DNA of 64,000 nt from Lentimicrobiaceae bacterium (lineage in GTDB: Bacteria > Bacteroidota > Bacteroidia > Bacteroidales > UBA4417). Under the pieces are notes generated by a model. It was not told the origin of the DNA. It saw nothing but the letters and a program-made list of their open reading frames with translations, and did not search any database. The position numbers and the translations under genes were made by a program. The DNA is taken from the NCBI GenBank assembly GCA_033809755.1, contig JAPXLB010000001.1:158563-222562 (forward strand). The letters run 5' to 3'. This document shows, piece after piece, positions 1 to 64,000 of the stretch (position 1 is the stretch's first letter; each line of letters begins with the position of its first letter).

Positions 1-371
1 AAACCTTGGTATAATGTTGAAGAACCTTCTTGATTTACCATTACCGACAGAGCTTTTGCTATGTCCATGGCACTACCGCCGCCAATGCCGACAACACCCG
101 AAGGTAAGCCCTTTGCTTGCATTATCTCGTCGCGTAGCGTGTCTATTTGTTGCGTTGTTGGCTCGTCTTTACCTGTAAAAACAAAATACACGCTATCGTT
201 GGGTTTCAAAGGCAACCTTTTTTCAAGTTCTTTGCCTTTAAAGTAGTCATCGACTATAAACACAAAATACTTGTTGTTGAGTTCGCGTTTTGGTGCTATT
301 ATTTCTTCCAACTGATTGAAACTACCTGCACCGAAAACAATTTTATCTATATTTTTAATGTTTTTGTACAT
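1..371 (-). CDS. kdnB: Iron-containing alcohol dehydrogenase family, KdnB-like Kdo 8-oxidase (N-terminal part, runs off the window)
   Basis: Not in the ORF track. Manual translation from ATG at 371: MYKNIKNIDKIVFGAGSFNQL...DEPTT...SGVVGIGGGSAMDIAKALSVMVNQEGSSTLYQG (Fe-ADH GGGS motif). Starts 6 nt after the kdnA-like stop. Confidence 0.75.
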   Translation of the reverse strand, partial: MYKNIKNIDKIVFGAGSFNQLEEIIAPKRELNNKYFVFIVDDYFKGKELEKRLPLKPNDSVYFVFTGKDEPTTQQIDTLRDEIMQAKGLPSGVVGIGGGSAMDIAKALSVMVNQEGSSTLYQG

Positions 372-377
372 ATCTTT

Positions 378-1580
378 TTATTTGTTGTTAATTACTGTAG
401 AAATTATCTTTTTCAAATTATCGGCTAAATCAACAATTTGCTCGTCTGTCCATGTAGCTTTAACACCAACGGAAATCAACCTTCCGATAACATTTTGAGA
501 TACCGGTAGTTGTAAGTTGTTGTAATCCTGAACAGGTTTTAAATGATGAATAGCCATAGGCGAAGCTGTTTTCAGATTTTTAAGGTGATCCCACTGATTT
601 ATAAAGTGATACATGTTGATGTACCAATAGTTACAGCTTTCCACTTTGTTTTTTGTAATGAGTTCGAACACTTGTCCCGCCATTTCTGTTGTAGGCATAA
701 AGAAGTTAAGAAAAGTACCTGAATCGCCTTCCGGGTCGGGGACAGGTCTGAAAGTAATGCCTTCAACGCCGGACAATAGTTCTTTAAGTCTCTGCTGATT
801 GTGCTTTTTAGCACTTCTGATTTTATTCAGTTTTCGCATTTGAGCCAATCCCACGGCAGCGTTCAATTCGCCGATACGAAAATTAAATCCCAAGATAGGA
901 TGCTGTTCCATACCCCTGTTGTTTCCAACGTGGTTGTGTCCGTGGTCGGAGTAGCAATCGGCTAATTTATAGCAATTTTCGTCGTCGGTAACAAGTACGC
1001 CACCTTCGCCGCAGGTTGTAATTTTAAAGAAATCGAAAGAATAACAACCGGTTTTACCAAAGGTACCCACCGATTTTCCTTTATAGAAAGCTCCCAATGC
1101 CTGTCCGGCGTCTTCAACAAGTACGAGATTGTGTTTTTTGCAAACTTCCATTATTTCGTCCATATTTGCAGAAGCACCGCACATGTGAACTAACAGCACA
1201 GCTTTGGTGTCGGGGGTCAAAGCAGCTTCAATTCCTTTGGCACTCAAACAAAGGTTTTCGTCGATTTCGGCAAAAACAGGAATTGCACCGACAAACAAAA
1301 CTGCTTCAATTGTCGCAATAAAAGTAAACGGTGGCACAATAACCTGATGTCCGTAGCCAATACCTGCTGCAGCAAGAGCTGTTGCAACCGCAGTACTACC
1401 GCTGGAAACAGCGTGAGCGTAGTTTGCTCCTGTGTATTTTCTAACCTCCTCTTCTAAACTTCTCGCTTTCCATATATTATTGCGTTGTGCATCGTGGTTG
1501 TACCTAAATAAAATGCCGGTTTCTAATACGTCTTGTACTTCTTTACGTTCTTCGGCACCAAAAAATTCCATTCCAGGCAT
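378..1580 (-). CDS. kdnA: DegT/DnrJ/EryC1/StrS PLP aminotransferase, KdnA-like 8-amino-3,8-dideoxy-manno-octulosonate transaminase
   Basis: SSGSTA, EDAGQA, SFDFFKITTCGEGG (PLP lysine), and KdnA-type segments MPGMEFFG, SDHGHNHVGNNRG and PDPEGDSG. Adjacent to the kdnB-like gene. Confidence 0.8.
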   Translation of the reverse strand: MPGMEFFGAEERKEVQDVLETGILFRYNHDAQRNNIWKARSLEEEVRKYTGANYAHAVSSGSTAVATALAAAGIGYGHQVIVPPFTFIATIEAVLFVGAIPVFAEIDENLCLSAKGIEAALTPDTKAVLLVHMCGASANMDEIMEVCKKHNLVLVEDAGQALGAFYKGKSVGTFGKTGCYSFDFFKITTCGEGGVLVTDDENCYKLADCYSDHGHNHVGNNRGMEQHPILGFNFRIGELNAAVGLAQMRKLNKIRSAKKHNQQRLKELLSGVEGITFRPVPDPEGDSGTFLNFFMPTTEMAGQVFELITKNKVESCNYWYINMYHFINQWDHLKNLKTASPMAIHHLKPVQDYNNLQLPVSQNVIGRLISVGVKATWTDEQIVDLADNLKKIISTVINNK

Positions 1581-1768
1581 AATAATATCGTTTTAAAATT
1601 CAACTACAAAAGTACATCTTTTTATTAATCATTTAAAATAAAGATGATATGTATTTTGCGATTTTTTGCAGATTTAACACTAATCATAATGTTTAGAAAC
1701 AATTAAGTACTGCAATTTTCACAATACTGTCAATTTTAATACTTTGTTATCAGATTTAGAAATAATAT

Positions 1769-1776
1769 TAAATTTG
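1769..1776 (+). promoter_or_regulatory. Bacteroidota sigma70 -7 element upstream of fabD
   Basis: TAAATTTG matches TAnnTTTG; TTTG at 1743-1746 upstream. Confidence 0.55.
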
Positions 1777-1801
1777 CCGAAAATATTCAAAAAAATAGAC
1801 T

Positions 1802-2686
1802 ATGAAGAAAGCATACGTATTCCCCGGTCAGGGAGCGCAATATGTTGGAATGGGTAAGGATTTGTACGAAAATTATCCATTAGCCAAACAAATGTTTGAT
1901 CAAGCCAACGAAATACTTGGTTTCAACATAACAGATTTAATGTTTTCGGGAACCGAAGACGAATTAAAACAAACGAGAGTTACGCAACCTGCAATATTTT
2001 TGCATTCGGTTATATTGGCAAACTGCATAAAGGATTTTTCGCCTTCAATGTCGGCAGGGCACTCACTTGGCGAGTTTTCGGCATTGGTTGCTTGCAAAGC
2101 CATGCCATTTGAGAGCGGACTTAAATTAGTTTACGCAAGAGCTATGGCAATGCAAGAAGCATGCGAAATGCAACCTTCGACAATGGCAGCTATTTTAGGA
2201 TTGGACGACGAAAAAGTTGAAGCTGTTGTTAACGAAATTGACGAAATTGTTGTAGCAGCAAATTATAATAGTCCGGGGCAAGTCGTTATTTCCGGTTCAA
2301 TTAAAGGTGTGGAGTTTGCTTGCGATGCTTTGAAACAAGCCGGAGCAAGACGAGCTTTACCTTTAAAAGTTGGCGGAGCTTTCCACTCACCGCTGATGGA
2401 GCCAGCAAGAATTAAATTAGCCGAAGCTATCGAAAAAACAGCTTTTAGCGAACCAATTTGTCCTATTTATCAAAATGTTGATGCTTTGCCGTACACCAAT
2501 CCTGACAAGATAAAGCAAAACCTTATCAATCAACTGACATCTCCTGTACGCTGGACTCAGATTGTTAAAAATATGGTAAAAGACGGTGCTACAAGTTTTA
2601 TTGAAGTAGGACCAGGAAGCGTACTACAAGGATTAGTTAAGAAAATAAATCCCGAATCGGAAACATCGGCAGGTACGGCTGAGTAG
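1802..2686 (+). CDS. fabD: Malonyl-CoA:ACP transacylase
   Basis: FPGQGAQ, TQPAI, catalytic GHSLGE, GAFHS and EVGPG motifs. Confidence 0.97.
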   Translation: MKKAYVFPGQGAQYVGMGKDLYENYPLAKQMFDQANEILGFNITDLMFSGTEDELKQTRVTQPAIFLHSVILANCIKDFSPSMSAGHSLGEFSALVACKAMPFESGLKLVYARAMAMQEACEMQPSTMAAILGLDDEKVEAVVNEIDEIVVAANYNSPGQVVISGSIKGVEFACDALKQAGARRALPLKVGGAFHSPLMEPARIKLAEAIEKTAFSEPICPIYQNVDALPYTNPDKIKQNLINQLTSPVRWTQIVKNMVKDGATSFIEVGPGSVLQGLVKKINPESETSAGTAE

Positions 2687-3072
2687 GGGATATGGCTGTT
2701 GGCGATACGGGTTACGTGTTTCGTGTTTTGACATTTTCGGTCATTGAGTGCCGATATTGAGCGAAGCGAGATATCGGTGTATCGAAATGCCGAAAATGGG
2801 GAATAGTTTCAAGTTCTGAATTTTTCTCAATAGCCGTGTCTTTAAAGGCACGGCTATTGAAGCGAAATGCCGAAAATATTACCCCGCTCGCTTTGCAAAA
2901 GCGAACGAGCGTCAATAATAACAATTTGCTGGCGCGCTTTTGTAAAGCGTGTCAGCAAACTCCTAACTCCTCACTCCTCACTCATAACTCTTAACTCATA
3001 ACTTCAGACTTCCAAACACTCATCACCCACCACCGACCACTAACCACAAAAAAGCCAACGGCTAACAGCTCA
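2687..3072. repeat. Composite intergenic repeat island (heptamer tracts plus several REP-like palindromes)
   Basis: Palindromes at 2730-2798, 2827-2860 (TCAATAGCCGTG...CACGGCTATTGA), 2885-2911 and 2926-2958. ACTCCTA/ACTCATA, CACCnAC and AGCCAAC heptamer tracts at 2959-3072. Confidence 0.8.
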
Positions 3073-4332
3073 TTACAATTCTTCTTGCAACCACTGCATA
3101 ACTTTCTTAGTAGCACCTGTGCGAGCTTTAATATAGCTTAGGCAGTTTTGGCTTGCTTCTTTGTATCGTTGTTTATTGTTGATTAGCTCGTTAACGGTTT
3201 TCTCCAAAACAAATTGGTTGTGGACAACAGTAACAGCATCACGTTGGATAAGGTCGTATGCTTCTTGAAATTTACTCATTTTAGGACCTATAATAATCGG
3301 CAATCCGAAGGCAGCCGGTTCCAAAATATTGTGAATACCATCGCCAAAGCCACCACCAACGTACGCAATGTAACCGTATTTATAAACTTCCGAAAGCATA
3401 CCAATAGTATCCAATATCATAACTTTTGCACTCTTTGTCTCGTTAATGCTAGATTGCGTGTATCTTATGGTGTTGCACTTTGTGCTTAGCATTAGCTTCA
3501 AAATCCTTTCTTCGTTGATTTCGTGCGGTGCAATGATGTACCTTAACGGGATTTCACTGTTTTCGACCAAACTCAATATTAGTTCTTCATCTTTTTCCCA
3601 TGTGCTGCCGCCTATAAGCACCAAATTATCCTTACAAAAAGCTTCTAAAACAGGGAAATTTATATCTTTTTGCGAAACTTCAAAGACTCTGTCAAAACGT
3701 GTGTCGCCACTAATGCTGACGTTGTTTATGCTGATAAATTCTAAAAGCTGTTTTGAATCTTCATTTTGCACAAAAATATGTTTGTATCCCGAAAGTATCT
3801 TGCGAGCCCATGAGCCGTACCATCTGAAGAATATTTGTTCGGGACGGAAAATTCCTGAAATTAGCACTATAGGAATATTATTTTTTTGAAGTTGTTCAAG
3901 GATATTGTACCAAAATTCGTATTTAACAAAAAATGCTATGTCAGGTTTGGTAATTGCAACAAATTTTCTTGCATTCTTTGGTGTATCAATCGGGAGATAT
4001 AGAATAAGGTCGGCACCAACGTATGCTTTGCGTACTTCATATCCCGAAGGACTGAAAAAAGTAAGCAAAATTTTATAATCGGGGTGTTGCTTTCTAAAAG
4101 CTTCGATTATAGGTCTTCCTTGTTCAAATTCGCCAAGAGACGCACAATGAAACCAAGCTTTTTTGGTATCGGGTTTGTTGAAGCCGTTACGCTCTAAGGC
4201 GATTTTTAATCCTTCGAAATAATAATTACGACCTTTAACCCACAAGCGAGCTTTACGGTTGAAAATGGAACTTATTCTTATACCGAAGTAGTATAAGTAA
4301 ATGCCAATATTGTATAGAAACTTAGAGAACAT
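3073..4332 (-). CDS. waaA: 3-deoxy-D-manno-octulosonate (Kdo) transferase
   Basis: WFHCASLGE, TFFSPSGY, GDTRFD, YVGGGF and HNILEPA motifs. Confidence 0.93.
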   Translation of the reverse strand: MFSKFLYNIGIYLYYFGIRISSIFNRKARLWVKGRNYYFEGLKIALERNGFNKPDTKKAWFHCASLGEFEQGRPIIEAFRKQHPDYKILLTFFSPSGYEVRKAYVGADLILYLPIDTPKNARKFVAITKPDIAFFVKYEFWYNILEQLQKNNIPIVLISGIFRPEQIFFRWYGSWARKILSGYKHIFVQNEDSKQLLEFISINNVSISGDTRFDRVFEVSQKDINFPVLEAFCKDNLVLIGGSTWEKDEELILSLVENSEIPLRYIIAPHEINEERILKLMLSTKCNTIRYTQSSINETKSAKVMILDTIGMLSEVYKYGYIAYVGGGFGDGIHNILEPAAFGLPIIIGPKMSKFQEAYDLIQRDAVTVVHNQFVLEKTVNELINNKQRYKEASQNCLSYIKARTGATKKVMQWLQEEL

Positions 4333-4344
4333 CGTTAAACATAA

Positions 4345-5112
4345 TTAGTAATAATAATATTCGGTTTTTGTTTTCGGATAAAATGGCAACATCCAGCCGA
4401 CTTTGATGCTGGTAAGCATGTCGAAACGCTTTTCGTCGGCGTATTTCATATCATTGAAATAGTAAACGCGTCTGTTTTGTGTGTACGCTTGAACCGATTC
4501 AATGCCGATTTTAAAGTTTATACGTTGGTTGTTGCCTTGGTAATGCAGTCCGACATACTCAACGACTGCCGGTCCGTTGCATAAATGGTCGTAGCCCTTT
4601 TTGTAATCGCCGTCGAGTTGCGGAACGTTGTTGTTTGGTACGTCAATTCTGATTTTATGCTGCATAAAACCTGCTCCAATTTGAAACATAATACCCGAAT
4701 TTGGATTGATTTTCGGTATAGGCACAAGTTTGCCTGCCTTTACAAATGCCGTAAATCCCCTTTCCGTAAGCATAATATTGGATAAGGTTCCAAGCATATC
4801 TATCACGCCGTCTGGAGTAGATATACCGCTTAAAATAGAATCGGGGTTGTTGATTTTATCTTTGAAAATAAAATTTCCTTCCAACTCTAAATTCCACCCT
4901 GTAGCCGATTTGAATAAAAACGAACCGCCAATTTGGTGCGAAGGTCCAAAACGCTCCGAAAGGTCGCCCGAAGGGAAACCAAAACCGTAATGAACGGACA
5001 AAACGTTTATGTTCATTGAGGTATCTATTAATTTGACATGTGACCCTCGCTGCGAATACGAGTTAAATGAAATAAGAATAGCAACAAGTACCAATAGTAA
5101 GGTTTTATTCAT
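4345..5112 (-). CDS. Hypothetical outer-membrane beta-barrel protein
   Basis: Signal peptide from the likely start MNKTLLL (5112); amphipathic beta-strands; minus-strand TACCTTTG promoter at 5176-5183 argues against the longer ORF start. Confidence 0.6.
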   Translation of the reverse strand: MNKTLLLVLVAILISFNSYSQRGSHVKLIDTSMNINVLSVHYGFGFPSGDLSERFGPSHQIGGSFLFKSATGWNLELEGNFIFKDKINNPDSILSGISTPDGVIDMLGTLSNIMLTERGFTAFVKAGKLVPIPKINPNSGIMFQIGAGFMQHKIRIDVPNNNVPQLDGDYKKGYDHLCNGPAVVEYVGLHYQGNNQRINFKIGIESVQAYTQNRRVYYFNDMKYADEKRFDMLTSIKVGWMLPFYPKTKTEYYYY

Positions 5113-5324
5113 ATGGCAATATTTACGCGTTTTTATCGACAGCATGATAAAAATTGAGTAGTTACTTTTATTCTGCAAAGGTAGTAATTATTAAGTTAAT
5201 AGGTTGAAAATTTATGGACATAAATTTTTGGTGGTTGGTGATTGGTGGAGAGTGGAGAGTGGTGAATGGCATGGAACAATTAACAATGAGCACCGAAACT
5301 TTGGGGTACAATTAGCAATTGATA

Positions 5325-5633
5325 AAAGCGAGTGGGAATTTGCGAATTTGTTAAACTGTTTTGCAATAAACGAACTTCACTCTTTTCGCATGAATAATCT
5401 GCTGTGAGAAAAAAATACAATAGCCAAAAATTGAACTTCAAAAAGGATGGCATACATTTCTTCTGAATGAAGTTCGTGATGAATCCTTAGTGAGAAAGGG
5501 AAGCTCCGAGCTTGCGAGGAGATCACCCGCACGAACTTAGGATTTATGAGAACGCAATTCAGAAAAGAAATGTCAGCCTTGACTTTTTGGTTCTTTTGTG
5601 TCAAGACAAAAGAACATATAAAAAGAATAAAAC
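5325..5633 (+). mobile_element. ~310-bp non-coding fold-back repeat element, copy 1 (MITE/REPIN-like)
   Basis: Near-identical inverted copy at 54820-55130. Internal imperfect inverted repeat ACATTTCTTCTGAAT...ATTCAGAAAAGAAATGT. Terminal hairpin TTCTTTTGTGTCAAGACAAAAGAA. Confidence 0.7.
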
Positions 5634-5790
5634 CTGTAAAGCTAAAATCTTTCACACAAGTTTTTAAAAGCATACGAGCGTTGAGTGCATATTAAAGTCT
5701 TAGCTTTGCAGTATAAAAAGTGTTAATCTTTTTCAAAATAATATAATATCGAATTAAATATTTATCTTTGAACTTTTAAAACTTACAATT

Positions 5791-6930
5791 ATGAACAACT
5801 TTACAATGTACAACCCTACCAATGTTCACTTTGGTAAGGGATGTTGCGAGAAACTTGGCGAGAAAGCAAAGAAACTGGGAAATAAGGCATTGCTTATTTA
5901 TGGCAAAAATTCAATAAAAAAGAATGGAATTTACGACTTGATTGTCGAGCAGTTGGAAAAAAACAACATGACTTATGTTGAGTACGGAGGTATAAAGTCA
6001 AATCCGTTGAATACCGATGCCGACGAGGCAGTTGCACTCGGACGTGATGCCAAAGTCGAATGTGTAATTGCTATTGGCGGAGGTAGCGTTATTGATACTG
6101 CAAAGATGGTGTCGGTGTGTATTCCTACCGATAATAAAGTGTGGGATTTTTATCAGCAAAAAGCCGTTCCTCAAAAATCTATCCCACTTATAGCTGTACT
6201 AACTATTGCAGCCACAGGTTCGGAAATGAACGGTATTGCGGTTCTTCAAAATCACGAAACGCAACAAAAATTCGGTTACCGCAGCAAATATTGTTTTCCG
6301 ATGCATTCGTTCTTAGACCCGACTTTTACATTTTCGGTGCCGGCAAATTATACGGCTTACGGCGTAGCCGACCTTATAGCTCACAGTTTTGAGGCATATT
6401 TTGGCGGAGGCGAATGTACTTTGTCCGACAGATTTTGTTTCAGCATAATTTCCGATGCTATTCATTGGTCGGAAAGACTTTTCAAAGACTTGCACGATTA
6501 CGATGCACGAGCCGCCATAATGTACGATGCAACTATGGCGCTTAACGGACAAATAGCTTACGGAAAAGCCAATACCGATTGGGGTGTCCATGCTTTGGGA
6601 CATAACTTGTCGTTGCTGTTTGATACGCCGCACGGAGCAAGCCTTTCCATCATGTATTTGGCATGGATGAAACATTTTAAACCCACAATTGAACAAAAAC
6701 TCATAAAGTTGGGTAAGGCAGTCTTTAATGTTGAAACCGCCGACGAATGCATTAACAAGTTTGAAGAATTTTTCAAAACTATTAATACGCCTACAAGGTT
6801 GTCGGAAGTAAATATTTTTGAAAAAGATTTCGATAAAATTATTGAGTCTTTTGCCCATAATAGAGCGACGGGATACAATATCAAGATAACAGAAAAAGAC
6901 TACGCACCGATATTGAAGTTAGCTCAATAA
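5791..6930 (+). CDS. Iron-containing alcohol dehydrogenase (NADH-dependent butanol dehydrogenase-like)
   Basis: NPTNVHFG, AIGGGSVID, TIAATGSE, DLIAHSFE and HALGH...HG metal ligands; TATCTTTG promoter at 5763-5770. Confidence 0.9.
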   Translation: MNNFTMYNPTNVHFGKGCCEKLGEKAKKLGNKALLIYGKNSIKKNGIYDLIVEQLEKNNMTYVEYGGIKSNPLNTDADEAVALGRDAKVECVIAIGGGSVIDTAKMVSVCIPTDNKVWDFYQQKAVPQKSIPLIAVLTIAATGSEMNGIAVLQNHETQQKFGYRSKYCFPMHSFLDPTFTFSVPANYTAYGVADLIAHSFEAYFGGGECTLSDRFCFSIISDAIHWSERLFKDLHDYDARAAIMYDATMALNGQIAYGKANTDWGVHALGHNLSLLFDTPHGASLSIMYLAWMKHFKPTIEQKLIKLGKAVFNVETADECINKFEEFFKTINTPTRLSEVNIFEKDFDKIIESFAHNRATGYNIKITEKDYAPILKLAQ

Positions 6931-6945
6931 TAATAATGTTTACAG

Positions 6946-7722
6946 GTGGATTTGTTTTTCAGAAAATACGGCTGCGGACAAAATATTATCATTTTGCACG
7001 GATTGTTCGGTCAGAGCGATAACTGGATTCCCGTAGCCCGACACTTGGAAAAGAACTTTACAGTCTGGTTGCTCGATTTAAGAAATCACGGACAATCGCC
7101 GCACAGCGACGAGTTTAACTATTCAGTTATTGCCCACGATGTTTGCCAATTTGTTTCAAAACATAATATCACCGACTTTGTAATTGTGGGTCATTCTATG
7201 GGAGGCAAGGCAGCACTTAAAATTTCTGCCGATAATATTTGTCCTGTCAAAGCTCAAATTATTATTGATATTGCTCCCAAGCAATACCAAGTGTCCGAAT
7301 ATCATTTGAATATACTCAAATGTATGCAAAATCTGAATTTAGATGAACTGAAATATATCAGTAATGTTGAAAAAGAACTGAAACATCTGCAATTCGACGA
7401 CTTTACAATCAATTTGATAATTAAGAATTTGAAGTATGTCGATAAGAAATTAGTCTTTAAGCTGAACGTAGAAAGCATTTACAACAATATTTCCAATATT
7501 GTAGCTCCAATAACTGCAAAAAAGCCAATAGAAACCAAAACGCTGTTTATAAAAGCCGATGAGTCGGATTATATAAAAGCTGAGGATTTTGCTTTAATAA
7601 AAGAAAACTACGTAAATGCCGAGTCGCGTACCATAGCTACGTCTGACCATTATGTTCATGTTAGGCAACCGGCAGAGTTGAGTAGATTGATAAGCAATTG
7701 GCTGTTAGCTGTTGGCTATTAG
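6946..7722 (+). CDS. Alpha/beta hydrolase, YbfF-like esterase
   Basis: LHGLFG, DLRNHGQS, GHSMGG nucleophile elbow, C-terminal HYVH; GTG start. Confidence 0.88.
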   Translation: MDLFFRKYGCGQNIIILHGLFGQSDNWIPVARHLEKNFTVWLLDLRNHGQSPHSDEFNYSVIAHDVCQFVSKHNITDFVIVGHSMGGKAALKISADNICPVKAQIIIDIAPKQYQVSEYHLNILKCMQNLNLDELKYISNVEKELKHLQFDDFTINLIIKNLKYVDKKLVFKLNVESIYNNISNIVAPITAKKPIETKTLFIKADESDYIKAEDFALIKENYVNAESRTIATSDHYVHVRQPAELSRLISNWLLAVGY

Positions 7723-7944
7723 CTGGTGCGTATTCAATATTTTCGCTCACTGAGCTCGTCGAAGTGTCGAAAATATTGGAACTTCGGATCTTCACCACTG
7801 CGGTACTTCGACAAGCTCAGTAACCACAGTGGCTCAGCCCCGCAACGTCTCGAAACTTTTGGACAAAACTTCAGTTTTCCGCCTTCCAACAAAAATCTTC
7901 AAAGCCAAAACCCGCTACACATGCTTTACAAAAGCGTGCGAGCG
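7697..7944. repeat. Composite repeat island
   Basis: TTGGCTG/TTAGCTG tract overlapping the esterase 3' end. CTGAGCTCGTCGAAG (7750-7764) and CTTCGACAAGCTCAG (7806-7820) form an inverted pair. CGCTTTACAAAAGCG-family copy at 7913-7944. Confidence 0.75.
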
Positions 7945-7951
7945 AGTGGTC

Positions 7952-8431
7952 TTAATAATATTCATTGATTATCAGATTAACAGTTGCTTCGTCCTTAATT
8001 TTAGTTTTAGTGCAAAATGCAGAATGCCATAAATCTACAGAATGACAAAGACCTAAATGTAAATTGACTTTTAAATCATATAAATTTTTGCCATTTTCTA
8101 AAAATTCACTATCTTTATGAATTAAACAACCTGTTCCGCCCCACACTATAACAAATGTATGTTTTGAAAAATCAATTTTTGGCAAATTAGGAACACAAGC
8201 ACCTAAAAGGTTCTCATATTCTTCTTGAGTATTTACTATATAAACTTCAGCAGCATTTAAACAATCTTTAAGTTGGTGTGTGTGAACGTTTAGGTCAATT
8301 TCCATTATGGAAGAATGTTTAATGGCACCTTTATCACTCTCTTTGTCATTCTTGCAAGATGACAGAAAACTTAGGCTTAAAGTAGCAATTACTGCCACCA
8401 CAACTATTTTTATTAAATTAATTTTTTTCAT
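7952..8431 (-). CDS. Hypothetical lipoprotein (weak resemblance to PrcB C-terminal-like domain)
   Basis: Lipobox-like LSSC after a hydrophobic signal; YIVNTQEEY...PKIDFSKHTFVIV segment; more AT-rich than its neighbours. Confidence 0.65.
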   Translation of the reverse strand: MKKINLIKIVVVAVIATLSLSFLSSCKNDKESDKGAIKHSSIMEIDLNVHTHQLKDCLNAAEVYIVNTQEEYENLLGACVPNLPKIDFSKHTFVIVWGGTGCLIHKDSEFLENGKNLYDLKVNLHLGLCHSVDLWHSAFCTKTKIKDEATVNLIINEYY

Positions 8432-8804
8432 TTTTATATCGTTTTTAAAACTTATTACTATTTTGCCACTTTTTAAAAGGCAAGTAGCTTAAACCATTGT
8501 TTTTTGTGCCTATCCGCTTAGTTAACAAACGGATAAGCAAAGCCTATCGCCCTTTTGGCGACTTAAAAAATGTATGTATGTATGTATGTATGCAAAATAG
8601 TATCGGATTTTGTTTTGCTTAACAAACATTGGTTTAAGCTATGAGTAGAAGAGTTTTCATAACTCATTGGCGTAATAATTAAACTTGTATTTTCGCCACA
8701 AAAAAACATTGTTAAAAATATTTTTTAATAAGTTTATCTTATTCGTAATCAGTAATAATTGCTACAAAAAGCATACCGTATTTTAAAATTAGAAGGTAGA
8801 AAAT

Positions 8805-8904
8805 GGTGATTGGTGGTCAGTGGTTAGTGGTTAGTGCTTTGCACCATTCACTCATCACTCATCACTCATCACTCATCACTCATCACTCATCACCCATCAC
8901 CATC
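8805..8904. repeat. Convergent heptamer tracts (GTGGTTA-type facing CACTCAT x6)
   Basis: Seen directly: tggtgattggtggtcagtggttagtggttagtg...cactcatcactcatcactcatcactcatcactcatcactcat. Confidence 0.85.
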
Positions 8905-9858
8905 CTAACAATTCGGAAATAGCGATAAAGAAACCTTATCTAAAACATCTTTTGAGTTTTGCTTATCAGCGTGTAATTGCTCAATAAGAGCTTCTATGTT
9001 TTTAAAACGTATTTCATCTCGTAGGTGTTTTACAAAAAATAAGCGAACATTTCTGCCGTAAATATCTTCATCAAAATCAAAAATATTTGTTTCAATGGTT
9101 AAATGATGCTCGTCTATTGTTGGTCGGTAGCCGATATTGGTCATGCACTTGTAAAACTCATCGTTAACGCAGAGGTAACAAGCGTAAACCCCAATCTTGG
9201 GTATGAGTTTATCGTTGGAGTCAATTTTTATGTTTGCCGTGGGAAAACCCATTTTTCTGCCCAACTGATTACCTTTAACAACAGTGCCGGAAATAAAATA
9301 GTCGTAACTTAGCAGTTTGTTAGCATCAGGAATATTGCCCAAATTTATGCAATCTTTAATATCCGCCGATTTCACAATAGTATTATTGACTTTCTCATCG
9401 GGAATTTCAATTAATTTGAAATTGTTTTTCTTAGCCGTATCCTTCAACTCATCAATGTTTGTATTCATTTTCGAAAGAAAATCATCGCTATTGAAGAAAA
9501 ACAAGGTGTTGATTTTTATGTTTTTAAGAATAGTGCTTTCTAAAAATTCGCAAGTGTTAAGGTCTGCCAACCACCTGTTAAACGGCACGACAACCAAAGC
9601 ATCAACGCCCAATTGCTCAAGCATAAGTTGTTTTTCGTCGTCGCTAAGCAAGAGTTTAAAGTTGATGTCGTTGTACAAAACCTTTTCGGGAGGCGGCACA
9701 AAAGTAATTACGCAACTCTTTATATTTTGTTCCGACGAGGCTTCGGTCAATGCTTTCAACACTTTTTTGTGTGTCAGATGAATTCCGTCGAAAGAACCTA
9801 TTGCAACATTGTATTTTATTTTTGAGTCAAAATTTGTCCAATTATGGTATAGCTTCAT
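8905..9858 (-). CDS. ribF: RibF-family riboflavin kinase/FAD synthetase (adenylyltransferase domain degenerate)
   Basis: Kinase motifs GFPTAN, NIGYRPT, ETNIFDF and LRDEIRF are intact; the N-terminal GSFDGIHLTH is divergent. Confidence 0.85.
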   Translation of the reverse strand: MKLYHNWTNFDSKIKYNVAIGSFDGIHLTHKKVLKALTEASSEQNIKSCVITFVPPPEKVLYNDINFKLLLSDDEKQLMLEQLGVDALVVVPFNRWLADLNTCEFLESTILKNIKINTLFFFNSDDFLSKMNTNIDELKDTAKKNNFKLIEIPDEKVNNTIVKSADIKDCINLGNIPDANKLLSYDYFISGTVVKGNQLGRKMGFPTANIKIDSNDKLIPKIGVYACYLCVNDEFYKCMTNIGYRPTIDEHHLTIETNIFDFDEDIYGRNVRLFFVKHLRDEIRFKNIEALIEQLHADKQNSKDVLDKVSLSLFPNC

Positions 9859-10864
9859 GTTTCTGCATTTTCTTGTTTATGATGATGGCTGCAATTTGAA
9901 TAGCATTGGTAGCAGCACCTTTGCGAAGGTTGTCGGAAACAACCCACATGTTGAGAGTGTTTGGTTGTGTGTGGTCAATTCTGACTCTGCCTACAAAAAC
10001 TTCATCTTTGCCTTGAGCCAATAAAGGAGTAGGGTAAAGGTTTATGTCGTTACAGTCGCTATGTATTACGCCTGACGAGGAACTTATAATATCTTTTACT
10101 TCGTTGAGCGAGAAAGGTCTTTCAAATTCGGCGTTAATAGCTTCGGAATGAGCCACCATAACCGGAACTCGCACCACAGTTGCGCTGACTTGTATATTAT
10201 TGTCGTTGAAGATTTTACGAGTTTCGTTAACAAGTTTTTCTTCTTCCGAAGTGTATCCGTTTTTGTTAAAATCGCCGCCTTGCGGAATAACGTTTAAATC
10301 TATAGTGTGCGGATAAGCCATTGCAGGCGGTTTTATGCCTTGCCTTTCGCTAGAAAGTTGCGTTAAACCTTTGTGTCCTGAGCCCGAAACCGACTGATAT
10401 GTAGAAACAACAATTCGTTTCAGTTTGTAATGTTTGTGCAACTCCGAAAGAGCAAGCACCATTTGTATTGTCGAGCAATTGGGATTAGCAATAAGTTTAG
10501 TGTTTTCGTTTACGCAATCGCCGTTAATTTCGGGAACTACAAGAGGTACATCATCGTGAAGTCGCCATGCAGAGCTGTTATCTACAACAAAGCATCCCAT
10601 TTTTGTAAATTCTTTCGCATAAGAAATCGACGCTTCTGAACCACACGAAAAAATTGCAATATCAGGCGATTTCTGCAAGCAATCGCTTATTGTCATTACT
10701 TCGTGGTACTTACCATTAAACAATAATTTTTTCCCTTTTGATTTTTCGGAAGCAACAAAAAATATTTCTTTTATCTTACTTAAAGGGAAATAGTTTTCTT
10801 CGGATAAGACTTCCAACAAGGTCTCTCCAACTAATCCGGTTGCTCCTATTATTGCTAATTTCAT
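9842..10864 (-). CDS. asd: Aspartate-semialdehyde dehydrogenase
   Basis: GATGLVG, DNSSAWR, ANPNCST (catalytic Cys), YQSVSGSG, VRVPV..AHSE and DNLRKGAA; likely start MKLAII at 10864. Confidence 0.96.
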   Translation of the reverse strand: MKLAIIGATGLVGETLLEVLSEENYFPLSKIKEIFFVASEKSKGKKLLFNGKYHEVMTISDCLQKSPDIAIFSCGSEASISYAKEFTKMGCFVVDNSSAWRLHDDVPLVVPEINGDCVNENTKLIANPNCSTIQMVLALSELHKHYKLKRIVVSTYQSVSGSGHKGLTQLSSERQGIKPPAMAYPHTIDLNVIPQGGDFNKNGYTSEEEKLVNETRKIFNDNNIQVSATVVRVPVMVAHSEAINAEFERPFSLNEVKDIISSSSGVIHSDCNDINLYPTPLLAQGKDEVFVGRVRIDHTQPNTLNMWVVSDNLRKGAATNAIQIAAIIINKKMQKHEAIP

Positions 10865-10993
10865 TGTTAAAAATATTTTTGTAATTACTGTTAATAAAAA
10901 AATAATAACAATAACTTTACATTTAATTGTCCAAAAATCATTAGTTTTGAAAACTACAAAAATACATATCAATTTGCTAAACAAGACAGAAAT

Positions 10994-13582
10994 ATGAAAA
11001 AATTATTGACGGTTTTACTCATAATGCTTTCGTTATCAGCACATTGTCAGCTTATTGACGATTTTTCCGATGGCGATTTCACTAACAACCCAACTTGGGT
11101 AGGCGACGTTGATGCATTTATTGTAAACACTTCGTATCAGTTGCAGCTAAGCAGTAGCGGCTCGGATGTATCGGCGTTGTGCACTTCTATTCAAGTCCCG
11201 ACGGAAGTAGAGTGGTCATTTTGGGTAAAATTATCTTTTTCGCCCTCGAGTAACAATAATGCAAAGGTTTATTTAATAGCCGACAACAGCGATTTAAAAC
11301 AAGATTTAAACGGTTTTTATATTCAGCTTGGCGAATCCGGTTCCGAAGATGCCATAGAGTTGGTCAAGCAAAGCGGAAGTCAGCATACGGTTATTTGTCG
11401 TGGGCAAGATGGAACCATAGCTTCGTCGTTTACGGCACGCATAAAAGTTACTCGCACCGACGATGGATTGTGGTCGGTATATAGCGATATGAGCGGAAAT
11501 GAAAACTACATTTTGCAAACTACCGGCAACGACAATACGCCTGTTGTAGGACAATACATGGGAGTTTATTGCAAATATACGACTTCCAATAGCAATAAGT
11601 TTTATTTCGACGATTTTTGTGCAGGTGCTATACAATACGACACCACTCCGCCGCAAGTGCTGTCGATTAAGCCAATTTCCGACAATTCCGTTGATATTAT
11701 GTTCAACGAAGCCGTTACGGATGCCACTGCCGGCAATGCCAATAATTACAAGCTATTGCCCAACAATATTATTCCTTATCAGGTTCAGGTTATAGATTAC
11801 GCGACAGTCAGATTAATTTTTAATATTTCCTTTGAAAGCGATTTAATTTACAAAGTGCAGATAAAAAATATTTCCGATTTGGCGGGAAATGTAATGCCAC
11901 AGACGGAAGTTGAATTTGCTTTTCATTCTGTTTCAGCATTCGATGTTTTGATAAATGAAATAATGGCTGACCCTACGCCTGTTGTTGGTTTGCCCGATGC
12001 CGAATATATCGAGTTGTACAATCGCACTGATTTTCCTATCAGTCTTGATAATTGGAAAATGAAAATAGGACGATATTATAAAGATATATCTGATTTTACA
12101 TTAGCACCTAAATCGTACGTTATACTTTGCGACGACGGCTCTGTGCCGCTTCTTTCGGAATATGGCGATATAATAGATTTTGAAACTTTTTCATTGGCAA
12201 ATTCGGGTGCTACGCTCATTTTGTACGACGATTCGGGTAATGTTATTCATGCAGTTGAATATACCGACAAATGGTACAACAGCGATTACAAAAAAGACGG
12301 AGGTTGGTCTTTGGAATTGATTGACCCGAATAATCCTTGTGCTGCACAAAGCAATTGGAGTGCTTCTGTTGATAATTTGGGAGGAACCCCCGGAAGTATA
12401 AATTCCATTTATGGCTCAAATCCCGATACTACCAACCCGAAAATTTTGCGTGTAGGTGTTATTGATGAGTTTAATGTAGAGGTTTGGTTTACCGAAACAT
12501 GCGACAGCATTCAGATTGCTGATGTAAACAATTATTCAATAGATAATAACATAGGCACACCACTGCAAGTTATTTTGTTTCCGCCTTTTTACAACAGAGT
12601 GCAATTGGTTTTGCCTACGGCTTTGCAAGCCGGAACTTTGTACAGCTTGCAATGCTCGCAACTGATAAGCGATTGCGTTGGAAATACTTTTGTTCACACC
12701 GAGAGTGCAATTTTTGCAATTCCAACTCAAGCAGCCGAAAACGATATAGTCATTAATGAATTTTTGTTCAATCCGTTTGCCGGAAGCGTTGATTGGGTCG
12801 AGATTTGGAATGTGTCCGAAAAAGTTATCGATTTAAAAACCTTGGTTTTATCAAATTACGATACTTCTACCAATGCAATTTTGAGTTATCACGAAATATC
12901 CGAAAATTCGTTGCTGATGCTGCCGCAACAGTATTATGTGCTTAGTACTTCGCAAGAAAAAATAAAACCACACTACACCATACAAAATCCTGATGCTTTC
13001 ATAGATATCAACTCAATGCCTACCATGAATAATGAAGACGGAACGGTTGCCTTATGTGCCAAAGGCGGTGGGTTTATTGATAAAGTGGCTTACACTTCCG
13101 ATATGCACTTTGCATTGCTAAAAGATGTGAAAGGAGTTTCGTTAGAACGAATAAATCCGCAGACATCGTCGAGCCAGAGGAGCAATTGGCATTCGGCAGC
13201 CGAAACGGCAGGATTTGCAACGCCCGGATATATTAATTCGCAATTTTCTCCGATTGCGGTATCTGATGCTCAATTGGAGTTGGAACCCGAAGTATTTTCG
13301 CCCGATAACGACGGCTACAACGATGTGTTGAAAATTTCAGTAAATAAAATAAAACCCGGAAGCGTAGTAAATATCACCATATTCGATTCTTTCGGTCAGA
13401 TTGTTAGAAAACTAACTAACAACGAGCTTTCGGGAACATCGGCAGTGTTTTATTGGGACGGATTGAAAGATAATAACCAAAAAGCAAGTATTGGCAGATA
13501 TATTGTCTTTGTTGAGGCATACGATTTGGAAGGCAAAGTCGTTAAATTGAAGAAAACGACAGTACTTGGAGGCAAGCTATAA
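10994..13582 (+). CDS. Secreted lamin-tail-domain protein with T9SS type-B (CHU_C-like) C-terminal domain
   Basis: Signal peptide; two LTD-like repeats (INEIMADP..AEYIELYN and INEFLFNP..DWVEIWN) ending in GTPG/ATPG; C-terminal FSPDNDGYND...WDG...GRYI. Confidence 0.8.
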   Translation: MKKLLTVLLIMLSLSAHCQLIDDFSDGDFTNNPTWVGDVDAFIVNTSYQLQLSSSGSDVSALCTSIQVPTEVEWSFWVKLSFSPSSNNNAKVYLIADNSDLKQDLNGFYIQLGESGSEDAIELVKQSGSQHTVICRGQDGTIASSFTARIKVTRTDDGLWSVYSDMSGNENYILQTTGNDNTPVVGQYMGVYCKYTTSNSNKFYFDDFCAGAIQYDTTPPQVLSIKPISDNSVDIMFNEAVTDATAGNANNYKLLPNNIIPYQVQVIDYATVRLIFNISFESDLIYKVQIKNISDLAGNVMPQTEVEFAFHSVSAFDVLINEIMADPTPVVGLPDAEYIELYNRTDFPISLDNWKMKIGRYYKDISDFTLAPKSYVILCDDGSVPLLSEYGDIIDFETFSLANSGATLILYDDSGNVIHAVEYTDKWYNSDYKKDGGWSLELIDPNNPCAAQSNWSASVDNLGGTPGSINSIYGSNPDTTNPKILRVGVIDEFNVEVWFTETCDSIQIADVNNYSIDNNIGTPLQVILFPPFYNRVQLVLPTALQAGTLYSLQCSQLISDCVGNTFVHTESAIFAIPTQAAENDIVINEFLFNPFAGSVDWVEIWNVSEKVIDLKTLVLSNYDTSTNAILSYHEISENSLLMLPQQYYVLSTSQEKIKPHYTIQNPDAFIDINSMPTMNNEDGTVALCAKGGGFIDKVAYTSDMHFALLKDVKGVSLERINPQTSSSQRSNWHSAAETAGFATPGYINSQFSPIAVSDAQLELEPEVFSPDNDGYNDVLKISVNKIKPGSVVNITIFDSFGQIVRKLTNNELSGTSAVFYWDGLKDNNQKASIGRYIVFVEAYDLEGKVVKLKKTTVLGGKL

Positions 13583-13725
13583 TTTTTAGGTTAACTTTCA
13601 TTGATTGTTTGATAAGCTATTGGCTGGTGCGGGTTATCCCGAAGTTTCGGGACGGGTTGCGTGGTTCGTGGTTCGTGGGATTTTCGACTTCCAACAAATT
13701 CAGCTAACGGCTATCTTACAGTGAG

Positions 13726-13962
13726 GGTTCGGTGCTACGCACCTTGAACGTATGTGCAATTTATTCTATAAATTGTTCGGTGCTAACGCACCTTTTTGGA
13801 TAACACCTTTTATGGGAAAGATTGTGGCAGTTTGGTACTGTGCTTATTTTGCTGATATACGCAGCATCTGTATTTTCGATGGCAATTAACAAAAGCCGTG
13901 TAACGGCGTCCCATTTGTAACTACAAAACAATAAACTTAAGTTAGGTGCGTAGCACCGAACC
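13726..13962. repeat. REPIN-like element with perfect 19-bp terminal inverted repeats
   Basis: GGTTCGGTGCTACGCACCT (13726-13744) and AGGTGCGTAGCACCGAACC (13944-13962); a third internal copy near 13775-13793. Confidence 0.75.
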
Positions 13963-14049
13963 ATTAAACCCAGTGTGTGAAAATATTTAAACTCGGAACT
14001 CTCTCAAAATTTCAGAATGTAAATCCCATGCATCCAGCAACCCATCAAT

Positions 14050-14101
14050 GGCTAACGGCTAAAAGCCAATAGCCGATAGCCAATAGCCAATAGCCAATAG
14101 C
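14050..14101. repeat. TAGCCAA heptamer tract
   Basis: ggctaacggctaaaagccaatagccgatagccaatagccaatagccaatagc; the complementary tract is at 13615-13626. Confidence 0.8.
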
Positions 14102-15234
14102 TAAAGGCTAACAATAAATAAGTCCGATGCTATTTGGTCGGCGAAAATGCGTTGTGTTTTTGTTAAGGTAAGATGATTATCTATTTCTGAAAAGCATTCG
14201 GTTTTGTGTTGTTTTTCAATTTGAGTTATTAAGTAGTCGTGATATTTCGAGCCGAATTTATTGCTAATCAGTTGTAAGTCAATTCCTTTTGAAGTCCGCA
14301 GCGAGGTCATTATGTATTCGTTAAAATTATCGTCTAACGACAAGTTTTCGCATTGAGACGGAATTTTATTTTCGTTTATGCTCTTTATATATTCGGTTAT
14401 ATTATTTGTGTTCCAACATCTGCGATTGTTGTTGAAGGAATGAGCCGAAGGTCCAATTCCCAAATACGGCGTATATTGCCAATAAGCGGAGTTATGTTTC
14501 GACTCAAAATTATCCAAAGCATAGTTAGATATTTCGTAGTGATTGTAACCTTTTCCTGTCAAAAAATCTTCAATCAAAAAGTATTGCTCTGTACTTGTGT
14601 CTTCGTTGGGAGATGCTTTTTTGTCGTTTTCAATTTGCCATTTCAGTTGGGTTTTATCTTCAACAGAAAGCGAATAAGCCGAAATATGAGGAATTTTATT
14701 ATCGCACATAAAAGCCAAATCGCTGATAAGCATGTTGTTATCAAGTGTTGGAATGCCGTAGATAAGGTCAATACTCATGTTGTGGAAACCGTATTCCAAA
14801 GCACTTAGTATGCTGTTAATAGCTTTTTCGCCGCTGTGGTTTCTGCCCAAATAATTTAATGTTTCATCGTTTGTCGATTGTATTCCAATGCTCAGGCGGT
14901 TTATTCCAACGCTTTTCCACATCAGTAAGTTTTCTTTGCAAATATCTTCAGGATTGGATTCCAAAGTAATTTCTTCAACATTGCTAATATCAAAATTCTT
15001 GTTAATGGCGTTGAAAATGCTTTCAATTTGAGATTTATTAAGCATTGATGGAGTTCCACCGCCAAAATATATGGTTTTTATCGGGTTTTTATCGAAGAAA
15101 TTTTTTTGCAGATGGATTTCTTTTGCAATTGCATCAACGCATTCTTGCATTTTGCTTTTGGTGGCTAAGGAAAAGAAATTGCAATAACTGCACTTGCTAC
15201 GGCAAAACGGGATATGAATGTAAATTCCGCACAT
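14101..15234 (-). CDS. hemW: Radical SAM heme chaperone HemW (HemN-like)
   Basis: YIHIPFCRSKCSYCNF, YFGGGTPS, DLIYGIP, YEISNYA and HNSAYW motifs. Confidence 0.92.
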   Translation of the reverse strand: MCGIYIHIPFCRSKCSYCNFFSLATKSKMQECVDAIAKEIHLQKNFFDKNPIKTIYFGGGTPSMLNKSQIESIFNAINKNFDISNVEEITLESNPEDICKENLLMWKSVGINRLSIGIQSTNDETLNYLGRNHSGEKAINSILSALEYGFHNMSIDLIYGIPTLDNNMLISDLAFMCDNKIPHISAYSLSVEDKTQLKWQIENDKKASPNEDTSTEQYFLIEDFLTGKGYNHYEISNYALDNFESKHNSAYWQYTPYLGIGPSAHSFNNNRRCWNTNNITEYIKSINENKIPSQCENLSLDDNFNEYIMTSLRTSKGIDLQLISNKFGSKYHDYLITQIEKQHKTECFSEIDNHLTLTKTQRIFADQIASDLFIVSL

Positions 15235-15235
15235 A

Positions 15236-16765
15236 CTATTTGTTTAGTATAATTCTTAAAGTGCTTCCTTTGCCAACAACGGAGGATTTTACAAATATTT
15301 TGCCTTTGTGATAATCGTTAATAATTCTTTTGGCAAGAGATAGTCCTAATCCCCATCCGCGTGCTTTGCTCGTGTAGCCGGGATTGAAAATAGCTTTGTG
15401 CATATTTCGGGGAATACCTTTTCCGGTATCTTCAATATCAACCGTAACGGTGTGCTCTTGTTCGGTTATAATGATATTTATCTTACCTTTTGAGCCGCCT
15501 ATTGCATCTATAGCGTTTTTAATCAGGTTTTCAATAACCCAACCGAACAGTTGTACATTAAGCGGTAGCATAATAAGATCTGACGAACTTGTAATTTTGT
15601 ACGATATTTTTTGCGAAGTGCGAGTTTTAAGGTATTTCACAACCGAATCAACGACAGAAACAATGTCGGATTGCGTGAGAGTTGGCACTGAGCCGATTTT
15701 CGAAAATCGGGAGGCGACAGTGTTAAGTCGTTCCACATCTTTTTGCATTTCGCCGACAACATTTGGCTCAACATCTTTATCTTTCAGGTATTCCGTCCAT
15801 GCTAAAAGCGAAGACAAAGGTGTTCCAAGCTGATGAGCCGTTTCTTTTGCAAGTCCTGCCCAAACCTGATTTTGTTCGCTGCGTTTTGAAGTGCTGAAAA
15901 GCATGTAAGAGATGAGAAAGAAAACGCCTATAATAGCAAATTGCAGGTACGGATAATAGCGAAGCTGAGTAAGAACTTTTGAATTTTTATAGTAAATCCA
16001 TTGGCTGCCTTTTCCTTCTATATCAAATGAGATAGGCGAATTTTCGGCTTTCATCTCATTTATAAGTTTGGTAACGTTTTCTTTATCGGATAGAATTTTT
16101 TCGGGGATATTGCCCGAAGCCACAACGCAGTTGGCGGCACTATCGTATATAATAACCGGAACCGAAGCCGCATTGTTTACAATATCGTCGTAAAAAGAGC
16201 TGATAAGCGAGTTAATCATGTCTTGTACTTCGGTAAACAGCTTAGAGTCTTTGTAGTATATGTAATTAACCTCATCTTTGTAATATCTGATGGGTATAGG
16301 CGGATAAACCGAAAATTCTTTTTCGATATAATCTTTCATACCAGGAACCGAAGTAGACGTAAAAACAGTATTTACGGCGGCTCTTATGTTTCCATCTTCG
16401 TCGGTTAAAATAACGGGAATAGTTTTATTACCTTCGATTATCAGGTTATAAAAGCTAATATCTTCATCTAATGAAGCTGCGGCTATCTTTTTTTGAGCTT
16501 CGGCGTAAAGTTCTACCTTTGCTCTTTCTTCGTCTTGAATTTGTTTAAAAAATTTATTGGTAGAAGTTACAATTTGCGAACGTTGTTTGATAGTAACAGC
16601 CCAATTATATATTCGCATTTTTTCGTCACGAGCTATCTGCATCACTAGGTAGTTCGAAACCCAAATCGAAAACATAATAATTACAACGGCAACAAGTAGC
16701 AATATTAGTTTCCAATATTGTTTTTTATTATGAAGGTCGTAGCTATTTGAATTGCCTGAATACAT
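15236..16765 (-). CDS. Membrane sensor histidine kinase
   Basis: Two TM segments, H-box ETAHQLGTPLSS, N-box ENLIKNAIDA, DTGKG and GWGLGL; ATG at 16765. No cognate response regulator in the window. Confidence 0.92.
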   Translation of the reverse strand: MYSGNSNSYDLHNKKQYWKLILLLVAVVIIMFSIWVSNYLVMQIARDEKMRIYNWAVTIKQRSQIVTSTNKFFKQIQDEERAKVELYAEAQKKIAAASLDEDISFYNLIIEGNKTIPVILTDEDGNIRAAVNTVFTSTSVPGMKDYIEKEFSVYPPIPIRYYKDEVNYIYYKDSKLFTEVQDMINSLISSFYDDIVNNAASVPVIIYDSAANCVVASGNIPEKILSDKENVTKLINEMKAENSPISFDIEGKGSQWIYYKNSKVLTQLRYYPYLQFAIIGVFFLISYMLFSTSKRSEQNQVWAGLAKETAHQLGTPLSSLLAWTEYLKDKDVEPNVVGEMQKDVERLNTVASRFSKIGSVPTLTQSDIVSVVDSVVKYLKTRTSQKISYKITSSSDLIMLPLNVQLFGWVIENLIKNAIDAIGGSKGKINIIITEQEHTVTVDIEDTGKGIPRNMHKAIFNPGYTSKARGWGLGLSLAKRIINDYHKGKIFVKSSVVGKGSTLRIILNK

Positions 16766-16786
16766 TTGAAACAAATTGCTTGTTTA

Positions 16787-17734
16787 TCAATTTTGTTGTT
16801 TTTTTTCCTTCTCCTTCTCTTTTTCCTTTTCTTCTTCTATTTTAAAGAGTTTTATTGCTCTTTTAATATCCTCAAGTTGTGCAGGAGTTGCTTTAGGGTA
16901 TTTTATGTTCAGTTTTTTAATGTTTTCAACTATTATGTTAATGACTAATGTTCGCATAAACCACTTGTTATCGGCGGGGATAACGTACCACGGAGCGTAG
17001 TTGGTTGAGGTATTGACGAGAGTATCTTCGTAGGCATCCATAAAATCTTTCCAATAAGCTCTGTCTTCAACATCTTTGATTGAAAATTTCCAATTTTTAT
17101 CAGGGTCTTCTATCCTATCTATCAAACGACGTTTTTGTTCGGCTTTCGAAATGTTAAGAAAAAACTTTATTATAACCGTTCCGTTGTTGGTAAGATATTT
17201 TTCAAAGTTATTTATATCTTTAAAACGTGTATCCCAGAACTTTTGGTTGTTTTTAACATCTTTTGGGGCATTAGGAAGTCGCTGGTATTCAATAAGTTTC
17301 GGGTGTACTCTTGTAACAATAACTTCTTCGTAGTACGAGCGATTAAAAATCCCGATTTTGCCTCTTTCGGGAAGTCGTTTAATACATCTCCACATAAAAT
17401 CGTGGTCTAACTCTTCCGGTGACGGAACCTTAAAGCTAGTGATATCGCAACCTTGCGGATTTACACCCGACATCACGTGCTTTATTGTTCCATCTTTGCC
17501 TGCAGCATCCATAGCTTGAAAAATAATCAAAACAGCGTATTGGTCTTGTGCGTAGAGAACTTCTTGCATCTCTTTAAGCTGGCTAATACTGTTTTGAATT
17601 TGTTCTAGAGCTTCTGCTTTGTTGTTAAAGCCGTCGATATCGGGTTTAGTCATCTGACTAAAACGCCTATGAGCTTTGGGGTCGTATATGTAGCGATCAG
17701 TATCCATAGTTTTTGCAGTTATAAGTTTGCCCAT
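16787..17734 (-). CDS. ppk2: Polyphosphate kinase 2 family (class III-like)
   Basis: QAMDAAGKDG Walker A, FNRSYYE, KNWKFS and PWYVIPADNKW motifs. Confidence 0.93.
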   Translation of the reverse strand: MGKLITAKTMDTDRYIYDPKAHRRFSQMTKPDIDGFNNKAEALEQIQNSISQLKEMQEVLYAQDQYAVLIIFQAMDAAGKDGTIKHVMSGVNPQGCDITSFKVPSPEELDHDFMWRCIKRLPERGKIGIFNRSYYEEVIVTRVHPKLIEYQRLPNAPKDVKNNQKFWDTRFKDINNFEKYLTNNGTVIIKFFLNISKAEQKRRLIDRIEDPDKNWKFSIKDVEDRAYWKDFMDAYEDTLVNTSTNYAPWYVIPADNKWFMRTLVINIIVENIKKLNIKYPKATPAQLEDIKRAIKLFKIEEEKEKEKEKEKKQQN

Positions 17735-18315
17735 TTTAGGTATGGCGATGTTTTATTCTCAAAATTAGAAATGTTTTCAAAAATTTCTGAAATATTATCG
17801 GAAATAATAAGTTGGTTTACGTATTCTTCTTTAATAAATTTTTGACTTATGCTGAATTTAATAAAATCCAACAACTTGTTGTAGTAGCCGAGTATATTGA
17901 ATAATGCAACAGGTTTTGAGGTAATTCCCATTTGGTTAAGGCTGATAATTTCAAAAAGCTCGTCTAAAGTGCCCAAACCGCCCGGAAGTGCAATAACAGC
18001 ATCTGATTTTTCAATCATAATTTGTTTGCGTTCATGCATGTTTTCCACTTCAATAAATTGTGTAAGGTCTTTTTTGGCAATATTGAACTTAATCAGGTCT
18101 TTAGGCATTATTCCAATAACTTCGCCGTTGTTTTCCAATACAGCATCGGCAAGAGTTTGCATAAGTCCTAGCTTACTGCCGCCGTATATTAGCGTTATAT
18201 TGTTTTTGGCAAGATATTCGCCTAATTCTCCGGCTTTTTTAACGTACATTGGGTTGCTTCCTGAGGATGAGCCACAGAACACGCAGATGGTTTTTATATT
18301 ATTTGTTTCGGTCAT
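17719..18315 (-). CDS. LOG family nucleotide monophosphate nucleosidase (TIGR00730-like)
   Basis: CVFCGSS, YGG..GLM, MHERK and PGGLGTLDE motifs. Confidence 0.92.
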   Translation of the reverse strand: MTETNNIKTICVFCGSSSGSNPMYVKKAGELGEYLAKNNITLIYGGSKLGLMQTLADAVLENNGEVIGIMPKDLIKFNIAKKDLTQFIEVENMHERKQIMIEKSDAVIALPGGLGTLDELFEIISLNQMGITSKPVALFNILGYYNKLLDFIKFSISQKFIKEEYVNQLIISDNISEIFENISNFENKTSPYLKWANL

Positions 18316-18403
18316 TTATATTATTTGATAAAAAGACAAAGGTAAAAAAATTTTGTTCTAATGCTGATTTTTGCATTTTTCTTTTAGTAATTAGGGTTAA
18401 GAC

Positions 18404-19093
18404 TCAGCCGGAAGCATATTTGAAGTTAAATTCTTCGGCAAATATGGCTTTGAGCTTGTCTTTAACTTCCAAAATGTCCAAATTTTTATTCAAAATTTTT
18501 TGCATAGATGTCGCCGAATTGCTCGCAAATCCGCAAGGGTTAATCATGTTGTAATAATTCAAATCGGTATTGACGTTGAGAGCCAATCCGTGCATGGTTA
18601 TACCTCTGCTGACCCTAACGCCTATTGCACATACTTTTTGTTCGCCGATGTTGTCGATATTTCTAGTCCAAACGCCGGTAGCATGCTCAACACGGTGAGT
18701 TTCGATATTGTAGAGTGCGTTAAGTTTTATGATAACTTCTTCCAAGGAATTTACATATTGTTTTATTCCGATATTAAATTGAGACAAATTAAAGATTGGG
18801 TAGCACACAATTTGTCCGGGACCGTGATAGGTAATATCGCCGCCTCTGTTGGTGTTGTAAAACTCAATTCCTAATTGTTTGAGTTGTTCATTGTTTATCA
18901 GCAAATTGTTTTCGGCTCCATTTTTGCCCAAAGTATAAACGTGATTGTGTTCGACAAAAAGCAAGTAATGCGAGGTTTTGGCGTTGGAGTTGGCTTTGGC
19001 TGCTGCAATACTATTCAGTAGGTTTTCTTGATACTTCCATGCTTCTCCGTACTGCATTACGCCTAAATCTTCAAAAATTACTTCTTCCTGCAT
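18404..19093 (-). CDS. lipB: Octanoyltransferase
   Basis: EHNHVYTLG, RGGDITYHGPGQ, KVCAIG, HGLALN and NPCG motifs. Confidence 0.96.
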   Translation of the reverse strand: MQEEVIFEDLGVMQYGEAWKYQENLLNSIAAAKANSNAKTSHYLLFVEHNHVYTLGKNGAENNLLINNEQLKQLGIEFYNTNRGGDITYHGPGQIVCYPIFNLSQFNIGIKQYVNSLEEVIIKLNALYNIETHRVEHATGVWTRNIDNIGEQKVCAIGVRVSRGITMHGLALNVNTDLNYYNMINPCGFASNSATSMQKILNKNLDILEVKDKLKAIFAEEFNFKYASG

Positions 19094-19105
19094 TTTGCTG
19101 ATACG

Positions 19106-19966
19106 TTATTTTACAATATGTTTTTCGGCGTGGTAGCTACTTCTGACTAAAGGCTTGCTTTCGACAAATTCAAAACCGATATCTAAGCCAACTTCTCTAT
19201 ATTTGTCAAACTGCTCAGGAGTAACGTATTCTTTCACAGGCAAGTGCTTAGGTGTTGGCTGAAGATATTGACCTACCGTAAAAATCTTGCAACCGGCATT
19301 GTATAAATCTTGCATTGTTTCAACCACTTCATCATAAGTTTCGCCCAAGCCGACCATAATCCCCGATTTTGTTCTAACACCTTTATCAGCCATATATTTA
19401 AGCACTTTGAGACTGGTTTCGTATTTTGCGGCACTACGCACAAGAGGTGTAAGCTGTCTGGTTGTTTCCATATTGTGCGAAATAATATCGGGTTTGGCAT
19501 CGATAATTTGCTGCACAAGGTCGGTGTTGCCTTTAAAGTCGGGGATAAGAGTTTCTATTGTCGTTTCCGGACATTTGAGTTTAATTTTCCTAACAGTTTC
19601 CGCCCATATTGCAGCGCCACCGTCGGGTAGGTCGTCTCTATCAACCGAAGTGATAACAACATGTTTCAGATTTAAAAACTTGACGGAGTCGGCTATGTTG
19701 TCGGGTTCGTTTTGGTCGGGAGGTAAAGGTTTACCTGTCATCGTAGCACAAAACTTGCAACTGCGAGTGCATATTTCGCCAAGTATCATAAAGGTTGCCG
19801 TGCCTGCGTTCCAACATTCGCCCATGTTAGGACATTTGCCGCTAGTACATATTGTGTGCAAACCCTTGGCTTCTATTATCGACTTCACTTTGAGGTAGTT
19901 ATCGCCTTTCGGAAGTTTTATTTTAAGCCAATCGGGCTTGCGTAAGGGCTGTTCTGATTGTTTCAT
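19106..19966 (-). CDS. lipA: Lipoyl synthase
   Basis: KPDWLK, CTSGKCPNMGECW, CTRSCKFC, TSVDRDD and RSSYHA; true start MKQSEQ at 19966 (the longer ORF runs into a repeat tract). Confidence 0.96.
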   Translation of the reverse strand: MKQSEQPLRKPDWLKIKLPKGDNYLKVKSIIEAKGLHTICTSGKCPNMGECWNAGTATFMILGEICTRSCKFCATMTGKPLPPDQNEPDNIADSVKFLNLKHVVITSVDRDDLPDGGAAIWAETVRKIKLKCPETTIETLIPDFKGNTDLVQQIIDAKPDIISHNMETTRQLTPLVRSAAKYETSLKVLKYMADKGVRTKSGIMVGLGETYDEVVETMQDLYNAGCKIFTVGQYLQPTPKHLPVKEYVTPEQFDKYREVGLDIGFEFVESKPLVRSSYHAEKHIVK

Positions 19967-20060
19967 TTTGCAAAAATAAAATAATGGAGTTATTAACGAC
20001 TTAACAAGCTGATTTATTTTTATTGTTGTAGGGTAAAATCTTGAAAGAAAGTAGCTTTGC

Positions 20061-20207
20061 GGTGAATGGTGGTTGGTGATGGGTGATGAGTGATGAGTGA
20101 TGAGTGAGTTATGAGTTGAAATACTCGAAACTCGGAACTCGGAACTCGAAACTAACTCGTACCCCGTAACCCGCAACAGCTAATAGCCAAGAGCTAACAG
20201 CCAACGG
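20061..20207. repeat. Ordered composite heptamer array
   Basis: GTGATGA / GAGTTAT / ACTCGGA / CCCGTAA / TAGCCAA blocks; an inverted counterpart lies at 37372-37500. Confidence 0.85.
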
Positions 20208-20230
20208 CAACTTTGTGATATTTCAGTTTA

Positions 20231-20956
20231 TTATGTTTTGTTCACATCGTTGTCGGACGTGTCCTCATCTAAGAACCTCATATTGTTTGGGTTAAATGGG
20301 CTCTTGGAGCGATGTTTGCGAACGTATCTGAAACCGACTCTGTACAAATAAATAACGTAGGGAATAAAAAGTAACAACATAAAGTTGTATCCAGTCATCA
20401 AAAAGAAATCGTAAAGTCCGTGTAACATCCACGGCACAACGAATGCCAATGACGAGTATCTGCTTTGTTTACCGTCTTTTTTAAATTTAGCCAATCCGAG
20501 GTAATAACCCATAGTAACCCCAAATATGGCGTGAGCCGGGACAGCCGTAACGGCTCTGAGCAATCCGACGTTAAGAGAGTTTTCGGCAAACACGTACATA
20601 ATATTTTCAACGCAGGCAAAACCTAAGCTCACCGAAACGGCGTACACTATGCCATCGAATTTTTCGTTAAACTCTTTGCTTCGCCAGAACAGTATTACCG
20701 TGGCTAAAAATTTAAACAATTCTTCGGAAAAGCCGGCAACTACGAAAGCGTCGTAGAAAGCTGATATTATTTTGCTCCCTTCAAAAATGTTTAGCAAACC
20801 CAAAAACTGCTCGACAAAAATAACAGGAATTATTATAAAAACTCCACCCAAAAAGCCTTTAATTACAAGGCGTATAGGTTCTCTTTCGTATTTGTCGGAA
20901 AAATAAATATAAAACAAAATTATTAGTACTGGGGCTATGGCTATTGTGAAAAGCAT
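20231..20956 (-). CDS. prsW: PrsW family intramembrane metalloprotease
   Basis: DKYEREP, EELFK, GFACVEN, PAHA and LHGLYD motifs. Confidence 0.9.
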   Translation of the reverse strand: MLFTIAIAPVLIILFYIYFSDKYEREPIRLVIKGFLGGVFIIIPVIFVEQFLGLLNIFEGSKIISAFYDAFVVAGFSEELFKFLATVILFWRSKEFNEKFDGIVYAVSVSLGFACVENIMYVFAENSLNVGLLRAVTAVPAHAIFGVTMGYYLGLAKFKKDGKQSRYSSLAFVVPWMLHGLYDFFLMTGYNFMLLLFIPYVIYLYRVGFRYVRKHRSKSPFNPNNMRFLDEDTSDNDVNKT

Positions 20957-20979
20957 AAAGTATTGTTAAGAGTAAATAT

Positions 20980-21552
20980 TTATTTTTTGTTTAAAATTTG
21001 TTCAAGCAGTTTATCGTACCATTGTTTGCCATATTTTTCTATTAAAGGCTCTTTCAAAAATATGTACAGAGGCACGTTGTCAATTTCTCCTTTAACTAAA
21101 GCATCTTCGCATATGTACCACTTTTGGTAATTAACCACTTCGGTTCCGTCACTCAGTTTGCTGAGCCTTATGGGATACAAAAAGCAAGATATAGGCTTTC
21201 TGAAATTGATTTTTCCATCTCTGAATGCCTTTTCTATGGCACATAAAGCAATATCACCATCGTAAACCATGAAAGTGCAGGCTCCTTTTTCTTTCAGAGA
21301 AGTAACAAACTCTCCATCATCATCGTAATCGAAAGAGCCGTACTTTTCAAGCGCTTTCAAACCTTCGGCGTCCATGTATTGTTTAATGACTTCGATGTTT
21401 TCTTCTATGGTTTCAATTTCCGTTTCTAAAATAGGAGCTCCGGCAACACCTTCGATGCAACATATCCCTTTGCAGGCTTTGAGGTCGCAACAGAATTTAA
21501 CATGTTCCAAGTCATCGCTTACGAGTACATTATCAACTATAATCATTTTCAT
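20980..21552 (-). CDS. DUF3109 family protein
   Basis: FCCDLKACKGICCIEG..GAP, CAIE, KPISCFLYPIR and FLKEPLI..YG motifs. Confidence 0.85.
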   Translation of the reverse strand: MKMIIVDNVLVSDDLEHVKFCCDLKACKGICCIEGVAGAPILETEIETIEENIEVIKQYMDAEGLKALEKYGSFDYDDDGEFVTSLKEKGACTFMVYDGDIALCAIEKAFRDGKINFRKPISCFLYPIRLSKLSDGTEVVNYQKWYICEDALVKGEIDNVPLYIFLKEPLIEKYGKQWYDKLLEQILNKK

Positions 21553-22193
21553 AAGTGTTGTAAAAACGGATTGTTATTTTTTTCGTATTCAATGGTAGAA
21601 GCAGGACCATGTCCGGGATAAACAGCATAACTACCGTCTAATGTGAGCAGTTCTCGTTCAATGCTTTCTAAAAGCGTGTTATGGTCGCCGGTAGGCAAGT
21701 CGCTTCTGCCAATGCTACTGTTAAAAAGCACATCGCCGGTTAAAACGTATTTTTCGTTGTGGTTCACCAAGCAGATGCTGCCGTCGGCGTGTCCGGGAGT
21801 GTATCGTACCTCAAGTTCAGTGTCACCGAATTTAACAATATCGCCGTGATTCAAAAATTCGCCTGGGTCACCAATGGGCTCCAATTTTAATCCCATAACT
21901 GAGCCGAACTCTTTTGCTGTATCTATAAAAAGTTTGCTCTTTGGGTGACACAAATAAGGGATATCCCATTTTTTTTGAACAAAATTATTGCCCAAAATAT
22001 GATCGACGTGCATGTGCGTATATATTATTTTGACGGGTTTAAGATTATTTTCGCCGATAAATTCTGATAAAATTTTTTCCTCATATTCTCCGTAGCAACC
22101 CGGGTCTACGATTATGCAACTATTGTCGGATGAGGAAATTACGTATGTGTTTACCTGAACAGGATTGAAAACTAGAGTGTTAATTTTGCTCAT
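21549..22193 (-). CDS. Metallo-beta-lactamase-fold hydrolase (glyoxalase II/YcbL-like)
   Basis: THMHVDH, TPGHADG, GDVLF..SIGRSD and PGHG motifs. Confidence 0.9.
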   Translation of the reverse strand: MSKINTLVFNPVQVNTYVISSSDNSCIIVDPGCYGEYEEKILSEFIGENNLKPVKIIYTHMHVDHILGNNFVQKKWDIPYLCHPKSKLFIDTAKEFGSVMGLKLEPIGDPGEFLNHGDIVKFGDTELEVRYTPGHADGSICLVNHNEKYVLTGDVLFNSSIGRSDLPTGDHNTLLESIERELLTLDGSYAVYPGHGPASTIEYEKNNNPFLQHL

Positions 22194-22498
22194 ATTTTGT
22201 TTGTGTTAGCGTTAAAATGTAGCGCACAAGGTGTTTGTTCACCTTATTTGCTACTTATTCTACAAAAATAAAATTTTTACAAATATAGGGTTTTGTTAAT
22301 CATTGCAAGATTAACCTTGATAAATTATTGTAATCTGTTTTATAACTGGCTGTTAGCTTTTAGCCATTAGCCGTTGGCAACAATTTCGGATGCTGAGCTT
22401 TTCTAAAATAGTGTAAGCTAATATTTTCCACACACGCTTTACAAAAGCGTGCGAGCGAAGGAAAAAAAAGAGGACAAATGAATAATTGCGAAAAAATA

Positions 22499-22528
22499 TT
22501 GCTATTTGGAAAAGTTCTTGTAATTTTG
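22499..22528 (+). promoter_or_regulatory. Bacteroidota promoter, unit 1
   Basis: TTG (22499-22501), 19 nt spacer, TAATTTTG (22521-22528). Confidence 0.7.
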
Positions 22529-22532
22529 CGAA

Positions 22533-22604
22533 CGCCTGAGGGGAGTCTGTGCTCTCCACACGATCCCGTCCTTTAGTTTTTATAATTAAAGGACGGTTTT
22601 TTTT
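22533..22604 (+). ncRNA. Candidate ~70-nt small RNA (hairpin plus intrinsic terminator)
   Basis: Follows the promoter. Hairpin GGGGAG/CTCTCC (22540-22557); terminator CCGTCCTTTA...TAAAGGACGG (22566-22596) followed by T8. Confidence 0.5.
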
Positions 22605-22750
22605 ATTTATTCTACATATCTTTATTATGGATTTATAAACGATTATTATAAATAATCCAAAATTCGTACATAGTAGTTTTTTTGCACACGCTTTACAAAA
22701 GCGTGCGAGCAAAGGGGAAAAGAGAACAAATGAATAAACGCAAATAAATA

Positions 22751-22780
22751 TTGCTATCTGGAAAAGTTTTTATATTTTTG
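22751..22780 (+). promoter_or_regulatory. Bacteroidota promoter, unit 2
   Basis: TTG (22751-22753), 19 nt spacer, TATTTTTG (22773-22780). Confidence 0.7.
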
Positions 22781-22785
22781 CAGAC

Positions 22786-22898
22786 GAAATAGTAAGAGAT
22801 TAAAAACAATTAATGCTGTCATAGGAAGACAGAGCCGCTGAAAAGCCGCTTGATTGCGTGGTTCGAGTCCCGCTAATTGTTTTTAGTCTCTTGTTTTT
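22786..22898 (+). ncRNA. Candidate tRNA-like small RNA on a 19-bp closing stem
   Basis: 22794-22812 pairs with 22874-22892. Inside: a D-like arm CTGTC-ATAGGAA-GACAG, an anticodon-like arm GCCGC-TGAAAA-GCCGC and a T-arm with GGTTCGAGTCC. Confidence 0.55.
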
Positions 22899-22984
22899 AT
22901 ATATCCTTTTTTAGAATATCTTTCACCTAACAAGGGTGGTTTTTGTCAATTATCGATAATTAACAATTATTAATTGCTAATTGC

Positions 22985-23057
22985 CCCGACCACCCATCCC
23001 CACCACCCACCACCCACCACTATTCACTATTCACCATTCACCAACCACCAATCACTA
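22985..23057. repeat. CACCCAC/CACTATT heptamer tract
   Basis: Seen directly; a TTAGC-type tract at 22346-22380 bounds the other side of this island. Confidence 0.75.
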
Positions 23058-23133
23058 TAAAATTAACTTGCTATACAACAAAAAATCTTTACTTTTGTGC
23101 TGAATAATTAATAATATTCAATTAAACCTGATT

Positions 23134-26100
23134 ATGAAACGTAGAATAGGCATAGCGACAATAAGTATTTTGTTATTTATTAGCTTCAACAACGCTAATG
23201 CTCAGTTTTACAACGGTTCGCAGGTTACTTTCGGCAAAAACAGAGTACAATACAACGATTTTTTATGGACTTACTACAGGTTTAATAGTTTCGACGTGTA
23301 TTTTTATTTAAACGGTAAAGAACTGGCACAGCACACCGCCGACTACGTCCATCGCATTATTCCGCAAATTGAAACACAATTATCCACAACCCTTGATACA
23401 AAGCTGCAATTTATTGTTTTTAACTCGCTTTCCGACCTAAAACAAAGCAATTTAGGTCTTATGGAAAACAAACAATACAACATAGGTGGAATTACTCACA
23501 TTATCGGAAGTAAGGTTTTTATTTACTTCAACGGCGATAAAAACAACTTCGAACAGCAAATACGAGCAGGTATTGTACGCATTCTGACTCAGAAAATAAT
23601 TTACGGAACTTCAGTAACGGCTCAAATTAAAAACAACACTATTATCAATCTGCCAAATTGGTTTATAGATGGTTTGGTTTCGTACTACAGCACCGAGTGG
23701 GATTCGGAAATGGACAATAAAATGCGACAAGGGATGCTGAACAAAAACTATAAAAAAATCAATCATCTGTACGGGCAGGATGCTGTTATCATAGGACACA
23801 GCTTTTGGCGATATATAGCTCAAAAATTCGGCAAAGATAAAATCAATAATATCCTGTTTATCACGCGCCAAATGAGGAGCATAGAAAAAGGATTATACTA
23901 CGTTTTAAGTGTTCCCTATGATGCTCTTATGAACGATTGGCAGCAATGGTACGAAAATCAGTACTCCGACTTTAATGCCGACGGTTTTGCCGATTACTAT
24001 AATATTCCTGTGAAAGTTAGGAAAAACAAGGATTACTATAACCTTAAGGTAAGTCCCGACGGCAACAATGTCCTTTACGTCGAAAACAACAAGGGCATAA
24101 AGAGGTTGTTTTTAATTTCCGATAAAAATAACGGCAAGAAAAAGCGTTTGCTTCGTCAGGGAATACGCTCAAGCGACAAGATTGATACCGATTATCCTAT
24201 TGCTCAATGGCATCCCAACGGTAATATTATAACTATGATTGACGAAAATAAAGGACAAATTTCATTTCATTTCTACGATTTGAGAGAACAGAAATGGACA
24301 AAACAAGACCTTTTCGGATTTCAAAAAATATTAGACTTCAGCTATTCGCCTGACAGTAGAAATATTATTATGTCGGCTGTTAAGAAAGGGCAATCGGATA
24401 TATACTTGTACAATATTGCAGCCAATGCTGCCGAAAATATTACCAAAGACGCATACAACGACCTACATCCGCAGTTTGTTAGCAACGATATTATAGTGTT
24501 CAGCTCAAACAGACCAAGCGATACGCTAAGCTTTTCTGACGAATACAAGCAATCGTACAACGGAATGTCGAAAAACGACTTGTTTGTTTATAATATAAAG
24601 TCGAGAGACAAACTGCTTTACCGAGTTGAAAAATCTGCTTATGCCAACGAAACATTGCCGAAAGCACTAAACGAAAACGAATTTTTATTTCTTTCAGATA
24701 AAAACGGCATAAACAACTGCTACATTGCCAATATTCAAAAGGTTGTAGCATCTGTTGATACCGCAATTCACTACCGAATGTTTGTCAGCACCAAACCCGT
24801 ATCAAACTATAACAATAGCATAATCGATTACGATGTTGATTTGTCGAAAAACCAACTTCTTGTGCAAATTATGGAGGACAATAAGGCGGTTTTCAAGCAA
24901 GTGCCTATCAATAAGAGTTCAAAAACCTTAGAACAGACAGATTTTTCCGAATTAAGCATTAAAAAACATATAGCCGAAACACAAGCCGACACAGTTAAAC
25001 GCGATAAATTCAAACGCAAGCGTTTTGTTAATGTTTACGCCAACGATGTTATTATTGAAGACACCAGCTCAAGTAGCATTATCAGAAGCGGCAGCAATCG
25101 CAGCGTTCCTTTCTTTAGCAAAAAGGAAACCTTGTATTACGAAGAATACAAAAAATCGGATTATAACCTTACCACACCGCAGGCAAGAAACTATTTAGTC
25201 GAGTATTCGATCAACGATTTGGTAAGTCAGCTCGATTTTTCCAGAATCAGCACAAGTTACCAGCCATATTTGGGATATGCCGGTCCTGTATTTCAAAAAC
25301 AACCCACAAATGCTAATCTCATTGTTGGTGCTACCGATTTGTTGGAAGATTACAGAATAATTCTAGGAACTCGACTGAACACAAGTTTAGTCAACAACGA
25401 ATATATAATTGGGTTCGGCAATTACCAAAAGCGTTTGGACAAAGAATTGTTTTTCAGGCGTTCGGGCTTTGATATGGCGTACACAAATGCTTATATCAGG
25501 CATCATATCTACGAGTTGCATTTTATTCTTCGCTATCCTTTTAACGAAATATTAGCTCTGGAAAACACATTGTCTTTGCAGTACGACCACCCGGTTTCGT
25601 TAGCTTTTGAATATTTTACGGCAAACATTACCCCTAAACCCGATTTGTGGGGCATAGAAAAGTTGGCACTTATTTACGACAACACTCATGAGCTTGGCTT
25701 GAATTTGTTGGATGGAACCCGATTTAAAATATTTTCCGAATATTATCAGCTTGCCATCTCCGAAAAGGAAAAAACAAACATGATAGTCGTTGGAGCCGAT
25801 TTCAGAAATTACTTGCCTATACATAAAAGTTTTATTTGGGCAAATAGGTTTTCGGCAAGTACGTCATTTGGTCGTAACAGACTGCTGTACTACGTTGGCG
25901 GAGTTGATAATTGGATTATTCCTAAATTCGAAACCGAGTACCTTACCGATTACAAGTACGACTACGCATTTCAGGCATTGGCTACAAATATGCGCGGATT
26001 TAAGCAAAACATCAGAAGCGGAAATACCTTTGCTATTTATAGCACCGAGTTGCGTTTCCCTGTCTTTAAGTATCTTTTGAATAAACCCTTGAAATTTGAA

Positions 26101-26385
26101 TTTTTAAACAACTTCCAAATTGTCGGTTTCGCTGATGTCGGCTCTGCATGGCAAGGAATTAATCCTTTTGACGAAGATAACACGTATTTTACAAGATATA
26201 TAGATAATAAGCCGCTGTCAGTAAGCGTAAAAGTTCAGCAAGACCCGCTTGTTGCAGGTTACGGTTTTGGGCTCAGGACAACCGTTTTAGGTTATTTTGT
26301 CCGTGCCGATTGGGCTTGGGGAATGCAAGATAGAAAAATCATTAAAAAACCCATGTTTTACCTTTCGCTAAGTCTCGACTTTTAA
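23134..26385 (+). CDS. Large outer-membrane protein: peptidase-MA-like N-terminus, TolB/WD40-like propeller and C-terminal Omp85-like barrel
   Basis: Signal peptide; FGKNRVQY; P.WFIDGL; SPDG/HPNG/YSPDS propeller repeats; MRGF, ELRFP and FADVGSAW; terminal FYLSLSLDF; TACTTTTG promoter at 23090-23097. Confidence 0.7.
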   Translation: MKRRIGIATISILLFISFNNANAQFYNGSQVTFGKNRVQYNDFLWTYYRFNSFDVYFYLNGKELAQHTADYVHRIIPQIETQLSTTLDTKLQFIVFNSLSDLKQSNLGLMENKQYNIGGITHIIGSKVFIYFNGDKNNFEQQIRAGIVRILTQKIIYGTSVTAQIKNNTIINLPNWFIDGLVSYYSTEWDSEMDNKMRQGMLNKNYKKINHLYGQDAVIIGHSFWRYIAQKFGKDKINNILFITRQMRSIEKGLYYVLSVPYDALMNDWQQWYENQYSDFNADGFADYYNIPVKVRKNKDYYNLKVSPDGNNVLYVENNKGIKRLFLISDKNNGKKKRLLRQGIRSSDKIDTDYPIAQWHPNGNIITMIDENKGQISFHFYDLREQKWTKQDLFGFQKILDFSYSPDSRNIIMSAVKKGQSDIYLYNIAANAAENITKDAYNDLHPQFVSNDIIVFSSNRPSDTLSFSDEYKQSYNGMSKNDLFVYNIKSRDKLLYRVEKSAYANETLPKALNENEFLFLSDKNGINNCYIANIQKVVASVDTAIHYRMFVSTKPVSNYNNSIIDYDVDLSKNQLLVQIMEDNKAVFKQVPINKSSKTLEQTDFSELSIKKHIAETQADTVKRDKFKRKRFVNVYANDVIIEDTSSSSIIRSGSNRSVPFFSKKETLYYEEYKKSDYNLTTPQARNYLVEYSINDLVSQLDFSRISTSYQPYLGYAGPVFQKQPTNANLIVGATDLLEDYRIILGTRLNTSLVNNEYIIGFGNYQKRLDKELFFRRSGFDMAYTNAYIRHHIYELHFILRYPFNEILALENTLSLQYDHPVSLAFEYFTANITPKPDLWGIEKLALIYDNTHELGLNLLDGTRFKIFSEYYQLAISEKEKTNMIVVGADFRNYLPIHKSFIWANRFSASTSFGRNRLLYYVGGVDNWIIPKFETEYLTDYKYDYAFQALATNMRGFKQNIRSGNTFAIYSTELRFPVFKYLLNKPLKFEFLNNFQIVGFADVGSAWQGINPFDEDNTYFTRYIDNKPLSVSVKVQQDPLVAGYGFGLRTTVLGYFVRADWAWGMQDRKIIKKPMFYLSLSLDF

Positions 26386-26393
26386 AGCATAGA

Positions 26394-26822
26394 TTGATGG
26401 AAGTTATAGACCATAGAATAACCGATTTTATCGCAAAACACCACGTGTTTACGTTGGCAACGGCTCATCAAAACATACCTTACACCTGCTCCTGTTTCTA
26501 CGTATATAATAAAAGCAACAACACTTTTATTTTTACCAGCGACTCTGATACACGTCACGCTGCCGAAATGGCTCAGCAACCAAACGTGTCGGTTTGTATT
26601 GCTCTAGAAACCAGGATAGTAGGCAAAATTCAAGGAGTGCAAATTACCGGAAAAGCTTATCCTGTTACTGATGAACAGTACAAAGAAGCTCACAAGTTGT
26701 ACACAAAAGAATTTCCCATAGCAAATTTGAAAAAATTAAGCCTTTGGATATTGCATCCTGATTATATAAAAATGACACATAACCAGCTAGGCTTTGGGAA
26801 AAAACTAATCTGGGAAAAATAA
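26394..26822 (+). CDS. Pyridoxamine 5'-phosphate oxidase-like (YhbP-like) protein
   Basis: HHVFTLAT, CFYVY, TRH, IQGVQITG and KMTHNQLGFGKKLIW motifs. Confidence 0.8.
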   Translation: MMEVIDHRITDFIAKHHVFTLATAHQNIPYTCSCFYVYNKSNNTFIFTSDSDTRHAAEMAQQPNVSVCIALETRIVGKIQGVQITGKAYPVTDEQYKEAHKLYTKEFPIANLKKLSLWILHPDYIKMTHNQLGFGKKLIWEK

Positions 26823-27092
26823 TTTTTTAAAATATACAAGCTTTAATTTCAATCAAATGCAAAACAAATTTTTCGCAATGCCGCTAAAATAGGGCTTTAC
26901 AAGATTTATCAAAAGCATAAAGCAAACATAATCAAATCGTTAAGATTTTTTATTAAGTTATTGTTAATAACTGAAAATTGAAAGTTTGTAATTCGTTACT
27001 AAATTTGTAAACCTATCATTTTGATTATTTTTTTATAATTTAAATTTGATTATCAAACACATAAGCCCAATTTTATTAAAAAAAACTAAAAT

Positions 27093-29807
27093 ATGAATAT
27101 ACCTGATTTATTTTCGCAATCGTCCAATAAAGTTGAGGTTTCCAACTCAAAGGGTAAATACGATAACATTCTAGAAAATAGAGAAAGGCCGGATTTAAAT
27201 GCCGACAATGTAAATAAAGAAACAGAAACCGTTAATATGAAAAAGAAAGTTGCCGAGCAAGCGACAAAGAAAAAAGTTATGAATGAGCCGTACAGCGATG
27301 AAGAAGTATCGTTGGCGTCGGAGAAATATTTTAAGGGTGATAAATTAGCAGCCGATGTTTGGAAAAACAAATATTCGCTGAAAGACAGTAAAGGCAACAT
27401 ATACGAGAAAACTCCCGACGATATGCACCACAGGATAGCTTCGGAAATTGCTCGTATAGAAAGCAAGTATCCGAACCCATTGTCGCATGAGCAGGTATTT
27501 GAACTGATTAGAGATTTTAGGTACATCATTCCGCAAGGAAGTCCTATGGCAGGTATAGGCAACGATTTTCAGGTTTCATCATTGTCAAACTGCTTTGTAA
27601 TAGGTAGCGATTTGAATTCCGATTCGTACGGAGGCATTTTAAGAGTCGATCAGGAGCAAGTCCAGTTAATGAAGCGTCGCGGAGGCGTTGGACACGACCT
27701 TTCGCATATACGTCCTGCAGGCAGCGAAGTTAAAAACAGCGCACTGACATCAACAGGTATTGTTCCATTTATGGAAAGATACAGTAATTCCACACGCGAG
27801 GTCGCTCAAGACGGACGTAGAGGAGCTTTGATGTTGTCGATTTCGGTAAAACACCCCGATAGTTTAGACTTTATCGACGCCAAATTGGAGCAAAATAAAG
27901 TTACGGGAGCTAATATTTCCGTCAAACTTGACGACGAATTCATGAATGCCGTCAAAAACAACACTAAATACGTACAACAATATCCTATCAATAGCGACAA
28001 ACCTAAGGTTAGAAAAGAAGTTGACCCCAAGAAAATTTGGGATAAAATTATACATAACGCATGGAAATCGGCTGAGCCGGGAGTGCTTTTTTGGGATACT
28101 ATAATTAGAGAATCCTTACCCGATTGCTACGCCGATTTAGGTTTTAAAACACTCAGTACCAATCCCTGCGGAGAAATACCGCTTTGTCCGTACGATAGCT
28201 GCCGATTGCTGGCTATCAACTTATACAGCTACGTTGATAATCCGTTTACCGACGAAGCCAAATTCGATTTCGAAAAATTTGCAAACCACTCGCAAGTTGC
28301 TCTACGAATGATGGACGACATCATCGACCTTGAAATGGAAAAGATTGATAAAATTCTTGAAAAAATTGAGAGCGACCCCGAAGATGACGAAACCAAGAGA
28401 GTAGAAAAGAATTTGTGGTTGAATATTAAAGATAAAACCCTAAAAGGACGTCGTACCGGTATTGGTATCACTGCCGAAGGCGATATGCTTGCAGCAATGG
28501 GATTGCGTTACGGAACCGACGAAGCCACCGATTTCAGCGTTGAGGTTCATAAATGCTTGGCTACAAATGTTTACAAGTCTTCGGTAGAATTGGCTAAGGA
28601 AAGAGGAGCATTTTCGATTTACGATTTCAATCGCGAAGCAAATAATCCGTTTATAAATAGAATTTTCGACGCAGTTCCCGGACTTAAAGAGGAAATGCAG
28701 AAATACGGACGACGCAATATCAGCATGCTTACCATTGCTCCCACAGGCAGTGTAAGCATTTGTACTCAAACCACATCGGGTATTGAGCCCGTATTTAATG
28801 TTGCGTACAAACGCCGCCGAAAAGTTAATCCCAACGAAAAAGACGTTAACGTTACTTTTGTTGACGAAATCGGCGATTCGTGGGAAGAATACAATGTTTT
28901 CCACCCCAAATTTGAAGAATGGCTTAGGATTAAAGGCTACGACTTCAGCGAAGTTGTAAACATGGGAAAAGAGGAGCTTGATAAAATTATAGAAGTATCG
29001 CCGTACTACAAAGCTACGAGCAACGATATTGATTGGGTTGCAAAAGTAAAAATGCAAGGTGCAGTCCAAAAATGGGTTGACCATTCTATTAGCGTTACCG
29101 TAAACTTGCCCAACAATGTTTCTCAGGAACTTGTGAGCGAAGTGTATAAAACAGCTTGGGAATCGGGCTGTAAAGGAATGACAATATACAGAGACGGCTC
29201 ACGTTCGGGAGTTTTGGTTAGCAACGACGATGATGATAAAAACGAAACGGATTTCCGCGAAACTAACGCTCCAAAACGTCCCAAAGAATTGGAAGTTGAA
29301 ATTGTAAGATTTGTCAACGAAAAGGAAAAATGGATAGCCTTTGTGGGACTATTAGACGAAAGACCTTACGAAATATTTACCGGTAAAAGTTCCGATTTCT
29401 ATATCCCCGACTACGTACATAAAGGTTGGGTTATCAGGATTAAAAACAAAAATATGGAAAGCGCCAGATACGACTTCGAATATGAAGACAACTACGGCTA
29501 CAGAGTTACGCACCGTGGTTTGTCGCGTTCGTTCAACAAAGAGTACTGGAACTACGCCAAACTTATTTCCGGAATTTTGCGACACGGTATGCCTTTGCAA
29601 TATGTAGTCGAGCTTGTTGATAATTTAAGCTTCGACAGCGATAGCATTACAACTTGGAAAAACGGAGTTGTAAGAGCCCTAACCAAATTCGTCCCCGACG
29701 GAACCAAGGTAGATAAAGTCTGCCCCGAATGTAACCAAGCCGACACCCTAATTTTTAAAGAAGGCTGCGTAACCTGTATAAATTGCGCTTATAGCAGGTG
29801 CGGGTAG
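27093..29807 (+). CDS. nrdJ: Adenosylcobalamin-dependent (class II) ribonucleotide reductase
   Basis: SLSNCFV, RRGA, TNPCGEIPL, IAPTG, SGIEP and KGMTIYRDGSR; C-terminal PYEIF domain and CPEC..CINC. The start may be 27093 or 27237. Confidence 0.95.
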   Translation: MNIPDLFSQSSNKVEVSNSKGKYDNILENRERPDLNADNVNKETETVNMKKKVAEQATKKKVMNEPYSDEEVSLASEKYFKGDKLAADVWKNKYSLKDSKGNIYEKTPDDMHHRIASEIARIESKYPNPLSHEQVFELIRDFRYIIPQGSPMAGIGNDFQVSSLSNCFVIGSDLNSDSYGGILRVDQEQVQLMKRRGGVGHDLSHIRPAGSEVKNSALTSTGIVPFMERYSNSTREVAQDGRRGALMLSISVKHPDSLDFIDAKLEQNKVTGANISVKLDDEFMNAVKNNTKYVQQYPINSDKPKVRKEVDPKKIWDKIIHNAWKSAEPGVLFWDTIIRESLPDCYADLGFKTLSTNPCGEIPLCPYDSCRLLAINLYSYVDNPFTDEAKFDFEKFANHSQVALRMMDDIIDLEMEKIDKILEKIESDPEDDETKRVEKNLWLNIKDKTLKGRRTGIGITAEGDMLAAMGLRYGTDEATDFSVEVHKCLATNVYKSSVELAKERGAFSIYDFNREANNPFINRIFDAVPGLKEEMQKYGRRNISMLTIAPTGSVSICTQTTSGIEPVFNVAYKRRRKVNPNEKDVNVTFVDEIGDSWEEYNVFHPKFEEWLRIKGYDFSEVVNMGKEELDKIIEVSPYYKATSNDIDWVAKVKMQGAVQKWVDHSISVTVNLPNNVSQELVSEVYKTAWESGCKGMTIYRDGSRSGVLVSNDDDDKNETDFRETNAPKRPKELEVEIVRFVNEKEKWIAFVGLLDERPYEIFTGKSSDFYIPDYVHKGWVIRIKNKNMESARYDFEYEDNYGYRVTHRGLSRSFNKEYWNYAKLISGILRHGMPLQYVVELVDNLSFDSDSITTWKNGVVRALTKFVPDGTKVDKVCPECNQADTLIFKEGCVTCINCAYSRCG

Positions 29808-30020
29808 GGGTGGATGAGGTGATTTTTTAGATATTTGTAATAATTATTGAAAATGATATCCTTGTAAAATAGGAGTATTGTGGGTCTAGTGTTTATAAAA
29901 GTTGTATATTTGTACGGTAAACTACAAGTTGTGTGCAATTTCGTGGAAACATAGTTTATTTTGATGTATATGAAAAAGCTTTTGAGATTGTAACATTGTA
30001 AACTAGAAATCATAGTAGAA

Positions 30021-30956
30021 ATGTTGGTTGGACAAACATACAAACTAAAAAAAATAAAATCACCCCTGAATTATATTGGCGGAAAGGTGAAGTTATTAGA
30101 TCAAATTTTGCCTCTTTTTCCACAAGGGATTGATAATTTTATAGATTTATTTTGTGGTGGTTGTAATGTTGGCATAAATGTGAATGCAAACAAAATTCAT
30201 TTCAATGATAATCTAATTTACTTGATTGAGATGTACAAAGTGTTTCAACAGAAAAGCATAGAAGATACTCTACGCCACATTGAAAAGCGAATTAACGAAT
30301 TTGACTTGTCTTTGACAAACGAAAAAGGATATAAAAACTTAAGAAACAAATACAACAAACTAAGAAATCCTCTAGATTTATTTGTTTTGATTGCTTTCTC
30401 TTTCAATCATCAAATACGCTTTAATAATAGCCATGATTTTAATAATCCTTTTGGGCGAGAGCGTAGTAGTTTTAATCCAAGAATGCGACAAAACTTGGTA
30501 AATTTTATCCTTGCCATTAAAGAAAAGGATGTGCATTTTTCAAGCCAAGATTTCGATAAATTTAATTTTGAAAAACTAAGTAATAAAGATTTTGTTTACG
30601 CAGACCCGCCTTATTTAATAACTTGCGGAACGTATAATGATGGAAAGAGAGGGTTTAAAGGTTGGTCGGAAAGAGAAGAAAAAACATTGTTGAAGAGGCT
30701 TGATAATCTTAATGAACTGGGAGTTAAATTTGCGTTATCCAATGTTTTAGAACATAAAGGAAAAGAAAATAGTATATTAAAAGCGTGGGTACACAACCAG
30801 TCAAGCTATATTGTTAATTATTTAAATATCAATTATTCAAATTCGAACTATCAAACTATCGTGCGTGATAGAAAGGCAAGCGTCGAAGTTTTGATAACGA
30901 ATTACAAGCCCCAAAAACCAAAACAAAAATCAACACTTTTTGATGACTTATATTAA
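30021..30956 (+). CDS. N6-adenine DNA methyltransferase (D12 class; resembles the M.FokI C-terminal domain)
   Basis: KSPLNYIGGK, DLFCGG, FNHQIRFN..FNNPFG, YADPPY and EVLITNY motifs. Confidence 0.9.
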   Translation: MLVGQTYKLKKIKSPLNYIGGKVKLLDQILPLFPQGIDNFIDLFCGGCNVGINVNANKIHFNDNLIYLIEMYKVFQQKSIEDTLRHIEKRINEFDLSLTNEKGYKNLRNKYNKLRNPLDLFVLIAFSFNHQIRFNNSHDFNNPFGRERSSFNPRMRQNLVNFILAIKEKDVHFSSQDFDKFNFEKLSNKDFVYADPPYLITCGTYNDGKRGFKGWSEREEKTLLKRLDNLNELGVKFALSNVLEHKGKENSILKAWVHNQSSYIVNYLNINYSNSNYQTIVRDRKASVEVLITNYKPQKPKQKSTLFDDLY

Positions 30957-30959
30957 TTT

Positions 30960-32021
30960 ATGAGGTATATTGGTAATAAAGAAAACTTGCTTGAAAAAAT
31001 ATATCAAGTAATGCAGTCAAAAAATATTAATGGAAATTCTTTTTTTGATTTCTTTTCAGGTACAGCAAATGTTGGCAAGTTTTTCAAAAAACTAAATTAC
31101 CAGATTTATTCTTCCGATTTGCTATATTTTTCTTATGTCCTACAACGAACATATATTGAGAACAACGTGGAATTACAATTCGAAAAGTTGATGAATACAC
31201 TAAATTATAAAAGTAGAACTTTACTAGCCTCACCTTTGTACATTATATTAGAATACCTTAATCAGATAGAGCCGATAAATGGGTTTATTGCTCAAAACTA
31301 CACTCCAAGTGGAACACAACACTTAGAAATTCCCAGAATGTATTATTCAGATGAGAATGGAAAAATTATTGATGCAATCCGTCAGCAAATTGAAAATTGG
31401 AAAGTAGAAAATTTAATTTCAGAAAGTGAATATTTTGCTCTGTTGGCGTGTTTAATTGAAACAGTACCGTATTATGCTAACATTGCAGGCGTTTATGCCG
31501 CATTTCATAAAAAATGGGATCCAAGAGCAGTTAAAAAATTAGTATTACGTCCAATTGAATTTGTGATAAATAATTTTGATAATCATTGTTATAACGAAGA
31601 CTCAGTTAACCTGCTTGATAAAATAGAAGCAGATATTTTTTACTTAGACCCACCATACAACCAACGACAATATGCCCCCAACTACCATTTATTAGAGACA
31701 ATTGCAAAATATGACAATCCAGATATTAAAGGCGTTACAGGAATAAGGGCGAATTATGAAAATCAAAAATCTAAATTTTGTAATGCAATGACAGCACTGC
31801 AGGAATTAGAAAAAATTGCAAAATTTGGGAAATACAGCACTTTGATTTTAAGTTATAACAACGAAGGTATTATGCCACAAGAAGAAATAATCTCAATATT
31901 ACAAACTTTTGGAAAAGTTGATTTAATTGAGTTTGATTATACTCGTTATAAAAGTAACAGTAGGGGAAGAAGTAAACACAGAAAAATGGTTAAAGAACAA
32001 CTTTATATTCTACAACGATGA
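30960..32021 (+). CDS. N6-adenine DNA methyltransferase (D12 class; resembles the M.FokI N-terminal domain)
   Basis: MRYIGNK, DFFSGT, RMYY, LDPPYNQRQY..NYHLLETIA and SYNNEG motifs. Confidence 0.9.
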   Translation: MRYIGNKENLLEKIYQVMQSKNINGNSFFDFFSGTANVGKFFKKLNYQIYSSDLLYFSYVLQRTYIENNVELQFEKLMNTLNYKSRTLLASPLYIILEYLNQIEPINGFIAQNYTPSGTQHLEIPRMYYSDENGKIIDAIRQQIENWKVENLISESEYFALLACLIETVPYYANIAGVYAAFHKKWDPRAVKKLVLRPIEFVINNFDNHCYNEDSVNLLDKIEADIFYLDPPYNQRQYAPNYHLLETIAKYDNPDIKGVTGIRANYENQKSKFCNAMTALQELEKIAKFGKYSTLILSYNNEGIMPQEEIISILQTFGKVDLIEFDYTRYKSNSRGRSKHRKMVKEQLYILQR

Positions 32022-33406
32022 AAAAAAATCTTTGGTTTTTAACGGAGGAACGCCCCAAAAAGGAAGTTTTGGCTACTATATTTAAAAAATTCGCTGAGGA
32101 CAATGGTTTTGCTGTTTTTATTGATGTTATCCGCATTTTTCCAATTTTAGAAAATGATAAGTTCACGTTTACTTATGAAGTAGCAGGTTTTCGTTGCAAC
32201 AAAGTAAATCGTGTTTTTGTGAAAACAGTTTCAGGGAGTTCTAGTTTTGTAGATTTTATTATATTTTATCAAGAAAACGAGCCCACACAAAAAGACCAAC
32301 CAATTTATGTCATTGAAGAAACAAAAACAGACGATAGTGAAAGTCGAAACACCGGAGTTTATCAGCGTTGCACTAAATTTGTTTTCGTTGATAATTATTT
32401 TCCAAATGCGAAGAAAATAATGCTTTACCAATTGCAAGTTGAGCAAAAAGAAAATCCAACTGAAACTTATATTTTTGGGACAAGATTATTACTAACATTG
32501 GGCGTAGAGATTTTAGGTAAAAAGCTAAATGAGGAAATCTTTACGCCATTCAAAAATATTGATGAAATTATCGCTTTCAAAGACAATATGCGAAAGGCGC
32601 CAAAAGGGAACGTCCCAATTTTGCTAACAAAATCAAAAAATTGCATAGAAATTTCGGGGCGTTTGTATAAAAGTGGCGGACTTTCACACGACCCAAATAT
32701 TGGTGCATTGTCAATTATTTCTGCAGTTCTGCGTAAATTAGGTTGGAATAAAAAAATAGAAATCACACAACATGGGTTGGAGCAGAGACATGTTGGAAAA
32801 GACAATAAATTCATTCAAATAGCAAATAAGTTAAATATTTTGTTATATGGCTTAATGGTTCCAAAAGTTCAAATGAATGAGAATTATTGGAAATACGATC
32901 TTGATGGAGAGAAACTTGGAACAATTTTTATTCATTTGGTAGTTGAGAATTTTGCTAATGGGTATTCTATTTTTGAAAATCACGCAGGTTGTGAAAAAGG
33001 TTATTTTATTCCATTGGAAGGCGACCCAATTCCACTTGCAAAGTACAAAGATCGTGAGAAATATAAGGCAGGAGACAAGTCGCAAATTATAAATATTCCT
33101 GATTTGGTTTTACTCGATTTATCGAACAAAATTGTAATTGATATTGAAGGTAAAAAGTATCAATTCCGAAAAAAGGGAATAGAAGAACTTGCCCTTTATG
33201 ATGCTTTTGATGAAATATATGTCCAAAAGCACTATCCAAAATCAAAAATAGTAAGGACTGTGGTGTTATATGGAAGTGAAGAGGAGAAAATTGTCGAAAT
33301 AGAAGTCGGTTTTTTGCTTAATCAAAACGGAAAATTAATTTTGGGAGTAAAAGCACCAAAAATATTTAGGGAAGCAATAAAAAATTTATTAGATTTTTGG
33401 AGCTAA
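32018..33406 (+). CDS. Putative Type IIS restriction endonuclease
   Basis: ATGA overlap with the second MTase; E-X14-QR (EETKTDDSESRNTGVYQR) and PD-X14-EGK (IPDLVLLDLSNKIVIDIEGK) motifs. Confidence 0.7.
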   Translation: MKKNLWFLTEERPKKEVLATIFKKFAEDNGFAVFIDVIRIFPILENDKFTFTYEVAGFRCNKVNRVFVKTVSGSSSFVDFIIFYQENEPTQKDQPIYVIEETKTDDSESRNTGVYQRCTKFVFVDNYFPNAKKIMLYQLQVEQKENPTETYIFGTRLLLTLGVEILGKKLNEEIFTPFKNIDEIIAFKDNMRKAPKGNVPILLTKSKNCIEISGRLYKSGGLSHDPNIGALSIISAVLRKLGWNKKIEITQHGLEQRHVGKDNKFIQIANKLNILLYGLMVPKVQMNENYWKYDLDGEKLGTIFIHLVVENFANGYSIFENHAGCEKGYFIPLEGDPIPLAKYKDREKYKAGDKSQIINIPDLVLLDLSNKIVIDIEGKKYQFRKKGIEELALYDAFDEIYVQKHYPKSKIVRTVVLYGSEEEKIVEIEVGFLLNQNGKLILGVKAPKIFREAIKNLLDFWS

Positions 33407-33448
33407 TAAGGTAGGATAAAAAATATCACAAAGTACAACTTAAAACAC

Positions 33449-33482
33449 AAAAAAAAGAGGATAACCTCAATTACCCTCTTTT
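33449..33482. terminator. Probable bidirectional intrinsic terminator
   Basis: A-run, AGAGGATAA, loop, TTACCCTCT, T-run; lies between convergent genes. Confidence 0.6.
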
Positions 33483-33503
33483 ATATCACGACAAATTTAA
33501 ATT

Positions 33504-34025
33504 TTATTTCTGCTGTTCAATCAAATCGCGGACAACCTGAATAAGTTCTAATTCGGCTCCTTCGCTGAAACTTGTGTGTTGCCATACAACTTCGCCTTTT
33601 CCGTTTACCACAAAGGTATGAGGAACAGCATTAACATTCATAGCCCTTTTAAAATCGGAGTTTACGTCAAGCAAAATATCGTATTCCCAGCCCTTGCCGT
33701 TGCATAAGGTTTTTACCTGAGCCGACGAACGCGAATCGTCAACCGAAACGGCATATATCTTAACGCCGGTTTCGTCTTGCCAATCTTCGTAAACTTCGGC
33801 AATAGCCGTTAATTCTTTTATACATGGCTTGCACCAAGTAGCCCAAAAGCTGATGATGTACGGGTTGCCATCGTTGTTCAACTCTTTGGTGTTAATTTTA
33901 TTTCCCTGCATGTCGGTAACAGTAATGGAAGGCACCGAGAACAAAGGTTTTAGCTCCTTATTTTGAGCTGTAATTATTCCTGAAAATAAAACTGAAACAA
34001 TTAGTATTAAAAGTGTTTTTCTCAT
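33504..34025 (-). CDS. TlpA family thiol-disulfide oxidoreductase
   Basis: Signal peptide, FWATWCKPCIKE, AVSVD and VPHTFVV motifs. Confidence 0.9.
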   Translation of the reverse strand: MRKTLLILIVSVLFSGIITAQNKELKPLFSVPSITVTDMQGNKINTKELNNDGNPYIISFWATWCKPCIKELTAIAEVYEDWQDETGVKIYAVSVDDSRSSAQVKTLCNGKGWEYDILLDVNSDFKRAMNVNAVPHTFVVNGKGEVVWQHTSFSEGAELELIQVVRDLIEQQK

Positions 34026-35025
34026 AGTGTTTATATTTATTTGTTTGGATAAAAATTTCTAAAAACGATGCTTCTCCTTTGCTTTCTATTTCAACTTCGG
34101 TAATATTTGCAGGTATCAGAACAAGTTCGCCGAAATTAAGTGTTTCCTTGTGCTTGTTGTTATCGCAAATGCTGATATTACCTTCGGTACACAACAAAAT
34201 AACAAATGAGTCTATATCGGTGTAATCTTTTACAATTCTTGTGCCAAGATTATTATATACAACCGCAAAATGCTTATCGTTAACTATCAGTTCGTGAGAG
34301 TTTTTGATATTATAGGTACTTTTTACAAAAGAATTATTTTCGTCAAAATCAATGACTTCCAAAGCTTGTTTGGTGTGCAGTTCGCGTAAATTTCCGTTTT
34401 TGTCTTCTCTGTTATAATCGTAAATCCTGTAGGTTGCATCGCTTGCCTGCTGTATTTCAAAAAGAAGTATATCAGGTCCAATAGCGTGAACAACGCCTGC
34501 CGGAATAAAAATAACATCTCCTTTTTTTACGGTTTTATACTCCAAAATATCGGTAATATTGCCGCTGTTTAGGTGTTTATTGTAGATATCTGGGTTTATC
34601 TTTTTGTTGAAACCAGCAATCAGCTGCGAATTATCTTTCGCATCGGCTATGTACCACATTTCGGTTTTGCCGTTGTACATATCGTTTCTTTCGGCGTAGT
34701 CGTCGTTGGGGTGCACCTGAACCGACAACCATTCGTTTGCATCAATGGCTTTAATGAGTAAGGGAAAAGTGTTTTCAAATTCGCTGTAAACACTGTCGCC
34801 AACCAATTCGTCCATGTATATTTCTATAATATCACCAAGAGAATTACCTTTTAAAAAGCCGTTTTTTATGATAGTATCGTTTTCGTCAAAACTACTTAAA
34901 AGCCACGCTTCTCCGCAGTTTGACGCAGGTGCCGAGCCGTACTTCAAAACGGAATTTATTTTGTTGCCACCCCAAATTTTTTCTTTAAAAATCGGCTTAA
35001 ATTTCAGAGGATATAAGTTATTCAT
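33958..35025 (-). CDS. manA: Mannose-6-phosphate isomerase, class I
   Basis: KIWGG, GEAW, FPLLIK, LSVQVHP, KTEMWY, HAIG and EIQQASDATYR; start MNNLYP at 35025. Confidence 0.9.
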   Translation of the reverse strand: MNNLYPLKFKPIFKEKIWGGNKINSVLKYGSAPASNCGEAWLLSSFDENDTIIKNGFLKGNSLGDIIEIYMDELVGDSVYSEFENTFPLLIKAIDANEWLSVQVHPNDDYAERNDMYNGKTEMWYIADAKDNSQLIAGFNKKINPDIYNKHLNSGNITDILEYKTVKKGDVIFIPAGVVHAIGPDILLFEIQQASDATYRIYDYNREDKNGNLRELHTKQALEVIDFDENNSFVKSTYNIKNSHELIVNDKHFAVVYNNLGTRIVKDYTDIDSFVILLCTEGNISICDNNKHKETLNFGELVLIPANITEVEIESKGEASFLEIFIQTNKYKHYEKNTFNTNCFSFIFRNNYSSK

Positions 35026-35140
35026 AGTGTTTTTTCGCAGGCTCAAAATTAATAAGTTATTTAAAATAAAGGTCAAAAAACCAACAAATTACTATCTTTG
35101 CTGACTTCATACTGTAAAAGTACAAAAATACTAAGGAAAT

Positions 35141-36940
35141 ATGAATACAAACAAGTTACGCTTTTTATTATACTTTTTCATATTTATTGCTTTTAGTCGC
35201 AATGTTGCTGTGTCGCAAGGACTTACCGGTTCTATTTTGGTTGAGGATTTAAAGCAAGAAATATACTTTTTAGCTTCCGATTCTTTGAAAGGAAGATTGC
35301 CGGGCACTCCCGAGAGCTTAATTGCAGCGCAATACATAGCCGATTGCTTTGAAAATGCAGGATTATTCTTGCACAACGATAACGGTATGCAAAATTTTAA
35401 AATCATTACGGATGTAAAGGTTGACGACAAAACGTATTTAAAAATTGGTAAAACCAAACTTGTTGTCGGAGAAGACTTTACGCCAATGTCGTTTTCAGCA
35501 AACAAGAAACTCAGTAAAAAAGTTGCCTTTGTCGGTTACGGCTTTGATATCGATACCGATGATTTTAAATGGAACGACTACTCCAATGTTGATGTTAAAG
35601 ACAAGTGGGTAATAGTTTTGAGAGGTTTTCCTGAAAAAGAGGAATACGCTAAACATTTTGAAGATTTTGCTTCCGATAGAAGTAGGGCAGTAATTGCACG
35701 AGACAAAGGTGCTGCAGGCGTTTTGTTCGTTACTCCCAAAAGCATAAACGAGACCGATGAGTTGTTACATCTTAGCTACGACAGATCGCCGTCAGATGCA
35801 GGAATACCCGTCGCTAATATTAAAAGAAGTATAGCCGATTTGATTCTTAAATCGTCAAACACCACAATTGAACAACTTGAGCAAAGTATTTTAACAAAAA
35901 ATTCACCTGCATCGTTCAGTACCAAACAGAAAGCGAAAGCTTATGTTGGAGTAGTAAAGCAAGAATCGGATGTGCAAAATGTTATTGCTGTAATTGAAGG
36001 CGGAAATCCCGATTTTAAGCACGAATATATTGTTGTGGGTGCTCACTACGACCACTTAGGTTTTGGCGGTGTCGGTAGCGGTTCCAGAACTCCCGATTTG
36101 CACAAAGTTCATAACGGAGCCGACGACAACGCATCGGGTGTGGCGGGATTGATAGAGTTGGCTCATAATATTTCCAACAAAAAATCTCGTCCAGACAGAA
36201 GTATTTTATTTATTGCCTTCGATGCCGAAGAAATGGGTTTGCTTGGTTCTAAAGAGTTTATCAATAATCCGACTGTGCCTTTGAGCAATATCAAGGCAAT
36301 GATTAATATGGATATGATTGGAAGGTTAGATTCTGAGAAAAATGCTATTTCGGTTGGTGGAACCAAAACATCGTTGGAGGCGGAAGGCATTTTGGATAAG
36401 CTAAAAGAAAATGTTTCATTCAAGGTAAATTATTCGCCCGACGGTTACGGTCCTTCCGATCACGCATCGTTTTACGCGGCAAATATTCCGGTTTTTTACT
36501 TTACCACAGGTGCTCATGAGTTGTATCACACTCCCGACGATGATGCCGAGTACATCAACTACGAAAGCGAAGTGGAAATTTTAAACATGATACGCGATTT
36601 AATCGAAGTGCTTGCCAATAAGGATACGCATCTTACTTATCAGCAGTACGGAACTCCGCAAAAAGCTAATCATCGTTATAAGCTTAAAGTTACTTTAGGT
36701 ATTGTTCCCGATATGGTTTCGGCAGATAGCAACGGACTTAGAGTTGACGGTGTTAGAAATGGTGGAGCGGCTGACAACGCAGGAATTGTAAAAGGCGACC
36801 TTATTGTTGCAATTAACGGCATGCCTATTACCAATATATACGACTACATGGCGAGACTTAAGCAACTTAAAGCCGGCGATAGAGTTAATGTTGAATACAT
36901 TAGAAACAATAAAAAGGAAATAACGATTATTCAATTTTAA
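35141..36940 (+). CDS. M28 family aminopeptidase with PA and PDZ domains
   Basis: GAHYDHLG, GADDNASG, AEEMGLLGS, NMDMIG, SDHASF and YHTPDD; C-terminal LGIVPD...GD PDZ; TATCTTTG promoter at 35093-35100. Confidence 0.92.
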   Translation: MNTNKLRFLLYFFIFIAFSRNVAVSQGLTGSILVEDLKQEIYFLASDSLKGRLPGTPESLIAAQYIADCFENAGLFLHNDNGMQNFKIITDVKVDDKTYLKIGKTKLVVGEDFTPMSFSANKKLSKKVAFVGYGFDIDTDDFKWNDYSNVDVKDKWVIVLRGFPEKEEYAKHFEDFASDRSRAVIARDKGAAGVLFVTPKSINETDELLHLSYDRSPSDAGIPVANIKRSIADLILKSSNTTIEQLEQSILTKNSPASFSTKQKAKAYVGVVKQESDVQNVIAVIEGGNPDFKHEYIVVGAHYDHLGFGGVGSGSRTPDLHKVHNGADDNASGVAGLIELAHNISNKKSRPDRSILFIAFDAEEMGLLGSKEFINNPTVPLSNIKAMINMDMIGRLDSEKNAISVGGTKTSLEAEGILDKLKENVSFKVNYSPDGYGPSDHASFYAANIPVFYFTTGAHELYHTPDDDAEYINYESEVEILNMIRDLIEVLANKDTHLTYQQYGTPQKANHRYKLKVTLGIVPDMVSADSNGLRVDGVRNGGAADNAGIVKGDLIVAINGMPITNIYDYMARLKQLKAGDRVNVEYIRNNKKEITIIQF

Positions 36941-36951
36941 TATTGTGTTTT

Positions 36952-37341
36952 ATGGTTATTGATAAGTTTTTGATTTTAAAGTTTTTGAAGTTTGGAGTTG
37001 TTGGAGGCAGCGGAGTTATAGTCGATTTTGGAGTTACGTATCTTTGTAAGGAAAAACTTCGCATTCAAAAATATGTTTCAAATGCCATCGGCTTTACAGT
37101 TGCAGCTACTACAAACTATATTTTAAATCGTATATGGACTTTCCAGAGCAATAATCCGCAAATTGGCAGAGAATATTTGTCGTTTATAATAATTTCTTTG
37201 ATAGGATTAGCAATAAACACTTTTATTCTTTGGGTATTGCACAAAAAATTCGGGTGGAACTTTTACCTGTCCAAGCTGTTTGCAATTGGTGTTGTAACGA
37301 TTTGGAACTTTTTCGCCAATTTACTAATAACCTTTGCGTAA
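36952..37341 (+). CDS. GtrA family membrane protein
   Basis: KFGVVG, VDFG, NYILNRIWTF and WNF motifs; four TM segments. Confidence 0.9.
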   Translation: MVIDKFLILKFLKFGVVGGSGVIVDFGVTYLCKEKLRIQKYVSNAIGFTVAATTNYILNRIWTFQSNNPQIGREYLSFIIISLIGLAINTFILWVLHKKFGWNFYLSKLFAIGVVTIWNFFANLLITFA

Positions 37342-37371
37342 ATTGATTTTATTGTTGTGTTATAGATATGT

Positions 37372-37500
37372 TTAGCTATTGGCTGTTGCGGGTTGCGCGT
37401 TAGTTCCGAGTTCCGAGTTCCGAGTTCCGAGTATTTCAACTCCTTACTCTTAACTCAAAACTCACCCATCACTCATCACTCATCACCCACCACACACTGT
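37372..37500. repeat. Ordered composite heptamer array (inverted counterpart of 20061-20207)
   Basis: Same block order and an identical junction GAGTATTTCAACTC (37429-37442 vs 20113-20126). Confidence 0.85.
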
Positions 37501-37530
37501 CAACTTCAGATTTTACCGTACAGTAACGAA

Positions 37531-38619
37531 TCAATCCAATATTTCAAACCGCTGATTTCTTTGCTTTGGAACAAAGCCGGCTTCGCTTATCGCCGATTTA
37601 ATGCCTTGCACATCGAATTTATGATTTGAACCGGCAGAGCTGACAACATTTTCTTCCATCATAATTGAACCGAAATCGTTGGCTCCGGCGTGCAGGCAGA
37701 CTTGTCCTACGTCTTTTCCCACAGTCAACCACGATGCTTGTATATTGTCGATATTTGGCAAAAGCAAGCGAGACATGGCAATAAGTCGTATGTACTCTTC
37801 GGAACTTACGCTTTTTGGTAGATTATAATTTTTTTGAAGTACAGTGTCTTTGCCTTGAAAAGTCCATGGAATAAATGAAATAAAACCCTTGCTATCTTCA
37901 GGTTTTTTGTCTTGCAAATCGCGTATTTTGAGTATATGCTCAATGTGTTCGGCTCTTGTTTCGATATGTCCGAACATCATTGTAGCCGAAGTAATAAGGT
38001 TAAGTTTGTGTGCTTCGTGCATAACGTCCAACCATTCGGCAGTATTGGCTTTAACAGGCGAGAGGATTTTTCTAACTCTATCCGAAAGAATTTCGGCTCC
38101 GGCTCCGGGCAGGCTGTCTAATCCGGCTTTTATAAGTCGTACAAGCGTTTCTTTATAAGTAAGATTAGAGATTTTTGAAATATGAACAATTTCAGGCGGT
38201 CCCAAAGCGTGCAGCTTTAAGTTAGGAAATCTTGTCTTTAGCGATTTAAAAAGCGTTTCGTAAAATTCAATTCCTAATTTCGGATGCATACCGCCTTGAA
38301 GTAACAATTGATTTCCGCCGGCTTCAATGAGTTCATTTATTTTTTCGTCGTATTCGCTATCCGTTGTTATGTAAGCATCTTTATGACTAACACTTCTGTA
38401 GAAATTGCAAAATTTGCATCCCGAAATGCAAACGTTGGAGTAATTTACGTTTCTATCAATCAACCAAGTTACAATGTTTTGTTTATGAATTTTATATCGG
38501 ACATAATTGGCGGCAGCCATGAGTTCGGAAGTGGAAACATTGTCGTACAACAACATAGCTTCATCGGTTGTTAGAAAAACGCCGTCGGTGGCTTTATTGA
38601 GAATTTTATCCGTTTTCAT
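37531..38619 (-). CDS. mqnC: Cyclic dehypoxanthine futalosine synthase (radical SAM, MqnC/CofH family)
   Basis: DRNVNYSNVCISGCKFCNF, LLQGG.HP, PGAGAEIL, ATMMFGHIE, FIPW, NIQASW and GANDFGSIMMEENVV motifs. Confidence 0.85.
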   Translation of the reverse strand: MKTDKILNKATDGVFLTTDEAMLLYDNVSTSELMAAANYVRYKIHKQNIVTWLIDRNVNYSNVCISGCKFCNFYRSVSHKDAYITTDSEYDEKINELIEAGGNQLLLQGGMHPKLGIEFYETLFKSLKTRFPNLKLHALGPPEIVHISKISNLTYKETLVRLIKAGLDSLPGAGAEILSDRVRKILSPVKANTAEWLDVMHEAHKLNLITSATMMFGHIETRAEHIEHILKIRDLQDKKPEDSKGFISFIPWTFQGKDTVLQKNYNLPKSVSSEEYIRLIAMSRLLLPNIDNIQASWLTVGKDVGQVCLHAGANDFGSIMMEENVVSSAGSNHKFDVQGIKSAISEAGFVPKQRNQRFEILD

Positions 38620-38718
38620 TCAAAAGTAATTTGCAGAACAGCCGAAATCAAAAAAACACAACGCTACACATTTAAGGATATGTCAGCGTTGCTAAAAATT
38701 ATACGATAACTGCATGGC

Positions 38719-39024
38719 TTAATCGCCGCATTTGTTGATGCACTCAATAATATCAAACAATAAACCGTCTTTAACTTTATAAATTATTTCTCTTCCTTTT
38801 CTCTCAGTTTCAAGCAAACCCCTTGATCTTAAAACACTAAGGTGATGAGAAGCAACTGCTTGTTTAAGATTCAGTTTAGTATAAATTTGTGTTACATTAA
38901 GCTGTTTGTGCTCAATTATTAGTTCAACAATAGCAATTCGTACAGGGTGTGCAAGCGATTTGATTTTATCAGCAGCAACTTGTAATTTTTCTAAATCTAG
39001 TTTCTTTTTCCCTTTCATATTCAA
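38719..39024 (-). CDS. ArsR/SmtB family transcriptional regulator
   Basis: LAHPVRIAI, QAVASHHL..LR and RKGREIIY winged HTH. Confidence 0.88.
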   Translation of the reverse strand: MNMKGKKKLDLEKLQVAADKIKSLAHPVRIAIVELIIEHKQLNVTQIYTKLNLKQAVASHHLSVLRSRGLLETERKGREIIYKVKDGLLFDIIECINKCGD

Positions 39025-39076
39025 TAATTCTATATTATGTTATTACCACAAAAATAACATAAAACTATAAACCACG

Positions 39077-40210
39077 CTAAAAGTTTTCAACAAAATTAAG
39101 AATAGTATCAACAATGTACTGTTGCTGCTCTTCCGAAAGCTCAGTGTGCATAGGCAATGAAAACACATTTTCGACCAATTTTTCCGATACTGATAAGTCC
39201 ATTTCCTTATACTTATCATGAACATACGCTTTTTGCTTGTGAATAGGAACAGGATAGTAAATCATGGCGGGAATTTGCTTTTCTTTCAGATGTTCAACAA
39301 GGGCATTTCGGTCAAATCCGTTGGCTTGCAATGTGTATTGATGAAATACGTGTTCTGTATAAGGCATTACAACAGGAGTTATAAGTTTTTGGCAGTCGGC
39401 AAACGCCTTATTGTAAAAGTTTGCAGCTTCGCTGCGCAGTTTATTATATTGGTCTAGGTATTTTAGTTTTACATTTAAAACGGCAGCCTGAATGCTGTCC
39501 AAACGACTATTGACACCAACGTGGTCGTGGTAATACCTGACCGTCATTCCGTGATTTACAACCGATCTCATTCTAGCAGCCAAAGCATCGTTGTTGGTGA
39601 AGATAGCACCGCCGTCGCCGTAGCAACCCAAATTTTTAGATGGGAAAAACGAAGTACAGCCAATTGTACCTATTGTACCGGCTTTTTTGCCTTTGTATTT
39701 TCCCGAAAGATAATTGCAACCCAAAGCCTGAGCGGTATCTTCAATTACGTACAAATTGTATTGTTCGGCTATTTCCATAATTTGTTCCATATCGACGCAC
39801 TGACCGAACAAATGCACAGGAACAATAGCTTTGGTTTTGCTTGTGATGGCTTTTCTGATAGAATTTACCGACACATTAAAGCTATCCGGCTCAACATCAA
39901 CCAAAACGGGAGTCAAGCCAAGCAGAGCTATGACTTCTGCGGTAGCTATAAAGGTAAACGTAGGAACTATTACTTCGTCGCCAGGTTTCAAATCCAAAGC
40001 CATCATTGCTACTTGCAAGGCATCGGTTCCGTTGCCGCATGGTATAACGTGTTTGACGTTCAGATACGTTTCAAGGTTTTTCTGAAACTCCTTTACCGAC
40101 GGACCGTTTATGAATTGTGTAGAGTCAATTACAGCTGATATAGCCGTATCAATTTCGTCTTTTATTTTAAGATATTGACCACGTAGGTCAACCATTTTTA
40201 TTTCTTCCAT
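39077..40210 (-). CDS. DegT/DnrJ/EryC1/StrS sugar aminotransferase (WbpE-like)
   Basis: NGTDAL, VHLFGQ, EDTAQA, SFFPSKNLGCYGDGGA, NSRLD and SLPMH motifs. Confidence 0.92.
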   Translation of the reverse strand: MEEIKMVDLRGQYLKIKDEIDTAISAVIDSTQFINGPSVKEFQKNLETYLNVKHVIPCGNGTDALQVAMMALDLKPGDEVIVPTFTFIATAEVIALLGLTPVLVDVEPDSFNVSVNSIRKAITSKTKAIVPVHLFGQCVDMEQIMEIAEQYNLYVIEDTAQALGCNYLSGKYKGKKAGTIGTIGCTSFFPSKNLGCYGDGGAIFTNNDALAARMRSVVNHGMTVRYYHDHVGVNSRLDSIQAAVLNVKLKYLDQYNKLRSEAANFYNKAFADCQKLITPVVMPYTEHVFHQYTLQANGFDRNALVEHLKEKQIPAMIYYPVPIHKQKAYVHDKYKEMDLSVSEKLVENVFSLPMHTELSEEQQQYIVDTILNFVENF

Positions 40211-40369
40211 GCCATTAATTTAAAACTTTGCAAAGTTAATAAAAATGTGATTGTTGCGACTGTTTTAACATCTTTGCGATTAATATTACAAAAAAGAAAA
40301 GCGGAATTTTTGTTTGCGTATAATTGCCATAATATTACCTTTGTTACGATAAACGTGTAAGTTAGTATT

Positions 40370-40951
40370 ATGATAAGTCAGCCGAAACGAATAGCAGTTT
40401 TTGCTTCGGGAAACGGAAGCAATATGCAGCGAATAGCCGAATATTTTAACGAAACAAAAACCGCACAGGTTAGTTTGGTATGTTGCAACAAACCCGATGC
40501 TTTTGTTTTGCAAAGAGCTGAAAATCTTGATATTCCTTCGTTTGTTTTTACCAAAAAAGAATTATCCGACGGCTCGACTGTACTTAGCAAACTAAAACAG
40601 CACAATATAGATTTTATAGTATTGGCAGGCTTTTTATTGTTGTTTCCGTCTGATATTATTGCCGCTTATCCGAATAGAATTGTAAACATTCATCCGGCTT
40701 TATTGCCTAAGTACGGTGGCAAAGGCATGTACGGCAGCAATGTACACGAAGCCGTTATAAACGCAAAAGAAACCGAAAGCGGTATAAGTATTCATTACGT
40801 TAATGAGCATTACGACGAAGGCGATATAATATTTCAGGCAAAATGCACCGTTGAACCAAGCGATACCGCCGAAACCTTAGCTGAAAAGATACATAAGTTG
40901 GAGTATGAGTTTTTTCCAAAGGTTATTGAAAGGGAGATACAGAAGTTTTAA
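40370..40951 (+). CDS. purN: Phosphoribosylglycinamide formyltransferase
   Basis: ASGNGSN, LAGFL, NIHPALLP and YDEG motifs. Confidence 0.95.
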   Translation: MISQPKRIAVFASGNGSNMQRIAEYFNETKTAQVSLVCCNKPDAFVLQRAENLDIPSFVFTKKELSDGSTVLSKLKQHNIDFIVLAGFLLLFPSDIIAAYPNRIVNIHPALLPKYGGKGMYGSNVHEAVINAKETESGISIHYVNEHYDEGDIIFQAKCTVEPSDTAETLAEKIHKLEYEFFPKVIEREIQKF

Positions 40952-40969
40952 ATAAACTGCTTTTTTATG

Positions 40970-41054
40970 CTGGAAGTCTGAAGTTCTGAGTTTTGAGTTT
41001 GGAGTTCTGAGTTTGGAGACTCGAAACTCGTAACTCAATACTCGAAACTAACAC
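40970..41054. repeat. Convergent GAGTT/AACTC heptamer tract
   Basis: Its right end ACTCAATACTCGAAACTAACAC is the exact reverse complement of 56310-56331. Confidence 0.8.
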
Positions 41055-42898
41055 TAATCACCCACCACACTATCCTTATTTATCTGCAAATCATACAGTT
41101 TTTTATAAACTCCGTTTTGTGCCAAAAGTCGGTGATGACTGCCTCTTTCTACAATTTCGCCTTTTTGGAATACAACAATTTCGTCGGCGTTGATAATGGT
41201 AGATAATCGGTGAGCAATAACAAGCGAAGTGCGGTCTTTCATAACTTTTTCTATGGCTTGTTGCACAAGCATTTCGCTTTCGGTATCAAGAGCCGAAGTA
41301 GCTTCGTCTAAAATCAGTATTGCAGGATTTCGCAATATTGCTCTGGCAATGCTAATTCTTTGTCTTTGTCCGCCCGAAAGTCTAGTACCTCTATCGGAAA
41401 TATTGGTATTGTAGCCATCTTCCATTTCCATAATAAAATTGTGGGCGTTGGCTATTTTGGCGGCTTTAATAACATCTTCATTTTTAACGTCCATCAATCC
41501 GAAGGCAATGTTATTGAAAACCGTATCGTTGAAGAGTATCGGCTCTTGCGTAACAATTCCCAAATGACTGCGTAGGTTGTTGAGACTCATATCTCTGATA
41601 TCAACTCCGTCTATAAGTATTTGTCCTTTAAGCGGGTCGAAAAATCGGGGAAGTAAATCTACAAAAGTCGTTTTTCCGGCTCCACTCTGACCGACCAAAG
41701 CAACTGTCTTACCCTTAGGTATCACCAAATTGATGTTTCTTAGCACTAAGGCTTCTTCGTAGGCAAAGCTAACATCTCTGTATTCAATTTCTTTGTTAAA
41801 AGTGGGTAATTCGGTTACCTTTTCTTTTTCGGTAATAGCACTTTCGGAATCTAAAATATTGATAATTCTTTCGCCGGAAGCCAAACCCCTTTGTATGTTT
41901 GAATAAGTATTTGAGATGCTTTTTATAGGCGGAATAAGTTGAGAGTAAATAATAACGTAGGTAACAAATTCCGACGGAGTAAGCACGGAATTGTGGCTAA
42001 GCACCATGCTGCCGCCAATTATCATTATTACTACAATTGTCAGAACTCCTAAAAATTCGGAAATAGGACTTGCCAATTCGCGTCTGTTCATGTACGCTCT
42101 GATAATTTTTCGGTACATGTCGTTTACCTTGTTGAAACTCTTTCGGGCAAATTCTTGTGCGCTAAAACCGCGTATTATTCTGGCTCCGGTAATAGTTTCT
42201 TCGGATATGCTAAGTAGTTGTCCCAATAGTTTTTGGCTGGCTTTTGCCGATTTTCTCAAACGTTTTCCTATAAGAGAAATAATAAACGCCGCAACAGGGA
42301 AAAACACTAAGGTTATCAACGTTAGCTTAGGCGAAATCATTATCAGAACGCTTAAATATACTAATATATGGAAAGGATCTTTGAAAATAACCTGAATTGT
42401 GCTGACTAAGTTGTTTTCTATTTCGTGAGAATCGGCGGATATTACCGATAAAATATCACCTTTTCGGTATTTGCTGAAGAAACCAATGTGCAAGGTAACC
42501 AACTTATCGTATATTGCTTTACGCATATTGAAAACCAACCAAGTACGCATGCGAGCTAAGGTACGTTGCGACATATACAAAAACAAATTCGACAGTAGCA
42601 CGCTGGTAAGAATTACAGCGCAAACAAAAACTAAAGCATGAGTTTTGCTATATATTGTAGATATCTGATTTACGTAGTAACCTATGTAAGCAACAACAAA
42701 ATCTACGTCGAAAGCGAAGGCAGGTTTTTCGGTTATGGCAACGGTGTTTCCAACTTGAAAAAGTGTATCTAAAAGCGGAATTAGCAAGGTGAAATTCAGC
42801 ACTCCAAATATGGTTGCAGGAACTACGTAAATAATGTATTCGGGTACGAAATGCCTGTATGGCTTAGCAAATGATAAAAGTCGAAATAGAATTTTCAT
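41054..42898 (-). CDS. MsbA-like ABC exporter (TMD plus NBD)
   Basis: Six-TM domain, GQSGAGKT, LSGGQRQR, LDEATSALD and IAHRLST motifs. Confidence 0.9.
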   Translation of the reverse strand: MKILFRLLSFAKPYRHFVPEYIIYVVPATIFGVLNFTLLIPLLDTLFQVGNTVAITEKPAFAFDVDFVVAYIGYYVNQISTIYSKTHALVFVCAVILTSVLLSNLFLYMSQRTLARMRTWLVFNMRKAIYDKLVTLHIGFFSKYRKGDILSVISADSHEIENNLVSTIQVIFKDPFHILVYLSVLIMISPKLTLITLVFFPVAAFIISLIGKRLRKSAKASQKLLGQLLSISEETITGARIIRGFSAQEFARKSFNKVNDMYRKIIRAYMNRRELASPISEFLGVLTIVVIMIIGGSMVLSHNSVLTPSEFVTYVIIYSQLIPPIKSISNTYSNIQRGLASGERIINILDSESAITEKEKVTELPTFNKEIEYRDVSFAYEEALVLRNINLVIPKGKTVALVGQSGAGKTTFVDLLPRFFDPLKGQILIDGVDIRDMSLNNLRSHLGIVTQEPILFNDTVFNNIAFGLMDVKNEDVIKAAKIANAHNFIMEMEDGYNTNISDRGTRLSGGQRQRISIARAILRNPAILILDEATSALDTESEMLVQQAIEKVMKDRTSLVIAHRLSTIINADEIVVFQKGEIVERGSHHRLLAQNGVYKKLYDLQINKDSVVGD

Positions 42899-43050
42899 TT
42901 TGTAAGAATTCGAAATTCGGCACTAAAATATAAAAAACGCTTGAATGGCAACATGTAAATCATGCAAAAATCTGTACTTTTAATTTTAGTACCGATAAAA
43001 CGTTAATTATGCAATTATTAGTATCTTTGTACAAAAGAAAATCAATAATT

Positions 43051-43389
43051 ATGGATTCGAAACGACAATTAAGAGTATCGCGTTTATTACAAAAGGAATT
43101 GGGAGACATTTTTCAGGAAATGGGTCGTTCCGTTTTTACCGGCAATATGATTAGCGTAACAAGAGTTACAGTTACACCCGATTTGGAGATAGCCAGAGTT
43201 TATTTGAGTTTGTACGGCAAGACCGATAAAAAAGTTTTGATAGAAGAAATTAAGCAACGCGACAAAGCAATTCGTTTGGAATTGGGAAACAGAATTAAAC
43301 GTGTTTTAAGAGTAGTTCCCGAGTTGGTTTTTATTTTAGACGATTCTTTAGATTATATTGAAAATATTGAGAAACTGTTAAAACAGTAG
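43051..43389 (+). CDS. rbfA: Ribosome-binding factor A
   Basis: RQLRV..LLQKEL, VT.V.VTPDL..ARVY and PELVF..DDS motifs; TATCTTTG promoter at 43022-43029 supports the start at 43051. Confidence 0.93.
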   Translation: MDSKRQLRVSRLLQKELGDIFQEMGRSVFTGNMISVTRVTVTPDLEIARVYLSLYGKTDKKVLIEEIKQRDKAIRLELGNRIKRVLRVVPELVFILDDSLDYIENIEKLLKQ

Positions 43390-43393
43390 TTTT

Positions 43394-45892
43394 TTAATCC
43401 TGAAAATAAACTCTTTTTACTCGTTGCGAAATTCCCGTTAGCACTTCGTAAGATATTGTTCCCATAAGTTCCGCTAATTTATTTATCGTTTCGGCAGAGT
43501 CGAAAATAACCACTTCGTCGCCTTCGTTGGCGTCAATGTTGGTGATGTCAACCATCATCATATCCATGCAGATATTTCCGACAATTTTTGCCGTTTTGCC
43601 TTTAATATAAACGTGTCCCACCATGTTTCCCAAGCTACGTGGTATTCCGTCGGCGTAGCCAATAGGCAATGTGGCTATTGTCATATCGTGGGGAGCAATA
43701 AAATTTCGGCTGTAGCCGATAGACTGATTTTTGCTTATTTTTTTAATTTGAGTTATAACGGTTTTGAGCGAACTGACATTTTGCAGTTGACTTGAAACGT
43801 TTCCGACAGGATTTATTCCGTACAAACCTATTCCCAATCGCACCATATCGAAATTGGCTTCCGGAAAGCGAATAATAGCAGACGAATTGGAAATGTGTCG
43901 CAGAATAGGATAGTTCAGTTGTTGCAAAAATTTATCGGATACGTTTTTAAAGATGTTTATTTGCTGTTTGGTAAAATCGTCGAATTTGGCATCGTCGCTA
44001 CCGACAAGATGTGAGAAAATCGATTTTACGACAATATTTTTGTTGTCTTTAATTCTGTTTATCAACTCGTCGGTTTGGTCGGGAGTAAAACCCAAGCGGC
44101 TCATTCCGGTATCTATTTTAACATGAATGCTAATGCTTTTATTTTCGCCGGCGTATGATTTCATGGCTTGAAGCAACAAATTCAAAGCTCTAAAACTAAA
44201 TATTTCGGGTTCTAGGTTAAACCTGATAATAGCTTCGTACCCAGACGGTTCGGGATTCATAACCATAATAGGCAAGGTTATACCTGCTTTTCGTAGTTCA
44301 ACTCCTTCGTCGGCGTATGCCACAGCCAAATAATCAACATTATGAAACTGTAAGGCGTTGGCAATCTCGTAGCTGCCGCTTCCGTACGAAAAAGCTTTTA
44401 CCATTGCCATAGTTTTAACGCCGGGTTTAGTCAGCGACCTGAAATAATTTAAGTTGTGAATAACGGAATTGATGTCAATTTCCAAAACCGTTTCGTGGTC
44501 TTTTAGTTGCAATAGGTTAGAAATATCTTCAAAATGGTAATCGCGAGCACCTTTTATAAGTATTGTTTCGTCGTTGAAATAGCTCATGTTATAATTGCTC
44601 AAAAAGTCGGAAACATTGTTATAAAACTGCTTTTGCATAGAAAACACTTCCGAATTTTCGGAAATATTGCTGCCGATACCTATAATTTTACTCACATTGC
44701 TCGAAACAAGCATGTTGTTAATGTTGGTGTACATAAGATGCTTGTCGTCGGCGGTTTGCAACAAATCCGATAAAATAACAGTCTTGCTATTGTTTTGATG
44801 TTGTTGGTTTAAGAAATCTAAAGCAATTTTCAGAGAATTAATGTCATTGCTGTAGCTATCGTTGATGATTGTGCAATTGTTAATTCCTTTTTTGAGTTCC
44901 AAACGCATAGCTATCGGTTGCAGATTTTTGAGCCGATTTTTAATAATGTTTAAAGGATAATTAAGCACCAACATTGTGCTGATGCAGTGCAATGCGTTTT
45001 CAACCGAAGCGTAATCGGCAAAGGGAATGGAGATTTCGGTATCGGTATTTTTGTAGCAAATTGTTAAATTGGAGTTGTGCTTGTTATACTTGATATTTTT
45101 GACGTACAAATCGGCGTTATTGTCTTTGGTACTCCAAGTAAAAAGCTGTAACGATTTATTGACTTCTTTAAGTTTTTTTACTTGCTCATCAATTTGCTTG
45201 TAATCGGTGCAGTATATCAGATTGTCGACATTTACAAACAATTTCATCTTTTCTTCAATTTTTTGTTCAACCGAAGTAAAATTTGCCTGATGAGCCGCAC
45301 CAATATTCGTAAAGATGCCAATGGTAGGTTTTATGATTTCTTGCAGATATTGCATTTCGTCAACCAAAGAAATGCCGGCTTCAAAAATACCGAAATTATT
45401 GTCGCTATTGATTTGCCAAACCGAAAGCGGCACGCCAATCTGCGAGTTGTAGCTTTTGGGATTTCTGCAAATATTGTAATCGTTATGCAAAAGCTGATAC
45501 AGCCATTCTTTAACGATAGTTTTGCCGTTGCTTCCGGTTATTCCTATTACAGGAAAATTAAATTTGTTTCTATGATTTTGAGCTAATTGTTGCAACGCTC
45601 TGACAGAGTTTTTTATCAGCAAAAAGTTTGCATCGGAGTAGTTGGCAAACTCAGGATTGTCGGCTTCTACAACAAAACTTCTGACACCTTTTTTGTAAAC
45701 ATCGTCAATGTACTTGCTGCCGTCGTTTCGATTGGTTTTTATAGCAAAAAACAAGGATTTATTTCCAATAACCACGCTTCTGCTATCTATGGCAATCTCG
45801 CTAATAATGCTTTCGGGATTAGCGATGTGAAGTGTTTTTGCATTTATAATTTTTGCAATATCACTTATTTTATGGTTGTTAGAGCACGACAT
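43394..45892 (-). CDS. alr: Bifunctional MurF-like ligase/alanine racemase
   Basis: N-terminal DSR, GITGSNGKT, SYNSQIG and INDSY; C-terminal VKAFSYG, HVKIDTGMSRLG, GYADG, GNICMD and TISYE. Confidence 0.93.
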   Translation of the reverse strand: MSCSNNHKISDIAKIINAKTLHIANPESIISEIAIDSRSVVIGNKSLFFAIKTNRNDGSKYIDDVYKKGVRSFVVEADNPEFANYSDANFLLIKNSVRALQQLAQNHRNKFNFPVIGITGSNGKTIVKEWLYQLLHNDYNICRNPKSYNSQIGVPLSVWQINSDNNFGIFEAGISLVDEMQYLQEIIKPTIGIFTNIGAAHQANFTSVEQKIEEKMKLFVNVDNLIYCTDYKQIDEQVKKLKEVNKSLQLFTWSTKDNNADLYVKNIKYNKHNSNLTICYKNTDTEISIPFADYASVENALHCISTMLVLNYPLNIIKNRLKNLQPIAMRLELKKGINNCTIINDSYSNDINSLKIALDFLNQQHQNNSKTVILSDLLQTADDKHLMYTNINNMLVSSNVSKIIGIGSNISENSEVFSMQKQFYNNVSDFLSNYNMSYFNDETILIKGARDYHFEDISNLLQLKDHETVLEIDINSVIHNLNYFRSLTKPGVKTMAMVKAFSYGSGSYEIANALQFHNVDYLAVAYADEGVELRKAGITLPIMVMNPEPSGYEAIIRFNLEPEIFSFRALNLLLQAMKSYAGENKSISIHVKIDTGMSRLGFTPDQTDELINRIKDNKNIVVKSIFSHLVGSDDAKFDDFTKQQINIFKNVSDKFLQQLNYPILRHISNSSAIIRFPEANFDMVRLGIGLYGINPVGNVSSQLQNVSSLKTVITQIKKISKNQSIGYSRNFIAPHDMTIATLPIGYADGIPRSLGNMVGHVYIKGKTAKIVGNICMDMMMVDITNIDANEGDEVVIFDSAETINKLAELMGTISYEVLTGISQRVKRVYFQD

Positions 45893-45903
45893 GCGCTATT
45901 ATT

Positions 45904-46974
45904 TTATTGTTCAATATCTTGTGAAGCGTACTTTAACGGGTTTTCGTTTATTTCTTCCCACATTTGTCGGTTACGCGAAATATCGTTAGCCAAATACATT
46001 GCCGTTCGTAGCGATTGAGCGATGTTGTCGTTGTTGCTGTTAATATCCATTTCGGCGTCGCTGTCGGGCATGGTAACAACAAACGGAAGTCCAGCCAAAT
46101 ATATTGCACCCCTTTCCTGCGAAAATATGCTGAAAGGAATATAACTTTGGTCGTAGTACATGGAAATTATTCCGTCAAATTCGTCGTACGACGCATCGGA
46201 AAAGAGTTTGTCGGCATTGTAGGGACCGAAAACCAAGTCGCCTTTGTTTTTAAATTTATTTATTACCGGAATAATAATTTCGTTTTCTTCTTTACAATTG
46301 CTATCCTTACAGTAGCTTGGATTTAAACTCAAAACTGCTATTTTCGGCTTTTGAATATCAAAATCTATTTTCAGAGAATTGATAAACATGTCTATTTTAC
46401 TTTCCAACAGTTCAGCCGTAAGTTTTCCAATTGCTTGATTAATCGGCAACTTTCCGGTTACACTTGTCATTCTAAAATCGTGATACACCCATGTAACCAT
46501 GTAATCGTTATTGTCAAGGTAAGATGCCAGAAGCTGTTCGTGGCAAGTGTATTTGTCGTCAAGAGCCAACTGCATACTTGCACGGTTTAGTGGAGTTGCG
46601 ACGAGTGCGTCAATTTCGCTGTTTTTAAGACTTTCGGTAGCTTTTTGCAAAGAAAGTAAAGCAGCATCACCCGCAGCCTTGCTAGGCTCGCCAACCGTAA
46701 TGGTTATTTCTTCGTTGGTTATGTTAAATAAATTTGCTCTGTTGTTAGCTATTCCGCTAATATCTCTGACAATATTAAAATTGAAAGTAAAATTTCTGAT
46801 TAATTTTTTGAAATACGAAACCGACTTGGAAGTGCCGTAAAAAACAGGAGTGAAAATATCGGTAATATTGCCGGCTGAGCAGATGTCAATAATCATTTTG
46901 TAGTTTGTGCTATTGACATCGCCGTGAGTAATTCCGATAATAAATTTGTCTTTTCCTGCTTTGTTTTTTGTCAT
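45904..46974 (-). CDS. PdxA-fold protein with degenerate active site
   Basis: Overall PdxA pattern (GIT.GD, P.IAVL.LNP, GPY.AD, D.I..MY.DQ, AGLP), but the metal-binding His residues and RTSPDHG are replaced. Confidence 0.75.
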   Translation of the reverse strand: MTKNKAGKDKFIIGITHGDVNSTNYKMIIDICSAGNITDIFTPVFYGTSKSVSYFKKLIRNFTFNFNIVRDISGIANNRANLFNITNEEITITVGEPSKAAGDAALLSLQKATESLKNSEIDALVATPLNRASMQLALDDKYTCHEQLLASYLDNNDYMVTWVYHDFRMTSVTGKLPINQAIGKLTAELLESKIDMFINSLKIDFDIQKPKIAVLSLNPSYCKDSNCKEENEIIIPVINKFKNKGDLVFGPYNADKLFSDASYDEFDGIISMYYDQSYIPFSIFSQERGAIYLAGLPFVVTMPDSDAEMDINSNNDNIAQSLRTAMYLANDISRNRQMWEEINENPLKYASQDIEQ

Positions 46975-47107
46975 ATTTCACCAATTTATTTTAGGCAAAG
47001 ATATAAAATTATTTTGAAAAATAATGTGCAATGTGTAATTGATAATTATTTGTCGTGTTAGTTGTTATTTAAGCAATAGAGCTTGTCTGATCTTAAAGTT
47101 CAGGATA

Positions 47108-49057
47108 TTATTCATTATCGTTTTTTAACATATCCAACTCTTCATGTTTTTCGTTCCACAGCGACCAATTTTCGTCAAGCGAAGATTTTAATTGTTTGTA
47201 CAAGGTGTATTGTTTGGTAATATACTCCTGATTGCCTTGTTTTTGCGGGTCGGCGAGATTGTTTTCGGTTTCGGAAATTTGATTTTCCAAGCTATCGATT
47301 TCTTTTTCAATTTTTAGAATAGCATTTTCTATTTTTCTAACATTTCTTTCAAATTCCTTTCTGTTTTGATAAGCGATTTTCTGCTCACTATCTTCTTTTA
47401 CGGCGCTGCTTACAGCTTTTTTGGTTTGTTTTTCCAACTCTTTCAGAGATTCAATTTTTCGGTATTCCAAGAAATCGAAAATATCGCCTAAGTACGTTTT
47501 AATTTTCTTGTTTTTAAATTCTACGACTTTGTTTGTCAGACCTTGCAAGAAATCTCTGTCGTGCGAAATAATAACAGCGGTTCCGTCGTAGTGCAAAAGA
47601 GCATTTTTCAGAATATCCTTACTTGTCATATCCAAATGGTTTGTAGGCTCATCTAATATGAGAAAATTATAAGGATTGAGTAGCAGTTTTATCAGCGAAA
47701 GTCTTGTTTTTTCGCCACCCGAAAGCACTTTTACTTTTTTCTCGATATCGTCGCTGCCGAAAAGGAAACTGCCAAGCAGCGGTCTAATTTTTTGTCGAAT
47801 TTCGCCAACGGCGACGTTTGAAATAGTGTCGTAAACGGTGAGTTCGGGGTCTAACAACTCATTCTGATTTTGAGCAAAATAACCGATTTGCACGTTGTGT
47901 CCTATAGTTTTTTTGCCGACAAAATCTATTTCACCGGTAATAATTTTCGCCATCGTCGATTTTCCTTCACCGTTTTTGCCGATAAAAGCCACAAAGTCGC
48001 CACGTTCGATGGTCAAGTCGATATTGCTAAGGACTTTATGCTCGCCGTAGCTTTTTGATACGTTTTCCAAATCTAAAACCACTCTACCTGAGCTTGGTGC
48101 CGGCTGAAAAAGAAATCTGATGGAACTCGTGTCAATTTTATCAACTTCAACAATATCCATCTTATTCAGAAGCTTTATTTTCGATTGCACTTGCTTAGCC
48201 TTAGAGCTTTTGTATCTGAAGCGTTCAATAAATCGCTCTATATTTTGAATTTCAGCTTGTTGATTTTCCAAGGTTGCTTTTTGAGTTTCAATTAATTCCA
48301 TACGCTTGACCAAATAATCGGAATAGTTGGTTTTGTAGTCGTATATTTGCTTGTTCATCAGGTCGAGGGTTCGCGTAGTAATTTTGTCTAAAAACGTACG
48401 GTCGTGCGAAACCATCATAACTGCTCCGCTGTAAGTGCTAAGATAATTTTCCAACCACTGTATAGATTCTATATCAAGGTGGTTTGTGGGCTCGTCAAGC
48501 AAAATAAGTTGCGGTTGTTGAAGTAGTATTTTCGCAAGTTCAACGCGCATTTGCCAACCACCGCTAAAAGTGTTCAGTTGTCGGTTGAAATCGTCGGAAA
48601 CAAACCCCAAACCTTTCAATACTTTTTCGCACTCTTGGTTAATGCGGTCGCCTTCAAACAAGATAAACCTTTCGTTGGCATCGTGTAGCTTTTGGGCAAT
48701 ATCGGCGTATTCTTCCGAATGGTAATCGGTGCGAGAAGTTAATTGTTTAGTCAGACTTTCTATCTTTTTTTTGATATTGTTGACGTCAACAAAAGCTTTT
48801 TTGGTTTCTTCAATCACGCTAAGCGTGTTTTTTAGCGTCTTTTCTTGTGGCAGAAAACCAATTACAAAATCGTTGGGTTTTTCAATGCTTCCACTCTCAG
48901 GCGATTCGGTTCCTGCAATTATTCTGAGCAGAGTCGTTTTGCCGGCTCCGTTTTTGCCTGTCAAGCCAATACGGTCTTTGGCTCCGATTAAAAAACTGAC
49001 GTCTTTAAACAGATAATTGCCGCCGTAGTGCATTGATATGTTTTGTACAGAAATCAC
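47108..49057 (-). CDS. ABC-F family ATPase
   Basis: Two NBDs (GKNGAGKT/FSGGW/LDEPTNHLD and GKNGEGKS/LSGGE/LDEPTNHLD), no TM segments, C-terminal coiled coil. Confidence 0.93.
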   Translation of the reverse strand: MISVQNISMHYGGNYLFKDVSFLIGAKDRIGLTGKNGAGKTTLLRIIAGTESPESGSIEKPNDFVIGFLPQEKTLKNTLSVIEETKKAFVDVNNIKKKIESLTKQLTSRTDYHSEEYADIAQKLHDANERFILFEGDRINQECEKVLKGLGFVSDDFNRQLNTFSGGWQMRVELAKILLQQPQLILLDEPTNHLDIESIQWLENYLSTYSGAVMMVSHDRTFLDKITTRTLDLMNKQIYDYKTNYSDYLVKRMELIETQKATLENQQAEIQNIERFIERFRYKSSKAKQVQSKIKLLNKMDIVEVDKIDTSSIRFLFQPAPSSGRVVLDLENVSKSYGEHKVLSNIDLTIERGDFVAFIGKNGEGKSTMAKIITGEIDFVGKKTIGHNVQIGYFAQNQNELLDPELTVYDTISNVAVGEIRQKIRPLLGSFLFGSDDIEKKVKVLSGGEKTRLSLIKLLLNPYNFLILDEPTNHLDMTSKDILKNALLHYDGTAVIISHDRDFLQGLTNKVVEFKNKKIKTYLGDIFDFLEYRKIESLKELEKQTKKAVSSAVKEDSEQKIAYQNRKEFERNVRKIENAILKIEKEIDSLENQISETENNLADPQKQGNQEYITKQYTLYKQLKSSLDENWSLWNEKHEELDMLKNDNE

Positions 49058-49127
49058 GGAGCAAATTTATAATATTTCGGATAAACGCTGAGATTGGAAA
49101 GTGGTATTTTTGTGTACAAAGTGTGTG

Positions 49128-51641
49128 TTACTCATCTTCCCACTCGATTGTGAAAGTTTTTTCTTCGGTGCTTTGAGTTTTATTTACATCTTTTTTTAGG
49201 GTAGTATCGTTTTTAAACCAATTAAATTCACGGTTTAAGGCTTGTTTAAGGTCAATTCTTTGTGTTTCAACATCTTTTTTAAACTTCTCTCTCGATGTTT
49301 TTTTGTCGTATTTTACGCTGATGCCTCTATCATTACCCGAAATAACTATAAACAACTTAGATTTTCCTTTGCCAAATTCCTCTTCACTTTCGCTTTCCAA
49401 GTATTTGTCCGGATTTCTCTTTTTCCATTTCGCCCAAAGAACATCGGAAAGGAGTAGGGTGCAGTGATAGCTAAAATTTTCGTTTGTTATTGAATGATTG
49501 CCCATTAATGAAAAATCGAGAGCGTTGGAGCGTATAAGCATGTGCGGCAAAGATAGTACACCATCTTTAATGCTTATTTCGTTGGTCAGCGATGCAAATT
49601 TCATGTCGTTGAGTTCGTCTATACGAATAAATTTCGACAATCTTTCAGCTAACTCTAATTTAAGAAGTCTGCCGTCGTTGATGGTAAACACGCTATGCAT
49701 CTTAAGTTGCGACAAGTCGATTTTATTGTCTTTGAAAGGCGACAATAGCGTCAGGTTCCCGCTCAATTTTCCGTAAATATTATTTGCTTTAACATCTTCA
49801 AGACCGAAATTATCGGCAGCTATAAAAAGCTCGTGAATATCTATATTGTTGATTATAAATTCGGTATGAACCAATTCGGGCTGACTGTTGTTGAATTTAA
49901 GTTTCAAATTTCCATCAACAGAACCGTTGAGGGTGTTGGCTCTTAGGTTTCTGAACTCGCTGTAATCGCTGTTGTAGATGAATGTTCCGCTAAAATCGCT
50001 TATATTAAATTTGTTGTAAATAAATTTTTTAACTTCTATATCCGAAAATATGTGCGGCAAGGCAAATTTACCGTTTTTGGTGCTGTCCGAAGTCTCAATT
50101 TTAAAATCGGCAGCATCTAATTGGTTTGAAATAATATTGCCTTTCAGCAAAGCAACTTCTTCATCGATAAGGATAGTTTTTACAGCATTTTCAAAAACTC
50201 CGCTAAACGAAACATCCGATTTGCCAACAATAAAATTCAAGTAGTTGCAGTATAAATTGTTATTAACAATTGCAAATTCGCTTACTATGTTTTTAAAGGG
50301 TTTACCCATAACTTTGGGTTTTAATTCCACATCTTGCAGAGAAATTGTACCAGAAAAATGTGTGCTGTCTATGTCAAAGTTGTTGTTAAGAATATCGTTG
50401 AAGTCGCCTTCAATGTGAGCGTTTAGCGAAACCCCACCTTTTATAAAATCTATGTCGTTAAGTTTGGCTATGCTGTTGACCTTATCGGCTGTGAAATTTG
50501 AAATTATATTAGCTCTGTAAACGTCCTGTTCCTCGTTGTTGAGGTTAAAGTCGCCTTCAAAATTAATTTCGTTGTATTTACCTCGCAAATTTTTGACTTC
50601 GATTTTGTTCTTTTCTGCATAGGAATTAATGTATTCTGCATCAAACCATAGTGAGTTTATATTCAAATCGTCGGGCTCCGATTTAGCCGAAATATTATAG
50701 GCTTTCACGTTAATGTAGTTGGAAACGCTATTGCTGGCATATTTTATTTTTCCATCAGACCTTATTTCTCCGCCAAATTTGAAATTGCGTACTTTTTCCA
50801 AATAATTTTCCGGAATTATTTCGACAAGATAAGCTAGGTTAATTTTATCGGTTTTGTAGGTAAGTTCGGCATTTTCGGACCCTTCGTTGTAGCAAAAGGA
50901 GCAGTCGATATTGGCAGAAACCTTATTTATCCTTACGTTGCAATTACTGAGAGCAATTGTTTTGTTGTCCGTGTTTAAATCTACATCCGATTTTAACTTA
51001 ATATTATGACTGCTGAATTTATTAAGCTGATTATTGAAAAATATTTCGGTAGGAGTAATTTCAGTCTTTACTTTATAGCCGTACGTGCCGAGAACTGAAC
51101 TCTTTTGCTGAATTTTAAGCTCGTTGATAAGACAAGCAATTTCAATTTTTTTACCTTTTTTGTAGTACAGCTCTATATTATTTATCCTCAGATTTTTAAT
51201 TGAGGTTTCGCTACTACTGCCCTCGCTCGAACTGCTTTTAACGCTGATATCAAAATTGTTTTCGTTGTTTTCAAATTCAAGAATATTAATTTTTCCGTCG
51301 CTAATGTTTATAGCATCTACTTCTAAGTTTTTCTTTAAAACTTTTATCAAGTTAAATTCAATGTCAATGCTTTTTACGGCTAGTAAATCGGGTTGTGTTT
51401 CCGAAGGATTGCTTCCGCGACAAGAGACATCATTAAACGAAACGCTTAAATTCGGAAAATACTTAAAAAACGAAACACTAATATCGCCAACATGTATAGG
51501 AACCGATATTTGTTCATTTATCATGCTTATTGCCTTATCTTTTATGTTTCGTTTAATACTTGGCAATTTTATGATGAACAAAACAATCGATGCAGCAAGA
51601 AAGACCGCGAGAGTGATTAATATTATCGTTCTTTTTTTCAT
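49128..51641 (-). CDS. AsmA-like protein
   Basis: Single N-terminal TM, FPNLSVSF, long beta-rich body, C-terminal F.SL.N...I.DG...LP.M.I.SNAL; start MKKR at 51641. Confidence 0.75.
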   Translation of the reverse strand: MKKRTIILITLAVFLAASIVLFIIKLPSIKRNIKDKAISMINEQISVPIHVGDISVSFFKYFPNLSVSFNDVSCRGSNPSETQPDLLAVKSIDIEFNLIKVLKKNLEVDAINISDGKINILEFENNENNFDISVKSSSSEGSSSETSIKNLRINNIELYYKKGKKIEIACLINELKIQQKSSVLGTYGYKVKTEITPTEIFFNNQLNKFSSHNIKLKSDVDLNTDNKTIALSNCNVRINKVSANIDCSFCYNEGSENAELTYKTDKINLAYLVEIIPENYLEKVRNFKFGGEIRSDGKIKYASNSVSNYINVKAYNISAKSEPDDLNINSLWFDAEYINSYAEKNKIEVKNLRGKYNEINFEGDFNLNNEEQDVYRANIISNFTADKVNSIAKLNDIDFIKGGVSLNAHIEGDFNDILNNNFDIDSTHFSGTISLQDVELKPKVMGKPFKNIVSEFAIVNNNLYCNYLNFIVGKSDVSFSGVFENAVKTILIDEEVALLKGNIISNQLDAADFKIETSDSTKNGKFALPHIFSDIEVKKFIYNKFNISDFSGTFIYNSDYSEFRNLRANTLNGSVDGNLKLKFNNSQPELVHTEFIINNIDIHELFIAADNFGLEDVKANNIYGKLSGNLTLLSPFKDNKIDLSQLKMHSVFTINDGRLLKLELAERLSKFIRIDELNDMKFASLTNEISIKDGVLSLPHMLIRSNALDFSLMGNHSITNENFSYHCTLLLSDVLWAKWKKRNPDKYLESESEEEFGKGKSKLFIVISGNDRGISVKYDKKTSREKFKKDVETQRIDLKQALNREFNWFKNDTTLKKDVNKTQSTEEKTFTIEWEDE

Positions 51642-51717
51642 AGTTCTGATGTAGCGCAAAAGTAACTATTATAACTCAAAAAGTCGCAATTAATTATTAC
51701 TTTTGAAAAAAATTAAT

Positions 51718-52293
51718 ATGTCCACAAACATGCAAGGTAAAGTTCCTAAAAAGCGAAATTACAATTTAGTTTTACGAAAAACACATTCCTTTCTGACGGT
51801 ATTTCTGTTTATCAACATTTCAATTATTGCGATAACAGGAATTTTATTAGGTTTGAAAAAACAAACCAAAGGAGTTATAATGCCTGTTATTGTCGAAGGA
51901 ACCACTAGCGAACTAAAACAATGGATAAGTATTGACAGCATTTACAATGTTGCAATTAATGAGTTTTTGAAGCATTATCCAGATTGTAAGGATGTAGAAA
52001 TATCGAGAATAGATATAAGGCAAAGCAAAGCGATGGCAAATGCTGTTTTTGATAAGAAGTATTTTTCGGTTCAGGTTGACGGAGCCACAGGTCAGGTGCT
52101 GTACGCAGGCAAGCGTTATTCCGATATGATTGAAAACATACACGACGGCTCAATAGTTGATATTTTGATAGGCTCAAAAACTCAATATTTTAAGATAGCT
52201 TACACTTGCCTGATGGGTTTGTCGTTGTTGCTTTTTAGCATAACAGGCTTTATGATATGGCTGAGCAAAAGGAAAAGAAAAAGGCGGACTTAA
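51718..52293 (+). CDS. PepSY-associated TM helix domain protein
   Basis: LRKTH, ITGILL, VDGATG, IENIHDG and ITGFMIW motifs; TACTTTTG promoter at 51698-51705 favours the start at 51718. Confidence 0.8.
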   Translation: MSTNMQGKVPKKRNYNLVLRKTHSFLTVFLFINISIIAITGILLGLKKQTKGVIMPVIVEGTTSELKQWISIDSIYNVAINEFLKHYPDCKDVEISRIDIRQSKAMANAVFDKKYFSVQVDGATGQVLYAGKRYSDMIENIHDGSIVDILIGSKTQYFKIAYTCLMGLSLLLFSITGFMIWLSKRKRKRRT

Positions 52294-52473
52294 TAAAAGT
52301 TGTTTTATGTAGCATTTTGTAACGTCATAAAACAACAAGCTACGGCAGAAAACACATTTTAAAGCAAATAGTTTTTTAATAATTTTAACAAATTATGCAC
52401 GAAGCTGCAGCAATAATATTTACCTTTGCAAGTAGATAAAAAAGTATAATAATAAATAAAAAATCAAATTTTC

Positions 52474-54636
52474 ATGAAAAAACTATTCTTAATAGGACTA
52501 TTGTCCATGTTAGTAAGCGTAAAGGTAGCAGAAGCAGCTGCACCCGACGAAGGCATGTGGTTGCCGATGTTTGTCGAAAGGCTCAATTACGTTGATATGC
52601 AAAAAATGGGCTTAAAGCTCACAGCCGAAGAGTTGTACAGCATCAACAATTCCAGTATTAAAGATGCTATTGTAAGCTTAGGCGGTTTTTGTACAGCCGA
52701 ATTGGTTTCGCCCGAAGGCTTGCTTTTAACCAATCATCACTGCGGATATTCAGCTATTCAAACTCACAGTAGCGTTGAGCACGACTATTTGACCGACGGT
52801 TTTTGGGCTATGAAAAAATCGGAAGAGCTACCAAACGAAGGACTTACGGTTACGTTTTTGCATCACATGGAAGATATGACTCAAAAAATTCTTAGTGTTG
52901 TAAATGATGATATGACCGAAGACGAGCGCTCCGAAGCAATTAAAAAAGAAATAGATAAGTATACAAAAGAAGCTGAACAAGACGGCAAATACGTTGTTGA
53001 GCTAAAAAGTTTCTTCAACGGAAACGAATATTATATGTTTGTTTACGAAGAATACAAAGACGTTCGTTTGGTTGGAGCACCGCCTTCATCAATCGGTAAA
53101 TTTGGTGGCGATACCGACAACTGGATGTGGCCCCGCCACACCGGCGATTTCGCTATGTTCCGTATTTACACCGCTCCCGATGGCAGTCCTGCCGAATATT
53201 CGGAAGACAATATTCCTTTCAAATCCAAGTACTTTTTACCTATTTCGATAAAAGGTTATAAAGAAAACGATTTTGCAATGATTTGGGGTTTCCCCGGAAC
53301 AACCGACCGCTACAGAACGTCAAGTGCTGTTAGTGCTACACTTAACGAAATAAATCCGGCTATCGTTAAAATGCTTAGAGCCATGTTGGACGTTCAGGAC
53401 GAAGAAATGGCAAAAAGCGATAAAGTAAGAATACAATACGCTAGCAACAACGCTAGTTTGGCTAACTTTTGGAAAAATAAATTAGGCGAAACCCGCGACC
53501 TTAAACGGTTGAACGTTGTTGAGAAAAAACGTCAGTCGGAAAAAGAACTAGAAAAATGGATAAACGCCGACCCCGCAAGAAAAGCAAAATATGGCAACGT
53601 ATTATCCGATTTTAACGAAGTTTACTCAAAATACACCGAGCAAAATATATTTCCGTTGTTGTGGAATACTCAGCTTGTTTTCTTCGGTTCGCAAGCGTTT
53701 ACACTGCCTTCAATGTCGAAAGGCATAGAAACAATTCTAAAAACCGGAGTTAAAGGCGAAGCTCTTCAAAAAGAAATGCAGTCGTACAGAGAAAAAGCTG
53801 AAGCTATTTTTAAAGATTACGACAATACCATTGAGAGAAGAGTATTGGCTACGGCATTAGAAATTTTTAGAGACGAAATTCCGACAAATCAACATCCTGA
53901 CATTTACAAAGTTATAAATTCCAAATTTAAAGGTGATATTGCAAAATTTGTCGATTATATATTCGAAAAATCGCCGTTCTTAACTTACGATAATTTCAAC
54001 AAGTTTTTGGATAAACCTTCAGAAAAAGCTATAAAGAAAGATTTGGCTGTAGAAATGTACAATTCGTTTGTAATGAATTTTATGAGCGTTCAGGGTGGTG
54101 CTAAAGAATTGGCAACAAAAAATAACGCAACCAGACGCTTGTATTTGGCTGCTCTTCGCGAGATGTATCCCGATAAAAGCTTTTATCCCGATGCAAACTC
54201 AACTCTTCGTATGACTTACGGAAAAGTTATAAGCTACTATCCCGCCGATGCTGTACATTACGATTATTACACAACCATTGAAGGTGTTATGGCTAAAGAA
54301 AATCCGTCAGACCCCGATTTTGTTGTACCCGAACGTTTAAAACAACTTTATTACAAAAAAGATTTCGGTCAGTATGCTGAAAACGGAACCTTACCTGTTT
54401 GTTTCTTAACCGATAACGATATTACCGGCGGAAACTCAGGAAGTCCTGTTTTAGATGGAGATGGAAACCTTATCGGTATTGCATTCGACGGCAACTGGGA
54501 AGCAATGAGCGGCAATATTTTGTTTGAACCCGAACTACAACGTACAATCAACGTTGATGCAAGGTACGTTTTATGGGTGATTGACAAATATGCCGGAGCT
54601 AAAAATATAATGGACGAACTTACAATAGTTAAGTAG
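52474..54636 (+). CDS. S46 family dipeptidyl peptidase, DPP7-type
   Basis: DEGMW, TNHHC, DNWMWPRHTGDF and ITGGNSGSP; FDGNWE has Gly at the S1 position as in DPP7, rather than Arg as in DPP11. TACCTTTG promoter at 52421-52428. Confidence 0.92.
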   Translation: MKKLFLIGLLSMLVSVKVAEAAAPDEGMWLPMFVERLNYVDMQKMGLKLTAEELYSINNSSIKDAIVSLGGFCTAELVSPEGLLLTNHHCGYSAIQTHSSVEHDYLTDGFWAMKKSEELPNEGLTVTFLHHMEDMTQKILSVVNDDMTEDERSEAIKKEIDKYTKEAEQDGKYVVELKSFFNGNEYYMFVYEEYKDVRLVGAPPSSIGKFGGDTDNWMWPRHTGDFAMFRIYTAPDGSPAEYSEDNIPFKSKYFLPISIKGYKENDFAMIWGFPGTTDRYRTSSAVSATLNEINPAIVKMLRAMLDVQDEEMAKSDKVRIQYASNNASLANFWKNKLGETRDLKRLNVVEKKRQSEKELEKWINADPARKAKYGNVLSDFNEVYSKYTEQNIFPLLWNTQLVFFGSQAFTLPSMSKGIETILKTGVKGEALQKEMQSYREKAEAIFKDYDNTIERRVLATALEIFRDEIPTNQHPDIYKVINSKFKGDIAKFVDYIFEKSPFLTYDNFNKFLDKPSEKAIKKDLAVEMYNSFVMNFMSVQGGAKELATKNNATRRLYLAALREMYPDKSFYPDANSTLRMTYGKVISYYPADAVHYDYYTTIEGVMAKENPSDPDFVVPERLKQLYYKKDFGQYAENGTLPVCFLTDNDITGGNSGSPVLDGDGNLIGIAFDGNWEAMSGNILFEPELQRTINVDARYVLWVIDKYAGAKNIMDELTIVK

Positions 54637-54666
54637 TCTGTTATTTTTTGTATTTTTTCATAACGT

Positions 54667-54699
54667 AGGGGGAAAGCCGAATGGCTTTCCTCTTTTTTT
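54667..54699 (+). terminator. Intrinsic terminator of the S46 peptidase gene
   Basis: AGGGGGAAAGCC-GAAT-GGCTTTCCTCT followed by a T-run. Confidence 0.85.
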
Positions 54700-54819
54700 G
54701 TCATTAAGTTCGTCCCTTGCTTGCACGTTTTTGCAAAGCGTGTGCAAGAATTAAATGCATTAATATTTTTTAAAATTAATTACTCTATTGAGCAATAAAC
54801 GCTTTGAATAAGCTGTTTT

Positions 54820-55130
54820 GTTTCAATCTTTTTTTATGTTCTTTTGTCTGTGACACAAAAGAACCAAAAAGTCAAGGCTGACATTTCTTTTCTGAATTGC
54901 GTTCTCATAAATCCTAAGTTCGTGCGGGTGATTCCCGAGCAAGCTCGGAACTTCCCGTTCTCACTAAGGATTTATTTCGAACTACATTCAGAAGAAATGT
55001 ATGCCGTCCTTTTTAAAGCTAAATTTTGGGCTATTGTTCTTCCTTGCTATGGCAGATAGCTTGAACGAAAAGAGTGAAGTTTACTTATTACAAAACAGCT
55101 CAACAAATTCGCAGACTTTCGCTCGCTTTA
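54820..55130 (-). mobile_element. ~310-bp fold-back repeat element, copy 2
   Basis: Inverted near-identical copy of 5325-5633; bracketed by palindromes at 54716-54748 and 55120-55146. Confidence 0.7.
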
Positions 55131-55150
55131 CAAAAGCGAACGAGCGGAAG

Positions 55151-55630
55151 TTAATAATTATTTTTAGCTTCGTTTAATATAGTCTCAATATCCTCATCAA
55201 AAAATGTCTTTATCAAGTAATATTCTTTATTATTCACTTTAAATTTCAACATTTCTTTATTTTGTTTTTTAGCCATTCCAAATTCACAAGGCATAAGTCT
55301 GATGTCTTTTATTTTAATACTAGCACTTTTACTTTTTAAATAAAAAAATTTAAATGTATTGAAATATAATATATCTTTTTCTATATGAATGTTTTCTACA
55401 ACTTTATTAATAATTTCTATTTTACTTATTCGAATATGTACACCTAATACAAATAATATAAATAATACGATACACTGAACATAAAATGGAACCTCACTAA
55501 TAACACTATAACTATATAGTAAGTGAGCTGTTAAAAGAACAAATAAAAAAAGAGATATTACAAATATTATCATGTTTGTTAAATGTAATTTGTAAAATTT
55601 GCTAGCATTCAGGTTTGTTTTCAAATTCAT
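55151..55630 (-). CDS. Hypothetical 2-TM membrane protein, paralog A
   Basis: Two TM segments followed by a soluble domain ending KEYYLIKTFFDEDIETIL; very AT-rich. Confidence 0.65.
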   Translation of the reverse strand: MNLKTNLNASKFYKLHLTNMIIFVISLFLFVLLTAHLLYSYSVISEVPFYVQCIVLFILFVLGVHIRISKIEIINKVVENIHIEKDILYFNTFKFFYLKSKSASIKIKDIRLMPCEFGMAKKQNKEMLKFKVNNKEYYLIKTFFDEDIETILNEAKNNY

Positions 55631-55708
55631 AGATTTATAAATTATATTGTTTCAACTTTTAACCAATCACGTTAAATATGATGATTATTATATATAGACA
55701 TAATCATA

Positions 55709-56209
55709 TTAGCTATTATGAATATTGTTAATGTTGTTTAATTTTGTTTTTAATATAGTCTCAATATCTTCATCAAAAAATGCTTTTATCAAGTAATATT
55801 CTTTGCTATTTATTTTAACCCTAAAAGCAGATTCCTGTTTTTTATCAAATGTATCAATATTGTGCGGTATTAGTTTTATGTCCTTTATATCACAACTGTC
55901 TTTTTTACTTTTTTTACATAAAATATTAAATGTTTCTATTTGTACAGAATTTTCTCGCATTTCTATTGAGCTTGTTATTTTATTTACAAATGCTAACATT
56001 CTAATTATTATAAACAAAAATAAAATTATTCCATAGCACAGTGTAAACCATGAAACTATCAACAAGTATATATATGAATCTGCTCCTAAAAACATTAAAA
56101 ATGATAGTCCTCCAACCAAAATAGGGGAGAGACAAATGTGTTGTATAATTCTCTTTCTATATGTTAAGTAATATTTAATACCATTACTATTTGTAGAATA
56201 TTTACTCAT
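55709..56209 (-). CDS. Hypothetical 2-TM membrane protein, paralog B
   Basis: Same layout, ending KEYYLIKAFFDEDIETIL; minus-strand TATCTTTG promoter at 56232-56239. Confidence 0.65.
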   Translation of the reverse strand: MSKYSTNSNGIKYYLTYRKRIIQHICLSPILVGGLSFLMFLGADSYIYLLIVSWFTLCYGIILFLFIIIRMLAFVNKITSSIEMRENSVQIETFNILCKKSKKDSCDIKDIKLIPHNIDTFDKKQESAFRVKINSKEYYLIKAFFDEDIETILKTKLNNINNIHNS

Positions 56210-56277
56210 GGGTGTCTATAATAATTCCCTTCAAAGATAATCTGTTTTTCATAAAACAAATATATTTTGCTAAAACC

Positions 56278-56413
56278 CGCTCGCTTTGCAAAAGCGAGCG
56301 AGCGGAGGTGTGTTAGTTTCGAGTATTGAGTATAGAGTTTCGAGTTCCAAAACTCATAACTCATAACTCATAACTCAAAACTCCCCCGTAACCCGCACCC
56401 CGCAACTCGTAAC
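56278..56413. repeat. CGCTTTGCAAAAGCG palindrome plus heptamer tracts
   Basis: CGCTCGCTTTGCAAAAGCGAGCGAGCG (56278-56304), then GAGT/ACTCATA x3 and CCCGTAA/CCCGCAA tracts. Confidence 0.8.
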
Positions 56414-59400
56414 CTATTTAACCGTAACTCTACATCCTGCCGAATGTGAACCGAATTCGGGAGCATAATAGCATTCGGCTACTGTTATGCCATTGGAAAA
56501 GCTGCCTTTTTGCGTTGCAAATAGTTCGTATTCAAAAACGTATTTTCCCTTAGGCATATATTCAATAAAAAACTCGGTTGAAACATCTTTTACGGCTTCG
56601 TAGTAGCCAATACCGTTTTTGTATCTGTACCCCGAAAGATTTGAAACAGGTTCGAAAGTAGCGGCTCGCATGTTTTTAATATGAACGTATTCCAAATTTC
56701 TGTCGGTTTCAATAACCATGCGTACCACAACTTTGTCGCCGACTTCAAGGTTAGTATTGTCAATTTCAATAAGTTGTCTGCCGCTTTCGGAAGTTTCTAT
56801 TTTGTACAGTTGCATTTCTATATTGAAAGGATTGTCAGTATTGCCTTCGGTAATTTTATCAAGGTCTTGATAATATTGCCAATACGTTGCACCCCACGAA
56901 ATACAAGAGTTAGGATTATTAATTTTTAGCTCAACAGCATCGGATTTATCGAAATAATCGGCTTTAAAACTCTTTTTAAAGTAACCGCTTCCGGCTTCCT
57001 GCTTTGTATTGTCGCCGGTTATTCGCGGATTAATTTCCTTGCCGTTAAGTATTATGCTAACGGGTTTGTCTTCGTTAATAATATTATCGCCGTAGGCAGT
57101 AAGAGCGTATATTGCGTTGGCGGTAGATGAGTTGGTCTTCCATCGGTTGGTTTGCTTGTTTTTCAAGAGATTTACCTTCAATCTTTCAACCGAAGTTTGG
57201 TCGTTGGAAACAGTGCTGAAAGTTTCAATCATCATTGTTGTTGTTTCAATCGGCAATTGATACCAATACGGAGTGTTTGGTTCTTTCCAGTACATTCCTA
57301 ACTCGGGTTTGTACAACGATGTTTCTTTAAGCGAATGCATAATAAGTTCCGATGTATTGTAGTTTTTGTTGCCTTTCATGTAAATAGCCATAGCACCTTT
57401 TAAGTAGTTGCTGTAGTTAGTCCAGTACTTGTTTGTTTGCTCTTCGTAATACGAAATTGCATCTTGCAAATCTTTACTGTACGGATTGGCAAAAAAGCTA
57501 CGTGTGTAAAGGTAATGAATTATGCCGGAGTGTAAATGCCTATTGGTTTTGTAGTCTTTATCATACTTTTTGATGTCATCGAAAGTTTCAACAGCTTTTT
57601 TGTCGATAAAATTGATTGCCTTATCAATATTAGGTTTTATCTTGTTTAATGTTTTGCTGTCAATGATATTATTTTTGATAAGTTTTCCGAAACCCGCAAC
57701 AATACTTTGAGTTATGTAAACACTACTTTTTGAGCCGGGAAACCACGACCAACCGCCGTCGTAGTTTTGTGCATCTATCAGCAGTTGTATATCTCGGTCT
57801 TGTCGGTATTTTATATTGTTTAGGTTAAACAGCTGACCAATGTTCAGCTTTTGCTCTTTTTCGCTGATAGCGTCCATTACCCACGGAGTTTCATTCAGAA
57901 CAACAGATTTAAGCTCCTGATTTTTTTCCAAATTCGATAAAAATGTTTCAGGCGTTAGCTTTTGCCAAGTTTCAAAAGTGTGGCGAATTTTCTCGTTGCT
58001 ATTTGCGATGTACGAAGCCAATGTATTAACATAAAAGCGATTGAAAATAACGTCGGTTAATTTTGAATCGTTATTGGTAACGTAAGGCAGAGCTTGAATA
58101 GCGTACCAAATCGGGTTTTCGGTAAACTCAACAATTATGTTTTCGGTTTGTATTCCGTCTTGGTCGCTGAGCGTAATTCTGTCTAAACTAACAGTAGTAT
58201 CTGCATTTCTGCTTATTTCTATCGGGAAACTTTCGGTAACCATCATACGGTTTGGCAAAATCGGCATAAATCCTTCTTCACCGTCCGAAATATTTTTGTT
58301 TTTAGCAATAATGCGATAAATAACAGCATTGGCATTGTTAGGAATATTAATGTTCCAATATGCTTGAGCACTGTTATTGGCTTTAATCGAAACATTTTTA
58401 ACATTGTCGGTATTGTTAAAAGCATAATCGATAGGATTCATGCTTATTGCGTCGAAAAGTTGCAAATACGTTTCAACTTCAATGTCTTCGGAAGTATTGT
58501 TAGTTATTTTAGCACTAATGCTGATTTTATCGCCCTGGCGGAAAAATCGTGGCATATTCGGAAATACCATAAGGTCTTTTTGCGAAACAAAATTTTGCGT
58601 AAACGTACCGTGCTTAAGTTCGGCGTTATGAGCAATTGCCAACAATTTCCACTCTGTAAGCGATTCGGGAAGTGTGAATTTTACTACAAACTCTCCGTCT
58701 TTATTACTCAACAAGTGCGGATAAAAGAAAGCAGTTTCGCTTAAATCTTTTCTGTAGTTTACTTCTGGTTCTTTTTCGTCTGTGTCGGCGTTTTCAGGTG
58801 CGGGAGCAATAGCTTCTTTAGCCGACTCTTCTCTGTAAACTTCTTCAAAAGCATTGCCTGGTACGGCATAATCCATTGTAACATATTCTTCCTGCGCCGA
58901 TTTTAACTTTGTTCTAGCCCCGTCGCCCGCCATCGACCTTAAATAAAATATCTCATTTCCGTAATATCCCGTCTCAAACAAGTATTCGTAATTAATATCC
59001 GTATCAAGAAATTCATATTTCCTTTTAAAATCTACGGCACTAAACAAGTTTCGGTAGTTTACATCGCCACTGTAACAACTGTTATAATTCGTCTTATACG
59101 GAATATACATGCTCCAACCGTTAGGATAGATTGCATCAAGCGATGCATCGTACATCGATGCTAATACTTCCGCTACTTCCGGAAGATTTTTGTTGTTTTT
59201 TATAGTAAACGTCCACTCTTCTTCGGCTCCGGGAGTCAATTTGGAACGTAGCGTTTGCTGAGCAATTTCGAGCTTTTTATTGTCGTAACCGACGATGATG
59301 TCAATATTTTTGCTTAAATAGTGATTATCCCTTAAATAAAAAGCGTTAATTTTCACATTTCCGCGTTCGGCTTCGGTTATAGGTATGCTGAAATTTGTTT

Positions 59401-62400
59401 GCTTGTTGCTGAGTTTGAATTGTTTCTGAAAAATAATTCCGTCAACGTTGGTAGCTTCAACGAAAATCGTGGTATTATCGAAAGGCACACCAATTGTAAA
59501 ATCAATAACATCATCGGGTTGGGCTATACGTTTATTAGCTTCAAATAATAGATTTTCGCTTCTCAAGCCTTTACTATTGCGTGAATCGAAAACGGTAAAA
59601 TATTTCTTGTAATTCACAGGATTGCCAAAAGCGTCTTTTGAATTAATTTCTACAACGTAGAAGCCGGTTTTTAACGTTTTGCCGACTTCAAACTTATTAT
59701 TGTCGGGAGTAGTAAATTTGGTATTCAAAATTTCTTCTTCAACGCTCCATTTGGTATAGTCGTCTTCGTCGTTGTAAATTTCATTTTTAAATAATTTTTT
59801 AAACTCATTTTCGTCAATAACAAACTTATTGGGTTTCTCCCAATCTTTTTTGTACAAAGCCACATCGGGTTCGCGGAGTTTTTGTAGAACGACAGTACCC
59901 GAAGCTGTCTGCTCTTGTCCGCCAAAATTTTCGGCACTTACTTTAAACGAAAAGCCGTTTTTTGCATCAAATTTATCGCTTATATCCGTTGATATAAGCA
60001 ATGAGTTATAACCTACAACTACACTTTTTTGAAAAGAATGTGTTTCGCCGTTGATATCAACAACATCGGCATAAACGGTAAAGTTGTAGTAAGGCATATA
60101 TTTCTTTTCAATTTTGCGGTCGGCGACGGCATCAAAAGCGATGACAAACTCGCCTTTATCGTTGGTTGTGGTAGAACCGTTAAGTATTTCCACATTTTCG
60201 TATTTGAATGGTATGGAATAGTAAAAATAGCTTCTGTAAAACAGAACACTACGTTCAACTCGGTAGTTGACTTTGGCGTCGGAAACACTCGTTCCGCTGT
60301 AACTTGTAGCCGTTCCGCTTACCTTAACTTCTTGATTTAAAACATACTCTTCCGATACGGGTGCAAAATCCACGAAAAACTTAGGACGTTTGTATTCTTC
60401 AACTCTGATGCTGTGGTACAAGTCTTTGCCCGAAACAGTGAAACGTCCGGTAAGTCCCGAAGTAGGCAAGTTGAAAGAACCCGAAAATGAGCCGTATTCG
60501 TTGGTTGTGAACAATGTTTTGTAAACTTCCTGACCGTTGGCATCAAATACTCTAAATTCCGATTTGTAATTTTCTTCCAAACTGAAGTTTTTATTATCAT
60601 CATTAACAACAATTCCTTTGTAATAAACGGTTTGTCCCGGGCGGTATATGGCTCTGTCGGTGTAGAAATAAATTCGTTTTCTGGGCTCCGATTTTGACCA
60701 GCTCGGATAATTATGTCTATATTCTGAAAACAACACGTCATTGCCAACGCCGATAGATAAAAAGTATCTGTCGCCTGATTTATCAGCATCTATTCTGAAT
60801 TTACCTTCAGCGTTTTTGTATTGTTTTTCTTTAATTTTGGTTCTTTCCGTATCGCTTCGTCGGTAATCGCGACTTACAGCATATTTTTTAACAACAAAAT
60901 CATCTATTGGTTTGCCAGTATTTCGGTTAATGACAATATAGTCTTCACCATTATTATTGTTTTTTACTACGTAAGAAATTTCAGAAACACACAAAAGTTT
61001 ATCTCTGTACAATCTTTCAAAATCAAATTTATCATTTTCAGAGAGTTGTAAAAGATAATATCCGGCTTCTAGTTCAGGGAAAATAACTTCTGTGGTATTG
61101 GTAAGATAGTCTCCATCATTAGGCAGATCAATGCTCCAATGTTTTGTAACTTCGTATTTGGATAAATTAATTTTATCAAATTGTCCGTAATTTACTTTAA
61201 TATCAGCTACATCTTTCTCTTTTATTTTAACAAGACGAAGGAAAACCTTGTCGGCGTTTTTATATTTTACCGAAGCCAAAAACGGTTTATTAGGCAGGTT
61301 AACGGATTTGGTAGTAACACTACATTCTTTAGTTTCTATAGAGATTATCAGTTTTTTACACAACTGAGCTCCGTACGATTTCGGATAGCGTTCTACAGCA
61401 TCTGTGCACAAAGTATGAGCTTCTTTTTTAAGCCAACGATATTTTTCATCTCGGGCGGTGTAGTAGTTTTCGCCCATATTGTTGAGATGTTCGGCTAAGT
61501 GATAAATTATTTCGGTATAGCCTTCGCTATGCGGATATTCTTTCGCCAAATTTCGCAAGGCATTTTCGTAGAGAAAATCCTTGCTGTCGTGCATGGTACA
61601 GTTTCCGTATACATAGCTAAGTCGGTTTAAATCGGATGTTATTATTGCCAAAAAATCTTGTTTATCGGTCAAATGAAACTTTATCATATTTTGGTAAATG
61701 ACAAGACTTTTGTATCTGAAAGAATTGGTGTCGCTTTGGTTTATACTGATTTTTGCAAACTGCTTTGCAGGCAAAAAGTAGTCTTCGGAGTCGATATTAA
61801 AGTAAAACGACTTGCTCATTGTTTGTTCAGTTGGATTTGTGTAGAATTTAAGAGCATTGTAAGACAATATATCAAACAGAGTAGGTCGGTAAAGTCTTGT
61901 GCTTTTATCGCCTTTCATAAGGCATTCGTATTCTTGCACAGATGTTTTTTGCAGAATTTCGCTTTGGCTCAGCGATAGGGCAATATTGCTCTCTATTTCT
62001 TCAAAAAACCTTTTTGTACTCCATGTTTCAATGTCGGAACTCTCTCCGTCAAGGGGCAGCCTATCTTCAATTTGCCACCTGTTTCTTTGGTAATGACTGT
62101 AATAAACATTGGCGAGAAAAGCGTGTAATACTTGCTTACTCGGTGCTACGGCGGTTTTAAGCTCATTCTCTATCAGTTCAATGGATTTTATAGTGCTGTT
62201 TTCGGCGTAATCATCCCACGCTTTCATCTTGTATTCAATAGATTTTAAAAGTTCGGGAAAGTTATTGTCTTGTTTGCTTTGCAAGTATATTTTTTCAATA
62301 GCTTGCTCGGCAGTTTTTACCTGACCAATGTCTATAAGAGAGTCAAGTTCTGTCCATTTGTTTGTTGGGTTTTTTTGTGACATTGCTGAAATATTTATTA

Positions 62401-62437
62401 GTAAAAGCGAAAAAAATAAAAGTGCGTACCGTTTCAT
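56414..62437 (-). CDS. Bacterial alpha-2-macroglobulin family protein
   Basis: Signal peptide, YTDRAIYRPGQ, EEYKRP, ETAFFYP, LPESLTEW, PRFFRQGD, QNYDGGWSWF, GDKV.VR and YYAPEF motifs; start MKRY at 62437. Confidence 0.92.
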   Translation of the reverse strand: MKRYALLFFSLLLINISAMSQKNPTNKWTELDSLIDIGQVKTAEQAIEKIYLQSKQDNNFPELLKSIEYKMKAWDDYAENSTIKSIELIENELKTAVAPSKQVLHAFLANVYYSHYQRNRWQIEDRLPLDGESSDIETWSTKRFFEEIESNIALSLSQSEILQKTSVQEYECLMKGDKSTRLYRPTLFDILSYNALKFYTNPTEQTMSKSFYFNIDSEDYFLPAKQFAKISINQSDTNSFRYKSLVIYQNMIKFHLTDKQDFLAIITSDLNRLSYVYGNCTMHDSKDFLYENALRNLAKEYPHSEGYTEIIYHLAEHLNNMGENYYTARDEKYRWLKKEAHTLCTDAVERYPKSYGAQLCKKLIISIETKECSVTTKSVNLPNKPFLASVKYKNADKVFLRLVKIKEKDVADIKVNYGQFDKINLSKYEVTKHWSIDLPNDGDYLTNTTEVIFPELEAGYYLLQLSENDKFDFERLYRDKLLCVSEISYVVKNNNNGEDYIVINRNTGKPIDDFVVKKYAVSRDYRRSDTERTKIKEKQYKNAEGKFRIDADKSGDRYFLSIGVGNDVLFSEYRHNYPSWSKSEPRKRIYFYTDRAIYRPGQTVYYKGIVVNDDNKNFSLEENYKSEFRVFDANGQEVYKTLFTTNEYGSFSGSFNLPTSGLTGRFTVSGKDLYHSIRVEEYKRPKFFVDFAPVSEEYVLNQEVKVSGTATSYSGTSVSDAKVNYRVERSVLFYRSYFYYSIPFKYENVEILNGSTTTNDKGEFVIAFDAVADRKIEKKYMPYYNFTVYADVVDINGETHSFQKSVVVGYNSLLISTDISDKFDAKNGFSFKVSAENFGGQEQTASGTVVLQKLREPDVALYKKDWEKPNKFVIDENEFKKLFKNEIYNDEDDYTKWSVEEEILNTKFTTPDNNKFEVGKTLKTGFYVVEINSKDAFGNPVNYKKYFTVFDSRNSKGLRSENLLFEANKRIAQPDDVIDFTIGVPFDNTTIFVEATNVDGIIFQKQFKLSNKQTNFSIPITEAERGNVKINAFYLRDNHYLSKNIDIIVGYDNKKLEIAQQTLRSKLTPGAEEEWTFTIKNNKNLPEVAEVLASMYDASLDAIYPNGWSMYIPYKTNYNSCYSGDVNYRNLFSAVDFKRKYEFLDTDINYEYLFETGYYGNEIFYLRSMAGDGARTKLKSAQEEYVTMDYAVPGNAFEEVYREESAKEAIAPAPENADTDEKEPEVNYRKDLSETAFFYPHLLSNKDGEFVVKFTLPESLTEWKLLAIAHNAELKHGTFTQNFVSQKDLMVFPNMPRFFRQGDKISISAKITNNTSEDIEVETYLQLFDAISMNPIDYAFNNTDNVKNVSIKANNSAQAYWNINIPNNANAVIYRIIAKNKNISDGEEGFMPILPNRMMVTESFPIEISRNADTTVSLDRITLSDQDGIQTENIIVEFTENPIWYAIQALPYVTNNDSKLTDVIFNRFYVNTLASYIANSNEKIRHTFETWQKLTPETFLSNLEKNQELKSVVLNETPWVMDAISEKEQKLNIGQLFNLNNIKYRQDRDIQLLIDAQNYDGGWSWFPGSKSSVYITQSIVAGFGKLIKNNIIDSKTLNKIKPNIDKAINFIDKKAVETFDDIKKYDKDYKTNRHLHSGIIHYLYTRSFFANPYSKDLQDAISYYEEQTNKYWTNYSNYLKGAMAIYMKGNKNYNTSELIMHSLKETSLYKPELGMYWKEPNTPYWYQLPIETTTMMIETFSTVSNDQTSVERLKVNLLKNKQTNRWKTNSSTANAIYALTAYGDNIINEDKPVSIILNGKEINPRITGDNTKQEAGSGYFKKSFKADYFDKSDAVELKINNPNSCISWGATYWQYYQDLDKITEGNTDNPFNIEMQLYKIETSESGRQLIEIDNTNLEVGDKVVVRMVIETDRNLEYVHIKNMRAATFEPVSNLSGYRYKNGIGYYEAVKDVSTEFFIEYMPKGKYVFEYELFATQKGSFSNGITVAECYYAPEFGSHSAGCRVTVK

Positions 62438-62565
62438 ATGCGTTTGTATGTTGATGTGAAACAAATTGTAAAAGATTTTAAACCAATAACATCAAAAATT
62501 AAGCCACGAAAAGCAAAACGTAATTTTAACGTTTTACTTCAATAGACAAAATGTTTTGTATGATA

Positions 62566-63336
62566 TTAATTAGTTTTGTTTTTGTGTTTTTTATGTAATT
62601 CTTGAATTTTTACGTATTTGATAAATCCCGAAAATGAATTCATAGCACTAATCATAAAACCTTGTCTGCCGTCTAAGAATCCCAAACGTATTATGTAGCA
62701 ATACAAGAATTTGAATAGCGGAGCGAACAATAATTTAATTGTCGATATTTTCCTTCCTTTTTCAAAACTTTCTTTTGCCGAAATATCGGTAAACTTCACA
62801 GTTTGAGCTATATGCTGATTGATGTTTTCAAAAGTAGTGTGCAAAATATCGCCTTTCAGATGTCGCAATTTAGCACCATCGTTCAGCTCAACTTTTTCGT
62901 GTATGTTAATGCCTGTCCAGCCGGCTTTCTCTTTATTCCAAAGTCGTATTTTAGTATCCGGATACCAGCTGCTGTGTTTTATCCATCTACCGCAGTAAAA
63001 ATTAAATCTGTTCATTGAACAAGCATCAGCATTGGGGTTTTTCTTAAACTCGTTGATAGATTCAACAAGTTGCGGCGATAAAACTTCGTCGGCATCAAGG
63101 TTTAGCACCCATTGATGCGAAGTAGCTTCCGTAGCCCATTTTTTTTGGTCGTAGTAGCCTTTAAACTCACGCAAATGAACCTTAACTCCGTGCTGTTCGC
63201 ATATTTCGACGGTTTTGTCGGTAGAGTACGAGTCAACAACAACAATTTCATCTGCCACCTGTTTAAGACTACTTATGCAATCGGCTATTTTGCTTTCTTC
63301 GTTGTAAGTAATTACAAATGCGGATAATTTTATCAT
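62566..63336 (-). CDS. GT2 glycosyltransferase (KdtX/WaaE-like)
   Basis: ITYNEE, VVDSYSTD, LDADE, YPD..IRL, IHE and GFLDG motifs; start MIKL at 63336. Confidence 0.88.
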   Translation of the reverse strand: MIKLSAFVITYNEESKIADCISSLKQVADEIVVVDSYSTDKTVEICEQHGVKVHLREFKGYYDQKKWATEATSHQWVLNLDADEVLSPQLVESINEFKKNPNADACSMNRFNFYCGRWIKHSSWYPDTKIRLWNKEKAGWTGINIHEKVELNDGAKLRHLKGDILHTTFENINQHIAQTVKFTDISAKESFEKGRKISTIKLLFAPLFKFLYCYIIRLGFLDGRQGFMISAMNSFSGFIKYVKIQELHKKHKNKTN

Positions 63337-63454
63337 AAAATGATATTTTGTACAAAAATACATAATTAATTTACATTATCAGAAATACAATATTCAGACT
63401 TAAAAATATTATTTTAGCAAAGCATTAAAATATTTGTAATTTTGCATCATTAAT

Positions 63455-64000
63455 ATGAATGCAAATACATCTCTACTACAAACGATAAAAAATCCGAAAC
63501 AACTGCGTCAGTTACCAACTGATGACTTACCATTGTTGTGTAAAGAAATCAGAGATTACATATTAGAAACCATCTCGAAACATCCGGGTCATTTGGGTGC
63601 AGCACTCGGCGTTGTTGAGCTTACAGTTGCAATACATTACGCTTTCAATACTCCCGACGATAAATTGGTTTGGGATGTTGGACATCAGGCATACGCTCAC
63701 AAAATTTTGACCGAACGTTTCGAAGAATTTAAAACCAACAGGCAATACAAGGGTATAAGCGGTTTTCCGCGTTGTTGCGAAAGTGATTACGATTGCTTTG
63801 GTACAGGACATTCTTCTACAAGTATTTCGGCGGTTTTGGGTATGGCTATTGCTGACCAGCTTTGCAATAACACAGAGCGACAGCATATTGCTGTAATCGG
63901 CGATGGAGCTATGACAGGCGGTATGGCTATGGAAGCTCTAAATCATGCCGGAGCTACAAACACAAACATTTTGGTTATTCTAAACGACAACGGTATTGCA
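63455..64000 (+). CDS. dxs: 1-deoxy-D-xylulose-5-phosphate synthase (N-terminal part, runs off the window)
   Basis: Not in the ORF track. Manual translation: [40 protein letters not shown] and LNDN. TAATTTTG promoter at 63437-63444. Confidence 0.95.

Follow-up and report, generated by a model that had tools for sequence, protein, structure and literature searches.

Does a family of REP-like palindromes act as cassette boundaries for the unrelated accessory genes that it borders? This has been suggested in an initial annotation of a 64-kb stretch (hereafter the window) of a Lentimicrobiaceae bacterium assembly that is 91% complete (GCA_033809755.1, G000), together with the notion that an enzyme acting in trans uses these palindromes to capture or shuffle gene and small-RNA cassettes. 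To address this question, the window loci were compared with their alleles in a sister genome (G064), while a read-based comparison (runs X4/X5) covered window positions 53600-57600; for the lipoprotein and sRNA loci, G064 was the only comparator.

The palindrome family itself is real. Its core, CGCTTTRCAAAAGCG, is matched eight times in the window with no more than two mismatches (at 2889, 2935 on the minus strand, 7922, 22435, 22689, 54726 on the minus strand, 55124 and 56282), against 0.61 matches expected and with none of 100 shuffles reaching eight, and all seven palindrome stretches that were folded give hairpins (z -2.8 to -6.1). The hairpin consists of a 9-10-bp stem, a 3-nt loop, a foot reading CGCTC, CGCTG or TGCTG, and a GAGCG tail. 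Two weaker members concern a 310-bp element: the 5653-5680 copy scores below threshold without a gap and requires a 1-nt gap, yet its position matches that of intact copies in other 310-bp elements, and the half-site at 5325-5334 is likewise backed by intact copies that occupy the same spot in other copies of the element. The G000 genome carries 41 strong copies, all intergenic and none within ORFs of at least 150 aa, and their density in the window is about 7-fold above the genome average (8 versus 1.15 per 64 kb). Convergent gene junctions account for 14 of the 30 junctions with a REP, compared to 112 of 557 overall. Tail-inward doublets occur seven times in G000 and ten times in G064, and the copies share their mosaics with four or more further palindrome families; of these, three flank a Y1 gene of their own in G000. 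Copies are gained and lost rapidly, 13 REP junctions being common to both genomes, nine being specific to G000 and eight to G064, and entire mosaics of one genome are replaced in the other, with ragged ends. The core is at background level in 60 sampled relatives (drawn without G064), including 36 family genomes scanned, and pattern scans of metagenome and viral records, from which records close to the source genome were possibly excluded, returned no match.

Table 1. Palindrome copies and neighbouring features of the window.
Feature	Position	Strand	Remarks
REP copy (hairpin + GAGCG tail), left half of tail-inward doublet	2885..2911	+	same doublet at orthologous G064 site
REP copy, right half of doublet	2926..2958	-	core match and fold
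310-bp repeat element, truncated REP half-site (5325-5334) and degenerate REP (5653-5680) at ends	5325..5680	-	
REP copy, tail 7 nt from lipoprotein stop	7913..7944	+	core match
Accessory 159-aa lipoprotein-like ORF, 29% GC	7952..8431	-	no Pfam match
REP copy ahead of promoter-sRNA unit 1	22431..22457	+	core match; present in G064
Unit 1: promoter-like segment, short two-hairpin RNA candidate, terminator	22458..22684	+	fold z -4.6; kept in G064
REP copy ahead of unit 2	22685..22710	+	present in G064, divergence ~8 nt past tail
Unit 2: promoter-like segment and cloverleaf RNA candidate	22718..22966	+	fold z -5.3; absent in G064
Accessory island, two D12 methyltransferases and 462-aa ORF, counter-example without nearby REP	30021..33406	+	
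REP copy (private variant) just past DPP7 terminator; left edge of variable slot	54716..54748	-	
310-bp repeat element (AT-rich leader), flanked by tail-outward REPs	54749..55119	+	
REP copy, left boundary of swapped cargo	55120..55146	+	divergence 1-2 nt past tail in G064, X4/X5
Cargo B: two paralogous membrane-protein ORFs (55151-55630, 55709-56209) and upstream promoter-like box	55147..56277	-	
REP copy, right boundary of swapped cargo, A2M side	56278..56304	+	X4/X5 contigs match again from 56279

The enzyme associated with this family was found in the sister genome. A RAYT gene flanked by the same palindrome had been predicted, and such a gene is present in G064 rather than in G000 (G064:C28:16173-16703), encoding a 176-aa protein that scores 100.7 bits on NF047646 (cut-off 80), carries the motifs NHIH, WQ and YIHQNP, and is bracketed on both sides by tail-outward copies of the window palindrome. 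Judged by motifs and length, this protein would belong to TnpA-Y1 subclass 2.6 (NH[LIV]H, WQ, YIH[QN]NP, ~179 aa, Bacteroidota). The palindrome is multicopy and extragenic, it flanks the RAYT gene in inverted copies and it forms doublets and mosaics; the family thus represents the REPs of a Bacteroidota RAYT of subclass 2.6, and the 5' GT[AG]G foot of canonical GTAG REPs (subclasses 2.2, 2.4 and 2.5) is absent from it. A related tail-outward hairpin lies beside the gene in 25 of the 30 closest RAYT relatives and the strict pattern in at least 26 of 80 overall, the latter being a lower bound because the hairpin detector misses CCACACG-type hairpins visible by eye. A search of the G000 assembly did not yield a cognate RAYT (best match 26%, E 0.004), and the four Y1 genes of this genome were rejected as the cognate enzyme, each being flanked by a different palindrome and none by the window REP. 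The copies in G000 may therefore be orphans or have an unassembled or transient gene acting on them; REP persistence after RAYT loss has been described (PMC3333891, PMC8266576, 10.1101/2021.07.10.451892). In G064 the RAYT and its REPs appear to have been inserted, one arm of another palindrome having been destroyed, and the RAYT may therefore move gene-sized DNA.

Several neighbourhood relations noted in the initial annotation were confirmed. Both sRNA-like units and both 310-bp elements adjoin REP copies, a two-gene block of 20-23% GC is enclosed by the copies at 55120 and 56278 as direct repeats, and a GAGCG tail in the same relative orientation is found 7 nt from the stop at 7952 and 4 nt from that at 55151. 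Such proximity of stop codons to a hairpin is what would be seen if the palindromes were attC-like sites of a tyrosine recombinase in an integron-like system, and a homologue of cargo B does sit in an attC-like array in another genome (G279), pointing to a cassette-type gene pool as the source of this cargo. However, the hairpin flanks a Y1 HUH gene and not a recombinase, gene-site-gene-site arrays are lacking, and the two stop-adjacent window copies are the only ones of the 41 strong copies at a distance of no more than 60 nt from an ORF end, so that a REP following the stop codon as a rule was rejected. Furthermore, G000 has attC-like sites of its own, which form a different, longer TAAC...GTTA hairpin present at 12 of 84 cargo junctions versus 8 of 473 other junctions. 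An integron-like role for the palindromes is largely refuted and highly improbable. As to candidate recombinases, G000 has three PF00589 genes (C2:167158, C4:140301 and C12:886), with no PWM match within 15 kb of any of them.

The statement that the palindromes sit at the edges of most accessory DNA proved too broad, since the largest accessory block, the R-M-like island at 30021-33406, is free of REPs within 7 kb; the G064 inserts at window 40952-41053 and 43390-43393 have no REP copy either. Filled and empty alleles whose breakpoints coincide with the palindrome were observed at the intergenic slot between DPP7 and alpha-2-macroglobulin (A2M), at the left border of sRNA unit 2 and at C1:93792 outside the window, where a 221-aa gene is inserted at a REP edge, but not at most other loci. 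The lipoprotein locus, 7694-8904, is missing from G064 with breakpoints at the flanking gene ends, and the 310-bp element of 5325-5680 is absent there, where 5268-5706 has been replaced with breakpoints away from the REP. Here the prediction failed: at esterase-ribF and at the 5.3-kb element, it is the entire intergenic stretch that differs by replacement, and the breakpoints fall into gene ends or heptamer tracts. The 310-bp element as an intrinsic REP cargo was rejected, its leading hairpin belonging to a family-wide repeat (33 of 44 family genomes); the element is common to G000 and G064 at one of 26 junctions. As regards the small RNAs, the candidate of unit 2 combines a long closing stem with a tRNA-like T-loop, receives no ARAGORN call and has no match among 400 genomes of the order, and Rfam has no entry for the candidates of either unit or for the 310-bp element. 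No RNA data set was listed as matching the stretch, which says nothing about its expression.

The DPP7-A2M slot exists in three alleles (G000, G064 and X4/X5), whose cargo changes at the hairpins with breakpoints within 1-3 nt of hairpin edges in all three. Cargo B of G000, the ORFs of which are 36% identical to each other with a GC content of 20-23% and a promoter-like box (TATCTTTG) at 56232-56239, is replaced by ~1.43 kb of other DNA in X4/X5, and the adjacent 310-bp element by a ~40-nt spacer in both the first doublet of G064 and X4/X5. The G064 slot harbours a 1.85-kb insert flanked by a private 22-bp hairpin variant, that of the 54716..54748 REP, which occurs once in G000, twice in G064 and nowhere else; a 13-nt A2M-side border sequence is repeated at the end of this insert, and just 2 nt are common to the A2M-side border and the foot of the DPP7-side hairpin where the two are joined. 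This junction is internal to contig C51 and has no more than 2 nt in common with the alternative path, and an assembly artefact was rejected for it by inference. Between G000 and G064 the identity of the 310-bp element (99.6%) and of cargo B (~98.7%) exceeds that of DPP7 (96.7%), suggesting recent transfer of the unit.

These alleles, with their edges at hairpins, the private hairpin duplicated around the insert, the recurring 13-nt border and the identity gradient, are what would be seen if the RAYT itself excised and inserted REP-bounded cargo as single-stranded circles, the palindromes being cassette ends at some loci. The 221-aa gene at C1:93792 fits this scheme, and so does the report of E. 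coli TnpA-REP cleaving over 400 nt away from its REP and carrying out strand transfer in vitro (PMC3333891). We nevertheless consider it unlikely, given that G000 yielded no cognate RAYT and that no single common cleavage dinucleotide can be read from the junctions (on the foot-first strand, TC at three, TG at another and neither at the X4/X5 left joint). In addition, two cargo stops point toward the tail and two toward the head, cargo-gene homologues in other genomes (two genes, six loci) lack such a hairpin by pattern, and the E. coli mobilome data of 10.1101/2024.07.17.603846 showed no REP circles, albeit with a method that misses ssDNA. The broader version, in which a subclass-2.6 RAYT moving from one Bacteroidales genome to another uses dispersed hairpins as transposon-like ends and, via ssDNA circles, stacks or swaps kilobase gene and small-RNA cargo with promoters at fixed REP slots, DPP7-A2M among them, is unlikely. 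A literature search, with subscription literature mostly outside its coverage, found no description of cargo capture by REP/RAYT systems, and the in vitro RAYT binding and cleavage tests that it retrieved concern groups 2 and 3.

Genome-wide, a REP is present at 12 of 84 cargo-variable gene junctions (OR 4.5), and the enrichment persists after adjustment for orientation (OR 3.7, p=0.0035), in favour of RAYT capture, but is lost after matching for intergenic length (OR 1.7, p=0.33); such matching amounts in part to conditioning on the outcome, since cargo comes with non-coding DNA of its own. The remaining 72 junctions are REP-free, which counts against RAYT capture and, together with copies that do not track stop codons as attC sites do, against cassette boundaries as a general rule. 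Cargo sites make up 11 of 28 junctions of the window REP versus 5 of 40 of other palindromes (p=0.019). Exact direct repeats of at least 20 bp accompany 8 of 60 one-sided cargo events, and only two of these eight involve the window REP, one being a duplication of a whole mosaic. The loss of enrichment upon length matching would be explained if REPs and accessory genes simply gathered in the same long, dispensable intergenic regions past terminators, the hairpins being the last common sequence of alleles that move through homologous recombination in DPP7 and A2M. The ragged replacement of whole mosaics, the sharing of the 310-bp element at a single junction, its family-wide leading hairpin and the background level of the core in the family agree with this coincidence. 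It leaves unexplained the duplicated private hairpin and the 2-nt junction in G064, and the caveat on length matching also counts against it; we regard it as decidedly unlikely.

Taken together, it appears somewhat probable that RAYT-spread REPs in fast-turning repeat mosaics serve as passive recombination anchors, with slot cargo being exchanged by host recombination. A Bacteroidota RAYT has likely spread the REP hairpin into repeat mosaics at gene ends, where, by analogy with known RAYT biochemistry, it would nick single strands near the hairpin and re-join them, thereby copying REPs and doublets. Short-homology recombination or template switching at hairpins may then create new cargo junctions, after which homologous recombination in flanking core genes would carry entire alleles further. 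Accessory DNA between bracketing copies is likely exchanged by the host and not by a dedicated capture enzyme. In E. coli, REPs have been reported as junction hotspots (22 of 90 junctions), which the authors credit to secondary structure (PMC3161906). Some observations sit uneasily with passive anchoring: the DPP7-A2M breakpoints are sharper than passive recombination needs, the G064 2-nt junction resembles a circle junction, the window REP is more tied to cargo than other palindromes are, and the RAYT is apparently itself inserted in G064. The cassette idea is partly supported, holding at one locus (DPP7-A2M) and not generally. As for a trans-acting enzyme that shuffles cassettes, the RAYT with the same palindrome and the DPP7-A2M breakpoints speak for it, but the junctions may be the work of host recombination and not of the enzyme.

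This case provides a hairpin consensus for a little-described Bacteroidota RAYT subclass, and it bears on the host role of RAYT-REP systems. It also offers an intact 176-aa enzyme and three natural alleles with exact junctions. If RAYT capture holds, integron cassettes would have an HUH-based counterpart, and RAYT-REP systems a concrete benefit for their host; if the RAYT moves no gene-sized cargo, what remains is a REP family of the ordinary kind at a variable locus.

Among known systems, TnpA-Y1 subclass 2.6 (Quentin et al. 2018, PMC6006769; Bertels RAYT group 5) is alike in its Bacteroidota hosts, ~179-aa length and NH[LIV]H/WQ/YIH[QN]NP motifs, as well as in genes flanked by non-GTAG hairpins ("atypical secondary structures") with copies elsewhere in the genome. 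The text of that paper gives neither a hairpin consensus nor a link to cargo, whereas here the foot reads CGCTC or CGCTG, the host assembly lacks the enzyme, which is apparently newly inserted in G064, and a gene slot with swapped content lies between REP copies. E. coli REP/BIME with TnpA-REP and Pseudomonas REPINs, as described in PMC3333891, PMC8266576 and 10.1101/2021.07.10.451892, share intergenic short-foot hairpins, doublets, mosaics, local clustering, strain-to-strain turnover and persistence after RAYT loss; the present family differs in lacking GTAG, in numbering only ~40-65 copies and in being interspersed with heptamer tracts and four or more other palindrome families. The RAYT considered here is not at a fixed site, whereas REPtrons, according to published descriptions, do not transpose as a unit. 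Integron attC cassettes and CALINs resemble the slot in their AT-rich one- or two-gene cargo beside a hairpin and direct repeats around the insert, but here no integrase link was seen, there are no arrays, the cargo has its own promoter, the site is not fixed at the gene 3' end, and a separate attC-like hairpin family exists in G000. The REP junction hotspots (Lin et al. 2011, PMC3161906) likewise have their junctions at hairpin stems, the homology spanning 2-30 bp; the events reported there are amplifications and deletions of resident DNA, whereas at the present locus foreign genes are swapped between hairpins in natural populations.

The palindromes in the window belong to a REP family of the RAYT type whose copies turn over fast. 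They lie amid mosaics that combine several palindromes, heptamer tracts and a 310-bp element, and in one slot the cargo changes at the hairpins. The REP unit has a 9-10-bp stem capped by a 3-nt loop; its tail, GAGCG/CAGCA, corresponds on the opposite strand to a CGCTC/TGCTG foot. Its recurrence within the window, proposed in the initial annotation, is borne out by eight core matches against 0.61 expected, and the copy coordinates and stop-codon distances (7 nt and 4 nt) reported there are correct. Across the source genome G000 (2.29 Mb, 23 contigs, 91% complete), the core occurs 30 times with at most one mismatch, and a weight-matrix scan yielded 66 hits under a loose threshold, 41 under a strict one; none of the 41 lies within an ORF of at least 150 aa, and only two, the stop-adjacent window copies, come as close as 60 nt to the end of an ORF. 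The further claim that the palindromes edge most accessory DNA fails at an AT-rich island without any copy; this island, likely a restriction-modification system, encodes a pair of D12 adenine methyltransferases along with a 462-aa ORF, and has no orthologues in the examined part of the sister genome G064. The window corresponds to C1:158563-222562 of G000, whose gene content, together with the RAYT relatives, suggests Bacteroidales, and the stretch is found in metagenomes from digesters, bioreactors and landfills.

The four Y1/RAYT-like genes of the 2.3-Mb G000 are each flanked by their own, distinct palindrome, three of these families also contributing to intergenic mosaics, and the 91% complete assembly holds no close homologue of the cognate RAYT, the transposase expected to act on the window hairpins. 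The anticipated RAYT flanked by the same palindrome is present in G064, which was found by a search with the 310-bp element and shares 1350 reciprocal orthologues with G000 (mean amino-acid identity 93%). It encodes 176 aa, scores 100.7 bits against NF047646 (cut-off 80), carries the motifs NHIH, WQ and YIHQNP, and is flanked on both sides by tail-outward copies of the window palindrome. At the orthologous G000 site a different palindrome is intact, one arm of which is replaced by the RAYT unit in G064, so that the unit was likely inserted there. The same arrangement with a strict-pattern hairpin recurs in 26 of 80 RAYT relatives compared, 25 of these belonging to the 30 nearest; farther out, most loci inspected show, by eye, a related CCACACG-type hairpin, and one relative (L232) carries the exact core. 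Of 44 other genomes in the family, 36 contain RAYT homologues.

Coordinates and arrangement of the features compared
Feature	Location	Arrangement
Y1 transposase genes, G000	C5:110653; C8:90179; C1:104652; C4:196787
RAYT gene, G064	C28:16173-16703
Nested HUH systems, G064	C28:15676-16110 and 16173-16703	RAYT unit within another Y1 gene's palindrome, immediately upstream of that gene
Orthologous site, G000	C5:110603-110618	palindrome intact
DPP7-A2M, window and run X2		REP(-), 310-bp element, REP(+), cargo B, REP(+)
DPP7-A2M, G064		REP(-), short spacer, REP(+), promoter-lipoprotein-OMP-terminator block, then window arrangement repeated
DPP7-A2M, runs X4/X5		REP(-), short spacer, REP(+), ~1.43 kb other DNA; match to window resumes at 56279
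310-bp element	window 54820-55119; 5340-5650
5.3-kb element	window 5268-5706
Lipoprotein region	window 7694-8904
Shared upstream module with (TATG)n tract	window 8400-8725; C8:108498-108835; C15:22306-22544	ahead of unrelated accessory secreted-protein genes
Tandem lipoprotein genes, G064	C10:11976-13136	G000 empty at C5:74901-74913
Rearrangement point	window 22380; G064 C56:24690 and C16:11150	heptamer tract immediately left of REP-sRNA block
Cloverleaf RNA candidate	window 22785-22905
AT-rich island	window 30021-33406
Kilobase-long mosaics, G000	C8:15100-23000; C13:63465-64584 and 67276-69203; C7:147700-149250	REPs, heptamer tracts, 310-bp element, second ~190-bp TTCTTTGGACAAGCAAAG repeat
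L319, cargo-B membrane-protein homologue	G279:C6:2942-5788	inside array of attC-like TAAC...GTTA hairpins

The expected exchange of cargo at palindromes is observed between the DPP7 and alpha-2-macroglobulin (A2M) genes, where three alleles differ at the hairpins. The block specific to G064 has 31% GC; the cargo size in metagenome runs X4 and X5 was computed from record coordinates, and each run contributes one 16,766-nt contig, from two studies and possibly one strain. The 22-bp hairpin TGCACGTTTTTGCAAAGCGTGT occurs once in G000 and exactly twice in G064, on either side of the insert. The last 13 nt of the insert, GCTAGCAGCGGTG, are also found after the A2M-side hairpin of G064, and they meet the hairpin foot via a shared TG. 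Such a junction would be expected if a circle of the whole slot had integrated, and also from a microhomology event. That a subclass-2.6 RAYT uses dispersed hairpins as transposon-like ends, swapping kilobase cargo as single-stranded circles, is unlikely, and our literature search found no paper describing RAYT-bounded gene cargo. Identity between G000 and G064 is 99.6% in the 310-bp element and ~98.7% in cargo B (two membrane-protein ORFs), compared with 96.7% in DPP7 and ~95% in A2M.

Genome-wide, 1223 syntenic core-gene junctions were scored against G064 (rebuilt for comparison, 2.22 of ~2.3 Mb), 84 being cargo-variable and 473 both invariant and holding 100 nt or more of non-coding sequence (the other 666 were unused); DPP7-A2M was left out because G064 contigs break inside it. 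REPs are present at 12 of the 84, the RAYT site included, and at 17 of the 473 (OR 4.5, p=4e-4); among seven classes of control repeat the OR ranged from 0 to 3.7, with p=0.03 in one. The enrichment persists after adjustment for gene orientation (OR 3.7, p=0.0035) and falls to OR 1.7 (p=0.33) after adjustment for non-coding length, which partly conditions on the outcome. That REPs and cargo just share a habitat is, in our assessment, quite improbable. A longer, different attC-like hairpin is tied to cargo more strongly than the REP (12/84 versus 8/473, OR 9.7), and an integron-like recombinase acting on the REP palindromes themselves appears most improbable. Judged by eye from part of their sequence, the 12 REP junctions include two with the cargo edge at the REP (the RAYT site and C1:93792), one with the edge 18 nt away (C17/R68) and one with it inside a duplicated REP-containing mosaic (C8:75811), the remainder being ragged mosaic replacement. 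Exact direct repeats of at least 20 bp accompany 8 of 60 one-sided events, two of the eight including the REP, and 17 of 30 REP junctions differ between the two genomes. Since one sister genome and four runs were compared, independent events are few.

Active capture of cargo by the RAYT, as in the cassette model, would be rather unlikely: DPP7-A2M changes at hairpins, but the lipoprotein region and the 5.3-kb element, where palindrome breakpoints had also been expected, are replaced wholesale in G064 with none at a REP. At sRNA unit 2, missing in G064, the prediction holds for the left end, where divergence begins ~8 nt past the tail of REP copy 22685, and not for the right, which lies in heptamer repeats; the locus is also rearranged, its neighbours being MBL-OMP in G000 and an rsmI-like gene-OMP in G064. 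The tandem lipoprotein genes of G064 share the upstream module and signal peptide of the window lipoprotein; between them stands a doublet of the sister CCACACG-type hairpin, tails outward, with the tail facing the first gene's stop. The module with its (TATG)n tract is possibly a phase-variable promoter.

The 310-bp element has 24 copies in G000 and 17 in the examined part of G064, and both genomes have it at just 1 of 26 orthologous junctions. Its fold has long stems nested one inside another (z -6.6, REPs included), and Rfam has no match for it; its leading hairpin also stands at the head of related long elements, present in 33 of 44 family genomes and frequently accompanied by a second, inverted hairpin copy ~420 nt off. 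The cloverleaf RNA candidate is closed by a stem of ~20 bp, has a GGTTCGAGTCCC T-loop, follows a promoter-like segment that is a duplicate of the one in unit 1, and returned no tRNA call (ARAGORN), no Rfam family and no match in 400 order genomes.

With slightly better than even confidence, we consider that hairpins are spread by the RAYT, while cargo is joined at them by short-homology recombination and alleles spread through the flanks. Hairpins would spread by nicking and strand transfer, demonstrated in vitro for other groups (PMC3333891, PMC8266576); short-homology recombination at hairpins might then create cargo junctions, by analogy with E. coli REPs, which hold 22 of 90 junctions (PMC3161906), and homologous recombination in the flanks could subsequently spread alleles. 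The literature consulted also included PMC3733652, PMC5581495, PMC2884548, 10.1101/2021.07.10.451892 and 10.1101/2024.07.17.603846. The G064 RAYT motifs match subclass 2.6 of Quentin et al. (PMC6006769), which describes Bacteroidetes genes bordered by atypical hairpins with further copies elsewhere and whose supplementary REP table may include the present hairpin type already; the REP-RAYT pair adds to this already described subclass.

Follow-up and report, generated by a model that had tools for sequence, protein, structure and literature searches.

The palindromes described here belong with the REP and REPIN elements of TnpAREP subclass 2.6 known from Bacteroidetes (Quentin et al. 2018, PMC6006769). 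Like those elements, they form hairpins, are present in dozens of intergenic copies as single palindromes or inverted doublets, and occur beside a subclass 2.6 RAYT gene, in our case in a sister species. TnpAREP can cut REPs and join them again, and what makes bacteria retain REPs and RAYT genes is still debated (PMC6006769). The parts of that paper on which we draw describe no RNA cargo at subclass 2.6 REPs. In contrast, direct REP copies in the genomes studied here bound promoter-bearing RNA or protein cargo, which varies between sister species. The RNAs predicted at the locus resemble the intergenic small RNAs (sRNAs) of Bacteroidota (Ryan et al. 2020, PMC7366714), since they have a sigma-ABfr promoter, an intrinsic terminator, no ORF, and a narrow distribution, the terminator of the second RNA consisting of a clamp helix and T5 only. 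They differ from the sRNAs covered in the consulted part of that study in that their folds are tight and leave little seed free, that they are tied to REPs, and that they are predicted here from sequence. REPs and promoter-terminator sRNAs are known kinds of elements, and what may be new is RNA cargo bounded by REPs, together with the clamped tRNA mimic proposed below.

The locus is part of a 64,000-nt stretch of DNA that was analysed as a whole, hereafter the window, from a host Bacteroidales assembly (G000; 2.29 Mb, 91% complete). Two tandem units are located between a gene for an MBL-fold metallo-hydrolase (MBL) and a gene for a conserved protein (Table 1). The genome G327 was used for comparison and belongs to a sister species, with 93% identity of the MBL protein. 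The original prediction of a duplicated palindrome-and-promoter unit of about 100 bp was borne out: the heads at 22431-22532 and 22685-22784 differ by 14 substitutions and one indel over 100 aligned columns (86% identity; 85.9% over 99 nt by BLAST, E 2e-26), and their 26-nt palindromes are the same. The full promoter motif TTG-19 nt-TAnnTTTG can be read in both copies, and the similarity of the heads stops just past the -7 box, both as had been claimed. The motif agrees with the sigma-ABfr consensus as given in the consulted part of PMC7366714. The proposed BLASTN check of the unit recovered the two side-by-side copies and no others in the 2.29-Mb genome.

Table 1. Window positions of the two tandem units and of the genes on either side.
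Feature	Position	Strand	Remark
MBL-fold metallo-hydrolase gene, flanking, divergent	21549..22193	-	PF00753, E 9e-35
REP1, palindrome of the RAYT subclass 2.6 REP family	22431..22456	+	
Linker and promoter 1 (TTG 22499-22501, -7 box 22521-22528)	22457..22529	+	
Payload 1, predicted RNA of about 73 nt	22532..22604	+	Fold z -5.25
AT-rich spacer between payload 1 and REP2	22605..22684	no strand	
REP2, oriented as REP1; end of unit 1 and start of unit 2	22685..22710	+	
Linker and promoter 2 (TTG 22751-22753, -7 box 22773-22780), paralogue of promoter 1	22711..22781	+	
Payload 2, predicted RNA of about 114 nt, cloverleaf in tRNA order	22785..22898	+	
Gene for a conserved 1083-aa protein with a TolB-like propeller stretch, flanking	23134..26385	+	

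The segment 22480-22925 is unbroken in contigs of runs X14 and X19, which come from two studies, and of run X1, a possible source of the assembly. Contigs from two other studies contain both units with one substitution and one indel in a T-run, and their payload cores are identical. Since the segment is intact in independent contigs, the tandem units are not an assembly artefact. In the 15 distant relatives listed with the MBL gene adjacent, the gap is about 130-400 bp long and contains no such unit; the cassette is therefore a lineage-specific addition. No plus-strand ORF longer than 32 aa follows promoter 1 or 2 before position 22974. A 119-aa minus-strand ORF across unit 1 was rejected, because indels of 1 nt interrupt it both in G327 and in other runs. 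At window 22520-22529, the -7 box of promoter 1 matches GTAnnTTTGC, the 10-bp target consensus of CTnDOT, and integrase crossover at the -7 boxes could be another route by which payloads might be swapped.

The REP core has 33 matches in G000, compared with 3, 3, and 0 in shuffled sequences, and the number of copies in the genome is about 35 (33-35). A search of 45 genomes of the family with the REP pattern returned 26 matches in G000, 36 in G327, one in G004, and none in the other 42. One subtype of the REP terminates a 350-bp MITE-like repeat. The RAYT gene in the sister species (G327:C28, L240:574-1104, minus strand) encodes 176 residues, matches NF047646 with 100.7 bits (cut-off 80), and is flanked on both sides by palindromes of the REP1 family, which the G000 site lacks. 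Its motifs NHIH, WQ, and YIHQNP fit subclass 2.6 in Table 1 of PMC6006769, the part of that paper used for the assignment. The family thus combines a hairpin palindrome in many intergenic copies with the placement of the palindrome beside a tnpAREP gene (REPtron), the latter in G327. No cognate RAYT gene was found in the 91% complete G000 assembly. RAYT homologues are present in 59 of 301 genomes of the order; at most of 30 such loci hairpins of equal build lie beside the gene, one with nearly the same sequence.

Several observations concern related elements. The C28 RAYT gene of G327, together with its own REPs, sits inside a REP of another Y1 transposase locus, and the uninterrupted counterpart of this site is near 110600 on C5 of G000. 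Further Y1 transposase genes of G000 (C5:110653, C8:90179, and C1:104781) each lie beside a palindrome family of their own, which indicates at least four such systems in the lineage. Four REPs in one orientation, 1.4-2.7 kb apart, form a cassette-array-like arrangement in another genome (G117 C74:6337-11979; L303, L310, L311, L315). Within the window, two paralogous orphan membrane-like ORFs lie between direct REPs at 55124-56303 (G000 C1:213686-214865) and are also present in G327.

A promoter is located within 170 nt past the REP in three of the 35 G000 copies, and each of the three leads to a structured RNA without an ORF. Two of these are the tandem units, and the third belongs to a REP-promoter-RNA-REP block between two direct REPs (G000 C1:115160-115402, L211:1280-1522), whose RNA has the most stable promoter-proximal fold in the genome. 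Aligned in register with payload 1, it agrees at 19 of 33 positions, the highest value among 510 other promoter-proximal sequences (next 16); however, the payload 1 model scores only 11 bits on it (E 0.47) and its promoter differs, so the two RNAs may or may not be kin. A genome scan for promoters and structure, which recovered the SRP RNA as a positive control, found a REP upstream of three of seven promoters of structured, ORF-less, non-tRNA sequences, compared with 0 of 200 other intergenic promoters. The Fisher p-value is 2e-5, or 7e-4 with the tandem counted as one, at an energy cut-off set post hoc, and the association rests on two independent loci. In 20 regions of G327, which include most of its 36 REP matches, three of 31 REP rows have a promoter; one promoter leads to the ortholog of payload 1, another to a protein gene, and the last to a stretch without structure. 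No promoter with a structured RNA followed the REP in any of 51 REP rows from five other RAYT-2.6 genomes, and the RNA models R1 and R3 had no match in 41 loci of these genomes. The association is real within this lineage and unseen in the other genomes examined.

The original prediction of independently transcribed RNA cassettes at palindrome sites agrees with the appearance of both units, but a dedicated palindrome/promoter module is not supported. The palindrome is a genome-wide RAYT-associated REP, 32 of its 35 copies have no promoter behind them, in G327 a REP with a promoter also heads protein genes, and the five other genomes provided no REP-promoter-RNA unit.

Other promoter-driven RNAs were noticed in G000. 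A tandem pair of promoters with clamp-helix RNAs at C3:86450-86730 (L343) has compensatory changes, no REP, and no Rfam match. A promoter at C14:1152-1290 (L017), 85% identical to promoter 1 over 34 nt, drives a structured RNA that faces, in convergent orientation, the 3' end of the MuF gene of a Mu-like prophage, and the match of this gene to CdiA_C is faint (E 0.079). This RNA, which matched neither Rfam nor the phage collection, is a candidate RNA antitoxin. On the same prophage contig, near 20102 on the minus strand (L344), a promoter is followed by a strongly folded, ORF-less stretch without an Rfam match.

Payload 1 has a predicted folding energy of -27.7 kcal/mol, and none of 200 shuffled sequences was as stable. 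It comprises a 7-bp hairpin (22540-22557), a terminator hairpin (22566-22596), and a T8 run. All 18 base pairs are retained in the G327 ortholog, where one G-U pair is changed to A-U and the remaining differences lie outside the helices; the covariation consists of a single one-sided change and no two-sided change. Unit 1 is conserved about as well as the promoters of neighbouring genes (7/152 and 2/89 substitutions). Payload 1 is reasonably likely to be a functional sRNA that purifying selection maintains, and recent exchange between G000 and G327 would produce the same conservation picture for unit 1. Type III and AbiF RNA antitoxins consist of a promoter, a short structured RNA, and a terminator, the layout also seen in payload 1. 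In contrast to them, payload 1 has no repeats, no Rfam match, and no toxin gene past its terminator. The assignment to type III, AbiF, or DUF3800 RNA antitoxins was rejected because of the missing adjoining toxin gene and Rfam match.

Payload 2 is predicted to fold with -38.8 kcal/mol (z -5.29), a stability that none of 200 shuffles reached. The claim that the two payloads are different, highly structured, and free of ORFs was upheld, with z close to -5.3 for both. One correction concerns the end of payload 2, where a clamp helix of the whole molecule followed by five T takes the place of a separate terminator hairpin. The 20-bp clamp pairs 22793-22812 with 22874-22893 and encloses, in tRNA order, a D-like arm with a 5-bp stem and an A..GG.A loop (22816-22832), an anticodon-like arm with a C-C mismatch and GAAA (22833-22850), a 5-nt variable region (22851-22855), and a bulged T arm with a 5-bp stem and a canonical T-loop (22856-22873). 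The anticodon-like loop has 4, 6, or 8 nt depending on the register chosen, the linker has 3 nt, and the acceptor stem is nearly all A-U. Pair probabilities range from 0.70 to 1.0 and are mostly near 1.0 in the clamp. Payload 2 is a singleton and offers no covariation.

The likeness to tRNA is partial. Cloverleaf order, the T-loop consensus, and the GG of the D-loop are present; a 5-bp anticodon stem with a 7-nt loop, a free 3' end on a 7-bp acceptor stem, and a match to the Rfam tRNA family are absent. ARAGORN reports tRNA-?(Phe)(gaaa) with a score of 92.0 at the relaxed threshold only, below all 37 host tRNAs (112-125), and 4-7 hits in each shuffled genome reach this score range. The 11-mer T-loop word occurs in G000 in seven tRNA genes and payload 2 and at no other site, and a looser form of this word arose in 349 of 200,000 shuffles of the payload 2 core. 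The 18-nt T arm has eight exact matches in viral contigs, each within a tRNA-like cloverleaf, and ARAGORN identifies four of them as tRNAs. The only non-self genome matches of the payload 2 model are one tRNA-Gly and one tRNA-Phe. The 5' portion of the T arm is also a heptamer-repeat word of the genome with 12 other copies, and the longest genomic complement found for payload 2 is a heptamer-repeat word. In our model, a long helix bears what resembles a tRNA elbow, and payload 2 is probably a non-translating tRNA mimic. We consider it fairly likely that the D-loop GG would contact the T-loop to form the elbow and that the RNA takes no part in translation, since the 20-bp helix hides its acceptor end and its anticodon loop is irregular. 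If so, payload 2 would be a candidate tRNA mimic of a new build.

Described tRNA-like RNAs differ from this build. The Y RNA YrlA combines a tRNA elbow with a long helix, is circularly permuted, and is encoded beside the Ro60 gene. Payload 2 has the same elbow joined to a long helix, but the order of its parts is that of an ordinary tRNA, and the search yielded no intact TROVE gene; the identification as YrlA was rejected because of the missing Rfam match and adjacent Ro60 (TROVE) gene. C4 RNA, which lies directly behind its own promoter, is a cloverleaf that a long terminal helix closes, and it has long antisense loops. The cloverleaf, the long terminal helix, and the position right after the promoter recur in payload 2, but its T and D loops are of the tRNA type, and it has neither an Rfam match nor a downstream target operon, which led us to reject it as a C4 antisense RNA. 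The C4 antisense RNA of phages P1 and P7 is a substrate of RNase P, according to the title of a work cited in PMC4919922. The irregular tRNAs and allo-tRNAs near toxin-antitoxin loci presented in the consulted part of Mukai et al. (PMC5389517) are likewise tRNA-shaped, probably non-translating, and carried on accessory DNA. Unlike them, payload 2 has no 8/4 or 9/3 acceptor/T stems, no long variable arm, no free acceptor end, and no toxin-antitoxin genes nearby, and it has the 20-bp clamp. Its 5-nt variable region and bulged 5-bp T stem excluded it as an allo-tRNA.

The proposed Rfam check was carried out and gave no meaningful match for payload 1, payload 2, or the other RNA candidates. BLAST searches found no true homologue in 41 relatives (G327 not among them), none of either payload in 301 genomes, those for payload 2 being genomes of the order, and none among phages and plasmids. 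The payload 1 pattern had two other matches in 401 genomes of the class, both due to chance, and the single match of the payload 1 model in 151 genomes was a terminator. The payload 2 model recovered itself and tRNAs in sets of 45, 151, and 151 genomes. Viral contigs returned self, tRNAs, terminators, or chance words, all 28 matches in the metagenome scan were due to chance, and the GTDB scans gave 0 and 59 matches, on which the model peaked at 27.6 bits, on tRNAs. Across the genome, viral, metagenome, GTDB, phage, and plasmid sets, no payload homologue was found outside G000 and G327; exact patterns and models built from one or two sequences miss diverged relatives, and homologues are therefore not found rather than absent. 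The search for a cognate toxin found none: Abi_2 and DUF3800 were absent, and TROVE gave one broken sub-threshold match. Among the articles listed in a literature search, mostly open-access ones, none described such a system. Two other kinds of mobile element were considered. Integron attC sites are long hairpins with RYYYAAC and GTTRRRY ends; inspection revealed no such ends in the unit, which was rejected as an attC cassette. Hairpins resembling attC occur on the C3 island and belong to another sequence family. An IS110 bridge RNA in the REP was rejected, because PF01548 is present in 0 of 2 genomes and the REPs are uninterrupted.

The comparison with G327 shows how the locus has changed. 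The sister species retains REP1, promoter 1, payload 1, the spacer, and REP2; of the second linker it has no more than the initial 8 nt, and it lacks promoter 2 and payload 2. From REP1 to REP2 the species differ by 14 substitutions in 282 positions (5%), compared with 44 of 183 fourfold sites (24%) of the flanking genes. The differences are distributed as 2 of 71 columns in the linker and promoter 1, 7 substitutions in 79 positions and a 3-nt indel in the spacer, and none in REP2 (33/33 identical). Divergence amounts to 14% between the two heads, to about 3% between the species for head 1, and to none for REP2, which indicates that the duplication likely preceded the split of G000 and G327 and that unit 2 was likely lost from G327. 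The third RNA block has no counterpart at the orthologous G327 site. Conversely, G327 C51 (L246:469-2345) contains a 1.8-kb two-gene block with a promoter behind the REP and 32-bp direct REP copies at its ends, whereas the counterpart at G000 C1:213284 is a single REP without genes. The block encodes orphan proteins of 331 aa (lipoprotein-like) and 157 aa, neither with a Pfam match; a relative of the second gene is present on G000 C20. The REP-bounded differences between the two genomes are thus four: the RAYT gene, the two-gene block, the third RNA block, and promoter 2 with payload 2.

Based on these comparisons, a history of the locus can be proposed. The reading that we favour, as yet tentatively, is that two unrelated small RNA genes with their own housekeeping promoters lie behind REPs and were gained and lost in blocks between sister species. 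Both payloads are likely transcribed as the predicted small RNA genes. They differ between the species and match no known RNA family, which makes it likely that they are accessory cargo, in the form of RNA, collected at REPs. REP sites would be hot spots of the lineage for the gain and loss of small self-contained genes, and blocks probably turn over by RAYT cut-and-join or by recombination between direct REPs. The REP and promoter head would have been duplicated before G000 and G327 separated, a tRNA-like gene unrelated to payload 1 would have joined behind the second -7 box, and G327 would have lost promoter 2 and payload 2 later. Judged from the alignments, this order of events is rather likely. 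Some of the polymorphisms require no capture step, since ordinary recombination between direct REPs accounts for them. The function that we prefer, although it is on the unlikely side, is that payload 2 would bind tRNA-recognising proteins as a decoy or antitoxin against a tRNA-cleaving toxin of a mobile element, and that payload 1 would be a similar orphan protein-binding RNA.

We speculate further, and consider it quite improbable, that subclass 2.6 RAYT, a domesticated HUH transposase, and the REPs make up an integron-like system that collects self-contained genes, stand-alone RNA genes included, among them a new class of clamped, unchargeable mimic of the tRNA elbow soaking up tRNA-cleaving toxins. 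The toxins bound might, with no greater probability, derive from phages, defence systems, or competitors. If true, this would provide RAYT/REP systems with a long-sought benefit to the host. Sister species set apart by four REP-bounded blocks, of which two hold RNA alone, offer a concrete test of REPs as entry and exit points of cargo. The present value of the finding is moderate, because the RNAs are predicted only, occur in one or two uncultured digester species, and have covariation limited to one pair.

Among the alternatives, the most serious, though still unlikely, holds that both RNAs were left stranded, as the antitoxin or leader halves, when deletions at REPs removed the protein genes of toxin or abortive-infection modules, and that they now lie idle or decay. 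Neither RNA is followed by an ORF, two of the three RNA blocks are flanked by direct REPs, and G327 is already without payload 2, all of which such relics would share. The C14 prophage promoter, with its RNA convergent with the MuF gene, points in the same direction. At both REP-flanked blocks, short minus-strand frames reach from the right REP into the RNA; the one in the spacer differs from G327 by an indel of 3 nt, and the spacer is possibly the 3' stub of a lost convergent gene. However, open frames of 20-40 codons are frequent by chance in AT-rich DNA, and the 41-aa stub at C1:115254-115376 has no protein match, albeit in weak searches. Promoter 1 and payload 1 are also much better conserved than the fourfold sites, and their changes keep the fold, which argues against decay.

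A dedicated cassette system, which comes close to the original prediction, is improbable; in it, a subclass 2.6 RAYT would cut out units of REP, promoter, and cargo in single-stranded form, insert them elsewhere, and so build arrays with RNA payloads exchanged at the -7 box. It would account for the REP-promoter-RNA association in G000, for the four REP-bounded presence/absence blocks, and for the third RNA being the best in-register match of payload 1. The RAYT block ends a few bases beyond the REP hairpins, its empty site has no such REP, and REPs can be cut and joined again by TnpAREP (PMC6006769, consulted in part). Nevertheless, the 100-bp head occurs only twice and side by side, the third block has another promoter and a poor score with the payload 1 model, and the five other RAYT-2.6 genomes gave neither units nor matches of R1 and R3.

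It is very unlikely that the payloads are ordinary lineage-specific sRNAs, which REPs adjoin because they and other repeats fill intergenic space, and that the shared head reflects a one-off local duplication. Strain specificity is common among sRNAs (27 of 49 high-confidence sRNAs of B. thetaiotaomicron in the consulted part of PMC7366714), the tandem pair on C3 has no REP, and the association comes from two independent loci only; against this, none of the 200 other intergenic promoters has a REP upstream, and the joining of an unrelated tRNA-shaped payload to a duplicated promoter remains unaccounted for. Least probable is that payload 2 is an irregular tRNA, with a 7-bp acceptor freed by RNase P and 3' trimming and completed by CCA addition, which acts as a +1 frameshift suppressor for Phe with its 8-nt GAAA loop reading four bases: ARAGORN draws a cloverleaf with an 8-nt loop resembling that of Phe, encoded CCA is absent from some host tRNA genes, and some irregular tRNAs near toxin-antitoxin loci are charged (PMC5389517, consulted in part), but leader and trailer are locked in the clamp with pair probabilities mostly near 1.0, the A-U acceptor, 5-bp D-stem, 3-nt linker, and C-C mismatch are atypical, and the score of 92 compares with at least 112 for real tRNAs.

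Three minor observations concern the host genome. The 37 tRNA calls of G000 include no tRNA-Asn, probably because of an assembly gap. Two genes for D12-class adenine methyltransferases lie side by side at window 30021-32021. A reciprocal rearrangement between G000 and G327 has its breakpoints in heptamer-repeat tracts to the left of REP1, at window positions 22347-22378 and at G000 C13:13775-14034.
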